Positions 1 to 64,000 of a stretch of 64,000 nucleotides of DNA are shown here, piece by piece; within the stretch, counting starts at the first letter, position 1, and every line of letters begins with the position of its first letter. Under the pieces are notes generated by a model. The model saw only the letters and a program-made list of their open reading frames with translations, was not told where the DNA came from and did not search any database. The position numbers and the translations under genes were made by a program. This stretch comes from Azolla caroliniana (Eukaryota; Plantae; Polypodiophyta): NCBI GenBank assembly GCA_043228905.1, contig JBHGNT010000020.1, positions 14,074,001 through 14,138,000 on the forward strand. The letters are read 5' to 3'.

Positions 1-1763
1 AGTGGAGAAAGCCGTAGTATCCGCAAATGAGAAGCTCCACCGATACACCCGTGAAAAGAATCCTGTAAGCCGATTCGGCTACAATGATTATATGGCGTAC
101 CATTACGCTTTTATGATGAAGGTAGCGACAGTACGAGAGCCAGAAACGTTTTCCAAAGCCGCGACAAACCCCAGATGAGTTGAAGCGATGAATGAGGAGA
201 TGCAAGTACTCTCCAAGAACGAGACATGGGATCTCGTTCCCCACTCACCGCACAAGAAGACAATTAGTTGTAGATGGATCTACAAGGTGAAGTATAATGC
301 TGATGACTCCGTAAACCGTTACAAATCTTGACTCGTAGCGAAAGGATACGCTCAGACATGGAGCCGACTATGAAGAGACATTTGCCCCAGTGGCAAAGAT
401 GACGACGGTGCGGACCGTAATTGCACTTGCAGCGGCAAAAGGGTGGCACCTCCACCAGATGGACGTCAAGAACGCTTTCCTCCAAGGTGAATTAGAAGAG
501 GAGGTGTACATGGTACAACCTCCCGGCTTCGAATCATGCATTCATTCGAAAGCTGTGTGCTGACTCAAGAAGCCACTCTACGGCCTCAAGTAAGCACCGC
601 GTGCTTGGCATTCGAAGATTACGCAATATCTTCATCAAATCGGCTTTCGAATGTCGAAATTCAACAACTCCCTCTACGTACGACACAACTCTAGAAGGTT
701 AATTGTCATCATCCTATACGTGGATGATCTGGTCATTGGAGGTGAAAGTCTAGTCGACATCAACAAGGTCAAGTCCCTCCTCTCCGGTAAATTCGAGATG
801 ACGGACATGAAGGAGCTCCATTACTTCCTGGGCATCGAAGTAATTCGGATTCCGACCGACATTATGATCTCTCAACGGCACTACATCCTCAACTTGTTAT
901 ACAAGTTCGTGATGACTGAGTGCAAATCGGTGGCTACGCCTCTCGATCGAAACCTCAAACTAGATGCTGACTTCGACACAGATGAGTGCGAGCCAACTCA
1001 ATATCGTCAACTGATCGGGAGCCTCATCTATCTCACGATCACTCGACCCGAACTTAGCTATCTAGTCGGACTCCTTAGCCAATTCATGCAAACTCCGTGA
1101 GATATCCATTTCGATTGCGCTAAGCGATTATTACGATACGTGGGCGGCACAATGGATTATGACGCTCTCTACGCATCGGCCACACCAATACGACTCGAAG
1201 GGTACACAGACGTGGATTGGGAAGGCTACAAAGCCGATCGACGATCGACCTCCGGATTTGTCTTCTCGCTCGGTAGTGGAGCAATATCTTGGAGTAGTAA
1301 GAAGCAGCCTACCATCGCACTTTCGAGTACGGAGGCTGAATACAGGGGCGAAACTGTAACTGCATGTGAAGCTATATGGGTCAAGAGGATTTTGAAGGAT
1401 CTGGGCGTTCCCATCAAGGATCCGACTCCCATTTACTGCGACAACATGAGCAGTATATATTTAGCTCGAAACCCGGTGTTCCACGCATGCACAAAGCATA
1501 TCAAAGTGCACTACCACTTCATTCGAGAGCGTGTTCAGGCTAGAGATGTCGATCTTCTACACATCAACACGAATCTTCAGACAACCGACATCTTCACCAA
1601 GGCCCTAGGAGCCGACAAGCTTCGACAATTCATGTCAGACCTCAGATTGACGATTCTTGACTTGCCAAGCTTGAGGGGGAGTACAAGCGAGAACAGGATA
1701 CCGTTCGAACCAGGTATGAGCCGAAGCGGACACTGGAGATCATCCGAACCGGATACGAGCTGA
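1..1763 (+). pseudogene. pol: Copia A pol remnant (INT tail, RT, RNase H), several stops/frameshifts
   Basis: ORFs 651-1100 and 1140-1763; collinear with Copia B pol 6770-7741 and 22334-23048. Confidence 0.9.
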
Positions 1764-1812
1764 AGCGGACATTAATTGAAAGGAACCGACCCGAGTTGAG
1801 CTTGAGGGGGCA

Positions 1813-2323
1813 TGTTGAGAATCAAGCTCAACATAGTGCAATGTGTGAACACACCTTTAAGAATTGTTGAGAATCAAGCTCAACATAGTGCAATGTGTGA
1901 ACACACCTTTGAGAATCTATGTGCACTCAAAGGTCAAGAGTCATACCATTCTCTACACATTAAACTATGTGTCATAGAATCATATTCTATGACACATAAC
2001 TAATGAGTTACATATTCCCCATGACTATGAGTCTTCACATTCCCCAAGAGAGAGAGTGGTTGTTGTAAGTTAATGAAGAGAGAGGGCGACTCTATATAAA
2101 GCACCCTCCTCATACTTCATAAAAAGTCGGCTGTGACTCCTTGTTATGCTACATTTTGTAATTCTTATTCTACTTGTGAAATATACACCTTCTTCTTGAG
2201 TATTCTATTTTCCTCTCATTCAACTATCTTGAGTTCTCTTTTCTGTCCTCTCTTTTCCTCTCACACATACGCACATAACATATATCTATTCCGCTGCACA
2301 AGAATCACCATCGATTCTTTACA
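1813..2323 (+). repeat. 3' LTR of Copia A with 52-bp tandem duplication of its 5' end
   Basis: TGTTGAGAATCAAGCTCAAC at 1813 and again at 1865; ends GATTCTTTACA; TATATAAA ~2093; similar to the Copia B LTRs. Confidence 0.88.
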
Positions 2324-3609
2324 ATAACCTTTCACCCACGGAGCTAGAGGTTCTTCAGGAATATATCAATGAGAACTTGGTGAATGGGGTTATCCAGCAT
2401 TCAAGATGTCCTGCCAGCGCACCCATATTTTTCGTTAAGAAGAAAGATGGTTCGCTTTGTCTAGTCGTGGATTATTGAGGATTGAATAAAGTAACTATTC
2501 GAAACCGATATGCTCTACCATTGATTTCGAGCCTTCTGGAACGCCTTAGTGGAGCTAAGTATTTCACAAAGTTAGATCTTCGAGGTGCTTACAACCTTGT
2601 TCGAATTCGTCCTGAGGATGAATGGAAGACTACTTTCTGTACTCGCTATGGCCATTTTGAGTATACAATGATGCCATTTGGTCTCACGAATGCACCAACA
2701 GTTTTCCAACATATGGCGAATGACATTTTTCAAGATTTCCTCGATATTTTCGTCATAGTTTACCTGGATGATATCTTGATCTACTAAAAAACTCAAGAAG
2801 ATCATGATATACATGTTCGACAAGCTTTGCAACGGTTGTGTGAATATGGTCTCTATGCAAAATTGGAGAAGTGTAGTTTCGACCAGCGTCAAGTGGAATT
2901 TTTGGGGTACATAGTCTCTTCGCATGGCATCTCTAAGGATCTAGCAAAGGTTCAAACAGTTTTGGATCGGCAAACACCACAATTTGTGCGAGATGTACAA
3001 TGTTTTTTGGGGTTCGCAAACTTTTATCGCAAGTTCATCAAGGAATATTCAAAGATCCTATTGCCCCTCACTCAACTAACACAAAAGAATCGACCATTTG
3101 TGTGGAGTATAAATGCAAACTTTGCATTTGAAGGATTAAAGCAAGCATTTACATTCACACCAAATTTGATGCATGTTGATCCATTGAAGCGCTTTATACT
3201 CGAAGCTTATGCATCTGACTTCGTACTAGGAAGCGTATTATCCCAGATTAGCAATGATGGCCAACTACACCCTGTGGCTTTTCATTCACGGAAATTCGAA
3301 GCTGTAGAAATCAACTATGAGATTCACGACGAAGAGCTTCTTGCCATTGTGGATTCTTTTCAACAATGGCGTCCTTTTTTGGAGGGTTTGTCTCAACAAA
3401 TCATTGTCTATAATGATCGCAAAAACCTAACGTACTTCCAAAGTGCTCGAGTCTTGAGTTGTCGACAAGCTCGTTGGGCGCAGTTCTTAACTCGTTTTGA
3501 TTTCGTAATTCTATATCGCCCTGGGACGCAACAAGGAAAATCAGATGCTTTATCTTGATTTCATATATGGAACTTCAACCAGGAGAGGCCGCATTTGAAA
3601 GTCAGAAGC
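2324..3609 (+). pseudogene. pol: Tcn1-like chromovirus (Ty3/gypsy) RT-RNase H fragment
   Basis: [50 protein letters not shown]; in-frame stops. Confidence 0.88.
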
Positions 3610-3992
3610 TGTTGAGAATCAAGCTCAACTTGGTCTAGTGTGTGAACTCACCTTGAGAGTGAAGAGACACTCCAACGGTCAAGAGTCACCATTATGTCAC
3701 CACGTTGTATTCTAGCATTTAGTATGAGTCATAGAATCATATTCTATGACACATAACTTATGAGCTTTCACATTCCCCATGCTCCATGAGCCTTGTAGTT
3801 AATGAAGAGAGAGGGTGACTATATAAAGCACCCTCCTCCCACCTTGTATTGTGTTGAGTCTTTCTCCTTTGTTAATATACTTTTACCTTGCGTATTCTCT
3901 GCGTTTCACTCTCACTCTCACTCTCACACACACATACACACATAGTTCACACCTATTCCGCTTCACAAGAATCCATCTCTTGATTCTTTACA
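3610..3992 (+). repeat. 5' LTR of Copia B
   Basis: TGTTGAG...TTTACA direct repeat of 23260-23639, followed by PBS. Confidence 0.95.
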
Positions 3993-4004
3993 TGGTATCA
4001 GAGC
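3993..4004 (+). promoter_or_regulatory. Primer binding site, tRNA-iMet
   Basis: TGGTATCAGAGC immediately after the LTR. Confidence 0.95.
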
Positions 4005-4156
4005 GATTTGGTAGCTCGATCTAGCCCATTCGCCTCATCGTGATCGTGTGTTGTGCTCCACGCCGACGACCAAGAACCGGCTCATCACTATCGTAGCTTC
4101 GCTACATAGCTCACATTCAAGAGAGAAAAAGAAGAAGAAGAAGAAGAATCGACAAA

Positions 4157-7100
4157 ATGAATACTCAAATGGGGAGCGCTCTCCCTACCAAGAAGTTGGA
4201 TCGAAACAACTTCGCATCTTGGGAGTACAAGATGCACCAATACCTTGTCGGACAAGGCTATTGGAGCTACATCAAAGGAGCGCATGAAGACCGACCCGCC
4301 GAAGCGGCTCCCGGATACGCAACATGGGAGCAAGCCGCAAGCCACAAGCCGCGTGATGTATTGTTTGGAGACATGTGTTCACGACCACATGCTCGGTTAC
4401 ATTCGAGAAGCCAAGACGCCGAAGGAAGCGTGGGAAAACCTACGAAAGATTTTCGCCGCCAACACGACCGCGAGGAAGCTTCAACTCCGCCAAGAGTTGA
4501 ACAACATTCAACAAAGGGATATGTCGATCACGACATACACCTTGAAGATCAAGGAGCTTTGCGACTCGCTTGGCTCAATAAGCATAAGTATAGATGATGA
4601 TGAGATGGTGCAAATATGCCTCGGCGGCCTCGCACCACGGTTCAGCGCAATGCGAACCGCCGTTCTAGCACGGGAGAGATCTCCCTCCTACTTCGAGCTC
4701 CAATCAATGCTATTGGTCGAAGAAAACCACGTGCGTACAAGGAGCAATGAGTCGGAAGGCCACATGCTCTACACACACTCTAATGGAGGAAGAGGACGTG
4801 GACGAGCGAGAGGCCGATTCGGCCAAGCACAAGGCGGACGAGGTCCGACCTACGACAACAACTCCCAATTTCGGCCGCAAAACGGAGGCCAACGAGGAAC
4901 CTTCGCAAGAAGGGGGAGCTTCCACTTCGGCCCGAGCCGTCAAAACGTAACCGAATGCGGATATTGCGGAAAGCTCGGCCACCACGAAGAAGAGTGCCGA
5001 AAGAAGATGCGTGAATCGGCTTTCACAAGCCGACAACTCACGAATTACGCGCACAATTCCGACTACGAAGAGTATAGTGGAATGTACGGGCACAACTCCG
5101 ACTACGAGGATCGTGGCGGAATGTACGCATACAACTCCGACCGTGGCGGAATGTTCATGATGAAACATAGAGCAAACTCTATGTCGGCCTCTACCTCAAC
5201 TAGTGCCCTCAATCCGGAGGACGTATGGTTTGTTGACTCCGGAGCCTCAAACCATATGACTTCGAGAGCTGGAGCGACCCGGTTATGTCGAAACCGGAGA
5301 TGACACTACGCACCCGATTCGGCACATCGGCAATGTTCCGTTCGGTGAAAGAGGTAAGCAAACATACATTAAAAATGTCTTGCATGTACCCACCATCACA
5401 AAGAATTTGGTCTCGGTCGGCCAAATGGTTGAGCAAGGGATGCAAGTACGATTTGACCAAGAAGGGTGCTTCATCGAAAAAGAAGGCCGAATCATCGCAC
5501 GCGGAAGAAGAGAGGGCCAGCTGTTCATTCTCGATTCGCACGAGATGAAATCCGCCATGTTCGCGAAAAGCACGAAAGCCGACTCCAACATAGAGCTATG
5601 GCATAAGAGAATCGGCCACATCAATCTCAACAAACTCAAAGCAATGAAATCGAAAGGAGTCGTCATCAAACTTCCGACATTCAAAGAGAAGGATATTGAA
5701 GGTGTATGCGAAGCGTGCCAATTCGGCAAGCAACATCGACACCCATTTCCGAAGGAGCGGAATGTGAGCAAAGGCGTACTCGACGTAATTCATTTCAATG
5801 TATGGGGTCCGGCTCAAATGGTGACATTCGGCGGATGCCGATATTACGTGCTCTTCATCGACGACTTTTCTAGGCACACTTGGATCTACCCGATGCGGCA
5901 AAAGAGCGAAGTATTCAGACACTTCCAAAATTTCAAGAATGAAGTCAAGAAAGCCATGGGCCGACATGTACGATGCCTTCGATCGGATGGCGGCAGGGAG
6001 TACTTCTCGGACGATTTCACGACGTATCTCTGAAAGGAAGGAATTTGGCAAGAATTCACTTGCCGACACACTCCGCAACAAAACGGAGTAGCCGAGCGCA
6101 AAAATCGGCACATCCTGGAAGTAGCGCGGGCCATGATGAACGAGAAGCATATGCCCAAGTCATATTGGGCCGAATCTGCAAATACATCCGTCTACCTAAT
6201 GAACCGGTGCACAACATCTTGCGTGCACGAGGTCACTCCGCACGAAAGATTCTTCGGAAAGAAGCCGAACCTATCACATGTTCGGATATTCGGCTCCATT
6301 GCGTACGTGCACATCCCCGACGAGAAGCGTTAAAAGCTTGACCGGAAGTCGGAGAAATGTATCCTCGTAGGATACTCACTCGAACAAAAGGGGTACAAGT
6401 GCTACAACCCCTCAACTCGAAAATCTCGAGTAAGTCAAGACGTCGTCTTTGACGAGTCCGCATCCTGGTACGCACCAGAGACAACTTCGCCTCCGACTCC
6501 GCTCGACCCGGAATCTACCGAACAAGAGATCGAGGATGAAGATCGCCCTACGCGCATGATCGAAGAAAGTCCGATCACGACCCGACTGAGTGGACCACAA
6601 GAGCCTTTGAGCGATCAAATCACATCATGGCCTAGCCTGAAGCTAGACAAAGGCAAGGCGAAAATGGCGGAATATGAAGACAATTGCTTCGACGACGATG
6701 AATCGACTCACTCACTTGACAGTGAGTTCGACGGTTTCGAGGTACCAATCGGAGCCAAGAAAGCCCTTATCTCGGCAAATGAAAAGCTCCGCCGATCCAC
6801 TCGTGAAAAGAACCCCGTAAGCCGATTCGGCTACAACGATTATATTGCGTACCATTACGCCTTTATGATGAAGGTAGCGACAGTACGGGAGCCGGAAACC
6901 TTTTCGGAAGCCGCGAAGGACCCGCGATGGATCGAAGCAATGAACGAGGAGATGTAGGCACTACGGAAGAACGAGACGTGGGATCTCGTTCCCACCTCAC
7001 CACACAAAAAGGCGATCGGATGCAGATGGATCTACAAGGTGAAGTATAACGCGGATGGCTCTGTAAACCGCTACAAAGCTCGACTCGTAGCAAAAGGATA

Positions 7101-7741
7101 CGCTTAGACGCATGGCGTCGACTACGAAGAGACTTTTGCCCCGGTGGCAAGGATGACAACGGTGCGGACCGTAATTGCGCTTGCCGCGGCGAAAGGGTGG
7201 CACCTCCATCAAATGGACGTCAAGAACGCCTTTCTACAAGGCGAATTAGAAGAGGAGGTGTACATGATCCAACCACCCGGCTTCAACTCGAGCACTCATC
7301 CAAAAGCCGTATGCCGACTCAAGAAGCCACTCTACGGCCTCAAGCAAGCACCGCGTGCTTGGCATTCGAAGATAACGCAATATCTTCATCAAATCGGCTT
7401 TCGTATGTCAAAATCGGACAACTCCCTCTACATACGAAGCGATTTTGTAAGTCCGATCGTCATCATCTTATATGTGGATGACCTAGTCATTGGAGGTGAG
7501 CATCTCGTCGAAATCAATAAGGTCAAATCCCTCCTTTCCGACAAGTTCGAGATGACGGACATGCGGGAGCTCCACTACTTCCTCGGCATCGAGGTAATTC
7601 GGACTCCGGCTAGAATCATGATCTCTCAACGACACTACATCCTCAACTTGTTATACAAGTTCGGGATGACTGAGTGCAAATACGTGGCAACCCCGCTCGA
7701 TCGTAATCTCAAACTAGATGCGCACTCCGGCACCAAACCGT
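4157..7741 (+). pseudogene. gag-pol: Copia B gag-pol 5' part (gag, CCHC knuckle, PR, INT, RT)
   Basis: KLDRNNFASW, CGYCGKLGHHEEEC, WFVDSGASNHMT, LWHKRIGH, CEACQFGK, LYVDDL; frameshifts ~4345 and ~5262, stops 6031, 6331, 6955. Confidence 0.92.
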
Positions 7742-8480
7742 TGTCGTGGAGAAAACCGTCCATAAGCGGAATCGGCACACCAAGGCGTGGGAACCGGTTC
7801 TTCACGCGCGCACGCTCCAAGTTGTACGTAGAAGCGAATTAGGAGGATAATCGGCAGGAACGGGCCCTAACACAAGTGGAGACAAAGACCGCGCGAACAG
7901 TCTTTTCGGTCGCGCGCGCGAGCTAAGGAACTGTACGAGTCGGCGGCGTAACTACTCGGATGCGTGAAGAGCGGAGCGGATCCCTGTCCAAAAGGGACAG
8001 GGAATAAAGCTGACAGGACGGCCCGCTCGTCGGCCTATATAAGGAGCAGGAAAGAGCTGTTGCAGGCATCTCGGGCAGAGAGGACGAAGTGCTGTCGGGC
8101 CGTTTCGGGTTCCGAGGAGGCTCGCGCTGTTTCGAGGAACGCCCAAGTGCTTCCGGCAGCACCTCCGACCTGCTCCCCCCTTTGTGCGTCGAAGCGAACA
8201 AGTATCGGCATTTGTTCGCCGGCTTGTTCGGTTGTAACCAACCTGAGCCCCATCGAGGGTTGTAGTTGTGTTAGCCATTTTTGTTAATATACATATTTAG
8301 TCGTTCGCATCTGTCTGTGTCGGTGTCTGTTCGCGTTCTCCGTGCTGAAGGGCCGTGTCCCTGTGTATCCCCGGTCCTGCGTAGCCGGTTCTCTCTCTTT
8401 CTCCTCCCTCGCTTGCTCTTTGGTTCGAGACCCCCGCGGTCCCGCCTCGTCTCCACACGCACTTGCGAAATATCTCGACA
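7742..8480 (+). repeat. 5' LTR of Gypsy C (55-bp internal deletion relative to 3' LTR)
   Basis: TGTCGTGGAG...CTCGACA; lacks the TGGACG...GTGCA segment present at 21901-21955. Confidence 0.95.
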
Positions 8481-8484
8481 TCTT

Positions 8485-8502
8485 TGGTGAACCCGACGTG
8501 AA
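8485..8502 (+). promoter_or_regulatory. Primer binding site, tRNA-Trp (also 10511-10528 + and 46801-46818 -)
   Basis: TGGTGAACCCGACGTGAA, complementary to the plant tRNA-Trp 3' end ...TTCACGTCGGGTTCACCA; 4 nt from the LTR end. Confidence 0.85.
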
Positions 8503-8524
8503 AGAGGCGGCAGAAGAGCAGAAG

Positions 8525-9706
8525 ATGAGGGGGTCGGATCTTGCAGAGGCCATGGCTTCGGCCGTGGATCGGATTGTAAACGCGCGCGAGGGCACCGGTG
8601 CCCTCGACAGAGCTATTGAGGCGGTCGTCGGCACGATCGGCCGGTTCGATGGGAAGGATGCCACGAAGTATTTGGCGTCCTACGGTGCAGAGATGCTGAT
8701 GCGGGACATTCCGGAAGAAAGGCGTCTTGCCGGATTTCCCCGAGTGGCGATGCCGAGCATCCATGCGGAGGTGCTCGAGGTGCGGGCGGAGAGCCGTACC
8801 TGGGAGGAGTTCGAAGGTCGGCTCCTAGAGAAATACGGGCTGGACGACGCGCTCCGGCTTTCGAAGCGAAGGTTCATGGAATGGGTGGAGTCCCCGGGGA
8901 AGGGAAGAAACGCGTCGGCACTCCTCCGGGAGTTCGAGGAAAACTTTGCGCGCCTTTCGGCGCTCGACCGAACCATCCTGGACACGAGCCGGGTCTTGCT
9001 GTTTGTCAAGTCGGTCGACGAGCGGGATCAGGAGCAAGTGGGCCTCTTGCTGGAAACCGAAGACGGGCTCACTACCGACTGGGCGGCTGTCAAGAAAGTC
9101 TGTGGCCGTTTCGACAAACGGCGAGAATGGGCGGATAACGGGGCAGCCGGGTCGGGCTCGGTCGCAGCAAGGAAGCTCGAACCAGCGCCACAGGTGCGAA
9201 AGGAAGAGACCCGAGAGTGGTTGGAAACCGGTTCGGCTTCGACCGGCGTAGTCAGAGGCTCAACCGGAGGAGCGGCGCTGGAGGAATTGACGAGGGCGAT
9301 AAAGGACCTCCAAATCGCGCAAGCCCGAAGGGAAGGTGGCGAACCAGCTCGTGACCGACGGCCGGCGGCAGGAAACAGGTGCATGTGGTGCGATGAAGTC
9401 GGCCACATTCGGAAGGACTGCGGCGACTTCGCGGAGGCGCTGAGGAACAGGGTGGTGTACCTGTGGGAAGGACGGGTGCATGCCAGCGACACCCGAAGGG
9501 CCCTGAGCCGAAACGACGGGCGAGGTGGTATGAAAAGGTTGATGGAAGAGGCGGCGGCCCGACACGCGGAAACCGTCCACTACTCGGCGTCGGCCGGCAT
9601 TCGAGTCGGGGGCGGCGAGGCCCGAAGGGAAAGCAAAGCCGGATTCTGGCCGACGATGCTGGAAGGCCTTGCCGGTGCAAGGCTTAAAAGGGAGGAATCG
9701 GACCGT
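8525..9706 (+). pseudogene. gag: Gypsy C gag 5' half, split by insertion of D
   Basis: Nearly identical to D gag, CMWCDEVGHIRKDC knuckle; resumes at 17041. Confidence 0.92.
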
Positions 9707-10506
9707 TGTCGTGAAGAAAACCGTCTATAGGCGGAATCAGCGCACCAAGGCGTGGGAACCGGTTCTTCACGCGCGCACGCTCCGAGTTGTACATAGAAAC
9801 GAATTGAGAGGATAATCGGCAGGAACGGGCCCTAACTCAAGTGGAGACAAAGACCGCGCGAACAGTCTTTTCGGTCGCGCGCGCGAACTGTACGAGTCGG
9901 CGGCGTAACTACGCGGATCCGTGAAAAACGGAGCGGATCCCTGTCCAAAAGGGACAGGGAATAAAGCTGACACGACGGCCTGTTCGTCGGCCTATATAAG
10001 GAGCGGGAAAGAGCTGTTGCAGGGATCGGGCGCGGAGAGGACGAAGTGCTGTCGGACCGTTTCTGGACGCTTCGCTCTCTCTGTTTCCTTCCTTCTTGAG
10101 CTCCAAAGCTTTCTGTGCAGGGTTCCGGGGAGGCTCGCGCTGTTTCGAGGAACGCCCGAGTGCTTCCGGCAGCACCTCCGACCTGCTACCCCCCCCCCAT
10201 TTCCCCGTTTGTGCGTCGAAGCGAACAGGCATCGGCATCTGTTCGCCGGCCTGTTCGGTTGCAACCAACCTGTGCCCCATCGGGGGTTGTAGTCGTGTTA
10301 GCCATTTTGTTAATACACATATTTAGTCATTCGCATCCGTCTGTGTCGGTGTCTGTTCGCGTTCTCCGTGCTGAAGGGCCGTGTCCCTGTGTATCCCCGG
10401 TCCTGCGTAGCCGGTTCTCTCTCTTTCTCCTCCCTCGCTTGCTCTTTGGTTCGAGACCCCCGCGGTCCCGCCTCTATTCCACACGCACTTGCGTAATATC
10501 TCGACA
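9707..10506 (+). repeat. 5' LTR of Gypsy D
   Basis: Direct repeat of 16237-17036, TG...CA ends, TATATAA ~9993. Confidence 0.97.
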
Positions 10507-10550
10507 TCTTTGGTGAACCCGACGTGAAAGAGGCGGCAGAAGAGCAGAAG

Positions 10551-12677
10551 ATGAGGGGGTCGGATCTCGCAGAGGCCATGGCTTCGGCCGTGGATCGGAT
10601 CGTAAACGCGCGCGAGGGTACCGGTGCCCTCGACAGAGCTATTGAGGCGGTCGTCGGCACGATCGGCCGGTTCGATGGGAGGGATGCCACGAAGTATCTG
10701 ACGTCCTACGGTGCAGAAATGTTGATGCGGGACATTCCGGAAGAAAGGCGTCTTGCCGGTTTTCCCCGAGTGGCAATGCCGAGCATCCATGCGGAGGTGC
10801 TCGAGGTGCGGGCGGAGAGCCGTACCTGGGAGGAGTTCGAAGGTCGGCTCCTAGAGAAATACGGGCTGGACGACGCGCTCCGGCTTTCGAAGCGAAGGTT
10901 CATGGAATGGGTGGAGTCCCCGGGGAAGGGAAGAAACGCGTCGGCACTCCTCCGGGAGTTCGAGGAAAACTTTGCGCGCCTTTCGGCGCTCGACCGAACC
11001 ATCCTGGACACGAGCCGGGTCTTGCTGTTTGTCAAGTCGGTCGACGAGCGGGATCGGGAGCAAGTGGGCCTCTTGCTGGAAACCGAAGACGGGCTCACTA
11101 CCGACTGGGCGGCTGTCAGGAAGGTCTGTGGCCGTTTCGACAAACGGCGAGAATGGGCGGATAACGGGGCGACTGGGTCGGGCTCGGTCGCAGCAAGGAA
11201 GCTCGAACTAGCGCCACAGGTGTGCAAGGAAGAGACCCGGGAGTGGTTGGAAACCGGTTCGGCTTCGACCGGCGTAGTCAGAGGCTCAACCGGAGGAGCG
11301 GCGCTGGAGGAATTGACGAAGGCGATAAAGGACCTCCAAATCGCGCAGGCCCGAAGGGAAGGAGGCGAACCGGCTCGTGACCGACGGCCGGCGGCAGGAA
11401 ACAGGTGCATGTGGTGCGATGAAGTCGGCCACGTTCGGAAGGACTGCGGCGACTTCGCGGAGGCGCTGAGGGACCGGGTGGTGTACCTGTTGGAAGGACG
11501 GGTGCATGCCAGCGACACCCGAAGGGCCCTGAGCCGAAACGACGGAAAGGGTGGTATGAAAAGGTTGATGGAAGAGGCGGCGGCCCGACACGCGGAAACC
11601 GTCCACTACTCGGCGTCGGCCGGCATTCGAGTCGGGGGCGGCGAGGCCCGAAAGGAAAGCAAAGCCGGATTCTGGCCGACGATGCTGGAAGGCCTTGCCG
11701 GTGCAGGGCTTGAAAGGGAGGAATCGGACCGTGCGGAGAAACGGGTACGGGAGATGACCGGGTGGAGCGACCCGGTCGAGGAAAGGACGGGCTTCGTGGA
11801 AGCCGCTTGCCGGAACTACGAGGCTCTGGTAGAAGAGAAGCGGGTGGGAAAACCCGGGACGACCGGGCCCTCACAACGATACGAGACCCGGTCCGGGCCA
11901 CGACGGGACGAAGCCGGCAGGGCCGGTACGCAAGATAAACCCCAGAAGGGCGGGTACCGTCTGGGGACGGAGATAGAAAGAACCACGGACTTACGAAAGG
12001 TCCTGGAGGAACGGATCCTCGACAGCAAGGTGGAGCTGTCGCTACGGGAGGTGCTTGGAATCGCCAAGAAGGAGTTCCACGACTCCATCGTGGACTTGGT
12101 GAAACGGAAGAGGCTGTCAACGGAGACAGAACCGGAAAGACCGGTGGAAGTGCGGACGACGCACCTAGACGACATGGCGCTGGGAGACGAGTGGGCGGAA
12201 AGCCACTATTCGAGACCGCACTGGGCCCGAGCGACCACGGAAACCCCGGTGAAGATCGGCGATGTCCAGGAACCGGTGATAGCTTTGGTGGACCACGGAT
12301 CGGAGATCAATTTGATGTCCATGGACTTCTATAAGAAGGGCAAATGGCCGATCAACACCAAGCACGGGTGGAAAATAAGGGCAGCAACGCGCGCCACCGA
12401 GGAACTGCACGGGGCCTGTCCGAATGTGCGAGTCAAGATCGGCGACGTCGAGATTGACCAGCACTTCTTCGTGCAGGAGACGTCTTCGCATCCGGTCATA
12501 CTGGGAGAGCCGTACATCACGGCGGCGCGAATGGAGACCAAGGTGCTGGACAATGGTTCGGCCTATGCGCGGGTCAAGAGCCAGGACGGCCGCCATTCGG
12601 TCCAGTTTTTGACGGTTAGGCCGAACCACGAGCGTAACCGCGACTCCCTCGGTTCCGATAACCGAGAGGATTTTTAG
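10551..12677 (+). CDS. gag: Gag-protease polyprotein of D
   Basis: CX2CX4HX4C knuckle; aspartic protease ALVDHGSEINLM...VILGEPY; first ATG after the PBS (frame also open from GTG 10524). Confidence 0.9.
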   Translation: MRGSDLAEAMASAVDRIVNAREGTGALDRAIEAVVGTIGRFDGRDATKYLTSYGAEMLMRDIPEERRLAGFPRVAMPSIHAEVLEVRAESRTWEEFEGRLLEKYGLDDALRLSKRRFMEWVESPGKGRNASALLREFEENFARLSALDRTILDTSRVLLFVKSVDERDREQVGLLLETEDGLTTDWAAVRKVCGRFDKRREWADNGATGSGSVAARKLELAPQVCKEETREWLETGSASTGVVRGSTGGAALEELTKAIKDLQIAQARREGGEPARDRRPAAGNRCMWCDEVGHVRKDCGDFAEALRDRVVYLLEGRVHASDTRRALSRNDGKGGMKRLMEEAAARHAETVHYSASAGIRVGGGEARKESKAGFWPTMLEGLAGAGLEREESDRAEKRVREMTGWSDPVEERTGFVEAACRNYEALVEEKRVGKPGTTGPSQRYETRSGPRRDEAGRAGTQDKPQKGGYRLGTEIERTTDLRKVLEERILDSKVELSLREVLGIAKKEFHDSIVDLVKRKRLSTETEPERPVEVRTTHLDDMALGDEWAESHYSRPHWARATTETPVKIGDVQEPVIALVDHGSEINLMSMDFYKKGKWPINTKHGWKIRAATRATEELHGACPNVRVKIGDVEIDQHFFVQETSSHPVILGEPYITAARMETKVLDNGSAYARVKSQDGRHSVQFLTVRPNHERNRDSLGSDNREDF

Positions 12678-15600
12678 AGAGGGCTGCCAAGGCGTGGGGC
12701 CGCGACAGTCCGGACACCCCGGGAAAACCCCACACCTGTACGATAAAACCGAAGAAACCTTGTACCATAGGTAGGGAATTTTTGTTCTCCGACAGCGGAG
12801 CGTGTGCGATGGTCGGCATCGCCGGCCGAGAGAAAACAAAGACGGAGGCGAGACTTCGAGCGTGCGGAGTTCTCGGCCCGGACGAGGAAATCAACGGAGC
12901 CGTGGAGGCGGTCTCATTCGACGACACCTTGGGAATGCTGGGAAAGGTAGTCGAAGAAGGCCTTAACGACAACCGGACGATACCGGTGTGTTCCGAGGAG
13001 ATGTACGAAGTCATCACGGACTTCGGTCGAGGGCTCGAGTCAGTTCGGACGGCCCACGTAAACACCAAGTACAAGACTGTGGACCATAAGGTAAGGCCAG
13101 TAGCGGCACCCTTACCGGAGGACAGCGCGTCGAGAATCAAAGGGGTTGCATCAGACCCTAGTCTACGAGATCCGGCCTGCATAGGGCACACCTTCACTAA
13201 CGAGACGCTCCGAGAGCTCAAAATCGGTGGGGGCGGGTTCCTACTGCCGGCGGAGGAAGACCGGTTTCGGAGAATGCTCGGAAGGCACGGGAAAGCCTTC
13301 GCATTCTCGCCGGAGGAAATCGGGTGCGTTGACCCGACGATCGTGGAGCCGATGGTGATATTCACGGTACCGCATGTACCATGGAATCTCAAGCCAATCC
13401 CGGTTCCGAGAGCTCACATCCCGAAGTTGATGGAGCTGCTGAGGCAGAAAGTTGATATGGGAATTCTCGAGCCGTCGAGCGCCCCATATTCGAATCGATG
13501 GTTTACCGTACCGAAGAAAAACGGTTCGCTGCGCTTCATCCAGGACCTGCAGCCGGTCAATCGAGTGACCATTCGGAACGCAGGAATCGGACCGACCATA
13601 GACGAGTTCGCGGAGGCCTTCGCCGGAAGGTCAATTTACTCGGTCGGGGATCTATACTCAGGGTACGACCAGTTCCAGCTGGCCGTGGAGAGCAGAGACC
13701 TTACGACGATGCGAACTCCCCTCGGCCTAGTTCGGATGTGTACACTGCCGCAAGGAGGGACCAACTCGGTGGCCCACATGGTGAATGCGATGAACAAGGT
13801 TCTGAGGGACTGTGTCCCGGACATTACCATGCCGTTTCTGGACGACATCCCGATCAAGGGATGCCCGGTGGAAGAAAAGGACGAGACGATCGGGCCGGAC
13901 GGATGCCGGCGATTCGTGGCGACGCACGTCGACGACTGCGAGAAGGTGCTGCAAAGGCTAGAGGATGCGAGACTCACCTTCTCCGGGGAGAAGTCGGCCT
14001 TCGGGCAGTCAGAAATCATGGTGGTCGGACACCTGTGCGGACCATATGGCCGGAAACCGTCTCCGGCGAAGGTAGAAGCCATCTCCGCGATGAAGCCCGA
14101 CTGCAGCTCGGTCACGGAAGTACGGAGATTCCTGGGGGCATGCGCGTTCTACCACATATGGATCCCGCATTACGCACACGTCGCGGAGCCACTGTACGGG
14201 TTGCTGAAAAAGGGGCGAAGGTTCGAATGGCTAGACAAGCACGCGGAATCGGTCCGGAAGCTGAAAGAGGCCCTTGCAGCGGCACCGGCACTCCGGAAGG
14301 CGGTTTACGGGAAGGGTACCCCGGTATTCATAACGGTGGATACCAGTCCGACCGGGATCGGATGGGTCGTGAACCAGGAAGACGAGGACGGCAATCGGTT
14401 TCCGATCCGATTCGGCGCGAAAGTCCTCAGTGAACGGCAGCGAGGGTACGCCCAGGTTAAACGCGAACTCTGGGGTATTGTTTCGGCGGTTAAGGCCGAC
14501 AAAGACTACCTGATAGGGACGGAAGTGATCATCGAGACGGATTGCCTGCCGATTCTCGGTATGGTTTCCGGATGCGCGACTCCGGACCTGGCGATGCTCA
14601 GGTGGATAGCGTACATCAAGTCCCTGGACCCGGAAATACGACACATTTCCGGGAAAGACAACGCCATGGCCGACATGCTTTCGAGGGCGAGGTACGACGA
14701 CGAGGGCGGCATGGTTTCGGAAGACGAAGAAGTCGGCGTGGATTTCTTCGAGGCGGCATACATAACGACCGACGGGATGAGCACTCCGGCGCTTAACGAG
14801 TTCGACGCGAGCAAGTACGACGGGGAATGGCTGCAGATCGGCGGGTTTTTGAAGACGATGACGCCCGATGCGTCATGGACGAAGGACGAGGCCAACCGGA
14901 TCCGGAAGAAAGCATATCGATTCTTTCTCCGAGATGGGCATCTATGGAAGCACCCGAAGAAGAGGGACGGCGTCCCGCTCCGAGTGGTGGCGATGAAGGA
15001 AGAGCAGGAGGAGCTACTGGCGGCCTACCACGACAGCCCTTGGGCTGGACACCGTGGAACGTGGGCGACGTTTGAGAAGCTGAAGGGAAAGTACTGGTGG
15101 CCGGGATTGTACCGGGACGTGCATCGGTTCGTGTCAACTTGCGAGAGTTGTCAGATGCACTCGATAGTCCGACACCGGGACGGGCTTCACCCTACGTACC
15201 CTCCGACTATCCACTTCAAATGGATGGTAGATCTGGTGACGATGCCGATGGGGGTAGGACAGATGCGGTATCTGGTCCTAGCGCGGGAAGACCTGACGAA
15301 CCAGGTGGAAGGCCGAGCCCTTCAGAACAAGACGACCGCGGCCGTGTGTCGGTTCCTAGTCGAGGACGTGATATGCCGGTACGGGTGCGTCGGGAAGATC
15401 GTGGCTGACCGAGGGGAGTTGGACGCCGAAGAGGCCGCGGAGCTGTTCGACCGGCTTGGAGTCAAGCTCTCGCTCACCACTGCGTACAATCCGGAGGCGA
15501 ATGGAAAGGTGGAGCGCGGACACGGACCGATCATCAAGGCGTTGATTCGGGCATGCGGAGGCCAAGTCGGTAACTGGCCGCGGCTGCTACCTTATGCTTT

Positions 15601-16165
15601 GTGGGCAGACCGGACCACGCACAGTTCGGTAACCGGGTACATGCCGACGGAGCTCATGTTCGGCCAGAAGCCGATCATGCCGGTTGAACGGACGATCTCC
15701 TCGTGGGCAGCGGTCGACTGGAGGGACGAGATGAGCCGGGAGGAGTTGTTGGTCGCACGTATACAACAGCTCGAGCGGAGGCCGGAGGACGTGGCACTGG
15801 CTACGGAGAAGCTCCGGGTGGCGAGGACAAAGAACAAAGCCCGGTTCGACCGAACGCACCGGCTACGACCGAAGAAAATCGAAGAAGGTGACTGGGTGCT
15901 CGTCTACGACAGCAGCCTCGACAACCAGCACCGAGCCACACGGAAGTTCGCACGAAGGTGGTTCGGGCCTTACGTGGTACGGAGTGCCAATGACAACGGG
16001 ACATATCACCTGGCGGAACTTGACGGCACGAGAATGGCGATACCGGTTGCAGGGAAGCGGATCAAAGCGTTCAAGAAGCGACACGACGACGAGCCAGACC
16101 CGGCTCTCCTGGTCGGCAATGACGAACGATCCGAAAATGAAGAAGAACCGACGGGCGAGGAATGA
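12668..16165 (+). CDS. pol: Pol (RT-RNase H-integrase) of D, probably expressed by -1 frameshift
   Basis: DLYSGYDQ, LPQGGTNS, FLDD, VDTS, HHCC zinc finger, DDE core, GPY/F motif, no chromodomain; frame open from GGATTTT at 12668. Confidence 0.92.
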   Translation, partial: GFLERAAKAWGRDSPDTPGKPHTCTIKPKKPCTIGREFLFSDSGACAMVGIAGREKTKTEARLRACGVLGPDEEINGAVEAVSFDDTLGMLGKVVEEGLNDNRTIPVCSEEMYEVITDFGRGLESVRTAHVNTKYKTVDHKVRPVAAPLPEDSASRIKGVASDPSLRDPACIGHTFTNETLRELKIGGGGFLLPAEEDRFRRMLGRHGKAFAFSPEEIGCVDPTIVEPMVIFTVPHVPWNLKPIPVPRAHIPKLMELLRQKVDMGILEPSSAPYSNRWFTVPKKNGSLRFIQDLQPVNRVTIRNAGIGPTIDEFAEAFAGRSIYSVGDLYSGYDQFQLAVESRDLTTMRTPLGLVRMCTLPQGGTNSVAHMVNAMNKVLRDCVPDITMPFLDDIPIKGCPVEEKDETIGPDGCRRFVATHVDDCEKVLQRLEDARLTFSGEKSAFGQSEIMVVGHLCGPYGRKPSPAKVEAISAMKPDCSSVTEVRRFLGACAFYHIWIPHYAHVAEPLYGLLKKGRRFEWLDKHAESVRKLKEALAAAPALRKAVYGKGTPVFITVDTSPTGIGWVVNQEDEDGNRFPIRFGAKVLSERQRGYAQVKRELWGIVSAVKADKDYLIGTEVIIETDCLPILGMVSGCATPDLAMLRWIAYIKSLDPEIRHISGKDNAMADMLSRARYDDEGGMVSEDEEVGVDFFEAAYITTDGMSTPALNEFDASKYDGEWLQIGGFLKTMTPDASWTKDEANRIRKKAYRFFLRDGHLWKHPKKRDGVPLRVVAMKEEQEELLAAYHDSPWAGHRGTWATFEKLKGKYWWPGLYRDVHRFVSTCESCQMHSIVRHRDGLHPTYPPTIHFKWMVDLVTMPMGVGQMRYLVLAREDLTNQVEGRALQNKTTAAVCRFLVEDVICRYGCVGKIVADRGELDAEEAAELFDRLGVKLSLTTAYNPEANGKVERGHGPIIKALIRACGGQVGNWPRLLPYALWADRTTHSSVTGYMPTELMFGQKPIMPVERTISSWAAVDWRDEMSREELLVARIQQLERRPEDVALATEKLRVARTKNKARFDRTHRLRPKKIEEGDWVLVYDSSLDNQHRATRKFARRWFGPYVVRSANDNGTYHLAELDGTRMAIPVAGKRIKAFKKRHDDEPDPALLVGNDERSENEEEPTGEE

Positions 16166-16236
16166 AGACGGGCCGGTTTTCTCCGTCCCAACTCTCTTGG
16201 CGCATACCGGAGGATGCGCGGTTAGGTGGGGGCGGA

Positions 16237-17036
16237 TGTCGTGAAGAAAACCGTCTATAGGCGGAATCGGCGCACCAAGGCGTGGGAACCGGTTCTTCAC
16301 GCGCGCACGCTCCGAGTTGTACATAGAAACGAATTGAGAGGATAATCGGCAGGAACGGGCCCTAACTCAAGTGGAGACAAAGACCGCGCGAACAGTCTTT
16401 TCGGTCGCGCGCGCGAACTGTACGAGTCGGCGGCGTAACTACGCGGATCCGTGAAAAACGGAGCGGATCCCTGTCCAAAAGGGACAGGGAATAAAGCTGA
16501 CACGACGGCCTGTTCGTCGGCCTATATAAGGAGCGGGAAAGAGCTGTTGCAGGGATCGGGCGCGGAGAGGACGAAGTGCTGTCGGACCGTTTCTGGACGC
16601 TTCGCTCTCTCTGTTTCCTTCCTTCTTGAGCTCCAAAGCTTTCTGTGCAGGGTTCCGGGGAGGCTCGCGCTGTTTCGAGGAACGCCCGAGTGCTTCCGGC
16701 AGCACCTCCGACCTGCTACCCCCCCCCCATTTCCCCGTTTGTGCGTCGAAGCGAACAGGCATCGGCATCTGTTCGCCGGCCTGTTCGGTTGCAACCAACC
16801 TGTGCCCCATCGGGGGTTGTAGTCGTGTTAGCCATTTTGTTAATACACATATTTAGTCATTCGCATCCGTCTGTGTCGGTGTCTGTTCGCGTTCTCCGTG
16901 CTGAAGGGCCGTGTCCCTGTGTATCCCCGGTCCTGCGTAGCCGGTTCTCTCTCTTTCTCCTCCCTCGCTTGCTCTTTGGTTCGAGACCCCCGCGGTCCCG
17001 CCTCTATTCCACACGCACTTGCGTAATATCTCGACA
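16237..17036 (+). repeat. 3' LTR of Gypsy D
   Basis: Preceded by PPT, followed by TSD CCGT. Confidence 0.97.
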
Positions 17037-17040
17037 CCGT

Positions 17041-17985
17041 GCGGAGAAACGGGTACGGGAGATGACCGGGTGGAGCGACCCGGTCGAGGAAAAGACGGGC
17101 TTCGTGGAAGCTGCTTGCCAGAACTACGAGGCTCTGGTAGAAGAGAAGCGGGTGGGGAAACCCGGGACGACCGGGCCCTCACAACGATACGAGACCCGGT
17201 CCGGCCCACGACGGGACGAAGCCGGCGGGGCCGGTACGCAAGATAAACCCCAGAAGGGCGGGTACCGTCTGGGGACGGAGATAGAAAGGACCACGGACTT
17301 ACGAAAGGTCCTAGAGGAACGGATCCTCGACAGCAAGGTGGAGCTGTCGTTACGAGAGGTGTTGGGAATCGCCAAGAAGGAGTTCCATGACTCCATCGTG
17401 GACTTGGTGAAACGGAAGAGGCTGTCAACGGAGACAGAACAGGAGAGACCGGTGGAAGTGCGGACGACGCACCTAGACGACATGGCGCTGGGAGACGAGT
17501 GGGCGGAAAGCCACTATTCGAGACCACACAGGGCCCGAGCGACCACGGAAACCCCGGTGAAGATCGGCGATGTCCAGGAACCGGTGATAGCTTTGGTGGA
17601 CCACGGATCGGAGATCAATTTGATGTCCATGGACTTCTATAAGAAGGGCAAATTGCCGATCAACACCAAGCACGGGTGGAAAATAAGGGCAGCAACGCGC
17701 GCCATCGAGGAACTGCACGGGGCCTGTCCGAATGTGCGAGTCAAGATCGGCGACGTCGAGATTGACCAACACTTCTTCGTGCAGGAGACGTCTTCGCATC
17801 CGGTCATACTGGGAGAGCCGTACATCACGGCGGCGCGAATGGAGACCAAAGTGCTGGACAATGGTTCGGCCTACGCGAGGGTCAAAAGCCAAGACAGGCG
17901 CCATTCGGTCCAGTTTCTGACGGTACGGCCGAACCACGAACGTAACCGCGATTCCCTCGGTTCCGAAAACCGAGAGGATTTTTAG
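17041..17985 (+). pseudogene. gag: Gypsy C gag-protease 3' half
   Basis: AEKRVREMTGW... continues 9706; DHG protease; ends REDF*. Confidence 0.92.
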
Positions 17986-20900
17986 AGAGGACTGCCAAGG
18001 CGTGGGGCCGCGACAGTCCGGATGCTCCGGGAAAACCCCACATCTGTACGATAAAACCGTGTACAATAGGTAGGGAATTTTGCTTCTCCGACAGCGGAGC
18101 ATGTACGATGGTCGGCATCGCCGGCCGAGAGAAAACAAAGACGGAGGGGAGACTTCGAGCGTGCGGAGTTCTCGGCCCTGACGAAGAAATCAACGGAGCC
18201 GTGGAGGCAGTCTCCTTCGACGACACCTTGGGAATGCTGGGAAAGGTAGTCGAAGAAGACCTTAACGAAGACCGGACGATACCGGTATGTTCCGAAGAAA
18301 TGTACGAAGTCATCGCGGACTTTGGTCGGGGGCTCGAGTCGGATCGGACGGCCCGAGTAAGCACCAAGTACAAGACTGTGGACCGGAAGGTAAGGCCAGT
18401 CGCGGTACCCTTACCGGAGGGCAGCGAGTCGCGAATCAAAGGGGTTGCATCGGACCCCAGCTTACGAGATCCGGCCTGCATAGGACACACCTTCACCAAC
18501 GAGATGCTCCGGGAGCTCAAAATCGGTGGGGGCGGGTTCCTGCTACCGGCGGAGGAAGACCGGTTTCGGAGAATGCTCGGAAGGCACGGGAAAGCCTTCG
18601 CATTCTCGCCGGAGGAAATCGGGTGCGTGGACCCGACGATCGTAGAGCCGATGGTGATATTCACGGTACCGCATGTACCGTGGAATCTCAAGCCAATTTC
18701 GGTTCCGAGAGCTCACATCCCGAAGTTGATGGAGCTGTTGAAGCAGAAAGTTGATATGGGCATTCTCGAGCCGTCGAGCGCCCCGTATTCAAACCGATGG
18801 TTTACCGTACCAAAGAAAAACGGATCATTGCGCTTCATTCAGGACCTGCAGCCGGTCAATAGAGTGACCATTCGGAACGCAGGGATCGGACCGACCATAG
18901 ACGAGTTCGCGGAGGCCTTCGCCGGAAGGTCGATTTACTCGGTCGGTGATCTATACTCAGGGTACGACCAGTTCCAGCTAGCCGTGGAGAGCAGAGACAT
19001 TACGACGATGCGAACTCCCCTCGGCCTAGTGCGGATGTGTACGCTGCCGCAAGGAGGGACCAACTCGGTGGCCCACATGGTGAATGCGATGAACAAGGTG
19101 CTGAGGGACTGCATCCCGGACATCACCATGCCGTTTCTAGACGACATCCCGATCAAGGGATGCCCGGTAGAAGAGAAGGACGAGACGATCGGGCCGGACG
19201 GATGCCGGTGATTCGTGATGACGCACATCGACGACTGCGAGAAGGTGCTGCAAAGGCTAGAGGATGCGAGGCTCACCTTCTCGGGGGAGAAATCAGCCTT
19301 CGGGCAGTCGGAAATCATGGTGGTCGGACACTTATGTGGGCCATATGGCCGGAAACCGTCTCCGGCAAAGGTAGAAGCCATCTCCGCGATGAAGCCCGAC
19401 TGCAGCTCGGTCACGGAAGTACGAAGATTCCTGGGGGCATGCGCATTCTACCACATATGGATCCCGCATTACGCCCACGTTGCGGAGCCGCTATACAGAT
19501 TATTGAAGAAAGGGCGAAGATTCGAATGGCTAGACAAGCACACGGAGTCGGTCCGGAAGCTGAAGGAGGCTCTTTCGGCAGCACCGGCGCTCCGAAAGGC
19601 CGTCTACAGGAAGGGCACCCCAGTGTACATAACGGTTGACACGAGTCCGACCGGAATCGGGTGGGTCGTCAACCAAGAAGACGAGGAGGGCAATCGGTTT
19701 CCGATCCGATTCGGCGCGAAGGTCCTCAGTGAGCGGCAGCGAGGATACGCCCAGGTTAAACGCGAACTCTGGGGTATCGTTTCGGCGGTGAAGGCCGACA
19801 AGGACTATCTGATCGGGACAGAGGTAATCATAGAGACGGATTGCATGCCGATTCTCGGCATGGTTTCCGGATGCGCGACGCCGGACCTGGCAATGCTCAG
19901 GTGGATAGCGTACATCAAGTCCCTGGACCCGGGAATACGACACATTTCCGGGAAAGACAACGCCATGGCCGACATGCTTTCAAGGGCGAGATTCGATGAC
20001 GAGGGCGGCATGGTTTCGGAGGACGAAGAGGTCGGCGTGGACTTCTTCGAGACTGCGTATGTGACAACCGACGGAACAAGCACTCCGGCGCTTAACGACT
20101 TCGACGCGAGCAAGTACGACGGGGAGTGGCTGCAGATCGGTGGGTTTTTGAAGACAATGACGCCCGATGCGTCATGGACGAAGGACGAGGCCAACCGGAT
20201 CCAGAAGAAAGCGTACCCATTCTTTCTCCGGGATGGATACTTGTGGAAGCACCCGAAGAAGAGGAACGGCGTCCCGCTCCGGGTGGTGGCAATGAAGGAA
20301 GATCAGGAGGAGCTGCTAGCGGCCTACCACGACAGCCCTTGGGCTGGACACCGTGGAACATGGGCTACGTTTGAGAAACTGAAGGGGAAGTATTGGTGGC
20401 CGGGGCAGTACCAGGACGTGCATCGGTTCGTGACAACTTGCGAGAGCTGTCAGATGCACTCCATAGTCCGACATCGAGACGAGCTTCACCCTACGTACCC
20501 TCCGGCCATCCATTTCAAATGGATGGTAGATCTGGTAACGATGCCAATGGGAGTAGGACAGATGCGGTACCTGGTCCTAGCGCGGGAGGATCTGACGAAC
20601 CAGGTGGAAGGCCGGGCCCTTCCGAACAAAACGACCGCGGCCGTATGTCGGTTCCTAATCGAGGACGTGATATGCCGGTACGGGTGCGTCGGGAAGATCG
20701 TGGCTGACCGAGGGGAGTTGGACGCCGAAGAAGCCGCGGAGCTGTTGGACCGGCTGGGAGTCAAGCTCTCGCTCACCACTGCGTACAATCCGGAGGCGAA
20801 TGGAAAGGTGGAGCGCGGACACGGGCCGATTGTCAAGGCGCTGGTTCGAGCATGCGGAGGCCGAGTCGGTAACTGGCCGCGGCTGCTACCTTATGCTTTG

Positions 20901-21464
20901 TGGGCGGACCGGACTACGCACAGTTCGGTAACCGGGTACATGCCGACGGAGCTCATCTTCGGCCAGAAGCCGATCATGCCGATGGAACGGACGATCTCCT
21001 CATGGGCAACGGTCGATTGGAGGGACGAGATGAGCCGGGAGGAGTTGTTGGCCGCGCGTATACGACAACTCGAGCGGAGACCGGAGGACGTGGAACTGGC
21101 TGCGGAGAAGCTCCGGGTGGCGAGGACAAAGATCAAAGCCAGGTTCGACCGAACGCACCGGCTCCGACCGAAGAAAATCGAAGAAGGTGACTGGGTGCTC
21201 GTCTACGACAGCAGCCTCGACAACCAGCACCGAGCCACACGGAAGTTTGCACGAAGGTGGTTCGGGCCTTACGTGGTACGGAGCGCCAATGACAACGGGA
21301 CATATCACCTGGCGGAACTCGACGGCACGAGAGTGGCGATACCGGTTGTAGGGAAGCGGATCAAAGCGTTCAAGAAGCGACACGACGACGAGCCAGACCC
21401 GGCTCTCCTAGTCAGGAGTGACGAACGATCCGAAAACGAGGAAGAACCGACGGGCGAGGAATGA
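17976..21464 (+). pseudogene. pol: Gypsy C pol with one premature stop
   Basis: ORFs 18108-19211 and 19215-21464 in the same frame; CGA>TGA at 19209 relative to D. Confidence 0.93.
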
Positions 21465-21535
21465 AGACGGGCCGGTTTTCTCCGTCCCAACTCTCTTGGC
21501 GCATACCGGAGGATGCGCGGTTAGGTGGGGGCGGA

Positions 21536-22329
21536 TGTCGTGGAGAAAACCGTCCATAAGCGGAATCGGCACACCAAGGCGTGGGAACCGGTTCTTCACG
21601 CGCGCACGCTCCAAGTTGTACGTAGAAGCGAATTAGGAGGATAATCGGCAGGAACGGGCCCTAACACAAGTGGAGACAAAGACCGCGCGAACAGTCTTTT
21701 CGGTCGCGCGCGCGAGCTAAGGAACTGTACGAGTCGGCGGCGTAACTACGCGGATGCGTGAAGAGCGGAGCGGATCCCTGTCCAAAAGGGACAGGGAATA
21801 AAGCTGACAGGACGGCCCGCTCGTCGGCCTATATAAGGAGCAGGAAAGAGCTGTTGCAGGCATCTCGGGCAGAGAGGACGAAGTGCTGTCGGGCCGTTTC
21901 TGGACGCTTCTCTCTTTGTTTCCTTCCTTCTTGAGCTCCATAGCTTTTCTGTGCAGGGTTCCGAGGAGGCTCGCGCTGTTTCGAGGAACGCTCGAGTGCT
22001 TCCGGCAGCACCTCCGACCTGCTCCCCCCTTTGTGCGTCGAAGCGAACAAGTATCGGCATCTGTTCGCCAGCTTGTTCGGTTGTAACCAACCTGAGCCCC
22101 ATCGAGGGTTGTAGTCGTGTTAGCCATTTTTGTTAATATACATATTTAGTCGTTCGCATCTGTCTGTGTCGGTGTCTGTTCGCGTTCTCCGTGCTGAAGG
22201 GCCGTGTCCCTGTGTATCCCCGGTCCTGCGTAGCCGGTTCTCTCTCTTTCTCCTCCCTCGCTTGCTCTTTGGTTCGAGACCCCCGCGGTCCCGCCTCGTC
22301 TCCACACGCACTTGCGAAATATCTCGACA
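21536..22329 (+). repeat. 3' LTR of Gypsy C
   Basis: Preceded by PPT; repeat of 7742-8480. Confidence 0.96.
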
Positions 22330-22333
22330 CCGT

Positions 22334-23048
22334 GTGAGCCGACTCAGTATCGGCAACTCATCGGGAGTCTCATTTACCTCACGATCACACGACCCGATCT
22401 CAATTATCCGGTCGGCCTCCTTAGCCAATTCATGCAAACACCGCGTGATACTCACTTGGATTGCGCTAAGCGAGTTCTACGATACGTGAGTGGCACAATG
22501 GATTGCAGCATCCTTTACAAGACCGCGATGCCAATACGACTCGAGGGGTACATTGACGCGATTAGGCCGGCTACAAAGCCGATAGAAGATCAACCTCCGT
22601 ATTTGTTTTCTCCCTCGGCAGTGGAGCAATATCCTGGAGTAGCAAGAAGCAGCCTACCGTCGCTCTTTCGAGTACGGAGGCGGGATACAGGGGCGCAGCC
22701 GTAACTGCGTGTGAAGCCGTATGGCTCAAGAGGATTTTGAAGGATCTGGGCGTACCCATCAGGGATCCGACTCCCCTTTACTGCGACAACATGAGCAGTA
22801 TCTATCTGGCTCGGAACCCGGTGTTCCACGCACGGAAAAAGCACATCGAAGTGCACTATCACTTCATCCGAGAGCGCGTCCTGGCTGGCGATGTTGACCT
22901 ACAACACATTAGCACCAATCTTCAAACGGTTGACATCTTCACTAAAGCCTTAGGAGCCGACAAGTTATGGCAATTCATGACCGATCTTGGATTGACGATC
23001 CCTGACCTGCCAAGGTTGAGGGGGAGTACTGAAGACAGTACGCAATAA
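22334..23048 (+). pseudogene. pol: Copia B pol 3' part (RT end, RNase H)
   Basis: YRQLIGSLIYLTITRPD, YCDNMSS, KHIEVHYHFIRE; frameshift ~22560. Confidence 0.92.
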
Positions 23049-23259
23049 CGCGTAGATTCCGCAACCACGCAACAAAGCCGCGAAGAAAGACGCAAGCCGA
23101 AGCACTGACTTCATAACTACGCACAACGCAAGCTGGAGCACGGATTCCCCAACTCTGCATACATGCGAGTCGTCACGAGTTGACACGGACTCCAGAACGC
23201 GAGTTGAAGCGGATTTCGGATACAGTCTGAAACCGACCCGACTTGAGCTTGAGGGGGCG

Positions 23260-23639
23260 TGTTGAGAATCAAGCTCAACTTGGTCTAGTGTGTGAACTCA
23301 CCTTGAGAGTGAAGAGACACTCAAACGGTCAAGAGTCACCATTATGTCACCACTTTGTATTCTAGCATTTAGTATGAGTCATAGAATCATATTCTATGAC
23401 ACATAACTTATGAGCTTTCACATTCCCCATGCTCCATGAGCCTTGTAGTTAATGAAGAGAGAGGGTGACTACATAAAGCACCCTCCTCCCACCTTGTATA
23501 ATGTTGAGTCTTTCTCCTTTGCTAATATACTTAACCTTGCGTATACTCTGTGTGTGTCTCTCTCTCTATCTCATACACACATACACACACAGTTCACACC
23601 AATTCCGCTTCGCAAGAATCCATCTCTTGATTCTTTACA
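23260..23639 (+). repeat. 3' LTR of Copia B
   Basis: Repeat of 3610-3992, preceded by GAGGGGGCG. Confidence 0.95.
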
Positions 23640-23841
23640 CGCACCAACCAAATAGTAGAACAATATCTTTGTTGTTTTGTCAACTATCAACAAGATGATT
23701 GGGTTGATCTATTACATTTGGTGGAATTTGCTTACAACAACTCAAAACATTCTTTTACTGGACATTCCCCACTTTTTGCAAACATTGGGTACCATCCTCG
23801 TTGGACTATGCTTCAACATCCCGAACTCACGACAAACCCGG
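23640..23841 (+). pseudogene. pol: Tcn1-like integrase core C-terminal fragment
   Basis: Translates [38 protein letters not shown]...GYHPRW, homologous to the minus copy at ~48180-48375. Confidence 0.85.
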
Positions 23842-24616
23842 TGTCGCGTTGTTACGCGCGTGCGTGTAGAAAGGCGGGACCACGGGGGTCTTGGACTAGG
23901 GAGTGACAGAGCGTAGGAAGCCGCGCTTCACCCTTTCCGGGGCACCCCAGGAGCACACCAGAAGCAATCGAAGGGAGAGAGAGAGAGTGAGTAGGCATGC
24001 AACATTGACTCTCGCACGAACATGTACATAAGCAAGAAAGAAACACTAAGACACACACACGCACACCAACAGAGACCCGAATATGCACAACCACATGTAT
24101 ATGTATTTACAAGACAACGAGATTCAACACTGACTTCAAGCCGGACCTAGGCCGCATGAGATACAATCGTTGTCTACTGCCAAGCCGCCGGTCGGGGCGC
24201 TCTCGGGCTTGTCGCGCCGAGCGGGGTCTTGCACAGAGTACAGGGCAGAAAATTGGAACGCTAGATGCCAAGGCTCTTCACACAGAAGGACGAAGAAGAA
24301 GAAGAAGCAGAGGGGAGCAAGAAGAAGAAACCCTAAAACAAGAGAGAGAGAGAAAGAGAGAACGTCTCTCCGTCTAACGGTATACCCTACTAATACAAAA
24401 TGGGCAACCCTTCTACAAGGGACCATCCCTTCCTTTTATAGAACAAGGTGAGGGATGCATTACAATGTGGGATAAATCCCGATTTACATGGGATTCTTCG
24501 TCCCGATTTAACTCCTATTACTCACACAATTACACGAGGGTGAGTGCACATGGTGCACCCCGCCAATGTAGCCAATATTTCCCGGTTTCCGCCTCTAGAC
24601 GAAATTCTTCACGACA
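23842..24616 (-). repeat. 3' LTR of element E
   Basis: Reverse complement reads TGTCGTGAAGAA...AACGCGACA; homologous to 39517-40312 (+) and 55411-55927/61252-61451 (-). Confidence 0.88.
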
Positions 24617-25578
24617 TCCGCCCCCACCTAACCGCACGTCCACCGGTACATGCGAAATCCGGTGAAGGGTGAGAGATTTCGACCGGTGAGAAACCGGTCT
24701 TCCGTAATCCGCATCCTGGCTCGCTGCCGGTTTGAACCGTCGGCTTCGGTTCTCCCTTCGCGCTTACCTCCCTGTAGGCTAGTTCGACCCGTTGATGGGT
24801 CCTTCGTTGCGATCTTCGTAGTACGCGTACTTCCGCTGGCCCTTGTTCGGCCGTATGCACGCTCTGTTCTCTGCCATATGCCGGATGTCCTCCGCTTGAG
24901 GAACGCCCGTAGTGGCCCGCTTGGCCTCCATCGACTATTCGTGTTGTCTTGATTGCCGTCCCATGTTGCCTCGCGTTGCCACCTTCCTTCTCCATGGTCT
25001 TACGTCGCCGCGTCAGCTCGAACCGCCATGGTCTCCGGAACGGTGTGGAGGATCCTTCTCTGGCCTTCTACACGCTACCTCTAAACCGCACAACCCATCT
25101 TCGCGCTCGCCTTTCCGCTCCGGCACCTCCGTGTGCCGCATACCCTCGTCCGTTGTTTGGCACTGCCTGTGCCATACTCCGGTTCATTGCACGCCTTGTC
25201 GGCCCCTTTCCTGGCTAGATCGTGCATCTGCGCTCACCCGGATACCGGTGTCCTCCGCATCCGAGGAACACCCTGTAGTAGCCCGCTTGGCCTTCCCGTC
25301 TTCGTGTTGTTGCAACAGGTCCTGAGTCTTCCACTTGTCGTCGTCCCCTCGCCCCCACTAGCTTGTCACCCCGGGCTCGCCGTGTTAGTCTTCGCTACTT
25401 CGACGGAGCTACCGAGATCTACGAAGCGAGTGTGGAGGATCCTCCTCGGGCCTCTTTTGCCATCCCCTGACTCCGACCCTGTGCAGTCCACTAGGCACCC
25501 GTCACCTCGTTCCCGGCACCTCCCTTGTGCCATCTTCCGCTTCCTTTGTTCGGCACCGCCCGTGCCGAACACCGTCCC

Positions 25579-25973
25579 TGTTGAGCGGCAAGCTCAACCG
25601 GAGCCGGATCGGCTGAATAAGCCGGAGACGGTAAGCGAGACGGATCGGTATGACGGTGAGCAACCGAACTGGCAAGTAGTGGAGGTTGGGTGCAATCTGT
25701 AACCGGAAGTCCAATCGGAAGCCTAGTATAGGATAGACTACTAGGTAGCTATAGTCTCGTAGTAAGTGTTAGATGCTCGTGTGAGCATTGAAGTACATGG
25801 TACTTCTGTCAGTCCCAAGAGGACTTGTATAAATAATGCTACTTAGCACAGTGTGTGTACAGAGTCTTGAGATAATTTTGAAATTGTGTTCTGCTCTCTC
25901 TGTCTTTGTCTTTGTCTCTGTCTCTGTGTGTGTTGTTCTCTGTTTTACGCTTCCGCAAACACTCACGTTTACA
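25579..25973 (+). repeat. 5' LTR of Copia F
   Basis: TGTTGAG...TTTACA, repeat of 36546-36994. Confidence 0.94.
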
Positions 25974-26067
25974 TGATATTAGAGCACGACGGTTGAGAAC
26001 CTCTGCTGCAAACATTTACTCTTGAGAAGAAAACCCTAACAGGTCGAAAACAAACACAGTAGAAGAC

Positions 26068-29000
26068 ATGGATAGAGGCATGGCTACGTCGCTCCCGGTG
26101 GAGAAGCTCGACAGGAGAAACTACACATCCTGGTCTTACAAGATGCACCAGTACCTGCTTGGACACGGGTACTGGAGTTATGTCGAAGGAGCGAATGATG
26201 CGGCGCCAGACTCGGCACACAAGGACTTCCCGGTATGGGAACAAGCGGAGAGCAGGGTGATGTACTGCTTCGCATCCAGTGTCGACGATCAGCTGCTCAG
26301 CCACATCCGTGAAGCTAAGACACCGAAGGATGCTTGGGGGAACCTGAAAAAGGTTTTTGCCGCAAGCACCACTGCCCGGAAGCTGCAACTCAGACAGGAG
26401 TTGAGCAATGTTTGACAAAAGAACATGTTCGTGGCAGACTACACAGGCCGGATAAAGGAGATCTGCGACTCGCTCGCCTCTATCAATGTTACCATAGAGG
26501 AAGATGAGATGGTGCAGGTATGTCTCAGAGGCCTGGCGTCCAAGTTCGGAGCGTTCTGGACTGCGGTGTGTACAAGGGAGAATACCACGCCAGTGCATCT
26601 ACCAGTGCATCCCCGGACAGCCGAATGTTGTACACGGGAACAGATTTGTTCCGTGGGCGTGGTGGAAGAGGTGGGTCGCCACGCAATGGAGGCGGCCGGC
26701 AAAAGTAGGAATGAAGGCACTATGAGAGTGCCGATAGCAGTTCCGGGACTTCCACAAGCAGGGGGAGTCAAGGCGGTGCCAGAGGCCAGCAAGACAAATC
26801 CGCTACGGAATGCTGGTATTGTGGCAAAAAAGGCCATAGGGAAAGCGAGTGCTGGAGAAAGCGTGCCGATTCGGAAAAATCCGGATCCGGCAAGACCGGT
26901 AAGGATGGCCGACAAAACTCGCACTACGCAAACGGATCAGGAGGATCCGGAACCGGAAAGGCCGGTAAGGGGCCAACCTTGGTGATGAATCACAAGGCAA
27001 ACTCAATGAAGAAGACCACTTCCAAAACAGAGGAAGTGTGGTATGTTGATTCCGGCGCGTCGAACCACATGACGAGCCACAAAGAGTGGTTCTCCTTTCT
27101 GGAGAAACCGGATCAACCAGGAGTAGTCGAAATCGGAGACGACACTCCTCACCCAATCATGCACGTCGGAGAAGTCCCTCTAAGCCACATCGGACAGAAA
27201 GGGAAGCTGATGAACGTATTACACGTTCCGACAATCACGAAGAACCTGGTGTCCGTCGGTCAGATTGTCGACCAGGGGATGCAGGTGCGGTTTACGCACC
27301 TCAGGTGCTTCATTGAGGATGAGGGCGAAGTCATTGCGCAAGGGCGCAGAGATGGGAGGAAGTTTATCCTCAACACCAATGACTTTGGCACCGCTCTATT
27401 CGCGAAACGACAGAAGGTCGAGTCGGACATCGACCTGTGGCACAAGCGGATAGGCCACGTCAACTACCAGAGGCTTCAAGACCTGCAAACGAAACAAGTC
27501 ATTTTCGGTTTGCCGAAGTTCAGCGGCCGGAGAGCCGAAATTTGTGAAGCCTGCCAACTTGGGAAGCAACACCGGCTTCCATTCCCCACCGAATGGAACC
27601 GGAGCCGTAACAAGCTCGATCTCATCCATTCGGATGTGTGGGAACCGACACAAAGTGTAAGCTTTGGCGGGAGCCGATACTTCGTCTCCTTCATCAACGA
27701 CTATACTCGACATACTTGGATCTACCTCATTGAGCGGAAGAGCGAAGTCTTCGACTGTTTCCGGAGCCTCTAGAAGATGGTGGAACGGGAATCAGAGAGG
27801 AAGATCAAATGCCTTCGGTCGGATGGCGGAAAGGAATATTTTTCCGGCCAATTCACTAGTTATCTGCAGCAGAAGGGAATTCAGCGAGAGTTCAGCTGCA
27901 GATACACACTGGAGCAAAACGGTGTGGCCGAAAGGAAGAACCGGACACTCGTCGAAGCGGCAAGGGCAATGCTGGAGGAGAAGAGCATGCCCCGGTTCTA
28001 CTAGGCGGAGGCGGTCCAGACGGCCGTCTACATACAAAACCGCATTGGTGACAAGGTGTCAGCTCATAAGCTGTATTTCGGGCGCAAGCCGAACTTAAGA
28101 CACCTTCGGATATTCAGCAGCATAACGTATGTGTATGTGCCGGATCAGAAGCGGAGAAAGCTGGATGCAAAATCGGAAAAATGCATCCTAGTCGGCTATC
28201 CTCAAGAGCAAAAGGGGTATAAGTGCTATAACCCCTGCACGAAGGAAGTTCGAGTTAGCCGGGATGTCGAGTTCGATGAATCGGCATCCTGGTACTCCGT
28301 ACCGACTCCGACTTCCGATCCCGACCCAATGCCGGAAGATCAGGCCAGTGAGCCTGAATCAGCCCTGGCAGAGGATGATGAAGCCGGGACTCAAGATGAG
28401 AGTCCGGAATCGTTTCGGTTGAGTGGACCGAACGAGCGACTGAGTCGGTTGGACCAATCGGATGAAGAGACGGCAAGTGGTGGAGACTCTGCCGTGCTCT
28501 CCCCGCGCAAGGAACCGAGGAAACGGTTCATGCGCAAAGAGAAGGGGAAGAGGAAGATGTCGGAATTCGAAACCGGCAACGATGAGTCGGATCGGTGCGT
28601 ATCCGACTCCGGAAAGGAGAAAGGCAGATCTTCGGCAACGAAGACCGAACTGGTCAAGAAGGGCCTCAAATTAGGTGACGGTGCGTTGCGTCGATCAACC
28701 CGTGAGAAGGATCCCGTCATGCGGTACGGGTACAATGAATACATGGCGCATCATTATGCGTACATGACTAAGGTGACAGAAGTGCGTGAGCCGGAGAGCT
28801 ACGCATAAGCGGCAAAGGACGCAAATTGGCGTGCCGCTATGGACGAAGAAATGCGGGCACTCGATGCCAACGAAACTTGGGACCTAGTTGATCCTCCCCG
28901 TCACTGTAAACCGATTGGATGCAAGTGGGTGTACAAGGTCAAGTACAACGCCAACGGTTCTGTTAACCGGTACAAAGCCCGGTTAGTGGCGAAGGGATAC

Positions 29001-30383
29001 GCGGAATCGACTACGACGAGACCTTCGCTCCTGTGGCGAAGATGACGACGGTTTGTGTGGTACTGGCGGTTGCTGCGGCAAGGGGGTGGCATCTTCACCA
29101 GATGGATGTGAAGAACGCCTTCCTTCAAGGAGAGCTTGAAGAAGAAGTCTTTATGACTCAGCCCCCCGGATTTCAATCGGAGATGAACAAGTCGGCGGTA
29201 TGCCGACTGAAGAAGTCGCTTTACGGCTTGAAGCAAGCCCCCCGAGCCTGGAACGTGAAGATCACGCACCGGTTGCATAAGCTGGGGTTTGCTGTCTCTA
29301 AGTCGGACTCTTCGTTGTTCATCCGGGAAGGCTCTGACGGTCCGGTATGTATACTCTTGTATGTGGATGATTTAGTCATCACCGGACCGGGTCTTCCCGA
29401 AATCAACCGCATCAAGTCCCAGTTGTCGGACGCATTCGAAATGAAGGACCTGGGGGACCTTCATTATTTTCTTGGGATCGAAGTGATCCGGACCCCCGAC
29501 GGCATATTGCTCTCACAACGACATTACGTGTTGAATATGTTGTATAAGTTCGGCATGACGGATTGCCGACCTGTCTCCACATCCCTGGACCGGAACCAGA
29601 AGCTTCGTCCCAACTCCGGACTGGCCTGCAATGAGAAACGGTTCCGACAGGTTGTCAGAAGCCTGATCTACTTAACCATCACCTGACCCGACATCAGCTA
29701 TCCGGTCGGCATGGTAAGTCAGTTCATGCAGAAGCCGACCGTGGAGCACCTTTAGTGCGCGCAAGGAATATTACGGTATGTCAGCGGCACTAAGGACCGG
29801 GGACTGCTATACCGGTGAGGTATACCCGAAGAGCTTGTCGGTTACACAGATGCTGACTGGGCCGGCGATGCGTCTGATCGTCGCTCCACTTCCGGATACA
29901 TGTTCTCCATAGGTAGCGCGGCCGTTGCGTGGAGCAGCAAGAAGCAGCCTACAGTGGCTTTGTCAAGCACTGAGGCTGAGTACCGGGCCGCTACCGTTGC
30001 CACTTGTGAAGCCATCTAGCTTCGGCGACTGCTGCGAGACTTGAGGATCGAGGTACCGACCCCGATCCCGATTTGCTGCGATAACATGAGTAGCCTGCAG
30101 CTTGCCACGAACCCTGTGTTCCATGCTCCCACAAAGCACATCGAGGTGCACTACCACTTTGTGCGTGAGCGAGTCCTGAGCGGTGAAGTTGACCTACGGT
30201 ATCTTCATACGGATCGACAAGTTGCCGACATCTTCACCAAGCCGCTCGGATCGGACAAGTTGCAGCACTTTACCGACATGCTCGGTATTCAGCAGCTCGA
30301 CATGCCGCACTTGAGGGGGAGAAGCAAGGGCAAGGTCTCTACCGAAACGGGCAAAGGACAAAAAACTGTTGAACCCATCGGTA
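26068..30383 (+). pseudogene. gag-pol: Copia F gag-pol, multiple stops/frameshifts
   Basis: KLDRRNYTSW, WYVDSGASNHMT, LWHKRIGH, SDGGKEY, LYVDDL, KHIEVHYHFVRE. Confidence 0.92.
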
Positions 30384-30646
30384 TGTTGTAAAACAGTGCT
30401 CGGCCACAACCGAGGAATAGGATTACCTCACAGAAAACAGGAAATACAAAATGCACGAAGACAATAGAGAGGAGGGTACACAGGGTGTTTACGTGGAAAC
30501 CCTAAATGGGAAAAACCACGGGAGTCCTCAGACTCCAACTATCAGTATGAACAGAGATGTACAATGGTGAAGCTACAAGGCAACAACCTTGAGTTCACTG
30601 TCTTCGCCACAGGCGGCGGTAATACACAGAGGCAACGACCTCTTCG

Positions 30647-30677
<31 letters not shown>

Positions 30678-31070
30678 AGGCTGCTCTCACTTCGCATGAA
30701 ACATGAGCAACAACATAAAACTGTTTGCCCTAAGTCATATTTATACATATATGACTTTCGGGCTATTTACAAATATAGCCTCAAGGGCCCTTGGCAAACA
30801 TATTCACAAATATGTCCCCGCATCCGGATCTCTCTCTCCGGGTACATACGTCATCCGGCTCCGTAACCGGGGTCTTCAGCATCCGGCTTTGTAACCGGGG
30901 TCTTCAGCATCCGGCTCCGTAGCCGGGGTCTTCGTCATCCGGCTCCGTAACCGGGGTCTTCAGCATCCGGCTCCGTAGCCGGGGTCTTCGTCATCCGGCT
31001 CCGTAATCGCAACCGGGCTTGCCGTCATTCATCTCCGGACATCCCATCCGGAGGGACCGAAATCCCAACA
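30384..31070 (-). repeat. 3' LTR of Copia G
   Basis: Direct repeat of 35189-35875. Confidence 0.97.
30852..31006. repeat. 28-bp tandem array in U3 of the Copia G LTR (also 35657-35811)
   Basis: CATCCGGCTCCGTA(A/G)CCGGGGTCTTC(AG/GT) about 5.5 times. Confidence 0.93.
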
Positions 31071-31080
31071 AACTCCCCCT

Positions 31081-34000
31081 TCACTTCGGCATGGGATGTC
31101 TCTCCAATCCGATCCTCTTCCGGCATGTTTCCAGCTTGTCGGGTGTGAGCACCTTGGTCAGCATATCCGACCCGTTCTCGTCCGTGCGGACCTTCGTCAG
31201 TACGAGCTCTTTATCTTCTATCCTTTCCCGGATCCAGTGGTATCTACGCTGGATGTGTTTCGTCCGGGAATGGTAGGCCGCGTTCTTCGCAAGGTGGATG
31301 GCACTCTGACTATCGCAGTAGAGTCGGTACTCCTCCTGCCGGATACCGAGCTCTCTAATGAAGTCCTTCATCCATATTATTTCCTTGCCGGCTTCAACAA
31401 CCGCCATGTACTCCGCCTCCGTGGTTGATAACGCAACCGTCTTCTGCAGCCTCGACTGCCATGAAACAGCTCCCCCTGCATACGTCATCACATACCCTGA
31501 TGTGGACCGGCTGGTATCTGCATCAGCCGACATATCCGAATCGGTGAAGCCGTCGAGTTCGGGCTTACCAGAGCCGAATCGGAGGCACACGTTTGCCGTG
31601 CCCTTCAGGTATCGGAGTATCCACTTGACCGCGTTCCAGTGCTCTTTGCCGGAATTGCTCATGTACCGGCTCACCACTCCGACTGCGTATCCTATGTCCG
31701 GTCTTGTACACACCATTGCGTACATCAAGCTTCCGACGGCAGAGGCATATGGTACTTTCATCATGTCCTCCTTCTCAGCCTTTGTCTTGGGGCTTTGCTT
31801 GCTGGACAACTTGCAGTTTGCCGGGAGGGTTGACCCGACCGGTCTTGCTTCCGACATGTTGAACCGGTGAAGCACCTTTGTCACGTACTTCTCCTGTGAC
31901 AGCCACAACTGCTTCTTCTTCCGGTTCCGGATGATGTGCATCCCTAGTATTTGCCTCGCCGGACCCAGGTCCTTCATTGAGAAGGTTCGGTGAAGTGCCT
32001 TCTTCAGCATCCGTATCTTGACCTGGTCCCGTCCGACGATCAACATGTCGTCCACGTACAGGAGGAGTATTAGAGAGTCTCCTCCTTCGAACTTCTTCAC
32101 AAACACGCAGTGATCAGACTGCGTTTTGTGGTACCCTTCGTCGGTCATGAAGGAGTCGAACTTCCGGTACCATTGCCGGGGAGCCTGCTTCAGTCCGTAA
32201 AGGCTCTTCTTCAACCGGCATACCAGGTGCTCCTTCCCTTTCTTCTCGAATCCTTCCGGTTGCTGCATGTAGATCTCTTCTTCGAGGTCACCGTGAAGGA
32301 ATGCCGTCTTCACGTCCATCTGTTCTACCTCGAGGTCCATACTTGCCGCTATGCTCAGCACCGTCCGGATGGAGGTCATCTTCACTACCGGGGCAAATAT
32401 CTCGTCGAAGTCGACGCCCTTCTTCTGCTGAAACCCCTTCACCACGATCCTGGCTTTGTATCTCGGGGGGTTTCCGGCATCTCCCGGTTTCAGCTTGAAC
32501 ACCCACTTGTTACGGAGTGCCCGTTTTCCTTTCGGCAACTCCACAAGTTCATATGTGTGGTTCTCATGCAGGGAATCCATCTCCTCCTGCATGGCACTTA
32601 ACCACCTGTGGCTATGGGTGTCATACTTCGCTTCTTCAAAACTCTCCGGCTCCCCCTCGTCGGTTAGCAGCACGTGCTCTGGTTCCGGAAATCTCCGGGG
32701 GGCCCTTCTCTCTCTTAGAGGATATCTCCGTTCCGGAGCTTCGGTAACCGGTTCTTCCGATTCTTCTTCTTCATCCGAATCCATTTCGGGATCGGGGCCG
32801 GTTCCGGTATCATTTTCGTCTTCTTCGGCCGGTTCTGTTTCTTCACCGTCTTCGGCCGGATCCTCGAGTGCTAACCGGTCCCTTGCCGGTCGGGACTGCT
32901 CCTCGTAGAGTTGATCCTCACCGGTCGACTTTGAGCTCTTCATCTTCTTCTCCGACTCCCAGTCGGCGAGTGTCTTGTCCTCCATGAAGATGATGTCTCG
33001 ACTCCTGAATATCTTCTTGTCAACCGGGTCCCATACTCGGTAGCCGAACTCGTCGTCGCCGTAACCGAGGAATATGCATGGCCGGGTCTTTGGATCTAGC
33101 TTTCCTCTCCGGTCCTTTGCCACATGCACGTATGCGAGACACCCGAACACCTTCAGATGCCGGTAGGATACTTCCCTACCGGTCCACACTCTCTGCGGCG
33201 TGTCTCCGTCCAAAGGTACTGAGGGTGATCTGTTTATCACATATGTCGCCGTCGACATTGCCTCAGCCCAAAATCCCTTGGGTAATTTCGCATGTGCCAG
33301 CATACTCCGGACCCTCTCCATTATGGTCCGGTTCATCCTCTCGGCCAGCCCGTTCAGTTCCGACGTCTTCGGCACAGTAAACTCGAGCCGGATTCCCTTC
33401 GAGCGACAGTACTCCTGGAACTGCCCCCGGTATTCCCCTCCGTTATCCGCTCGTATCGCTTTCAGCTTCTTGCCGGATTCCCTTTCCACTCTCGCGTGAA
33501 GTTCTTTGAAGACGGACAATACTTGGTCCTTTGTCTTCAACGGTGCCGTCCACAGCTTCCGGCTATGGTCATCAATGAATGTTACGAAGTACTGGGCTCC
33601 GCCATGTGACTTCGTTTCTACCTGACACACATCGGTGTGCACCAACTCCAATGGTGCGCTACGTCTCGTCGGTGGCCTTGAGTGGAAGGAGGTCCGGTTT
33701 TGCTTACCGGCCAGACAGTCGGTGCACTTCTCCAGGTGCACATGCTTCACTGGAATAAGGTTGTCTTCTGCAAGCCTCTTCATCCCCTTCTCACTCATAT
33801 GGCACAGTCTCTTGTGCCACAGCTCACCGGCAGTGTCGGCTGCCACATTCAGCTCTTCCGGACATAACCGGGCATTCATCAGGTACAGTGTGTTGTCTTT
33901 CCGGGCCCGAGCCACTATCAGGCTCCCTTTGCTGAACTTCATGACACCGTTCCGGATGCTACCCGTGTAGCCTTCATCATCTAGCCTCCCGGCCGAAATC

Positions 34001-35157
34001 AGATTCAATCGAACCTCCGGAACGTGTCGAACATCCTTCAGCAGCATCTTGCATCCGGTTGATGTCATCAGCCACACGTCTCCTATGCCGGCAATCCGGC
34101 ATGTACCTTCGTTTCCCATCCGGACACAGCCGTGCTCACCGGCTGTGTAGGATGAGAAGTATTTCTTCTCCGGGGTCAAGTGGAACGACGCTCCGGAATC
34201 GACCACCCAGGTCATCTCTACACCGGCAAGGTTCAGCTCCCTCTCTTCGGTAATGAGCATTATCTCTTCTTCACTTGCCGCGAGTGCCGTCGTTCCTTTC
34301 CGGTCCTGACCTCGCCGATCCGGACATCTCCGGTCCGTGGCTCCCCGGTATGCACCGTTTCTCTCCGGTGACTTCTTCGAATCGGTGTCGTCGGCTCCGT
34401 TGTCCTTTCGGTAATGCCGACAATTCTTCCGGAAGTGCCCCGGCTTCCCACAGTGGAAGCATGTGGGCCTTCCTCTTGACTGCGACCAGGTCCCCGACTT
34501 CTCCCGTCTTTGCGGACTCCGGTTCCATTGTCTTCCCCGATCCGATTCGGTAAGCAGCGCCTTCGGATCGGAAACCTGTTCCTTATCCCTCCGACGCGCT
34601 TCTTCGTTCAAAATGCTTGTCTTTACCGTTTGTAGAGACAAGTTATCTTCGGTGCAGGAGGTGCTGAGAGTCACCACCAAGTTCTCCCAGCTGTCCGGCA
34701 ATGTACACATCAGGATGATGGCTTGCATTGCATCCTCCAACGGGAACTTGATCGCCGCAAGCTGGTTCACGAATCCCATGAACGTGCTTACGTGTTCCAC
34801 CATATTCTCGCCGTCCCGGTACTTGAGGTTCACTATCTTCCTCATCAGGGAGGTCCGGTTCAACGCATTCTTCCTCTCGTAGAGGCCCGACAGCTTCTTC
34901 CACATCTCATATGCGTTGGTGTCGTTCGCCACATGTTGTAGGACGCTTACATCGACATATTGCCGGATCGTCGCTACGGCTTTCCGGTTCAGGAGCTTCC
35001 ACTCCGACTCTATTACTCCCTTGGGTATCTCGGCATTGTCGATCGGTTCGTACAGGTCTCGGACGATGAGAAGGTCTTCCATCTTTATCTTCCAATCGGC
35101 GTAGTTCTGTGAGTTCAACACCATCATGCCCGGAGGCCCACTACCGCCGCCTTCCAT
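31081..35157 (-). CDS. gag-pol: Gag-Pol polyprotein of Copia G (1358 aa from first ATG after PBS)
   Basis: CFHCGKPGHFRKNC, WVVDSGASFH, LWHKRLCH, ADNGGEY, LYVDDM, KHIQRRYHWIRE; no stops. Confidence 0.96.
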   Translation of the reverse strand: MEGGGSGPPGMMVLNSQNYADWKIKMEDLLIVRDLYEPIDNAEIPKGVIESEWKLLNRKAVATIRQYVDVSVLQHVANDTNAYEMWKKLSGLYERKNALNRTSLMRKIVNLKYRDGENMVEHVSTFMGFVNQLAAIKFPLEDAMQAIILMCTLPDSWENLVVTLSTSCTEDNLSLQTVKTSILNEEARRRDKEQVSDPKALLTESDRGRQWNRSPQRREKSGTWSQSRGRPTCFHCGKPGHFRKNCRHYRKDNGADDTDSKKSPERNGAYRGATDRRCPDRRGQDRKGTTALAASEEEIMLITEERELNLAGVEMTWVVDSGASFHLTPEKKYFSSYTAGEHGCVRMGNEGTCRIAGIGDVWLMTSTGCKMLLKDVRHVPEVRLNLISAGRLDDEGYTGSIRNGVMKFSKGSLIVARARKDNTLYLMNARLCPEELNVAADTAGELWHKRLCHMSEKGMKRLAEDNLIPVKHVHLEKCTDCLAGKQNRTSFHSRPPTRRSAPLELVHTDVCQVETKSHGGAQYFVTFIDDHSRKLWTAPLKTKDQVLSVFKELHARVERESGKKLKAIRADNGGEYRGQFQEYCRSKGIRLEFTVPKTSELNGLAERMNRTIMERVRSMLAHAKLPKGFWAEAMSTATYVINRSPSVPLDGDTPQRVWTGREVSYRHLKVFGCLAYVHVAKDRRGKLDPKTRPCIFLGYGDDEFGYRVWDPVDKKIFRSRDIIFMEDKTLADWESEKKMKSSKSTGEDQLYEEQSRPARDRLALEDPAEDGEETEPAEEDENDTGTGPDPEMDSDEEEESEEPVTEAPERRYPLRERRAPRRFPEPEHVLLTDEGEPESFEEAKYDTHSHRWLSAMQEEMDSLHENHTYELVELPKGKRALRNKWVFKLKPGDAGNPPRYKARIVVKGFQQKKGVDFDEIFAPVVKMTSIRTVLSIAASMDLEVEQMDVKTAFLHGDLEEEIYMQQPEGFEKKGKEHLVCRLKKSLYGLKQAPRQWYRKFDSFMTDEGYHKTQSDHCVFVKKFEGGDSLILLLYVDDMLIVGRDQVKIRMLKKALHRTFSMKDLGPARQILGMHIIRNRKKKQLWLSQEKYVTKVLHRFNMSEARPVGSTLPANCKLSSKQSPKTKAEKEDMMKVPYASAVGSLMYAMVCTRPDIGYAVGVVSRYMSNSGKEHWNAVKWILRYLKGTANVCLRFGSGKPELDGFTDSDMSADADTSRSTSGYVMTYAGGAVSWQSRLQKTVALSTTEAEYMAVVEAGKEIIWMKDFIRELGIRQEEYRLYCDSQSAIHLAKNAAYHSRTKHIQRRYHWIRERIEDKELVLTKVRTDENGSDMLTKVLTPDKLETCRKRIGLERHPMPK

Positions 35158-35188
35158 TTTCTGTGTTACCGTCGCTCTGATACCAATT

Positions 35189-35451
35189 TGTTGTAAAACA
35201 GTGCTCGGCCACAACCGAGGAATAGGATTACCTCACAGAAAACAGGAAATACAAAATGCACGAAGACAATAGAGAGGAGGGTACACAGGGTGTTTACGTG
35301 GAAACCCTAAATGGGAAAAACCACGGGAGTCCTCAGACTCCAACTATCAGTATGAACAGAGATGTACAATGGTGAAGCTACAAGGCAACAACCTTGAGTT
35401 CACTGTCTTCGCCACAGGCGGCGGTAATACACAGAGGCAACGACCTCTTCG

Positions 35452-35482
<31 letters not shown>

Positions 35483-35875
35483 AGGCTGCTCTCACTTCGC
35501 ATGAAACATGAGCAACAACATAAAACTGTTTGCCCTAAGTCATATTTATACATATATGACTTTCGGGCTATTTACAAATATAGCCTCAAGGGCCCTTGGC
35601 AAACATATTCACAAATATGTCCCCGCATCCGGATCTCTCTCTCCGGGTACATACGTCATCCGGCTCCGTAACCGGGGTCTTCAGCATCCGGCTTCGTAAC
35701 CGGGGTCTTCAGCATCCGGCTCCGTAGCCGGGGTCTTCGTCATCCGGCTCCGTAACCGGGGTCTTCAGCATCCGGCTCCGTAGCCGGGGTCTTCGTCATC
35801 CGGCTCCGTAATCGCAACCGGGCTTGCCGTCATTCATCTCCGGACATCCCATCCGGAGGGACCGAAATCCCAACA
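35189..35875 (-). repeat. 5' LTR of Copia G
   Basis: Adjacent to the PBS complement GCTCTGATACCA. Confidence 0.97.
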
Positions 35876-35880
35876 CGGTA

Positions 35881-36551
35881 AGAGGAGAGCTGGAAGAAGA
35901 GGAGACAAGAAGATGAAGGAAGCCGAGTCGACGAAGGAAGTCGACACATCCGAACAAGTCGGAGCAAGCGGCTGTGAAGAAGAGTTGTGCACTCAAGAAG
36001 AGAAGTGCATGGTGTGCGGAGGTCATCACGACGGTACTGACCATGATGCGGAGTTGAATGAAGAATTTGATTTCGGTTCACCAGCTGAAGAAGCCGAGGG
36101 AAGCATGGAGAAGGCCAAGACTCGGAAGTGGTCTGATGTGGTGAGAGGCCTGAAGCCGGAAGTCGAATCGGAGTGTACCGATTCGGACAAGAGCTGGAAC
36201 GAGTCGGAGACAGCTGACTCGGATCAACAGATGGATCTGGATGAGTCGGATCGACTGAAGGCCAAAGGGACACGGACACAGCGGAAGTCGATGCCATTGT
36301 GGGAGAACCGACGGATCGGCAAGCGCCGGAGTCACAGCAGCGTGAGTGCTGAGATGGGCCTATTGAGCAGACATGCCGACCGAGAGGGTCGAGGCGCGCA
36401 GAACGAAAGGGGTCGCGGCAAATGGGACCGGACCGGACGAGGAGCGCGAGCAAGGCAGAGTGACGCCAGGAGAAGTCGGTTGGAAGAACTGACTGTCACA
36501 GAGGTCGACACTACGACACCACCTCAGGTTGAGCTGGAGGGGGAGTGTTGA
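35881..36551 (+). pseudogene. C-terminal extension of Copia F Pol downstream of RNase H
   Basis: Removing G and one TSD joins ...KTVEPIG-KRRAGRRGDKK-MKEAES... in frame; ends ELEGEC* over the PPT/LTR boundary. Confidence 0.75.
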
Positions 36552-36905
36552 GTGGCAAGCTCAACCGGAGCCGGATCGGCTGAATAAGCCGGAGCCGGTA
36601 AGCGAGACGGATCGGGCGAAACGGATCGGTATGACGGTGAGCAACCAAACCGGCAAGCAGTGGAGGCCGGGTGCAATCCGTAACCGGAAGTCCAATCGGA
36701 AGCCTAGTATAGGATAGACTACTAGGTAGCTATAGTCTCGTAGTAAGTGTTAGATGATCGTGTGAGCATTGAAGTACATGGTACTTCTGTCAGTCCCAAG
36801 AGGACTTGTATAAATAGTGCTACTTAGCACAATGTGTGTACAGAGTCTTGAAATAATTTTGAAATTGTGTTCTGCTCTCTCTGTCTCTCTGTCTCTCTGT
36901 CTGTC

Positions 36906-36955
<50 letters not shown>

Positions 36956-36994
36956 GTTCTCTGTTTTACGCTTCCGCAAACACTCACGTTTACA
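36546..36994 (+). repeat. 3' LTR of Copia F (14-bp duplication and longer CT tract relative to 5' LTR)
   Basis: Followed by TSD GTCCC. Confidence 0.94.
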
Positions 36995-38476
36995 GTCCCG
37001 TAGTCACGCTTCGATCCGGCCCACGATGGCCACTTGCGAGACTCTTGTTCCGTCCTAGGTGTGCCTTTTCGGCCGGACACCTCCCCGGGTTTGCCCTACC
37101 GGCTCCTTCCGCTACCGTAACCGGCCAGTAAGGGCTCCGCACTTCGTCCGTCCCGTCTTACGCCACCTTCCTTCTCCCACGGTGTTACGTTGCCACGTTG
37201 GACGAACAGCCGGGGTCTCCGGAACCGGTGTGAAGATCCCATAGGACCGGTCTTCGTTTCGTTGCTTGCTGAAACTCAGGGTGTCTTTGTTTGAGTCCCT
37301 CCCGGATTCTCCTTGTGTCTTCCGCGTAGTCGGGTCCCGTTTCCCACCACCACCAACCTCTCTCGGTCTCATGTTGCCACGTTGGCCGAACTGCCGGAGT
37401 CTCTGGTTTGGTGTGGGGATCCCGTAGGACCAGACTTCCTTACGCCCACTCACCTTGCCGGAAGGTTTGAGAGGGTCCGTAGCCGCCTTGCCGGCCTGAT
37501 ACCTTCTTTCTCTGCTTCCGTCGTCCGATCACGTTCACCTGCCGCCACTGATCTCCCCTATAGGACTCACGTCGGCACTCGGGCCGACTGCCGGATCAGT
37601 GTGAGGATCTTCGTGGGACCGCGGTTTGCCCGCCCTTGTCCCCCCGCCGCCACCGTCAGTATCTTGGTCTTACGCCGACCGCGCTGCCAACTACCGAAGT
37701 CTCTAGATTCGGTGTGAAGGATCCTCCTTGGGCTCCTCGTATCCTTAACCCTTATCCTGGGTCTTCCTTCTTTCGCAAGTCGAGAGGGTGGCTCACTCCA
37801 CACCCTCTCCTGTGGTACCGACGTACCGTGTTCCCGGCCTCTTCGTAGGCCTGCTCTCTTCCTCCCTCCTGGAATGGGTTTCCGGAAGTCCGCTCCGCCC
37901 GGTTCTCGTCCGGGTCCGTCCGTCATTCTCTGGATTGCTGGGTCTCAGTGTGAAGATCTCCTGGGACCGGTCTTCGTTCCCCGCACTTCTCCCGAACTCG
38001 TCGTCGCTCTCCTTGCTGCGTTCCCGCCTCAATCTTCCTTCTCTTTGGTCTTACGTTGCCACGTTGGCCGAACAACCGAAGTCTTCGGATAGGATGTGGC
38101 GTAACCGATTTCGCAACGTCTTTCAGCAACTCGTCCGAGCCACCGCCCCTTTTAGTGGTGTTGGTGGATAGCATCCGCTCTGTGATCAATCAAGCCCCGC
38201 CTAAGCTTGATCCTCCAATGTCCGGAGTTTCGGCTCCGATGCCGACCTTGCCAGACTCGTTCTGAACCTCTGACCACCCTCCTTCCAATTCCCGACCTTC
38301 GCCCGGTCGGTCTTTCTCCCCATGTAAAAGAGGGCGGCTCGTTCCGCACCCTCTCCTGTATCGGCACCTTTATGCCGAATCCGGCCCTGATCGAACAATC
38401 CACGACCGGATTACGCTCCACCCGTATCGGAGCGTCGTGTGGTTCGGTCCCCGGTCGGGTCGTTCCTTGGTATTTC

Positions 38477-39303
38477 TCATCCATCTTCGCTGGCATCATG
38501 CCAGGACTCCTCGGTACCGTCATCCATCTCCTCGGTCTTACATGGGCATACGGGCCCGAATGCCGAGTTCTCCGGAATTGGGTTCGGGGGCTTTCGTCCG
38601 CTCCTTCCCCGTATCGTCTCGCCGGTGATTCTTGGTCTCTCGCCGCCGCCTTCCTCCTCTTGGGACTCACGTGGGCAGTTGGGCCCGACTGCCATCGTCT
38701 CGGGAGCAAGTGCGGGAAGACACAAAGAATCGCCCGTTCGTTTTACGCCCTTGTCCGTAGCCACCGACTCTTCGTGGTCGGCGGTCGTGTCCTTACTGAT
38801 TGCGCAAGCCCCGCCTGGGCTCGCTTCTCCGATGTCCGGGGCTTCGGGCTGACACGCCCGAAACCGCTGGTCCCAACTATCTGGTTCCGCGATCGGTATC
38901 TCGGCCTCGTCCTTGGCCGTTCTATCTTTGCAAGTCGAGAGGGATTTTTGTTCCGCACCCTCTCCCTTCGTACCGTCATACCAATCTCCTGCCATCGCGT
39001 GGGGCAAGTCTGTCTCCTCGGTCTCGGCTTGTGGCCTCGATCTTTCCTCTTCCTCGAGCATCGCCTCGAGAGCTGCGTACGCCTCCACAATCCTGGCCCC
39101 AACGCCGACCCTTTCCGATTCTCTTTGCCGTTCGGCCTCTTCCCATTGTGATGGTACGCCGTCGTGTGCCTTCCTCTTAGCTTTCTCGGCTCGCTCATTG
39201 TCTAGCCGTTGGCAAACCCTTCCGACCTTCGACCAGTCCTTCGTAAGCCCATTCGCTCCGTCATCGTCTTCGAGCTCAATCCCGATGGCCTCCCGTTCCA
39301 CTC
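38477..39303 (-). pseudogene. Gag-derived ORF remnant of element E
   Basis: EREAIGIELEDDDGANGLTKDWSKVGRVCQRLD aligns with C/D gag DREQVGLLLETEDGLTTDWAAVKKVCGRFD; followed by an acidic repetitive region. Confidence 0.75.
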
Positions 39304-40184
39304 CGGTCGCAGCGAACAACCTATTGATGAGAAGAATGAGCCTACGGAGAGGCAAGCGGCACGAGGATGAACCGGATCTGGGCAACATGGATAGCGACAA
39401 CGACCGGTTCGGAGCAATTGGTGACCCGGAGGACAAAGGGTAAGTGTGGGCCGGTCTTCTCCGTCAAGAGTCTATTTTGGCGCATACCGGTGGATGCGCG
39501 GTTAGGTGGGGGCGGATGTCGTGGAGAAAACTGTCCCTAGGCGGAATCGAAGAATATCGGGAGAATCAGTGGTGTGCACCATGTGCACTTACCCTTGTAA
39601 AAACGTGTGAATAGTAGGAGTTAAGTAGGGACAGAGGATCCCATGTAAATCGGGATTTATCCCACATTGTAACGCATCTCTCTCCTTGTTCTATAAAAGG
39701 AAGGGAGCGTCCTTTGTGAAGGGGTTGCCCAATTTTGAGTTATAAGGGTATACCGTTTTGTGTTTCTTTCTAGGGTTAACTACTTTCTTTCCCTTCTTCT
39801 TCTTTCCTTTCCTGCTTCGTCTCGAGGAGTCGAGCAGTAGCTATGTCGACAAGTTGTTAGGTTAGTTTCTCTTCTTCTGTGCGTAGCCGGCTCGGGGCCG
39901 TGGTTGTATCCCCCCCCCCTCTTTTGGAGGTTTCCTTCTGCTCGGTCCTGTGCAAGACCCCGCTTGGCACGACAGCCTGTGAGCTCCCCGACCGGCGGCT
40001 TGGCAACCGACTGTGGCTGTAACCTACCTTGGTCCGGCTCGAAGCCGGTTTTGTATTATTTCCCTTGTAATATACACATTTGCGTCTGTTTGTGCATATC
40101 GGTGTACTTGGTGGTGTCGGAAGCACACCCTTTTTGTTTCTTGTGCATAAGAGTCGGTGTAGCGCGCACGTGTTTTCTTTTTCT

Positions 40185-40218
<34 letters not shown>

Positions 40219-40312
40219 GTGTTCGGTCGCTTCAGGGACGCGTCCGGAATCGCCCTCTTGACATCCCTTCCTCTCTCGTCCAAGACCCTCGTGGTCCCAC
40301 CCTTCTACACGC

Positions 40313-41100
40313 TGTCGAGTTTTTACGCAAGTGCGTGTGGAAACGAGGCGGGACCGCGGGGGTCTCGAACCAAAGAGCAAGCGAGGGAGGAGAAAGAGAG
40401 AGAACCGGCTACGCAGGACCGGGAATACACAGGGACACGGCCCTTCAGCACGGAGAACGCGAACGAACACCAACACAGACAGATGCGAATGACTAAATAT
40501 ATATATCAAGAATGGCTAACACGACTACAACCCTCGATGGGGCACAGGTTGGTTACAACCGAGCAGGCCGGCGAACAGATGCCGATGCCTGTTCGCTTCG
40601 ACGCACAAGGGGTAGCCGGTCGGAGGTGCTGCCGGAAGCACTCGGGCGTTCCTCGAAACAGCGCAAGCCTCCTCGGAACCCTGCACAGAAAGCTATGGAG
40701 CTCAAGAAGGAAGGAGACAGAGAGAGAAGCGTCCAGAAACGGTCCGGCAGCACTTCGTCCTCTCTGCGCGAGATGCCTGCAACAGCTCTTTCCCCGCTCT
40801 TATATAGTCCGACGAGCAGGCCGTCATGTCAGCTTTATTCCCTGTCCCTTTCGAACAGGGATCCGCTCCGTTCTTCACGCATCCGCGTAGTTACGCCGCC
40901 GACTCGTGCCGTCCTTTAGCTCGCGCGCGCGCTCGAAAGGACTGTTCGCGCGGTCTTTGTCTCCACTTGTGTTAGGGCCCGTTCCCGCCGACTATCCTCC
41001 TAATTCGCTTCTATGTACAACTCGGAGCGTGCGCGCGTGAAGAACCGGTTCCCACGCCTTGGTGCGCCGATTCCGCCTATGGACGGTTTTCTTCACGACA
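40313..41100 (-). repeat. 3' LTR of Gypsy H
   Basis: Repeat of 46823-47610; PPT complement at 41101-41117. Confidence 0.96.
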
Positions 41101-44100
41101 TCCGCCCCCACCTAACCGTGCATCCTCCGGTATGCACCAAGAGAGTTGGGACGGAGAAAACCGGCCCGTCTTCATTTCTTCGCCCGTCGGTTCTTCCTCG
41201 TCTTCGGATCTTTCGTCACTGCTGACTAGGAGAGCTGGGTCTGGCTCGTCGTCGTGTCGCTTCTTGAACGCTTTGATCCGCTTCCCCGCAACCGGTATCG
41301 CCATTCTCGTGCCGTCGAGTTCCGTCAGGTGATATGTCCCGTTGTCATTGGCGCTCCGTACCACGTAAGGCCCGAACCACCTTCGCGCGAACTTCCATGT
41401 AGCTCGGTGCTGGTTGTCGAGGCTGCTGTCGTAGACGAGCACCCAGTCACCTTCTTCGATTTTCTTCGGTCGGAGCCGGTGCGTTCGGTCGAACCGGGCT
41501 TTGTTCTTTGTCCTCGCCACCCGGAGCTTCTCCGCAGCCAGTGCCACGTCCTCCGGTCTCCGCTCGAGCTGTCGTATACGTGCGGCCAACAACTCCTCCC
41601 GGCTCATTTCGTCCCTCCAGTCGACCGTTGCCCACGAGGAGATCGTCCGTTCTATCGGCATGATCGGCTTCTGGCCGAACATGAGCTCCGTCGGCATGTA
41701 CCCGGTTACCGAACTGTGCGTGGTCCGGTCTGCCCACAAAGCATAAGGTAGCAGCCGCGGCCAGTTTCCGACTTGGCCTCGGCATGCTCGAACCAGCGCC
41801 TTGACGATCGGTCCGTGTCCGCGCTCCACCTTTCCGTTCGCCTCCGGATTGTACGCAGTGGTGAGCGAGAGCTTGACTCCCAGCCGGTCGAACAGCTCCG
41901 CGGCTTCTTCGGCGTCCAACTCCCCTCGGTCAGCCACAATCTTCCCGACGCACCCGTACCGGCATATCACGTCCTCGATTAGGAACCGACATACGGCCGC
42001 GGTCGTTTTGTTCGGAAGGGCCCGGCCTTCCACCTGGTTCGTCAGATCCTCCCGTGCTAGGACCAGGTACCGCATCTGTCCTACCCCCATTGGCATCGTC
42101 ACCAGATCTACCATCCATTTGAAGTGGATGGTCGGAGGGTACGTAGGGTGAAGCTCATCCCGGTGTCGGACCACGGAGTGCATCTGACAGCTCTCGCAAG
42201 TTGTCACTAATCGGTGCACGTCCTGGTACAGTCCCGGCCACCAGTACTTCTCCTTTATCTTTTCGAACGTGGCCCAAGTTCCTCGGTGTCCGGCCCAAGG
42301 GCTGTCGTGGTAGGCCGTCAGCAGCTCCTCCTGTTCTTCCTTCATCGCCACCACCCGGGGCGGAGCGCCGTCCCTCTTCTTTGGGTGTTTCCATAGATAG
42401 CCATCCCGGAGAAAGAACCGGTACGCTTTCTTCCGGATCCGGTTGGCCTCGTCCTTCGTCCATGACGCATCAGGCGTCATTGTCTTCAAAAACCCACCGA
42501 TCTGCAGCCACTCCCCGTCGTACTTGCTCGCGTCGAAGTCGTTAAGCGCCGGAGTGCTTGTCCCGTCGGTTGTTACATACGCAGTCTCGAAGAAGTCCAC
42601 GCCGACCTCTTCGTCCTCCGAAACCATGCCGCCCTCGTCATCGAATCTCGCCCTTGAAAGCATGTCGGCCATGGCGTTGTCTTTCCCGGAAATGTGTCGT
42701 ATTTCCGGGTCCAGGGACTTGATGTACGCTATCCACCTGAGCATTGCCAGGTCCGGCGTCGCGCATCCGGAAATCATGCCGAGAATCGGCATGCAATCCG
42801 TCTCTATGATTACCTCTGTCCCGATCAGATAGTCCTTGTCGGCCTTCACCGCCGAAACGATACCCCAGAGTTCGCGTTTAACCTGGGCGTATCCTCGCTG
42901 CCGTTCGCTGAGGACCTTCGCGCCGAATCGGATCGGAAACCGATTGCCGTCCTCGTCTTCTTGGTTGACGACCCACCCGATTCCGGTCGGACTCGTGTCA
43001 ACCGTTATGTACATTGGAGTGCCCTTCCCGTAGACGGCCTTTCGGAGCGCCGGTGCTGCCGAAAGAGCCTCTTTCAGCTTCCGGACCGACTCCGTGTGCT
43101 TGTCTAGCCATTCGAATCTTCGCCCTTTCCTCAATAATCCGTATAGCGGCTCCGCAACGTGGGCGTAATGCGGGATCCATATGTGGTAGAATGCGCATGC
43201 CCCCAGGAATCTTCGTACTTCCGTGACCGAGCTGCAATCAGGCTTCATCGCGGAGATGGCTTCTATCTTTGCCGGAGACGGTTTCCGGCCATATGGTCCA
43301 CATAAATGTCCGACCACCATGATTTCTGACTGCCCGAACGCTGACTTCTCCCCCGAGAAGGTGAGCCTCGCATCCTCTAGCCTTTGCAGCACCTTCTCGC
43401 AGTCGTCGATGTGCGCCGTCACGAATCGCCGGCATCCGTCCGGTCCGACCGTCTCGTCCTTCTCTTCCACCGGGCACCCCTTGATCGGGATGTCGTCTAG
43501 AAACGGCATGGTGATGTTCGGGATGCAGTCCCTCAGCACCTTGTTCATCGCATTCACCATGTGGGCCACCGAGTTGGTCCCTCCTTGCGGCAGCGTACAC
43601 ATCCGCACTAGGCCGAGGGGAGTTCGCATCGTCGTAACGTCTCTGCTCTCCACGGCTAGCTGGAACTGGTCATACCCTGAGTATAGATCACCGACCGAGT
43701 AAATCGACCTTCCGGCGAAGGCCTCCGCGAACTCGTCTATGGTCGGTCCGATCCCTGCGTTCCGAATGGTCACCCTATTGACCGGCTGCAGGTCCTGAAT
43801 GAAGCGCAATGATCCGTTTTTCTTTGGTACGGTAAACCAGCGGTTTGAATACGGGGCGCTCGACGGCTCGAGAATGCCCATATCAACTTTCTGCTTCAAC
43901 AGCTCCATCAACTTCGGGATGTGAGCTCTCGGAACCGAAATTGGCTTGAGATTCCACGGTACATGCGGTACCGTGAATATCACCATCGGCTCTACGATCG
44001 TCGGGTCCACGCACCCGATTTCCTCCGGCGAGAATGCGAAGGCTTTCCCGTGCCTTCCGAGCATTCTCCGAAACCGGTCTTCCTCCGCCGGCAGCAGGAA

Positions 44101-44661
44101 CCCGCCCCCACCGATCTTCAGCTCGCGGAGCGTCTCGTTGGTGAAGGTGTGTCCTATGCAGGCCCGATCTCGTAAGCTGGGGTCCGATGCAACCCCTTTA
44201 ATCCGGGATTCGCTGCCCTCCGGTAAGGGCGCCGCAACTGGCCTCACCTTCCGGTCCACAGTCTTGTACTTGGTGCTCACTCGGGCCGTCCGTTCCGACT
44301 CGAGCCCTCGACCGAAGTCCGCGATGACTTCGTACATTTCTTCGGAACATACCGGTATCGTCCGGTCTTCGTTAAGGTCTTCTTCGACTACCTTCCCCAG
44401 CATTCCCAAGGTGTCGTCGAAGGAGACTGCCTCCACGGCTCCGTTGATCCCTTCGTCAGGGCCGAGAACTCCGCACGCTCGAAGTCTCCCCTCCGTCTTT
44501 GTTTTCTCTCGGCCGGCGATGCCGACCATCGCACATGCTCCGCTGCCGGAGAAGCAAAATTTCCTACCTATTGTACACGGTTTTATCGTACAGTTGTGGG
44601 GTTTTTCCGGAGCATCCGGACTGTCGCGGCCCCACGCCTTGGCAGTCCTCTCTAAAAATCC
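41077..44661 (-). CDS. pol: Pol (RT-RH-INT) of H; 1-nt insertion at the stop extends it ~32 aa into the LTR
   Basis: Open frame nearly identical to D pol; GAAGAAATGAA vs GAGGAATGAA in D. Confidence 0.9.
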   Translation of the reverse strand, partial: GFLERTAKAWGRDSPDAPEKPHNCTIKPCTIGRKFCFSGSGACAMVGIAGREKTKTEGRLRACGVLGPDEGINGAVEAVSFDDTLGMLGKVVEEDLNEDRTIPVCSEEMYEVIADFGRGLESERTARVSTKYKTVDRKVRPVAAPLPEGSESRIKGVASDPSLRDRACIGHTFTNETLRELKIGGGGFLLPAEEDRFRRMLGRHGKAFAFSPEEIGCVDPTIVEPMVIFTVPHVPWNLKPISVPRAHIPKLMELLKQKVDMGILEPSSAPYSNRWFTVPKKNGSLRFIQDLQPVNRVTIRNAGIGPTIDEFAEAFAGRSIYSVGDLYSGYDQFQLAVESRDVTTMRTPLGLVRMCTLPQGGTNSVAHMVNAMNKVLRDCIPNITMPFLDDIPIKGCPVEEKDETVGPDGCRRFVTAHIDDCEKVLQRLEDARLTFSGEKSAFGQSEIMVVGHLCGPYGRKPSPAKIEAISAMKPDCSSVTEVRRFLGACAFYHIWIPHYAHVAEPLYGLLRKGRRFEWLDKHTESVRKLKEALSAAPALRKAVYGKGTPMYITVDTSPTGIGWVVNQEDEDGNRFPIRFGAKVLSERQRGYAQVKRELWGIVSAVKADKDYLIGTEVIIETDCMPILGMISGCATPDLAMLRWIAYIKSLDPEIRHISGKDNAMADMLSRARFDDEGGMVSEDEEVGVDFFETAYVTTDGTSTPALNDFDASKYDGEWLQIGGFLKTMTPDASWTKDEANRIRKKAYRFFLRDGYLWKHPKKRDGAPPRVVAMKEEQEELLTAYHDSPWAGHRGTWATFEKIKEKYWWPGLYQDVHRLVTTCESCQMHSVVRHRDELHPTYPPTIHFKWMVDLVTMPMGVGQMRYLVLAREDLTNQVEGRALPNKTTAAVCRFLIEDVICRYGCVGKIVADRGELDAEEAAELFDRLGVKLSLTTAYNPEANGKVERGHGPIVKALVRACRGQVGNWPRLLPYALWADRTTHSSVTGYMPTELMFGQKPIMPIERTISSWATVDWRDEMSREELLAARIRQLERRPEDVALAAEKLRVARTKNKARFDRTHRLRPKKIEEGDWVLVYDSSLDNQHRATWKFARRWFGPYVVRSANDNGTYHLTELDGTRMAIPVAGKRIKAFKKRHDDEPDPALLVSSDERSEDEEEPTGEEMKTGRFSPSQLSWCIPEDARLGGGGCREENRP

Positions 44662-46778
44662 TCTCGGCTTTCGGAACCGAGGGAGTCGCGGTTACGTTCG
44701 TGGTTCGGCCGTACCGTCAGAAACTGGACCGAATGGCGCCCGTCTTGGCTTTTGACCCTCGCGTAGGCCGAACCATTGTCCAGCACCTTGGTCTCCATTC
44801 GCGCCGCCGTGATGTACGGCTCTCCCAGTATGACCGGATGCGAAGACGTCTCCTGCACGAAGAAGTGCTGGTCAATCTCGACGTCGCCGATCTTGACTCG
44901 CACATTCGGACAGGCCCCGTGCAGTTCCTCGGTGGCGCGCGTTGCTGCCCTTATTTTCCACCCGTGCTTGGTGTTGATCGGCCATTTGCCCTTCTTATAG
45001 AAGTCCATGGACATCAAATTGATCTCCGATCCGTGGTCCACCAAAGCTATCACCGGTTCCTGGACATCGCCGATCTTTACCGGGGTTTCCGTGGTCGCTC
45101 GGGCCCAGTGTGGTCTCGAATAGTGGCTTTCCGCCCACTCGTCTCCCAGCGCCATGTCGTCTAGGTGCGTCGTCCGCACTTCCACCGGTCTTTCCGGTTC
45201 TGTCTCCGTCGACAGCCTCTTCCGTTTCACTAAGTCCACGATGGAGTCATGGAACTCCTTCTTGGCGATTCCCAGCACCTCCCGTAACGACAGCTCCACC
45301 TTGCTGTCGAGGATCCGTTCCTCCAGGACCTTTCGTAAGTCCGTGGTTCTTTCTATCTCCGTCCCCAGACGGTACCCGCCCTTCTGGGGTTTATCTTGCG
45401 TACCGGCCCCGCCGGCTTCGTCCCGTCGTGGCCCGGACCGGGTCTCGTATCGTTGTGAGGGCCCGGTCGTCCCGGGTTTCCCCACCCGCTTCTCTTCTAC
45501 CAGAGCCTCGTAGTTCCGGCAAGCGGCTTCCACGAAGCCCGTCTTTTCCTCGACCGGGTCGCTCCACCCGGTCATCTCCCGTACCCGTTTCTCCGCACGG
45601 TCCGATTCCTCCCCTTTAAGCCCTGCACCGGCAAGGCCTTCTAGCATCGTCGGCCAGAATCCGGCTTTGCTTTCCTTTCGGCCCTCGCCGCCCCCGACTC
45701 GAATGCCGGCCGACGCCGAGTAGTGGACGGTTTCCGCGTGCCGGGCCGCCGCCTCTTCCATCAACCTTTTCATACCACCTTTTCCGTCGTTTCGGCTCAG
45801 GGCCCTTCGGGTGTCGCTGGCATGCACCCGTCCTTCCCACAGGTACACCACCCCGTTCCTCAGCACCTCCGCGAAGTCGCCGCAGTCCTTCCGAATGTGG
45901 CCGACTTCATCGCACCACATGCACCTGTTTCCTGCCGCCGGCCGTCGGTCGCGAGCCGGTTCGCCTCCTTCCCTTCGGGCCTGCGCGATTTGGAGGTCCT
46001 TTATCGCCTTCGTCAATTCCTCCAGCGCCGCTCCTCCTGTTGAGCCTCTGACTACGCCGGTCGAAGCCGAACCGGTTTCCAACCACTCCCGGGTCTCTTC
46101 CTTGCGCACCTGTGGCGCTGGTTCGAGCTTCCTTGCTGCGACCGAGCCCGACCCGGTCGCCCCGTTATCCGCCCATTCTCGCCGTTTGTCGAAACGGCCA
46201 CAGACTTTCTTGACAGCCGCCCAGTCGGTAGTGAGCCCGTCTTCAGTTTCCAGCAAGAGGCCCACGTGCTCCCGATCCCGCTCGTCGACCGACTTGACAA
46301 ACAGCAAGACCCGGCTCGTGTCCAGGATGGTTCGGTCGAGCGCCGAAAGGCGCGCAAAGTTTTCCTCGAACTCCCGGAGGAGCGCCGACGCGTTTCTTCC
46401 CTTCCCCGGGGACTCCACCCATTCCATGAACCTTCGCTTCGAAAGCCGGAGCGCGTCGTCCAGCCCGTATTTCTCTAGGAGCCGACCTTCGAACTCCTCC
46501 CAGGTACGGCTCTCCGCCCGCACCTCGAGCACCTCCGCATGGATGCTCGGCATTGCCACTCGGGGAAATCCGGCAAGACGCCTTTCTTCCGGAATGTCCC
46601 GCATCAGCATCTCTGCACCGTAGGACGCCAAATACTTCGTGGCATCCTTCCCATCGAACCGGCCGATCGTGCCGACGACCGCCTCAATAGCTCTGTCGAG
46701 GGCACCGGTGCCCTCGCGCGCGTTTACAATCCGATCCACGGCCGAAGCCATGGCCTCCGCAAGATCCGACCCCCTCAT
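44652..46778 (-). CDS. gag: Gag-protease polyprotein of H
   Basis: Same length as and nearly identical to D gag-protease. Confidence 0.9.
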   Translation of the reverse strand: MRGSDLAEAMASAVDRIVNAREGTGALDRAIEAVVGTIGRFDGKDATKYLASYGAEMLMRDIPEERRLAGFPRVAMPSIHAEVLEVRAESRTWEEFEGRLLEKYGLDDALRLSKRRFMEWVESPGKGRNASALLREFEENFARLSALDRTILDTSRVLLFVKSVDERDREHVGLLLETEDGLTTDWAAVKKVCGRFDKRREWADNGATGSGSVAARKLEPAPQVRKEETREWLETGSASTGVVRGSTGGAALEELTKAIKDLQIAQARREGGEPARDRRPAAGNRCMWCDEVGHIRKDCGDFAEVLRNGVVYLWEGRVHASDTRRALSRNDGKGGMKRLMEEAAARHAETVHYSASAGIRVGGGEGRKESKAGFWPTMLEGLAGAGLKGEESDRAEKRVREMTGWSDPVEEKTGFVEAACRNYEALVEEKRVGKPGTTGPSQRYETRSGPRRDEAGGAGTQDKPQKGGYRLGTEIERTTDLRKVLEERILDSKVELSLREVLGIAKKEFHDSIVDLVKRKRLSTETEPERPVEVRTTHLDDMALGDEWAESHYSRPHWARATTETPVKIGDVQEPVIALVDHGSEINLMSMDFYKKGKWPINTKHGWKIRAATRATEELHGACPNVRVKIGDVEIDQHFFVQETSSHPVILGEPYITAARMETKVLDNGSAYARVKSQDGRHSVQFLTVRPNHERNRDSLGSESREDF

Positions 46779-46822
46779 CTTCTGCTCTTCTGCCGCCTCT
46801 TTCACGTCGGGTTCACCAATGA

Positions 46823-47610
46823 TGTCGAGTTTTTACGCAAGTGCGTGTGGAAACGAGGCGGGACCGCGGGGGTCTCGAACCAAAGAGCAAGCGAGGGAGG
46901 AGAAAGAGAGAGAACCGGCTACGCAGGACCGGGAATACACAGGGACACGGCCCTTCAGCACGGAGAACGCGAACGAACACCGACACAGACAGATGCGAAT
47001 GACTAAATATATATATCAAGAATGGCTAACACGACTACAACCCTCGATGGGGCACAGGTTGGTTACAACCGAGCAGGCCGGCGAACAGATGCCGATGCCT
47101 GTTCGCTTCGACGCACAAGGGGTAGCCGGTCGGAGGTGCTGCCGGAAGCACTCGGGCGTTCCTCGAAACAGCGCAAGCCTCCTCGGAACCCTGCACAGAA
47201 AGCTATGGAGCTCAAGAAGGAAGGAGACAGAGAGAGAAGCGTCCAGAAACGGTCCGGCAGCACTTCGTCCTCTCTGCGCGAGATGCCTGCAACAGCTCTT
47301 TCCCCGCTCTTATATAGTCCGACGAGCAGGCCGTCATGTCAGCTTTATTCCCTGTCCCTTTCGAACAGGGATCCGCTCCGTTCTTCACGCATCCGCGTAG
47401 TTACGCCGCCGACTCGTGCCGTCCTTTAGCTCGCGCGCGCGCTCGAAAGGACTGTTCGCGCGGTCTTTGTCTCCACTTGTGTTAGGGCCCGTTCCCGCCG
47501 ACTATCCTCCTAATTCGCTTCTATGTACAACTCGGAGCGTGCGCGCGTGAAGAACCGGTTCCCACGCCTTGGTGCGCCGATTCCGCCTATGGACGGTTTT
47601 CTTCACGACA
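46823..47610 (-). repeat. 5' LTR of Gypsy H
   Basis: Adjacent to the Trp PBS complement 46801-46818. Confidence 0.96.
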
Positions 47611-47634
47611 ACGCACGCACGTAACAACACGACA

Positions 47635-47682
47635 CCGTGTTGGCTATCTCACTTTCCATCCGGAGGGACCTGTTTCCTAACA
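47635..47682 (-). mobile_element. 48-bp remnant of a G/J-related Copia LTR terminus
   Basis: CCATCCGGAGGGACCTGTTTCCTAACA resembles the G LTR end CCATCCGGAGGGACCGAAATCCCAACA; interrupts a chromodomain. Confidence 0.65.
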
Positions 47683-50243
47683 CATTCTCGATCGGTTCCC
47701 AAGTACGTTCGTTGGGACTATAGCCTAGCCAATCGACTAGATAGTAGAGCTTGTTGCGAACAATCTTGGAATCAAGGATGGCGGCAACCTCGTACTCTGG
47801 TCCATCTTCAAGCTCAATCGGGGGTGGAGGTTGTATAATACGTCCTAGGATGGTGCTCTCGTAATAGGTTTCGAGGAGAGAACTATGAAACACCGGATGT
47901 ATCCGAAGTTGAGGAGGTAGATCGAGACGAAAAGCGACATCATTAATCTTTCCGATAATACGAAAAGGACCTAATTGCCGATAATCCAACTTCTCACATG
48001 GGTGAGTAGTCTTGATGTGTCGTCGTAGCAGCCACACCCGATCTCCAATGTTAAAACTAGTTAGAAGTCAATGACGATCCGCGTAGACCTTGTGTGTTTG
48101 GTGAGCTTGCTGGAGATGAGTAGATAAATCTGCTTGTATCTTGCGTAACTGCTCCAAACGATCCTCCGCGCAAGGATTTGTGGACACCTCTGAGGTTTCA
48201 AGTACACTCCACCGAGGGTGACATCCCGTATAAGCATAAAATGACGTAACTTTCGTGGATGCGTAGATAGAGTTGTTATAGGCAAATTCGGCAAAGTGGA
48301 GAATATCTGCCCAGTCATCCTGATGATAGCTGAGAAAGCACCGCAGATACTGCTCCAACGTTTGATTTGTTCGTTCGGCTTGGCCATCGGTTTGTGGGTG
48401 GTAGCCGGAGGAGAGGTTACAAGTGACCTTGAGCATTTTAAAAAGGTGCTTCCAGAATTTTGACACGAACTGGGGTCCACGGTCACTGACGATACTATCG
48501 GGAAGTCCATGATGCTGACATACTTCACGCATGACAATTTCGGTGGTGTCTTCACTGGAGATTTCCTTAGTACATGGCAAGAAATGAGCCATCTTTGTAT
48601 ATCGATCTACTACTGTTAGAATCGCATTGAACCCCTTAGAGACTGGAAGATCTGTGATGAAGTCGAGAGCAATGGATTGCCACGGCTTGCTTGGAATTGA
48701 TAATGCTTTTAATAAACCATATGGATGATGCCTTGGCATTTTTGCTCTGCAGCATGTATCACAAGTCCGAACAAAATCTTCGACAAATTGTCGCATACGG
48801 GGCCACCAGAATGATCGTTGTACTAAATCTAATGTTTTAGTACTACCAAAATGCCCAGCTGTATATGTGTTATGACAGTTTTGTACTACTCGAAGGCGGC
48901 AAGAACCATTAGGAACATACAAAAGTTCTTTAAAGAAGATAATCCATCATGGTATTTGAATTGCCGATAGTCCATACCTGGTGGTTGTGACTGTGAACAC
49001 AATGCTCAAGAGGGATCAATTTGTGCTAGTATAGCTTGGGCGAAAGCATCTGTCTTCAGGTCCGCGCGTATGATATTGATAACGTGGGAATCCATGGGCA
49101 TGCCAAAAACCTGTGATGCTTGTAGTCGTGTCGGTCCCAAGATTACTTGCTTTTGGTTATCGAAAGTTGGCTTGCCAGGACGCAGTTTTAGATATGAACG
49201 CAGTGATAATGCATCTGCCTTCCATTGGTGCTTCCCCGGACGATATTTAATTTTGAAGTCCAAACGCATGAAGAAGTGGGCCCACCGAGCTTGACGTCGA
49301 TTTAACACATGAGCATCCTTAAAGTAGGCAAGGTTTTTATGGTCAATGAATATGGTGACTTGATGAGAGGATCCCTCTGAAAAATGCCTCCATTGCATAA
49401 ACGAGTCCACTATTGCCAATAGCTCCTTATCATGAATTTCGTAATGGATTTCGGCGGCGTCAAACTTGCGTGAGTGAAAAGCCACAGGATGTAGCTTCTC
49501 ATCATGACCCCGTTGTGACAGAATGCTCCCCAATGCAAAATCCGAATGTAGCTTCGATAATGAATGGTTGTTCTGGATCGACATGAGCTAGAATTGGAGC
49601 CGATGTAAATGGCTTTTTAAGACTCTCGAAAGCCATATCTGCTTCTTCAGACCAAACGAACGATTGTCCCTTCCTGGTAAGTTGTGTGAGAGGCAGAACG
49701 AGCTTTGAGTAATCTTGTATAAACTTCCGGTAAAAATTGGCAAAGCCTAAAAAGCATTGCACATCCCGCACCGAGCGCAGAGCCTGCCATTCTACCATTG
49801 TCTTGACCTTAGTTGGGTCCATGGAGATGCCTTCTGATGAAATGACGTAGCCGAGAAATTCCACCTGGTTGCACCCGAAACTACATTTTTCTAGCTTTGC
49901 GTAAAGACCATGTTCTCAAAGTCGTTTTAGTACTAACAGTACATGAGAATCATGCTCTTCTTCGGTCTTTGAATAAACCAGTAGATCATCCAAGTAGATG
50001 ATCAGACACACATCCAAGAGATCTCGGAATATATCATTTGCCATGTGTTGGAAGACTGTTGGCGCATTAGTGAGGCCGAACGGCATGACCGTATACTCGA
50101 AGTGCCCATATCTAGTGCGGAACGCGGTCTTCCATTCATCTCCTAGTCGGATCCGTACAAGGTTATAGGGCCCCTATAAGTCAATCTTTGTGAAGAACCT
50201 GACACCATTGATCCGTTCTAAAAGACTTGAGATAAGGGGAAGT
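47683..50243 (-). pseudogene. pol: Tcn1-like chromovirus pol (RT, RH, INT, GPY/F, chromodomain), degenerate
   Basis: [38 protein letters not shown]...YYLVDWLGYSPNERTWEP. Confidence 0.92.
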
Positions 50244-50284
50244 TAATCATTTAACTCTTCTTCTAACTAATATCCTATGTATTA

Positions 50285-50357
50285 CAATAGATGATATAAT
50301 GGTCAAGAGCTCGACCCATATAACCTAAGTTCATGGGTTCGAGTCTTGCCAGATCAT
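50285..50357 (+). other. Degenerate tRNA-like/SINE-head segment
   Basis: A-box TGATATAATGG 50292-50302 and B-box GGTTCGAGTCT 50336-50346, 33 nt apart; stems poorly paired. Confidence 0.4.
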
Positions 50358-50364
50358 GACACTA

Positions 50365-51450
50365 GTTGGCAATATTGTATGTAATCTATTAGCCAAAATC
50401 AATGTGAAAATCTTATAAATCCCCCCCATCAAAGATATAGGCCTCCATTGAGCAAAGGACATTGGAGATGGCACTTTAGGTAACAGTTTTATTAAACCAA
50501 TCTTCCAAGATTGTGGCATGTGCCCTGTGAACCAAACATTCTGGAATAGAATTGCAAAGGACCTCTTCAAGTGTGTATTATATTTCTTAAAGAATTCATT
50601 TGTTAAACCATCCCAACCAGGACTCTTACCATTCACAAGATGAGAAATCACATTTTCTACCTCAACCTTTGATATATCTGCATCCAAAACATTAGAAACC
50701 TCTATTGATACATGATTTGTAACTTCCTTCAAGAACACCTCTCGAGCATAATTAACAGTTTCATCACCATGAGTTTCTACATCTAACAATTGCTTATAAT
50801 AATCCACACATTTTGTCACAATCATATGAGGATCCATAATCATCCTCCCATTTTCTTATAACCGCACCACATTATACCTCGCATGTGATTCATGAAGGGC
50901 ATGAAAGAAATTGTGTGATTGACAATTACAATCATCCACTTCTTGTCTCAACTTATGTAGTCTAGCTTGTTGATAACTCTTAACCTTCATATCACATAAC
51001 GAGGTTGATAATATTTTGTGAATATCCAATAATTGCTCATCCATTGGCCAATAACTTAGTAATGCATTACATCGTCCCAACAATGTAACCAAAGCCTTTA
51101 TTTTTCTTCTTCTCTTAAAGGCATTATACATTCCATAAAATCTAGATTGCTTTTGCACATTTACAACAAATACATCCCAAGCCTCGAATCCAACATCTTG
51201 AACATGTAAATTGAATTTCTCAATCAATTGACACATGTAACCATGAAATACTTCATGGTCTAAAAAAGATGAATTAAAACGAAGAGGAGGTTGTCTTAAG
51301 AAATATTTAAATTGATCAACTGATTTATGCGCAAACTCAAACACTAATGGAAAATGATCTGAAAGAACCAAATCATAAGAAATGGAAATATCCAAAATCT
51401 CTAGCAAGAAAGAATCAGTATGCATAATATACATACGATCTAACCTACTC
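50365..51450 (-). pseudogene. LINE (L1/Tx1-like) ORF2 fragment: endonuclease end to RT start
   Basis: SRLDRMY, SDHFPL, KSPGWDGLTNEFFK, WRPISLMGGIYKIF. Confidence 0.88.
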
Positions 51451-51531
51451 TCTCTCTCTCTCTCTCTCTCTCCCCTACTCACGAGTCTCAACAGTTTGAA
51501 CTGAATGAATTGTGATGAATGAATAAACACC

Positions 51532-51573
51532 TATTTATAGGTCCTTATGGTGTATTCTAGAATGTTCTAGAAT
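51532..51573 (-). promoter_or_regulatory. Four-unit heat-shock element next to a TATA box
   Basis: aTTCt aGAAt gTTCt aGAAt at 51554-51573; TATAAATA on minus strand at 51532-51539. Confidence 0.55.
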
Positions 51574-51606
51574 ACTTTAAATATCTTGTAATAACTAATA
51601 AAACAG

Positions 51607-52222
51607 AGGAGCTACCAAAGACACTTCCGCCACAACAATCAATTGATCATCAAATTCCTCTCGTTCTAGGAAGCATGCCACCTACAAAAGCTCCCTACCG
51701 AATGAATGTGGCACAATTGGAAGAGTTTAAAAAGCAATTACAAGAATTGGAAGATTGTGGCTTTATCCGGCCGAGCAATTCTTCTTACAGTGCCTTGCTA
51801 ATATATGACGCAAAGGATGACACAATGAGATTATGCATGGATTATAGGGCTTTGAACAAATTTACAATTAAGAGTATCCTATACCAATGAGATTATAGGG
51901 CTGATTTACTCAAGGTGCCCAATATTTCTCATAGATCAATTTGTGTTCTGGATACCATCAAATCCGGATAACAATGGAGGACATTGAGAAAACTGTGTTT
52001 TGTACTAGATATGGCAGTTTTGAGTGGTTGGTCATGAGCTTCGAATTGACTGGAGCACCGAGGACCTTTTGCAAGCTAGGGAATGATCTTTTCTTGGACT
52101 ATCTAGATAAGTTTGTAACAATATACATTGACAATTTGCTAATTTTTAGCAAGACTTGTTTGGAAGAGCACAAGCTACATGTCACTAAGGTGTTACAACG
52201 GCTAAGAGAGCATAAGTTATGA
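51607..52222 (+). pseudogene. pol: Ty3/gypsy RT fragment (different family)
   Basis: LPPQQSIDHQIPL, APYRM, LCMDYRALNK, SGYHQIRI, IYIDN. Confidence 0.82.
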
Positions 52223-53451
52223 TAGATAGTGAGAAAGGCCAAAGGCAATTCTCATTATTTATCACAAGGTATATAAGGTAATAAACAACGAGGGTTTTTT
52301 TGTGCCTGCCAAACCATTTTCTTGTGTGTCTTTTTTCTGTGTGTTGTTTGGTCTTCTTCTTTGTAGAAAAACAAGAAGTTGTTTGCTACTCCTTGCTCAA
52401 ATAATAGTGGTATCAGAGCGAAGGACTTTGTGAAAGACGTTGTTTGTGGTAGGAATCGTTTTTCTCTCTGTATTTACCCCTCTTTGCGTATGCTGTTTGC
52501 AAAAACTCGCCAAACAAAGGTAATATCTATTACTTGCTGCTGTTACAACTCATTTTCTCCCTCTTTTGTGAGCCATTTTTGCTTTGGAACACATCATTCA
52601 AGAGGTATTTTCCCTCCTTTGACCTAGAGGCAATAGAAATAGTAAATACATATTTACTAGTCTTTGGTTTTTCACAAGAGAGGAGTGTTTCTGGTATACA
52701 AAAAGAGGATTTGCATGTTAAATGTTTGCTCACTTGAGGTGAGATTGTAAAATTGGAAGTTGTGTTTTAGTCGCACTCCATTTACCTTTGGCTGAAATAC
52801 GAGTGAGATGTCGTTCATAGGCGAACACAGATAGTTCTTGTTTTTTAGGGCACACGATAGTTACATATACATATTATCTTTTGAACAAGGTGATAGTTGT
52901 ATTTGAGACCAACTAGTGAGTAGCGTCCCAACTCTCATTAGGTGTTTAGAGTTGCAATCACCTAGGCTTACTTACCACTTAATGGCCTCCGAAATCTCTA
53001 AGGTTTCGGAGGCCATTTAGTCGCACTCCATTTACCTTTGGCTGAAATACGAGTGAGATGTCGTTCATAGGCGAACACAGATAGTTCTTGTTTTTTAGGG
53101 CACACGATAGTTACATATACATATTATCTTTTGAACAAGGTGATAGTTGTATTTGAGACCAACTAGTGAGTAGCGTCCCAACTCTCATTAGGTGTTTAGA
53201 GTTGCAATCACCTAGGCTTACTTACCACTTAATGGCCTCCGAAATGTCTAAGGTTTCGAGTACCTCATGCGGTGGTTCCTTTAATTCCCATAGAAATCAC
53301 TCAATGAGTGGAAAAGACCACCTTGAGATCTATAAATTTGATGGATCTAACTTCGCCTTGTGGAAGAATCAAGTGAGAGATGTTTTGATTTAAAGAAGGC
53401 AATTAAGGCCATTAGATGGCAAAGCCAAGAGACTTGAGGGCATGACCAATG
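52223..53451 (+). mobile_element. Tnt1-like Copia 5' fragment (LTR remnant, Met PBS, long leader, gag start)
   Basis: TGGTATCAGAGC 52408-52419; MSGKDHLEIYKFDGSNFALWK from ~53304; left boundary approximate. Confidence 0.72.
52766..53258. repeat. 250-bp tandem duplication
   Basis: TTTAGTCGCACTCC... at 52766 and 53016, copies nearly identical. Confidence 0.95.
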
Positions 53452-54593
53452 ACTCAGGTCGACAGCCGGATCGGTGTGAGAATCTTCGTGGGACCTCGGT
53501 TTGCCCGCCTTGCCGCCGCCACCGCCCGTCGATCTAGGTCTCACGCTGGCACTCGGGCCGACCACCGGAGCCTCTAGGGCCGGTGTGTGTAAGGTCGTCG
53601 CACCACCGCTTGTCTCCTCCGTCCTCCGCATCAGCCTCTTCGGCTGGTCGCGTTCACCTGTTGCCATCGTTCTCTCCTACAGGACTCACACCGGCACTCG
53701 TTGCCGATTGCCGGATCGGTGTGAGGATCTTCGCAAACCGCCCATCCGCAGTCCTTTGTCTTCGTCCCCTTGCCGCCACCGATCGCCACTCTAGGTCTCA
53801 TGCCGGCTCTCGGGCCGACCGCCGGAGTCTCTGGAACCGGTGTGAAGGATCCTCCTTGGGCTCATCGTATCCTTGACCCTTATCCCGAGTCTTCCTTCTT
53901 CAGCAAGCCGAGAGGGTGGCTCGCTCCACACCCTCTCCCGTGGTACCAACGTACCGTGTTCTCGGCCTCTCGTAGGCCTGCTCTCTTCCTCCCTCCCGGA
54001 ATGGTTATCCGGGAGTCCGCTCCGCCCGGTTCTCATCTGGGTTCGTTCGTCATTCTCTGGATTGCCGGGTCCCGTTCTCCTGTTGCCACCGACCTCTCCT
54101 ATAGGACTCATGCCAGCACTCGGGCCGACAGCCGGCTCGGTGTGAAGATCTCCGTAGGACTGGTCTTCGCTCTCCTCTTCATCCCCTGTACTTCTCCCGA
54201 ACTCGTCGTCGCTCTCCTTGTTGTGTTCCCGCCTCCATCTTCCATCTCTCCAGGTCTCACGCCGGCGCTCGTTGCCGGCTACCTGAGTCTCCGGATAAGA
54301 CGTGGTGTTTCCGTCCCGTAATGATTTGCGGACGCTCGTTCAGGGTACCGCTCCCCAAGCACGTTTGGTGAGAAGCATCTGGACTTCGATCGATCAAATG
54401 CCGCCTGCACTTGATTCTCCAATGTCCAGAGTTTCGGGCAGCGGTGTTCGAAACCTACCGGTCTCTCTCTGCAACCTCGATCGCTAGCTTCCCGATTTGC
54501 GGCCTTCGCCTAGCCGGCTTGTGTCCTCATGTAAAAGAGGGAGATTTGTTGCGCACCCTCTTCCGCACGGGCATTATTGTACCGAACCGAGCC

Positions 54594-55390
54594 CTACCGA
54601 TCGGGCTTTATAGCCCATCCCCGGTCTTTCGCGCCTTGGGCCGGTTTCGTTCGAGTCATCCACATCCAGATCACGCTCCATCCGAATCGGAATGCCGATC
54701 TTTCCGTGCCACCTCCGTCCTTGGCCTCCTCGCAGGCCGTTTCCCATCCCTCTTCGCTGGCATCGTGCCAGGACTCCTCGTCGGCGCCTTCCTTCTCTCC
54801 GGTCTCATGTCGGCACACGGGCTCGACCACCGGAGTCTCCGGAATCCGCATGGAGGGCTCTTCTCCACTCCCGAGCTTGTCCTCGGTCAGAATTTCTCCG
54901 CAAGTCGAGAGGGCGTTTTGTTCCGGACCCTCTCCCGTCGTACCGTCATACCAATCTCCTGCCATCGCGTGGGGCAAGTCCGTCTCCTCGGTCTCGGCTT
55001 GTGGCCTCGATCTTTCCTCTTCCTCGAGCATCGCCTCGAGAGCTGCATACGCCTCCACAATCTTGGCCCCAACGCCAACCCTTTCCGATTCTCTTTGTCG
55101 TTCGGCCTCTTCCCGTTGTGATGGTACGCCGTCGTGTGCCTTCCTCTTAGCCTTCTCGGCTCGCTCATTGTCTAGCCGTTGGCAAACCCTTCCGACCTTC
55201 GACCAGTCCTTCGTAAGCCCATTCGCTCCGTCATCGTCTTCGAGCTCAATCCCGATGGCCTCCCGTTCCACTCGGTCGATCGACCTGACGAATAATAGGA
55301 CTTTGTCCGCCCCCACCAAACCTTGTTCCCGCTCCGGGACCCAAGCAAGTCGTCGCTCGAACTCTCAGAACGCCTTTGTTGCACCCCGAT
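54594..55390 (-). pseudogene. Gag-derived ORF remnant of E2
   Basis: KVLLFVRSIDRVEREAIG...GLTKDWSKVGRVC aligns with C/D RVLLFVKSVDERDREQVG...GLTTDWAAVKKVC. Confidence 0.78.
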
Positions 55391-55927
55391 GGGTCTTTGC
55401 TCGAACTCTCAGGGCGGGACCACGGGGGTCTCAGACGAGGGAAGAAGGGAAGCCGAGAAGACGATTCCGGATGCGTTCCGGAAGCAACCGAACAAGAGAG
55501 AGAAAGAGAGAGAGAGAGCGCTTGACACCGACTCACACCCACACACACACACCACGCCGACCCAACTCACGCCCTTATGTACAGAAACGGAGGTAAGAGA
55601 ACACCAAAACACCCACACAAACGTCGATATGCAGAACCCTCCATGCATATATTACAAGACTAAGATACAATATTGGTATCAAGCCTGACCTAAGTAGCTC
55701 AAGTTACAACAGTCGTCTACTGCCAAGCCGCCGGTCGGGGAGCTCTCGGGCTTGTCGTGCCGAGCGGGGTCTTGTATAGAGAACGGGTAGAAAACAAGAA
55801 CACGAGATGCCAAGGCTCGACACTCAGAATGAAGAAGAGGAAGAAGCAGAGGCAAGAAGAAGAAAAATGAAACCCTAAACAAGAGGAAGGGAAAGAGAAA
55901 GAGAGGACATCTCTTAATCTAACGGTA

Positions 55928-56530
55928 TGTAGAGTAATCGACGCTCCGATTAACCTTCACTACTCGGCCACAACCGAGTAAGCACGAATCAATGCAGCAA
56001 AAAATAGGAACCACAGAGAAAGAACACGAATACTCAGGGATTAACGTGGAAAACCCTAGACGGGAAAAACCACGGGAGTACAAGACTCCAAACCAAACAC
56101 TATGCACAGAGAAATATACAATGGCGAGCTGCAAGGCGACGACCTTGAGCTCGTTGTCCTTGCCACAGGCGGCGGAAATACACAGAGGCGTCGACCTCCT
56201 CCTCTCTCACGCTCTATCTCTCTCACGGCTGCTCTCTCTTCACTCCTCTTGAGTGGAAAAACAGAAAAATGAGAAGCAACATTAAAACTGTTTGCCCTAA
56301 GTCATATTTATACACATATGACTTTGGGGCTATTTACAACTATAGCCTCAAGGGCCCTTGGCAAACATATTCACAGATATGTCCCCGCATCCGGATCTCG
56401 CTCCGGGTACATTCGTCATCCAGCTCCGAAGCCGGGGTCTTCATCATCCGGTTCCGAAACCGAAACCGGGCTTGTCGGCATTCATCTCCGACATCCGACC
56501 ATCCCATCCGAAGGGACCGTAATCCCAACA
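55928..56530 (-). repeat. 3' LTR of Copia J
   Basis: Repeat of 60644-61246. Confidence 0.96.
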
Positions 56531-56540
56531 AACTCCCCCT

Positions 56541-59500
56541 TCACTTCGGCATGGGATGTCTTTCCAATCCGATCCTCTTCCGGCATGCTTCCAGCTTGTC
56601 GGGTGTGAGCACCTTGGTCAGCATATCCGACCCGTTCTCGTCCGTGTGGACCTTCGTCAGCACGAACTCCTTGTCTTCTATCCTTTCCCGGATCCAGTGG
56701 TATCTACGCTGGATGTGTTTCGTCCGGGAATAGTAGGCCGCGTTCTTCGCAAGGTGGATGGCACTCTGACTATCGCAGTAGAGTCGGTACTCCTCCTGTC
56801 GGATACCGAGCTCTCTAATGAAGTCCTTCATTCATATTATTTCCTTGTCGGCTTCAACAGCCGCCATGTACTCCGCCTCCGTGGTTGACAACGCAACCGT
56901 CTTCTGCAGCCTCGACTGCCATGAAACCGCTCCCCCTGCATACGTCATCACATACCCTGATGTGGACCGGCTGGTATCTGCATCAGCCGACATATCCGAA
57001 TCGGTAAAGCCGTCGAGTTCGGGCTTACCGGAGCCGAATCGGAGGCACACGTTTGCCGTGCCCTTCAGGTATCGGAGTATCCACTTGGCCGCGTTCCAAT
57101 GCTCTTTGCCGGGATTGCTCATGTACCGACTCACCACTCCGACTGCATATCTGATGTCCGGTCGGGTACACACCATTGCGTACATCAAGCTCCCGACGGC
57201 AGAGGCATATGGTACTTTCATCATGTCCTCCTTCTCAGCCTTTGTCTTGGGGCTTTGCTTGCTGGACAACTTGCAGTTTGCCGGGAGGGTCGATCCGACC
57301 GGTCTTGCTTCCGACATGTTGAACCGGTGAAGCACCTTTGTCACGTACTTCTCCTGTGACAGCCACAACTGCTTCTTGCTCCGGTCCCGGATGATGTGCA
57401 TCCCTAGTATTTGTCTCGCCGGACCCAAGTCCTTCATTGAGAAGGTTCGGTGAAGAGCCTTCTTCAGCATCCGTATCTTGACCTGGTCTCGTCCGACGAT
57501 CAACATGTCGTCCACGTACAGGAGGAGTATTAGAAAGTCTCCTCCTTCGAACTTCTTCACAAACACGCAGTGGTCGGACTGCGTTTTGAGGTACCCTTCG
57601 TCGGTCATGAAGGAGTCGAACTTCCGGTACCATTGCCGGGGAGCCTGTTTCAGTCTGTAAAGGCTCTTCTTTAACCGGCATACCAGGTGCTCCTTCCCTT
57701 TCTTCTCGAATCCTTCCGGTTGCTGCATGTAGATCTCTTCTTCGAGGTCACCGTGAAGGAATGCCGTCTTCACGTCCATCTGTTCTACCTCGAGGTCCAT
57801 GCTTGCCGCTATGCTCAGCACCGTTCGGATGGAGGTCATCTTCACTACCGGGGCAAATATCTCGTCGAAGTCGACGCCCTTCTTCTGCTGAAACCCCTTC
57901 ACCACGATCCTAGCTTTGTATCTCGGGGGGTTTCCGGCATCTCCCGGTTTCAGCTTGAACACCCACTTGTTTCGAAGTGCCCGCTTTCCTTTCGGCAACT
58001 CCACAAGTTCATATGTGTGGTTCTCATGCAGGGAATCCATCTCGTCCTGCATGGCACTCAACCACCTGCGGCTCTGGGTGTCATGCTTTGCTTCTTCAAA
58101 GCTCTCCGGCTCCCCCTCGTCGGTTAGCAACAGGTGCTCTGGTTCCGGAAATCTCCGGGGGGCCCTTCTCTCTCTTAGAGGATATCTCCGTTCCGGAGCT
58201 TCGGTGACCGGTTCTTCCGATTCTTCTTCATCCGAATCCATTTCGGGATCGGGGCCGGTTCCGGTATCATTTTCATCTTCTTCGGCCGGTTCTGTTTCTT
58301 CACCGTCTTCGGCCGGATCCTCGAGTGCTAACCGGTCCCTTGCCGGTCGGGACTGCTCCTCGTAGAGTTGATCCTCACCGGTCGACTTGGAGCTCTTCAT
58401 CTTCTTCTCCGACTCCCAGTCGGCGAGTGTCTTGTTCTCCATGAAGATGATATCACGACTCCGGAATATCTTCTTGTCGACCGGGTCCCATACTCGGTAG
58501 CCGAACTCGTCATCGCCGTAACCGAGGAATATGCATGGCCGGGTCTTTGGATCTAGCTTTCCTCTCCGGTCCTTTGCCACATGCACGTATGCGAGACACC
58601 CGAACACCTTCAGATGCCGGTAGGACACTTCCTTACCGGTCCACACTTTCTGCGGCGTGTCTCCGTCCAAAGGTACTGAGGGTGATCTATTTATCACATA
58701 TGTCGCCGTCGACATTGCCTCAGCCCAAAACCCCTTGGGTAATTTCGCATGCGCCAGCATACTCCGGACCCTCTCCATTATGGTCTGGTTCATCCTCTTG
58801 GCCAGCCCGTTCAGTTCCGGCGTCTTCGGCACAGTAAACTCGAGCCGGATTCCTTTCGAGCGACAGTACTCCGCGAACTGCCCCCGGTATTCCCCTCCGT
58901 TGTCCGCTCGTATCGCTTTCAGCTTCTTGCCGGATTCTCTTTCCACTCTCGCGTGGAGTTCTTTGAAGACGGACAACACTTGGTCCTTTGTCTTCATCGG
59001 TGCCGTCCACAGTCTTCGGCTATGATCATCTATGAATGTTACGAAGTACTGGGCTCCGCCATGTGACTTCGTTTCTACCTGACACACATCGGTGTGCACC
59101 AACTCCAATGGTGCGCTACGTCTCGTCGGTGGCCTTGAGTGGAAGGAGGTTCGGTTCTGCTTACCGGCCAGGCAATCGGTGCACTTCTCCAGGTGCACAT
59201 GCTTCACTGGAATAAGGTTGTCTTCTGCAAGCCTCTTCATCCCCTTCTCACTCATGTGGCACAGTCTTTTGTGCCACAGCTCACCGGCAGTGTCGGCTGC
59301 CACATTCAGCTCTTCCGGACATAACCGGGCATTCATCAGGTACAGTGTGTTGACTTTCCGGGCCCGAGCCACTATCAGGCTCCCCTTGCTGAACTTCATT
59401 ACGCCGTTCCGGATGCTACCTGTGTAGCCTTCGTCATCTAGCCTTCCGGCCGAAATCAGGTTCAATCGAACCTCCGGAACGTGTCGGACATCCTTCAACA

Positions 59501-60614
59501 GCATTTTGCATCCGGTCGGGGTTGTCAACCACACGTCTCCTATGCCGGCAATCCGGCACGTACCTTCATTTCCCATCCGAACACAGCCATGCTCACCGGC
59601 TGTGTAGGATGAGAAGTATCTTCTTTCCGGGGTCAGGTGGAACGACGCTCCGAAATCGACCACCCAGGTCGTCTCATCGCCGGCAATGTTTAGCTCACCT
59701 TCTTCGGTGATGAGCATGATTTCTTCCTCACTTGCCGCGAGTGCCGTCGTTCCTTTCCTGTCCTGCCCTCGCCGATCCGAACCATTCCGGTCCGTGGCTC
59801 CCCGGTAAGCCCCGTTTCGTTCCGAAGACTTCTTCGAATCGGTGTCGTCGGCTCTGTTGTCTTTTCGGTAATGCCGACAATTCTTTCGGAAGTGCCCCGG
59901 CTTCCCACAGTGGAAGCATGTGGGCCTTCCTCTTGACTACGACCGGGTCCCCGACTTCTCCCGTCTTTGCGGACTCCGGTTCCGTTGTCTTCCCCGATCC
60001 GATTCGGTAAACAACATCTTCGGATCGGAGGCCGGTTCTTTATCTCTCCGACGCGCTTCTTCGTTCAAAATACTTGTCTTTACCATTTGTAGGGACAAGT
60101 TATCTTCCGTGCAGGAGGTGCTGAGAGTCACCACCAAGTTCTCCCAGCTTTCCGGCAATGTACACATCAGGATGATGGCTTGCATTGCATCCTCCAACGG
60201 GAACTTGATCGCCGCAAGCTGGTTCACGAATCCCATGAACGTGCTTACGTGTTCCACCATACTCTCGCCGTCCCGGTACTTGAGGTTCACTATCTTCCTC
60301 ATCAGGGAGGTCCGGTTCAACGCATTCTTCCTCTCGTAGAGGCCCGACAGCTTCCGCCACATCTCATATGCGTTGGTGTCGTTCGCCACATGTTGTAGAA
60401 CGCTCACGTCTACGTATTGCCGAATGGTTGCTACGGCTTTCCGGTTCAGAAGCCTCCATTCCGACTCAAGTACCCCCTTCGGTATTTCCGACCTGTCGAT
60501 CGGTTCGTACAGGTCCCGAACAATCAGAAGATCCTCCATCTTGATCTTCCAGTCGGCGTAATTCTGCGCATTCAGCACCATCATCCCCGGCTGCCCGCTG
60601 CCGCCGCCTTCCAT
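56541..60614 (-). pseudogene. gag-pol: Copia J gag-pol with two in-frame stops
   Basis: Collinear with the G ORF; CAG>TAG at 59937-59939 and TGG>TGA at 56832-56834. Confidence 0.93.
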
Positions 60615-60643
60615 TTTCTGCAGCAGTCGCTCTGATACCAGTT

Positions 60644-61246
60644 TGTAGAGTAATCGACGCTCCGATTAACCTTCACCACTCGGCCACAACCGAGTAAGCA
60701 CGAATCAATGCAGCAGAAAATAGGAACCACAGAGAAAGAACACGAATACTCAGGGATTAACGTGGAAAACCCTAGACGGGAAAAACCACGGGAGTACAAG
60801 ACTCCAAACCAAACACTATGCACAGAGAAATATACAATGGCGAGCTGCAAGGCGACGACCTTGAGCTCGATGTCCTCGCCACAGGCGGCGGAAATACACA
60901 GAGGCGTCGAACTCCTCCTCTCTCACGCTCTATCTCTCTCACGGCTGCTCTCTCTTCACTCCTCTTGAGTGGAAAAACAGAAAAATGAGAAGCAACATTA
61001 AAACTGTTTGCCCTAAGTCATATTTATACACATATGACTTTGGGGCTATTTACAACTATAGCCTCAAGGGCCCTTGGCAAACATATTCACAGATATGTCC
61101 CCGCATCCGGATCTCGCTCCGGGTACATTCGTCATCCGGCTCCGAAGCCGGGGTCTTCATCATCCGGTTCCGAAACCGAAACCGGGCTTGTCGGCATTCA
61201 TCTCCGACATCCGACCATCCCATCCGAAGGGACCGTAATCCCAACA
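60644..61246 (-). repeat. 5' LTR of Copia J
   Basis: Adjacent to PBS. Confidence 0.96.
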
Positions 61247-61451
61247 CGGTATACCCTACTAATACAAAATGGGCAACCTCTTCACCAAGGGCACTCCCTT
61301 CTTTTTATAGAACAAGGAGAGGGACCCGTAACATCGTGGGATAAATCCCTTATTACATGGGATTCTTGTCCCGACTTGATTACTCTTCGGCGCCATAAAG
61401 GCGCCCTCGTTATTTCCCGGTTTCCGCCTCTACCCGAAATTCTTCACGATA

Positions 61452-64000
61452 GCGGAATGCTTGAGAGACATGGGAAAGCCTTTGCCTTCTCTCCACAAGA
61501 GATCGGATGTGCTGACCCGAAGATGATAGAGCCGATGGGATGTTTACGGTGCCGCATGTACCTTGGAACCTCAAGCCAATACCGGTTCCAAGAGCTCACA
61601 TTCCAAAGTTGATTGAGCTTCTAAAGGAGAAGGTTAGGATGGGAATTCTTGAGCCATCCAATGCTCCCTACTCTAATAGATGGTTTAAGGTGCCGAAGAA
61701 GAACGGGTCCTTACGCTTTATACAAGATCTCCAACCCGTCAACAAGGTGACGATCTGAAATGCCGGAATTGGTCCAAGCATGGATGAATTTGCCGAAGCC
61801 TTCGCGGGAAGATCGATCTATTCCATTGGTGATCTCTACTCAAGTTATGATCAATTTCAATTGGCCGTCGATAGTAGAGATATAACGACAATGAGGACGC
61901 CGATTGGGTTGGTAAGGATGTGCACCTTACCCCAAAGTGCGACAAATTTTGTAGCCCACATGGTGAATGCCATGAACAAAGTGTTGAGGGATTGTATCCC
62001 TGATATCACAATGCCCTTCTTAGACGACATTCCAATCAAAGGATGCTTGGTGGAAGAAAAAGATGAATCAAAAGATGACGATGGTCGCCGAAGATTCGTC
62101 ATCAATCATATAAAGGATAGCGAGAAGGTGTTGCAAAAGCTTGAGGATGCAAATCTCACGTTTTCGGGAGAGAAGTCTGCATTCGGTCAACCAGAAATAT
62201 TGGTAGTAGGACACTTATGTGGGTCTTATGGCCGGAAGCCATCTCCATCCAAGGTGAACGCTATTCAAGAGATGAAAGAAGAATGTGTGTCTCAAATGGA
62301 GGTGTGAAGATTCTTGGGAGCATGTGCATTCTATCACATATGGATTCCACATTATGCCCATGTCGTTGAACCATTGTATGGACTATTAAAGAAAAGGAAG
62401 AATTTTGAATGGGAAGATGAGCATACCTACGCGATTCAAAAGCTAAAGAAACTATTATTGGAAGCTCCAGCACTGCGCAAAGCCGACTACACCGATGGTA
62501 CCCCGATATATGTGATGGTGGATACAAGCCCAACCGGAATTGGATGAGTGATAAACCAAGAAGACAAAGAAAAGAATCGGTATGCAATCCGATTCGGTGC
62601 GAAGGTGTTAACCGAAAGACAAAGGAAGTATGCCCAAGTAAAGAGAGAGCTATGGGGAATAGTACCCGCGGTTAGAACCGACCGTGACTACCTTATAGGA
62701 ACAGAGGTCATAATCGAAACCGATTGTCTACCTATTCTCGGAATGATATCCGGTTGTGCTACACCGGATATTGCTATGCTGCGATGGATTGCCTATATCA
62801 AGTCCCTCAACCCCGAGATTCGGCATATAAATGGGAAGCATAATGTGGTGGCCGATATGTTGTCAAGGGTGAGGTATCAGGGTGATGAAGATTGGCACTC
62901 CGAAGAAGAGGATGTTGGCCTAAAGTTCTTTACGGTTTCTTGTGCTCGGGTGCTAGCAGTGTTCAAAGTAGAATATTATGAGGGTGAATTCATCGAAATT
63001 GGCAAATACTTAAGCTCTCTTACAAAAGATGAATCATGGTCAAAGGAAGACTTCTACCAAATTAGGAAGAAGGCCTACAAGTTCTTCCTCAAAGAAGGAC
63101 ATCTTTGGAAGTTTCCAAAGAAGAAGAATGGAACTCCACTTCGGGTGGTGTGCAAGAAACAGGATCAACAAACACTAATTGTTGAATTTCATGATAGCGT
63201 GTGGGTAGGTCATCGTGGCATATGGGCAACATTTGCAAAGCTCAAGGAGAAGTATTGGTGGTCGGGTGTTTACAAAGATGTTGCAAGCTATGTTGAAACA
63301 TGTGAGCAATGCCAATTATACTCGAAAATTCAACATAGGGATGAACTTCATCCGACATATCCATTATCGATGCACTATAAGTGGTTGGTAGACATAGTGG
63401 TTATGCCAATGGGATTGGGGCAAATGAAATATCTTGTGCTATCAAGAGAGGATCTCACCAACCAAGTAGAAGGATGGGCGCTAAGGAATAAAACAACTTC
63501 GGCGGTTTGTAGGTTTCTCCTTGAAGATGTTATTTGTCGATACGGATGTGTCGGCAAAATAGTGACCGATAAAGGAGAATTAGATGCGAATGAAGCTAAA
63601 GAGTTCTTTTCAAGAATAGGCATCAAATTATCGCTCACCATGGCATACAACCCGGACGCAAATGGGAAGGTGGAACGAGGACATAGTCCAATTGTAAAAG
63701 CTCTAGCAAAGGCTTGCGACGGCAAGATGGGAAATTGGCCACGATTACTACCTTATGCATTGTGGGCAGATAGAACTACACATAGCACGATTATGGGATA
63801 TATGCCCGCCGAACTCATATTAGGACAAAAACCAATAATGCCTATTGAGCAAAGTGTTGCTTCGTGGACATCTTTCCCATGGCAAGAGGAAATGAGTCAG
63901 GAAGACTTGCTAGCCACGAGGATTCAACAATTAGAACGAAGGCCCGAAGATGTCGAGTTGGCAATAGAACGGTTGCGCCAAGCTCAATTGAAGAACAAGG
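61452..64000 (+). pseudogene. pol: Degenerate AT-rich pol (K) related to C/D/H, runs off window
   Basis: HGKAFAFSP, PWNLKPIPVPRAH, MPFLDDIPIKG, VDTSPTG, DKGELDANE...NGKVER; several stops. Confidence 0.9.

What the first reader, a model, noticed from the sequence alone, without database searches (positions are those of the whole stretch)
7738..61455. Gypsy family and its non-autonomous partners insert at CpG-centred 4-bp targets
Seen: every readable junction of C/D/H and the E-type elements has CG in the middle of the 4-bp target. Full TSDs are C CCGT (7738/22330), D CCGT (9703/17037) and H ACGC (40309/47611). Single flanks are E CCGG (23838-23841), E' CCGT (47635-47638) and E2 GCGG (61452-61455). 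In element orientation the next 3' base is G in all five sites where it is readable. Two of the hosts (Tcn1-like, K) are AT-rich, so local composition does not explain it. Known: most plant LTR elements make 5-bp TSDs with weak sequence bias. Inference: a sequence-selective integrase, possibly sensing (methyl-)CpG, steers a chromodomain-less Gypsy into other TEs.
Basis: partly seen in the sequence, partly recalled or inferred. Interest (0 to 1): 0.85.

Follow-up and report, generated by a model that had tools for sequence, protein, structure and literature searches.

The report
Known CpG-targeting Phygy retrotransposon family
These plant jumping genes really do land on CG pairs and duplicate four bases there, but this is the published hallmark of the Phygy retrotransposon lineage, to which they likely belong; whether the enzyme senses methylated CG is untested.

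Summary
All six junctions carry the stated CG-centred 4-mers, and the D and H duplications are confirmed against uninterrupted copies. Outside the window, 27 of 32 distinct LTR flanks in metagenome contigs are NCGN against a background of 0.037 per position; 4 of the other 5 are TG/CA decay products. Majority letters of 1,106 clipped reads from a related organism end in ACGT. It is not new: Neumann et al. 2019 (PMC6317226) list Phygy as '4 bp (100%) (NCGN)', tRNA-Trp primed, without chromodomain, and these elements match on every feature I could test; the RT/RH/INT tree against REXdb could not be run. Corrections: the 3' G is not invariant (9 of 24 outside) and shows no asymmetry; E and E2 are gag-only, but E' is the end of a pol-bearing sibling; methyl sensing and steering into TEs are unsupported. 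Small additions: the motif is V-CG-B, and two LTR-ACGT-LTR junctions suggest re-insertion into an earlier duplication. The scan noted NCGN targets before in a fungal genome (unchecked AI note).

The parts
7742..22329 (+). Element C: Phygy-type Ty3/Gypsy, 7254 bp without the nested D; LTRs 7742-8480 and 21536-22329; pol broken by stops; host is a Copia RT
   Evidence: LTRs 733 matches, 6 mismatches
7738..7741 (+). C left TSD CCGT (right copy 22330-22333, followed by G)
9707..17036 (+). Element D: intact 7330-bp copy nested in the gag of C; LTRs 9707-10506 and 16237-17036 (799/800 identical); gag-protease frame 10497-12677 (DUF4100), pol frame 12662-16165 (RT, RNase H, integrase; no chromodomain)
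9703..9706 (+). D left TSD CCGT (right copy 17037-17040, followed by G); single copy in uninterrupted D and H gag
10507..10527 (+). 4-nt spacer then primer-binding site, 16 of 17 bases identical to the complement of a tRNA-Trp 3' end printed in bioRxiv 10.1101/400127
14816..16162 (+). Integrase of D: HHCC, D139-D198-E233, GPY motif, SH3-like C-terminal domain with a conserved loop (L368, Q371, H372, K377, F378; numbering from 14816), short acidic tail, no chromodomain
40313..47610 (-). Element H: intact 7298-bp copy (LTRs 787/788 identical), inserted 20 bp from the 3' end of the E' LTR; TSD ACGC 40309-40312 and 47611-47614
23842..39309 (-). Element E: gag-only (no pol) partner, 5' part missing; 3' LTR 23842-24616, PPT, about 3.3 kb internal DNA split by Copia F (25579-36994, TSD GTCCC); flank CCGG 23838-23841 in a Tcn1-like integrase
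39310..47634 (+). E': 3' end of a pol-bearing sibling family (integrase tail, PPT, 3' LTR 39518-47634 split by H); flank CCGT 47635-47638 in the chromodomain of chromovirus K
53452..61451 (-). E2: gag-only partner, 3' part missing; 5' LTR about 55411-61451 split by Copia J (55928-61246); gag remnant 55161-55388; flank GCGG 61452-61455 in an older Phygy-type pol (72% aa to D)

Best explanation
C, D and H are young Ty3/Gypsy copies, likely of the Phygy lineage, that sit in 4-bp duplications centred on CpG, and their integrase likely picks V-CG-B targets by itself and likely also moves the gag-only E and E2 elements in trans. Shown: the 4-bp CG-centred sites in the window and in 27 of 32 outside flanks; near-absence of T at the first and A at the last base; shared LTR ends, primer site and polypurine tract between autonomous and gag-only elements. 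Inferred by analogy with foamy-virus intasomes: the 4-bp stagger kinks the target at its central pyrimidine-purine step and excludes T at the joined base; because CpG is chosen over the commoner TpA, CpA and TpG steps, a base-specific contact must be added, most likely from the conserved C-terminal-domain loop (Q371/H372/K377). The TG/CA flanks are likely CpG targets deaminated after insertion. Nesting in other TEs likely follows from CpG-rich TE sequence and tolerance by selection, without a methyl reader.
For: Window junctions and empty-site checks. 18 of 22 unique 3' flanks NCGN against 0.81 expected, p=1e-22; pooled 27 of 32. T first 0 of 27 against 36% background, A last 1 of 27 against 32%, the same exclusion that Serrao et al. 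report for 4-bp-TSD retroviruses (PMC4422553, section 6). 1,106 clipped raw reads of organism C and 12 contigs of organism A both give majority letters ending ACGT before the LTR start. Phygy row in PMC6317226 supplement: 186 elements, 4 bp (100%) (NCGN), tRNA-Trp 81%, no extra domain. P. patens proteins match D gag-protease at 48-58% identity. No chromodomain. Closest solved structures are PFV and Ty3 integrases. E, E2 and L028 internal regions hit gag but not pol.
Against: Phygy membership rests on features and on similarity to unclassified P. patens proteins, not on a tree with REXdb references. The elements (7.25-7.33 kb) are slightly shorter than the published Phygy range (7656-9968 bp). 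One 5' flank is CTAT (L001) and one solo-LTR contig (L030) has unlike flanks (CCGG/CCAT), so some metagenome contigs are probably chimeric or the sites decayed. The outside flanks come mostly from E-type LTRs in one series of assemblies and need not be the window's species. The monomer model is weak in domain packing (pTM 0.45, TM-score about 0.33 to PFV), so no residue could be placed on target DNA; the loop assignment is only conservation plus analogy.
Confidence: 0.8

Rival explanations
1. The integrase (or a host partner) prefers methylated CpG and so steers the elements into silenced TE DNA, doing the job of a chromodomain.
For: All six window insertions are inside other TEs; 4 of 5 non-CG outside flanks are TG/CA, p=0.002 against dinucleotide background, so target CpGs were likely methylated at some time; Jedlicka et al. 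found Phygy often nested in Tcn1 (PMC6911290).
Against: The window is wholly TE, so nesting there carries no information. Only 8 of 22 outside 3' flanks are recognisable TE (one by eye) with no background to compare. Deamination can follow insertion, since new TE edges become methylated (general knowledge). No methyl-binding or chromo domain in pol. Flank CpG o/e ranges from 0.11 to 1.38 with no pattern.
Confidence: 0.14
2. Only DNA bendability is read: any flexible pyrimidine-purine step would do, as for foamy virus.
For: 4-bp-TSD retroviruses select central YR steps (PMC4422553); all 32 outside flanks have a central YR step.
Against: In the flank background TA (0.071), CA (0.065) and TG (0.071) are each nearly twice as common as CG (0.037), yet CG takes 27 of 32 sites; retroviral YR enrichment is only about 63% above random.
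Confidence: 0.04
3. An orientation-specific motif NCGN-G: the two element ends read the target differently.
For: G follows the 3' TSD in 5 of 5 window sites while C precedes the 5' TSD in 0 of 4; window versus outside p=0.017, so a family-specific bias of C/D/H is not excluded.
Against: Outside: G in 9 of 24, C in 3 of 8 (p=1.0); pooled with the window p=0.30. The majority letter before the 5' TSD in 1,106 reads is C, the palindromic partner of G (agreement 0.36, and G in the 12 contigs of X2).
Confidence: 0.08
4. Chance or local composition.
For: The window is 53% GC with CpG o/e near 1.
Against: Joint probability 2e-8 in the window and 4e-34 outside; Copia elements of the same window make 5-bp duplications.
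Confidence: 0.005

Closest known systems
Phygy lineage (non-chromovirus Ty3/Gypsy; Neumann et al. 2019, PMC6317226; passages and supplement file 5 read)
   Same: 4-bp NCGN TSD, tRNA-Trp primer site, no chromodomain or extra ORF, short element filled by gag-pol; P. patens homologs at 48-58% in gag-protease. Jedlicka et al. 2019 (PMC6911290; passages and section 8 read) add 4-bp TSDs with GC-rich centre and nesting into Tcn1, as for E and E' here.
   Different: Defined there from P. patens only; here a different non-seed plant (host not determined), elements 300-400 bp below the published size range, gag-only partners using the same target, and a V-CG-B refinement that I did not see stated in the parts read.
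Ginger1 DNA transposons (Bao et al. 2010, PMC2836005; passages read)
   Same: Gypsy-like integrase with GPY/F motif; 4-bp TSD CCGG (75%) or CCGT/ACGG (24%).
   Different: Cut-and-paste DNA transposons with terminal inverted repeats in animals; narrower motif; no RT or LTRs.
ZAM of Drosophila (Faye et al. 2008, PMC2527525; abstract read)
   Same: LTR element whose integrase itself binds and nicks a CpG-rich target in vitro.
   Different: Target CGCGCg, three-ORF insect element, second binding site.
Prototype foamy virus intasome (Serrao et al. 2015, PMC4422553; passages and section 6 read)
   Same: 4-bp TSD, central YR step, T disfavoured at position 0 and A at +3; best structural match of the model.
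   Different: Weak YR bias rather than near-strict CpG.
TR-GAG non-autonomous LTR retrotransposons (name recalled; seen only in a search listing)
   Same: E, E2 and L028 have LTRs, PBS, PPT and a gag-derived frame, no pol.
   Different: Tied here to a Phygy-type partner; gag similarity covers only the first 200-250 residues at about 35%.

Membership tests
Phygy | Clade in RT/RH/INT trees with REXdb Phygy references | not testable with these tools
   REXdb sequences not available (supplement files 1 and 3 of PMC6317226 too large). Indirect only: P. patens proteins 48-58% to D gag-protease; Riccia sorocarpa pol proteins mostly 52-67%.
Phygy | 4-bp TSD with NCGN sequence | tested here: met
   3 of 3 full TSDs and 3 of 3 single flanks in the window; 27 of 32 outside; definition.
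Phygy | tRNA-Trp primer-binding site (81% of members) | tested here: met
   C, D, H and 7 metagenome LTRs carry the same site, 16 of 17 bases matching a human tRNA-Trp complement; the plant tRNA itself was not fetched.
Phygy | No chromodomain, no extra ORF or archaeal RNase H; coding region fills the interior | tested here: met
   Pfam on D and H pol: RT, RNase H, integrase only; Chromo found in host K as positive control; gag and pol frames span D's interior.
Phygy | Length 7656-9968 bp | tested here: inconclusive
   7254-7330 bp: just under a range taken from one species; the paper calls size of little weight for classification.
Selgy | 4-bp TSD without stated motif, tRNA-Ala PBS, 4.4-6.7 kb | tested here: not met
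   PBS is Trp-type and elements are 7.3 kb.
TatI | 4-bp TSD, tRNA-Trp PBS, extra archaeal RNase H, about 9 kb | tested here: not met
   One RNase H only in Pfam scan, 7.3 kb.
Chromoviruses (Tcn1, Galadriel) | Chromodomain at the integrase C terminus | tested here: not met
   No Chromo hit in D or H pol.
Ginger1 | Terminal inverted repeats, no reverse transcriptase | tested here: not met
   Direct LTRs and RT/RNase H present.
Gag-only non-autonomous partner (E, E2) | LTR, PBS, PPT kept; no pol | tested here: met
   tblastn of D and 10 homologs finds gag but no pol in E, E2 and L028 interiors. Not met for E' (integrase tail).

The most novel reading that the evidence does not exclude
Phygy-type integrases read methylated CpG directly through their conserved C-terminal loop, giving a chromodomain-free route into silenced DNA, and because every insertion recreates two targets they re-insert into earlier duplications and build LTR-NCGN-LTR arrays (2 of 32 outside junctions look so).
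Probability: 0.12. Interest if true: 0.7.

Novelty: new member of a known kind. Interest (0 to 1): 0.22.

Why it matters
The CpG target itself is in print for Phygy, so the finding is mainly a confirmation in another non-seed plant, with gag-only partners and a sharper motif. It still marks a usable system: D and H are intact, young copies (LTRs 99.9% identical) of one of very few plant LTR lineages with near-strict target sequence, so the basis of CpG choice and any methyl dependence can be tested in vitro. I found no such test in the papers read (searches).

Tried and rejected
No whole genome is held, so the genome-wide TSD count could not be run. Scans of viral and prokaryote collections with an LTR-start pattern gave 1 and 3 hits, taken as chance and not examined. 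First read-laying run on a whole LTR showed only internal variants. Cluster look-up of 10 homologs gave no organism names. The AlphaFold monomer (pLDDT 76.5, pTM 0.45) matched PFV and Ty3 integrases but with rmsd near 20 A, too loose to place residues on DNA. In the sequence alignment the invariant E201 falls on PFV Ala188 next to a one-residue gap; rejected as CpG reader because Ala188 contacts bases three positions outside the joining point. Rows dropped before counting: of 32 loci, 7 were followed by the PBS, L016 had no LTR upstream, L024 and L025 duplicated L007 and L002; 5 LTR starts preceded by the PPT and one further PBS end were internal. For the TE-host check 80 of 98 flank frames were scanned against Pfam; those left out belong to five loci already assigned by blastn. 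The idea that E and E2 are two ends of one element was rejected: their hosts differ and E's interior ends at 39309. An invariant or one-sided 3' G was not supported. No binding prediction was run.
Full report
Observation. C, D and H have the same 4-mer on both sides. For D the site occurs once in the uninterrupted gag of D and H, and for H once in the homologous end of the E LTR, so these are true target duplications. CpG frequency in host DNA at the six sites is 0.02-0.12 per position, and the product is 2e-8. Copia elements F, G and J in the same window make 5-bp duplications.

Anatomy. D (7330 bp) and H (7298 bp) are intact with LTRs differing at one base each; C is 7254 bp without D and slightly older. 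D carries a gag-protease frame with DUF4100 and a pol frame with RT, RNase H and integrase, and no chromodomain, whereas host K has one. After a 4-nt spacer each 5' LTR is followed by a primer site 16 of 17 identical to the complement of a tRNA-Trp 3' end. E runs on the minus strand from 23842 to about 39309, split by Copia F; E2 runs from 61451 to about 53452, split by Copia J. Their interiors, and that of metagenome contig L028, hit gag (about 35% over the first 200-250 residues) and not pol, so they are gag-only partners; L028 is a high-depth collapsed contig and is read with caution. E' differs: it keeps the integrase tail, and L011 has the same LTR type directly behind integrase, so it derives from a pol-bearing sibling.

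Test outside the window. No genome is held. A scan of metagenome contigs for the LTR 3' end gave 32 loci. Seven were followed by the PBS, one had no LTR upstream, and two were duplicates, leaving 22 flanks: 18 NCGN against 0.81 expected (p=1e-22), the other four ATGT, ATGT, CCAG, CCAT. A relaxed search of the same loci added two 3' and eight 5' flanks. Pooled: 27 of 32 NCGN; 4 of the 5 others have central TG or CA (p=0.002), one is CTAT. Among the 27, T is first in 0 (background 36%) and A last in 1 (background 32%), so the motif is V-CG-B; ACGT is commonest (10 of 32). These are mostly E-type LTRs from one series of assemblies, and contigs can be chimeric across repeats (L001 and L030 have unlike flanks). 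Independently, laying runs on the PPT and LTR start gave 1,106 raw reads of organism C clipped exactly at the LTR start; their majority letters end in ACGT at overall agreement 0.36, and 12 contigs of organism A end likewise. That is a majority line, not a count.

The 3' G. It is present in 5 of 5 window sites but 9 of 24 outside (p=0.06 against 22% background); its palindromic partner, C before the 5' copy, is in 3 of 8 outside, 0 of 4 in the window, and is the majority letter in the raw reads. A weak symmetric bias fits; a one-sided rule does not, though a bias special to C/D/H is not excluded (window versus outside p=0.017).

What is known. Neumann et al. 2019 (PMC6317226; passages and supplement file 5 seen, files 1 and 3 too large to read) state that Phygy elements are the exception among plant LTR elements in preferring NCGN, and tabulate 186 elements with 4 bp (100%) (NCGN), tRNA-Trp 81%, no extra domain, 7656-9968 bp. 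Jedlicka et al. 2019 (PMC6911290; passages and section 8) report mostly 4-bp TSDs for Phygy, GC-rich centres in 4-bp TSDs, and Phygy nested in Tcn1 in P. patens. Named homologs of D come from Riccia sorocarpa (pol), P. patens (48-58%) and Adiantum nelumboides (47-50%) (gag-protease), so the host is likely a moss, liverwort or fern; I did not determine it. TSD, primer, domain content and layout all fit Phygy and exclude Selgy, TatI and chromoviruses; size is slightly under the published range; the defining tree was not possible. The unread supplement 1 lists individual TSDs and may already show V-CG-B. Outside plants, Ginger1 transposons with Gypsy-like integrases use CCGG or CCGT/ACGG (PMC2836005, passages; lead from AI note e1-10582392), and ZAM integrase nicks CGCGCg in vitro (PMC2527525, abstract).

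Mechanism. Shown: the target motif and its sharing by autonomous and gag-only elements. From established work (PMC4422553, passages and section 6): 4-bp-stagger intasomes unstack the central step, favour YR there, and disfavour T at position 0 and A at +3, which accounts for V..B. Inferred: bendability alone cannot explain CpG, because TA, CA and TG are each nearly twice as common in the flanks, so a base-specific contact is needed. PFV and Ty3 integrases are the closest structures. In 66 aligned relatives the loop between the first strands of the C-terminal domain has Q371 (60), H372 (59), K377 (65), F378 (65); PFV contacts target bases with C-terminal Arg329, so this loop is my candidate, on analogy only. 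Trans-mobilisation of E and E2 is inferred from shared termini, primer site and polypurine tract.

Methyl sensing and steering. All six window insertions are in TEs, but the window holds nothing else. Of 22 outside 3' flanks, 7 are TE by blastn or Pfam and one by eye (80 of 98 frames scanned), with no background. TG/CA flanks show that target CpGs were likely methylated at some time, which can follow insertion. No reader domain was found. The idea is open, not supported (about 0.14). Searches that did not turn up a test of it: (listings only unless stated); subscription papers are not covered.

Side leads. L010 (head to tail) and L018 (head to head) have two LTR ends separated by exactly ACGT, as expected if an element lands on an earlier duplication; 2 of 32, assembly error not excluded. 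Copia G and J, one family, both have the TSD CGGTA; n=2.

Verdict. Real, strong, and already described for this lineage: a new member of a known kind, interest 0.22.

Noticed in passing
window 30379-30383/35876-35880 and 55923-55927/61247-61251: Copia elements G and J, same family (92% identical), inserted in unrelated hosts, both have the 5-bp TSD CGGTA; this 5-mer makes up about 0.24% of window positions in either orientation. Possible sequence-selective Copia family; only two copies.
   Followed up: partly
L010 (minus strand 1109-1112) and L018:2711-2714: Two LTR termini separated by exactly ACGT, head to tail and head to head: possible insertion into the duplication left by an earlier element.
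   Followed up: partly
window 10507-10510, 8481-8484; L006, L011, L015, L018, L023, L028: Four bases (five in L026) lie between the 5' LTR end and the primer-binding site, which would mean a longer 3'-processing step than the usual two bases (usual value recalled).
   Followed up: no
L028:12-2747: A 912-codon open frame between PBS and PPT, gag-like at the start and low-complexity after, with no Pfam hit: a gag-only partner element with a long tail of unknown role.
   Followed up: partly
window 39309/39310: E (minus strand) is fused head to head with the 3' end of E' (plus strand); both 5' parts are lost, so a deletion joined two nests.
   Followed up: partly
window 3610-23639: Copia A has unlike flanks (GAAGC/CGCAC) and its Tcn1-like host jumps from RNase H to mid-integrase, pointing to recombination or deletion.
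   Followed up: no
window 52766-53258: A 243-bp tandem duplication at 99.6% identity in an otherwise decayed element; recent duplication or assembly artefact.
   Followed up: no

Follow-up and report, generated by a model that had tools for sequence, protein, structure and literature searches.

Programmed -1 ribosomal frameshifting at a G_GAU_UUU slippery site, stimulated by a predicted H-type pseudoknot that lies 6 nt downstream, is in our view very probably the best explanation for pol expression in element D, a Ty3/gypsy LTR retrotransposon of Azolla caroliniana. The window (the whole stretch of DNA analysed, 64,000 nt; positions refer to it) had been read this way in the original prediction, with the signal placed after the protease, and comparative evidence from relatives supports that reading. 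A ribosome would meet stem 1 while GAU occupies its P site and UUU its A site; most would continue to the stop and release Gag-PR, and a minority would re-pair one base back (on GGA and UUU) and make Gag-PR-linker-RT-RH-INT, whose transframe junction has the sequence ...E-D-F-L-E-R... On this reading protease would be produced 1:1 with Gag, and RT and integrase would be rationed.

Three Phygy elements in the window

Judged by their sequence features, elements D, C and H classify as Phygy-lineage Ty3/gypsy LTR retrotransposons, a widespread moss-type family, with NCGN target site duplications (TSDs) and a tRNA-Trp primer site (Table 1). The LTRs are identical at 799 of 800 bases in D (7,330 bp) and at 787 of 788 in H (7,298 bp); the gag of C is interrupted by D, and its pol carries an in-frame stop at 19209-19211. 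All five of the genomic matches to the primer binding site sequence that were checked are tRNA-Trp genes. A Pfam scan (E 0.001) found RT, a single RNase H region and integrase in the pol of D, giving the gypsy order PR-RT-RH-INT, and detected neither a chromodomain nor an extra RNase H in the element. The excerpted description of Phygy (PMC6317226) lists NCGN TSDs, a tRNA-Trp primer site, a length of 7,656-9,968 bp and an ORF organisation that is not determined; D shares the 4-bp NCGN TSD, the tRNA-Trp site and the short, mostly coding layout, and at 7.3 kb lies just under that length range, which comes from one species.

Table 1. Coordinates of the elements, reading frames and predicted frameshift cassettes in the window.
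Feature	Position	Strand	Details
Element D	9707..17036	+	Full-length Phygy-type Ty3/gypsy LTR retrotransposon; TSD CCGT at 9703-9706 and 17037-17040
D 5' LTR	9707..10506	+	
D primer binding site	10511..10528	+	Complementary to tRNA-Trp(CCA) 3' end
D ORF1	10551..12677	+	Gag (zinc knuckle from 11406, DUF4100) and protease fused in frame; 708 aa, C-terminus ...REDF-stop
D protease (predicted retropepsin-fold aspartic protease)	12246..12506	+	Catalytic Asp codon 12291-12293; unusual D-H-G motif
D ORF2	12662..16165	+	-1 frame; ~130-codon linker, RT (FLDD at 13835), RNase H, integrase; without protease
D slippery heptamer	12668..12674	+	G_GAT_TTT
D spacer	12675..12680	+	6 nt, including ORF1 stop TAG (12675-12677)
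D predicted stem 1, 5' arm	12681..12688	+	6 contiguous pairs, then C-A mismatch
D predicted stem 2, 5' arm	12694..12699	+	GTGGGG
D predicted stem 1, 3' arm	12704..12711	+	CAGTCC at 12706-12711
D predicted stem 2, 3' arm	12728..12733	+	CCCCAC, after 16-nt loop 3
D 3' LTR	16237..17036	+	
Element C	7742-22329		TSD CCGT
C cassette	17976..18041	+	
Element H	40313-47610		TSD GCGT
H cassette	44596..44661	-	

The protease domain of ORF1 is predicted to have a retropepsin (peptidase A2) fold. Its match to Pfam Asp_protease_2 (E 0.0078) falls below the cut-off, and 19 of 25 relatives do match; it is similar to the Ty3 protease at E 0.0012, and its structure model (pLDDT 78.6) has Ddi1 and proteases of retroviruses as top Foldseek matches, the best at E 4.6e-7. 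The retropepsin catalytic motif is usually D-(T/S)-G. The D-H-G form is found in 111 of 120 homologues, with D-S-G in 4 of 25 aligned relatives, and the protease is 64-71% identical to Physcomitrium patens gene models. The C-terminus of Gag-PR is [DGN]F followed by the stop, or the stop falls five codons later, in 92 of 120 Gag-PR homologues.

The predicted frameshift cassette

The sequence GGATTTT-TAG, noted at 12668 (D), 17976 (C) and 44661 on the minus strand (H), was confirmed at all three positions, which hold the only three copies of GGATTTTTAG in the window; the single 9-nt indel claimed between the linkers of D and C/H was likewise found. The proposed pairings stand, in that GG(A/G)CTG 6 nt past the heptamer pairs with CAGTCC and GTGGGG complements CCCCAC, but family members have a stem 1 of 8-11 bp, of which the six contiguous pairs of D are a weakened form. 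TAG does follow the heptamer in D, C and H; an adjacent stop (TAG, TAA or TGA) is nevertheless common rather than required, being present in 26 of 34 relatives. As in canonical -1 frameshift signals, the heptamer follows the X_XXY_YYZ pattern, as a listed G_GA variant, in the upstream frame and the predicted structure lies within 5-8 nt (here 6 nt).

Searching the genome with the cassette pattern returned 1,379 matches, compared with none for a reversed-pattern control; a pattern of heptamer and stop without the stem was uninformative (446 matches vs 665 in the control), a pattern search of viral contigs gave 55 matches of which none was confirmed, and Rfam had no match at E <= 1 over 12500-12900. 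Single-sequence folding, with a program that cannot form pseudoknots, was no better than for shuffled sequences (z of -0.18 for D, -0.76 for C and -0.23 for H), and the minimum-energy fold of D favoured stem 2 and a competing CCGG/CCGG hairpin over stem 1. By eye, a third stem can be drawn within loop 3 of D, C and H, and is absent from more distant relatives.

Conservation across relatives

Both protease and RT were held by 57 of 80 metagenome loci, and the longest open frame past the site was the -1 frame in 55 of the 57 and the +1 frame in 2 (at locus L108, a weak case, a stop follows after 30 codons). The comparison set comprised 34 dereplicated junctions from diverged relatives, two of which (L071 and L112) were placed by hand. 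The heptamers were GGATTTT (24), GGATTTC (3), GGGTTTT (3), GGTTTTT (2), GAATTTT (1) and AAATTTT (1), although using the final Phe codon ahead of the gag stop as the anchor of each junction makes TTY to some degree a matter of definition. Across 12 different amino acids the first base of the heptamer falls at a wobble position, and it is G in 33 of 34 junctions (background 28%; the exception is A_AAT_TTT), while Asp codons at the heptamer are GAT in 27 of 27 cases against a background of 200 GAT to 108 GAC. Parsimony changes per column numbered 0-3 within the heptamer and 8-15 in the 9 bases upstream.

Downstream of the heptamer, the offset to the end of stem 1 is constant in 32 of 34 junctions and 3 nt greater in the other two. 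All 34 true sites passed a test of the family geometry, as did 451 of 20,031 other start positions, with thresholds set post hoc on data already seen. Covariation across family copies, which the original prediction had proposed as a check, supports both predicted stems, each of which shows compensatory changes across the 34 relatives. The covariation score was 0.394, as against 0.224 +/- 0.014 after shuffling (reached in 0 of 500) and <=0.163 when the register was slid, and helix 1 was 96.5% paired; alignment A2 misaligns L108 and has a variable register of stem 2 (65% paired at one register). Arms paired better with their own partners than with swapped ones, both for stem 1 (7.71 vs 6.36 of 8) and for stem 2 (score 15.1 vs 11.7), each in 0 of 10,000 permutations, counts that are not probabilities because the relatives share ancestry and come mostly from one accession series. 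The stems of the pseudoknot also code in the pol frame.

Alternative routes to pol

In D the -1 frame runs open for 1167 codons, taking in RT, RNase H and integrase; that it stays open into RT had been claimed. Over 33 relatives the linker contains no stop in the pol frame, compared with 301 and 405 in the other two frames; its length varies from 356 to 464 nt with the frame preserved in every case, and it is under purifying selection (dN/dS 0.17-0.41, 4 pairs). These properties are unlike those of an intron, and speak against the proposal that an Ogre-like intron between protease and RT is spliced out, in which case the motif would be there by chance or would serve in RNA packaging. Ogre has its split in the same position and does undergo splicing (PMC6317226, in excerpt), and the protease is joined to the linker in gene models of Riccia and Physcomitrium; yet those joins differ among themselves, as would be expected had a predictor bridged a frameshift. 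The longer homologues are all fused Riccia gene models (14 of 14), and the metagenome protein P0114 is an in-frame fusion. Moreover, where the Ogre type has a non-coding intron between its ORFs, the two ORFs here overlap and the linker is coding. No donor-like site near the junction is shared by the 10 relatives inspected, and no splice joint at or after the junction was seen among 385, 223 and 796 poly(A) reads (low depth, ~7-16 per run, from related copies and both strands). We regard splicing as very unlikely. A -1 signal in Phygy would account for the introns that gene predictors appear to invent at the junction.

Separate production of pol, whether a subgenomic RNA encodes it or ribosomes initiate internally on an AUG in the linker, is less likely still. 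Foamy viruses do express pol separately, with splicing noted in the portion of PMC3185560 available, and D has an in-frame ATG at 12809, from which initiation had been named in the original prediction as the competing outcome. Initiation there is disfavoured by the relatives, among which the first pol-frame Met falls anywhere in codons 2-110 with no start codon conserved, and all 33 keep the pol frame open upstream of that Met. The RNA reads, at low depth, contain no pile-up of read starts, and separate expression would leave the heptamer unexplained. The least likely of the routes considered is RNA polymerase slippage on the T5 run of D or readthrough of the stop, the latter a process that pseudoknots can drive (PMC3458567, in excerpt): readthrough remains in frame 0 whereas pol lies in another frame, the T run shrinks to T3-T4 in GGATTTC and the non-stop variants, and no insertion at the slippery site was seen in the low-depth RNA reads.

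Comparison with known systems

Published systems are compared here as described in excerpts of the cited sources. Most descriptions of plant LTR retrotransposons give them a single ORF and no recoding (PMC5580714), and a 2003 survey, as summarised in PMC5009743, identified only +1-frame cases in plants. The available part of PMC6317226 gives no frameshift signal for Phygy, and no description of either the -1 signal or the +1/-2 type described below was found in the literature searched, a search that subscription papers, Repbase notes and some REXdb and bioRxiv supplements lay outside. A high-copy lineage with a putative classical, covarying -1 signal would fill the entry given for Phygy as not determined, and the cassette yields dozens of natural pseudoknot variants.

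The protease lies inside ORF1 and would be made at Gag stoichiometry, but the layout is less unprecedented than had been proposed, with parallels in avian alpharetroviruses and in the Ogre/Retand split. In the former the protease is read in the Gag frame and made in equimolar amounts with Gag (PMC3185560), and RSV and MAV make a ~5% -1 shift at the end of gag with a pseudoknot (PMC5009743, whose wording of RSV protease as pol-encoded conflicts with PMC3185560). Ogre and Retand, of the Tat lineage, split their ORFs at the same place as D, but Ogre by a partly spliced intron and Retand mostly by a single in-frame stop, and neither is given as having overlapping frames in the portion of PMC6317226 available. 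The arrangement shared with alpharetroviruses is gag-PR followed by one -1 shift into pol; those are, however, retroviruses with env, whereas D has the linker of ~130 codons before RT and the D-H-G protease. The RSV slippery site, A_AAU_UUA, also differs from the G_GAU_UUU of D. In MMTV and HTLV the pro-pol shift is the second of two, so the protease itself is rationed.

G_GA-type slippery sites are recorded for umbraviruses and dianthoviruses (PMC5009743). RCNMV and PEMV RNA2 have a heptamer of the G_GAU_UUU type, with any stop directly after it or 3 nt later (PMC5009743, PMC4737148). Their shift, however, is stimulated by a bulged stem-loop that pairs over a long range with the 3' end, where D has a predicted compact, local H-type pseudoknot.

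A subfamily with pol in the +1/-2 frame

Nested within the family is a recently transposing subfamily (98 genome matches) in which AG_GTT_TTT precedes a pol in the +1/-2 frame; the spacer measures 5 nt, and the predicted pseudoknot is retained. We lean towards the view that a single base was lost at the site, so that G_GAU_UUU with a 6-nt spacer became AG_GUU_UUU with one of 5 nt, and that the subfamily kept transposing through -2 frameshifting stimulated by RNA structure, with the junction length unchanged, in a Phygy lineage of seed-free plants that otherwise uses -1 frameshifting after the protease clade-wide. A spacer that falls short of the -1 optimum by 1-2 nt favours -2 slipping in vitro (PMC3458567, in excerpt).

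Pol could also be reached if ribosomes shifted +1 at UUU_(G/U), or if they terminated and then reinitiated at an AUG lying shortly upstream of the gag stop; we hold these routes to be possible, if less probable. In the L135 type UUU would re-pair perfectly to UUU, P-site re-pairing of GUU to AGG for a -2 slip is poor, and a pol-frame ATG lies <=12 codons upstream in both lineages (L094 type and L135), compared with 10 of 32 -1-type relatives. Those ATGs nevertheless differ in position between the L094 type and L135, and most subfamily copies in the A. caroliniana genome read UUU_G, for which +1 re-pairing is poor. Were UUU in the P site, the start of stem 1 would, judging from the spacing, fall only 2 nt past the A site, and the predicted pseudoknot (stem 1 of 10-11 bp, stem 2 of 8 bp) has been kept across dS ~1-1.8. 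Two successive -1 shifts were rejected because the upstream T_GAT_TTT runs at once into a -1-frame stop. RNA reads on one +1-frame subfamily element numbered 19, 7 and 3, none reaching the junction.

The -2 slip that we favour has its nearest likeness in the PRRSV nsp2 -2/-1 site, GG_GUU_UUU, which resembles AG_GUU_UUU, and in the common subfamily type, too, a -1-frame stop follows it directly (PMC4937337, in excerpt). PRRSV, however, relies on a protein complex on a C-rich motif with no RNA structure there, whereas the subfamily retains its predicted pseudoknot; the arterivirus-type C-rich CCCANCUCC motif 11 nt downstream is absent from the subfamily, and stem 1 occupies that position. The subfamily site is read as working like an arterivirus -2 site and is not a member of that class. 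Natural eukaryotic -2 cases named in the excerpt of a review are either driven by protein, as in the arterivirus, or viral, as in Trichomonas virus 1. If true, a natural transition from -1 to -2, the rarer kind of slip, on a homologous pseudoknot would make the subfamily more important than the -1 family, as the spacer-length (mRNA tension) model would become directly testable on a natural, matched -1/-2 pair within one pseudoknot family. Young subfamily copies carry NCGN flanks, with an element length of ~7.9-8.0 kb.

ORF layout and lineage of the elements

In all three related Ty3/gypsy elements of the window (D, C and H; see table), the GGATTTT-TAG cassette lies after the protease at the positions of the original prediction. 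The linker between heptamer and RT differs between D and C/H by the single 9-nt indel reported, and the −1 frame of D does run on into RT. ORF1 of D, whose C-terminal part is a retropepsin-fold domain, terminates ...NREDF* at 12677. The cassette is a real feature: 1,379 exact matches were found in the Azolla caroliniana assembly versus 0 for the control, and none of the 150 scored protease copies had an open frame of >1,040 codons around the protease. A single metagenomic protein, P0114, has protease, linker and RT fused in one frame; it may be a copy that has mutated or else a relative that naturally has one ORF. The predicted catalytic motif of the protease is the unusual D-H-G, instead of D-(T/S)-G, in 111 of 120 homologues. 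The avian retroviral protease, in frame with Gag, is described in PMC3185560 as having low specific activity; speculatively, D-H-G may reflect similar tuning.

Coordinates of elements and features (window positions unless a locus is named)
Feature	Position	Remarks
Element D	9707-17036	inserted in gag of C; LTRs identical at 799/800 bases
Element C	7742-22329	gag interrupted by D
Element H	40313-47610	minus strand
D-H-G motif	12291-12299	protease
−1 frame of D	12662-16165	open; RT, RNase H, integrase; protease absent
CCGG/CCGG hairpin	12708-12723	present in D, C and H; overlaps the stem-1 3' arm
L094 cassette	L094:2836-2908	AG_GTT_TTT, 5-nt spacer, pseudoknot kept
L135 cassette	L135:2498-2570	AG_GTT_TTT, 5-nt spacer, pseudoknot kept
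Copia element, ORF	31081-35232	open 1383 codons; LTRs 99.85% identical
28-bp tandem repeat	30821-31033	within LTR of the copia element

Target duplications are CCGT (D and C) and GCGT (H); the CCGT at D's insertion point in gag of C is the same 4-mer as C's own duplication. All 5 genomic matches to the primer site that were checked are tRNA-Trp genes. Both characters define the non-chromovirus Phygy lineage in PMC6317226, where its ORF organisation is given as not determined. Named homologues, known here from proteins only, occur in Physcomitrium, Riccia, Adiantum and Calypogeia. Clustered tRNA-Trp 3'-end matches at G000:C8:17796786-17823371 (spacing ~1.2 kb) and G000:C16:4989495-5105657 are possibly tandem tRNA-Trp arrays or repeats with a tRNA end.

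Conservation of the heptamer

One metagenome scan yielded 80 loci, of which 57 with both protease and RT were kept and 23 lacking one or both were dropped. Counted from the final Phe codon ahead of the gag stop, the longest open frame was −1 in 55 and +1 in 2 (gag was broken at two of the junctions, which were positioned manually, and the case of L108 is weak). Adding the three window copies gave 60 junctions, which a 90% identity cut-off reduced to 34; as the 34 are kin, mostly from one accession series, the counts below measure consistency and are not p-values. Heptamers were GGATTTT (24), GGATTTC (3), GGGTTTT (3), GGTTTTT (2), GAATTTT (1) and AAATTTT (1). Because base 1 is G in 33/34 despite being the wobble position for 12 different amino acids, the constraint acts on RNA rather than protein; parsimony changes per column numbered 0–3 in the heptamer versus 8–15 immediately upstream. 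The TAG that follows in D, C and H is not general: a stop adjoins the heptamer in 26/34 (TAG 12, TAA 8, TGA 6), and elsewhere lies 1 or 5 codons further on or is mutated.

The predicted downstream pseudoknot

Stem 1 starts 6 nt past the heptamer, its end at a fixed offset in 32/34; most relatives have 8–11 bp in it, and D has no more than 6 contiguous pairs. Stem 2 (4–9 bp) pairs the stem-1 loop with sequence 6–23 nt downstream. Folded singly, the cassettes of D, C and H gave nothing above shuffles, and in the fold of D the CCGG/CCGG hairpin competes with stem 1; this hairpin, not seen in distant relatives, could thus compete with the pseudoknot. For these reasons the window alone is insufficient proof of it. 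Covariation across relatives, one of the checks originally proposed, supports both stems of the predicted H-type fold. The named structure scored 0.394 versus 0.224 for shuffles (0/500 reached it) and ≤0.163 when slid, and in both stems own arms outpaired swapped arms (0/10,000 permutations each). The geometry occurred at 34/34 true sites versus 2.3% of other positions, with thresholds set post hoc. No Rfam family matched the cassette.

Probable programmed −1 frameshifting and its alternatives

These data make programmed −1 frameshifting at the heptamer very probable. What the sequences show directly is the layout, the conserved motif and the covariation. A ribosome held at the pseudoknot would allow tRNAs on GAU and UUU to slip in tandem to GGA and UUU, giving much Gag-PR and little Gag-PR-Pol. 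A stop next to the slippery site is reported as helpful in PEMV (PMC4737148) and, by analogy, may aid frameshifting here, though not every relative has such a stop.

Pol might instead be reached through an intron in the linker or be initiated separately within it, the latter a refuting case named in the original prediction. Among 33 relatives, stops from heptamer to RT-proximal motif numbered 0 in the pol frame and 301 and 405 in the others. The linker (356–464 nt) keeps frame at all lengths, its dN/dS is 0.17–0.41 (four pairs), and the first pol-frame Met falls anywhere from codon 2 to 110. The stop-free, in-frame linker with low dN/dS and the wandering Met thus argue against both intron and dedicated start. 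Riccia gene models are fused in 14/14 longer matches, as splicing would predict, but differ in where they join and are read as predictor bridges. Related copies supplied 385, 223 and 796 placed poly(A) reads, out of ~12% of each run; these showed no splice joint at the junction, where depth was ~7–16, but they are few and lie on both strands. Across 11450-12760 (3' half of gag plus protease) such reads lie in both orientations, which suggests that family copies are transcribed in antisense or by read-through.

The cassette would serve as the lone −1 shift does in avian alpharetroviruses, with a heptamer of dianthovirus/umbravirus type; in Ogre and Retand the split between ORFs falls at the same point and is achieved in other ways. 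No description of a frameshift signal for Phygy was found in the non-subscription literature searched. Significance rests chiefly on the clade-wide signal and a possible natural −1 to −2 switch.

A subfamily with pol in the +1/−2 frame

In the two lineages known, L094 and L135, ORF1 ends Q-V-F-(D/Y)* at AG_GTT_TTT and pol is open in the +1 frame for 1151 and 1098 codons, respectively. The pattern has 98 matches in the Azolla caroliniana assembly versus 1 control, which rules out an assembly slip. Among 20 matches retrieved, a selection partly favouring long open frames, 10 had LTRs ≥99% identical, 5 had a pol frame of 1151 open codons, and both ORFs were open in 3; on this sequence record the subfamily has evidently transposed recently. 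It is monophyletic (support 100) and nested within −1 elements. The two lineages are separated by dS ~1–1.8, with dN/dS of 0.05–0.07 in gag-PR, RT-RH and integrase, and the pseudoknot stems are preserved across both.

AG_GTT_TTT, which resembles GG_GUU_UUU of PRRSV (PMC4937337), appears to be ancestral-type G_GAT_TTT minus one base; with a −2 slip, the number of codons up to stem 1 would be the same again. A spacer shorter by 1–2 nt favours −2 slippage in vitro, according to PMC3458567. We lean towards a −2 slip as the source of pol; against it, only two lineages are known and its P-site re-pairing is poor. A +1 shift or reinitiation is a less probable but substantial alternative, favoured by an upstream pol-frame ATG in both lineages (background 10/32). 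RNA reads on the subfamily left the junction uncovered. P0309, a protein from Calypogeia fissa by its source's name, ends ...EKVFY* and is nearest to loci L103/L104 (57%; +1-frame clade 45%); known here from protein only, it could mean that a GUU_UUU site arose independently there.
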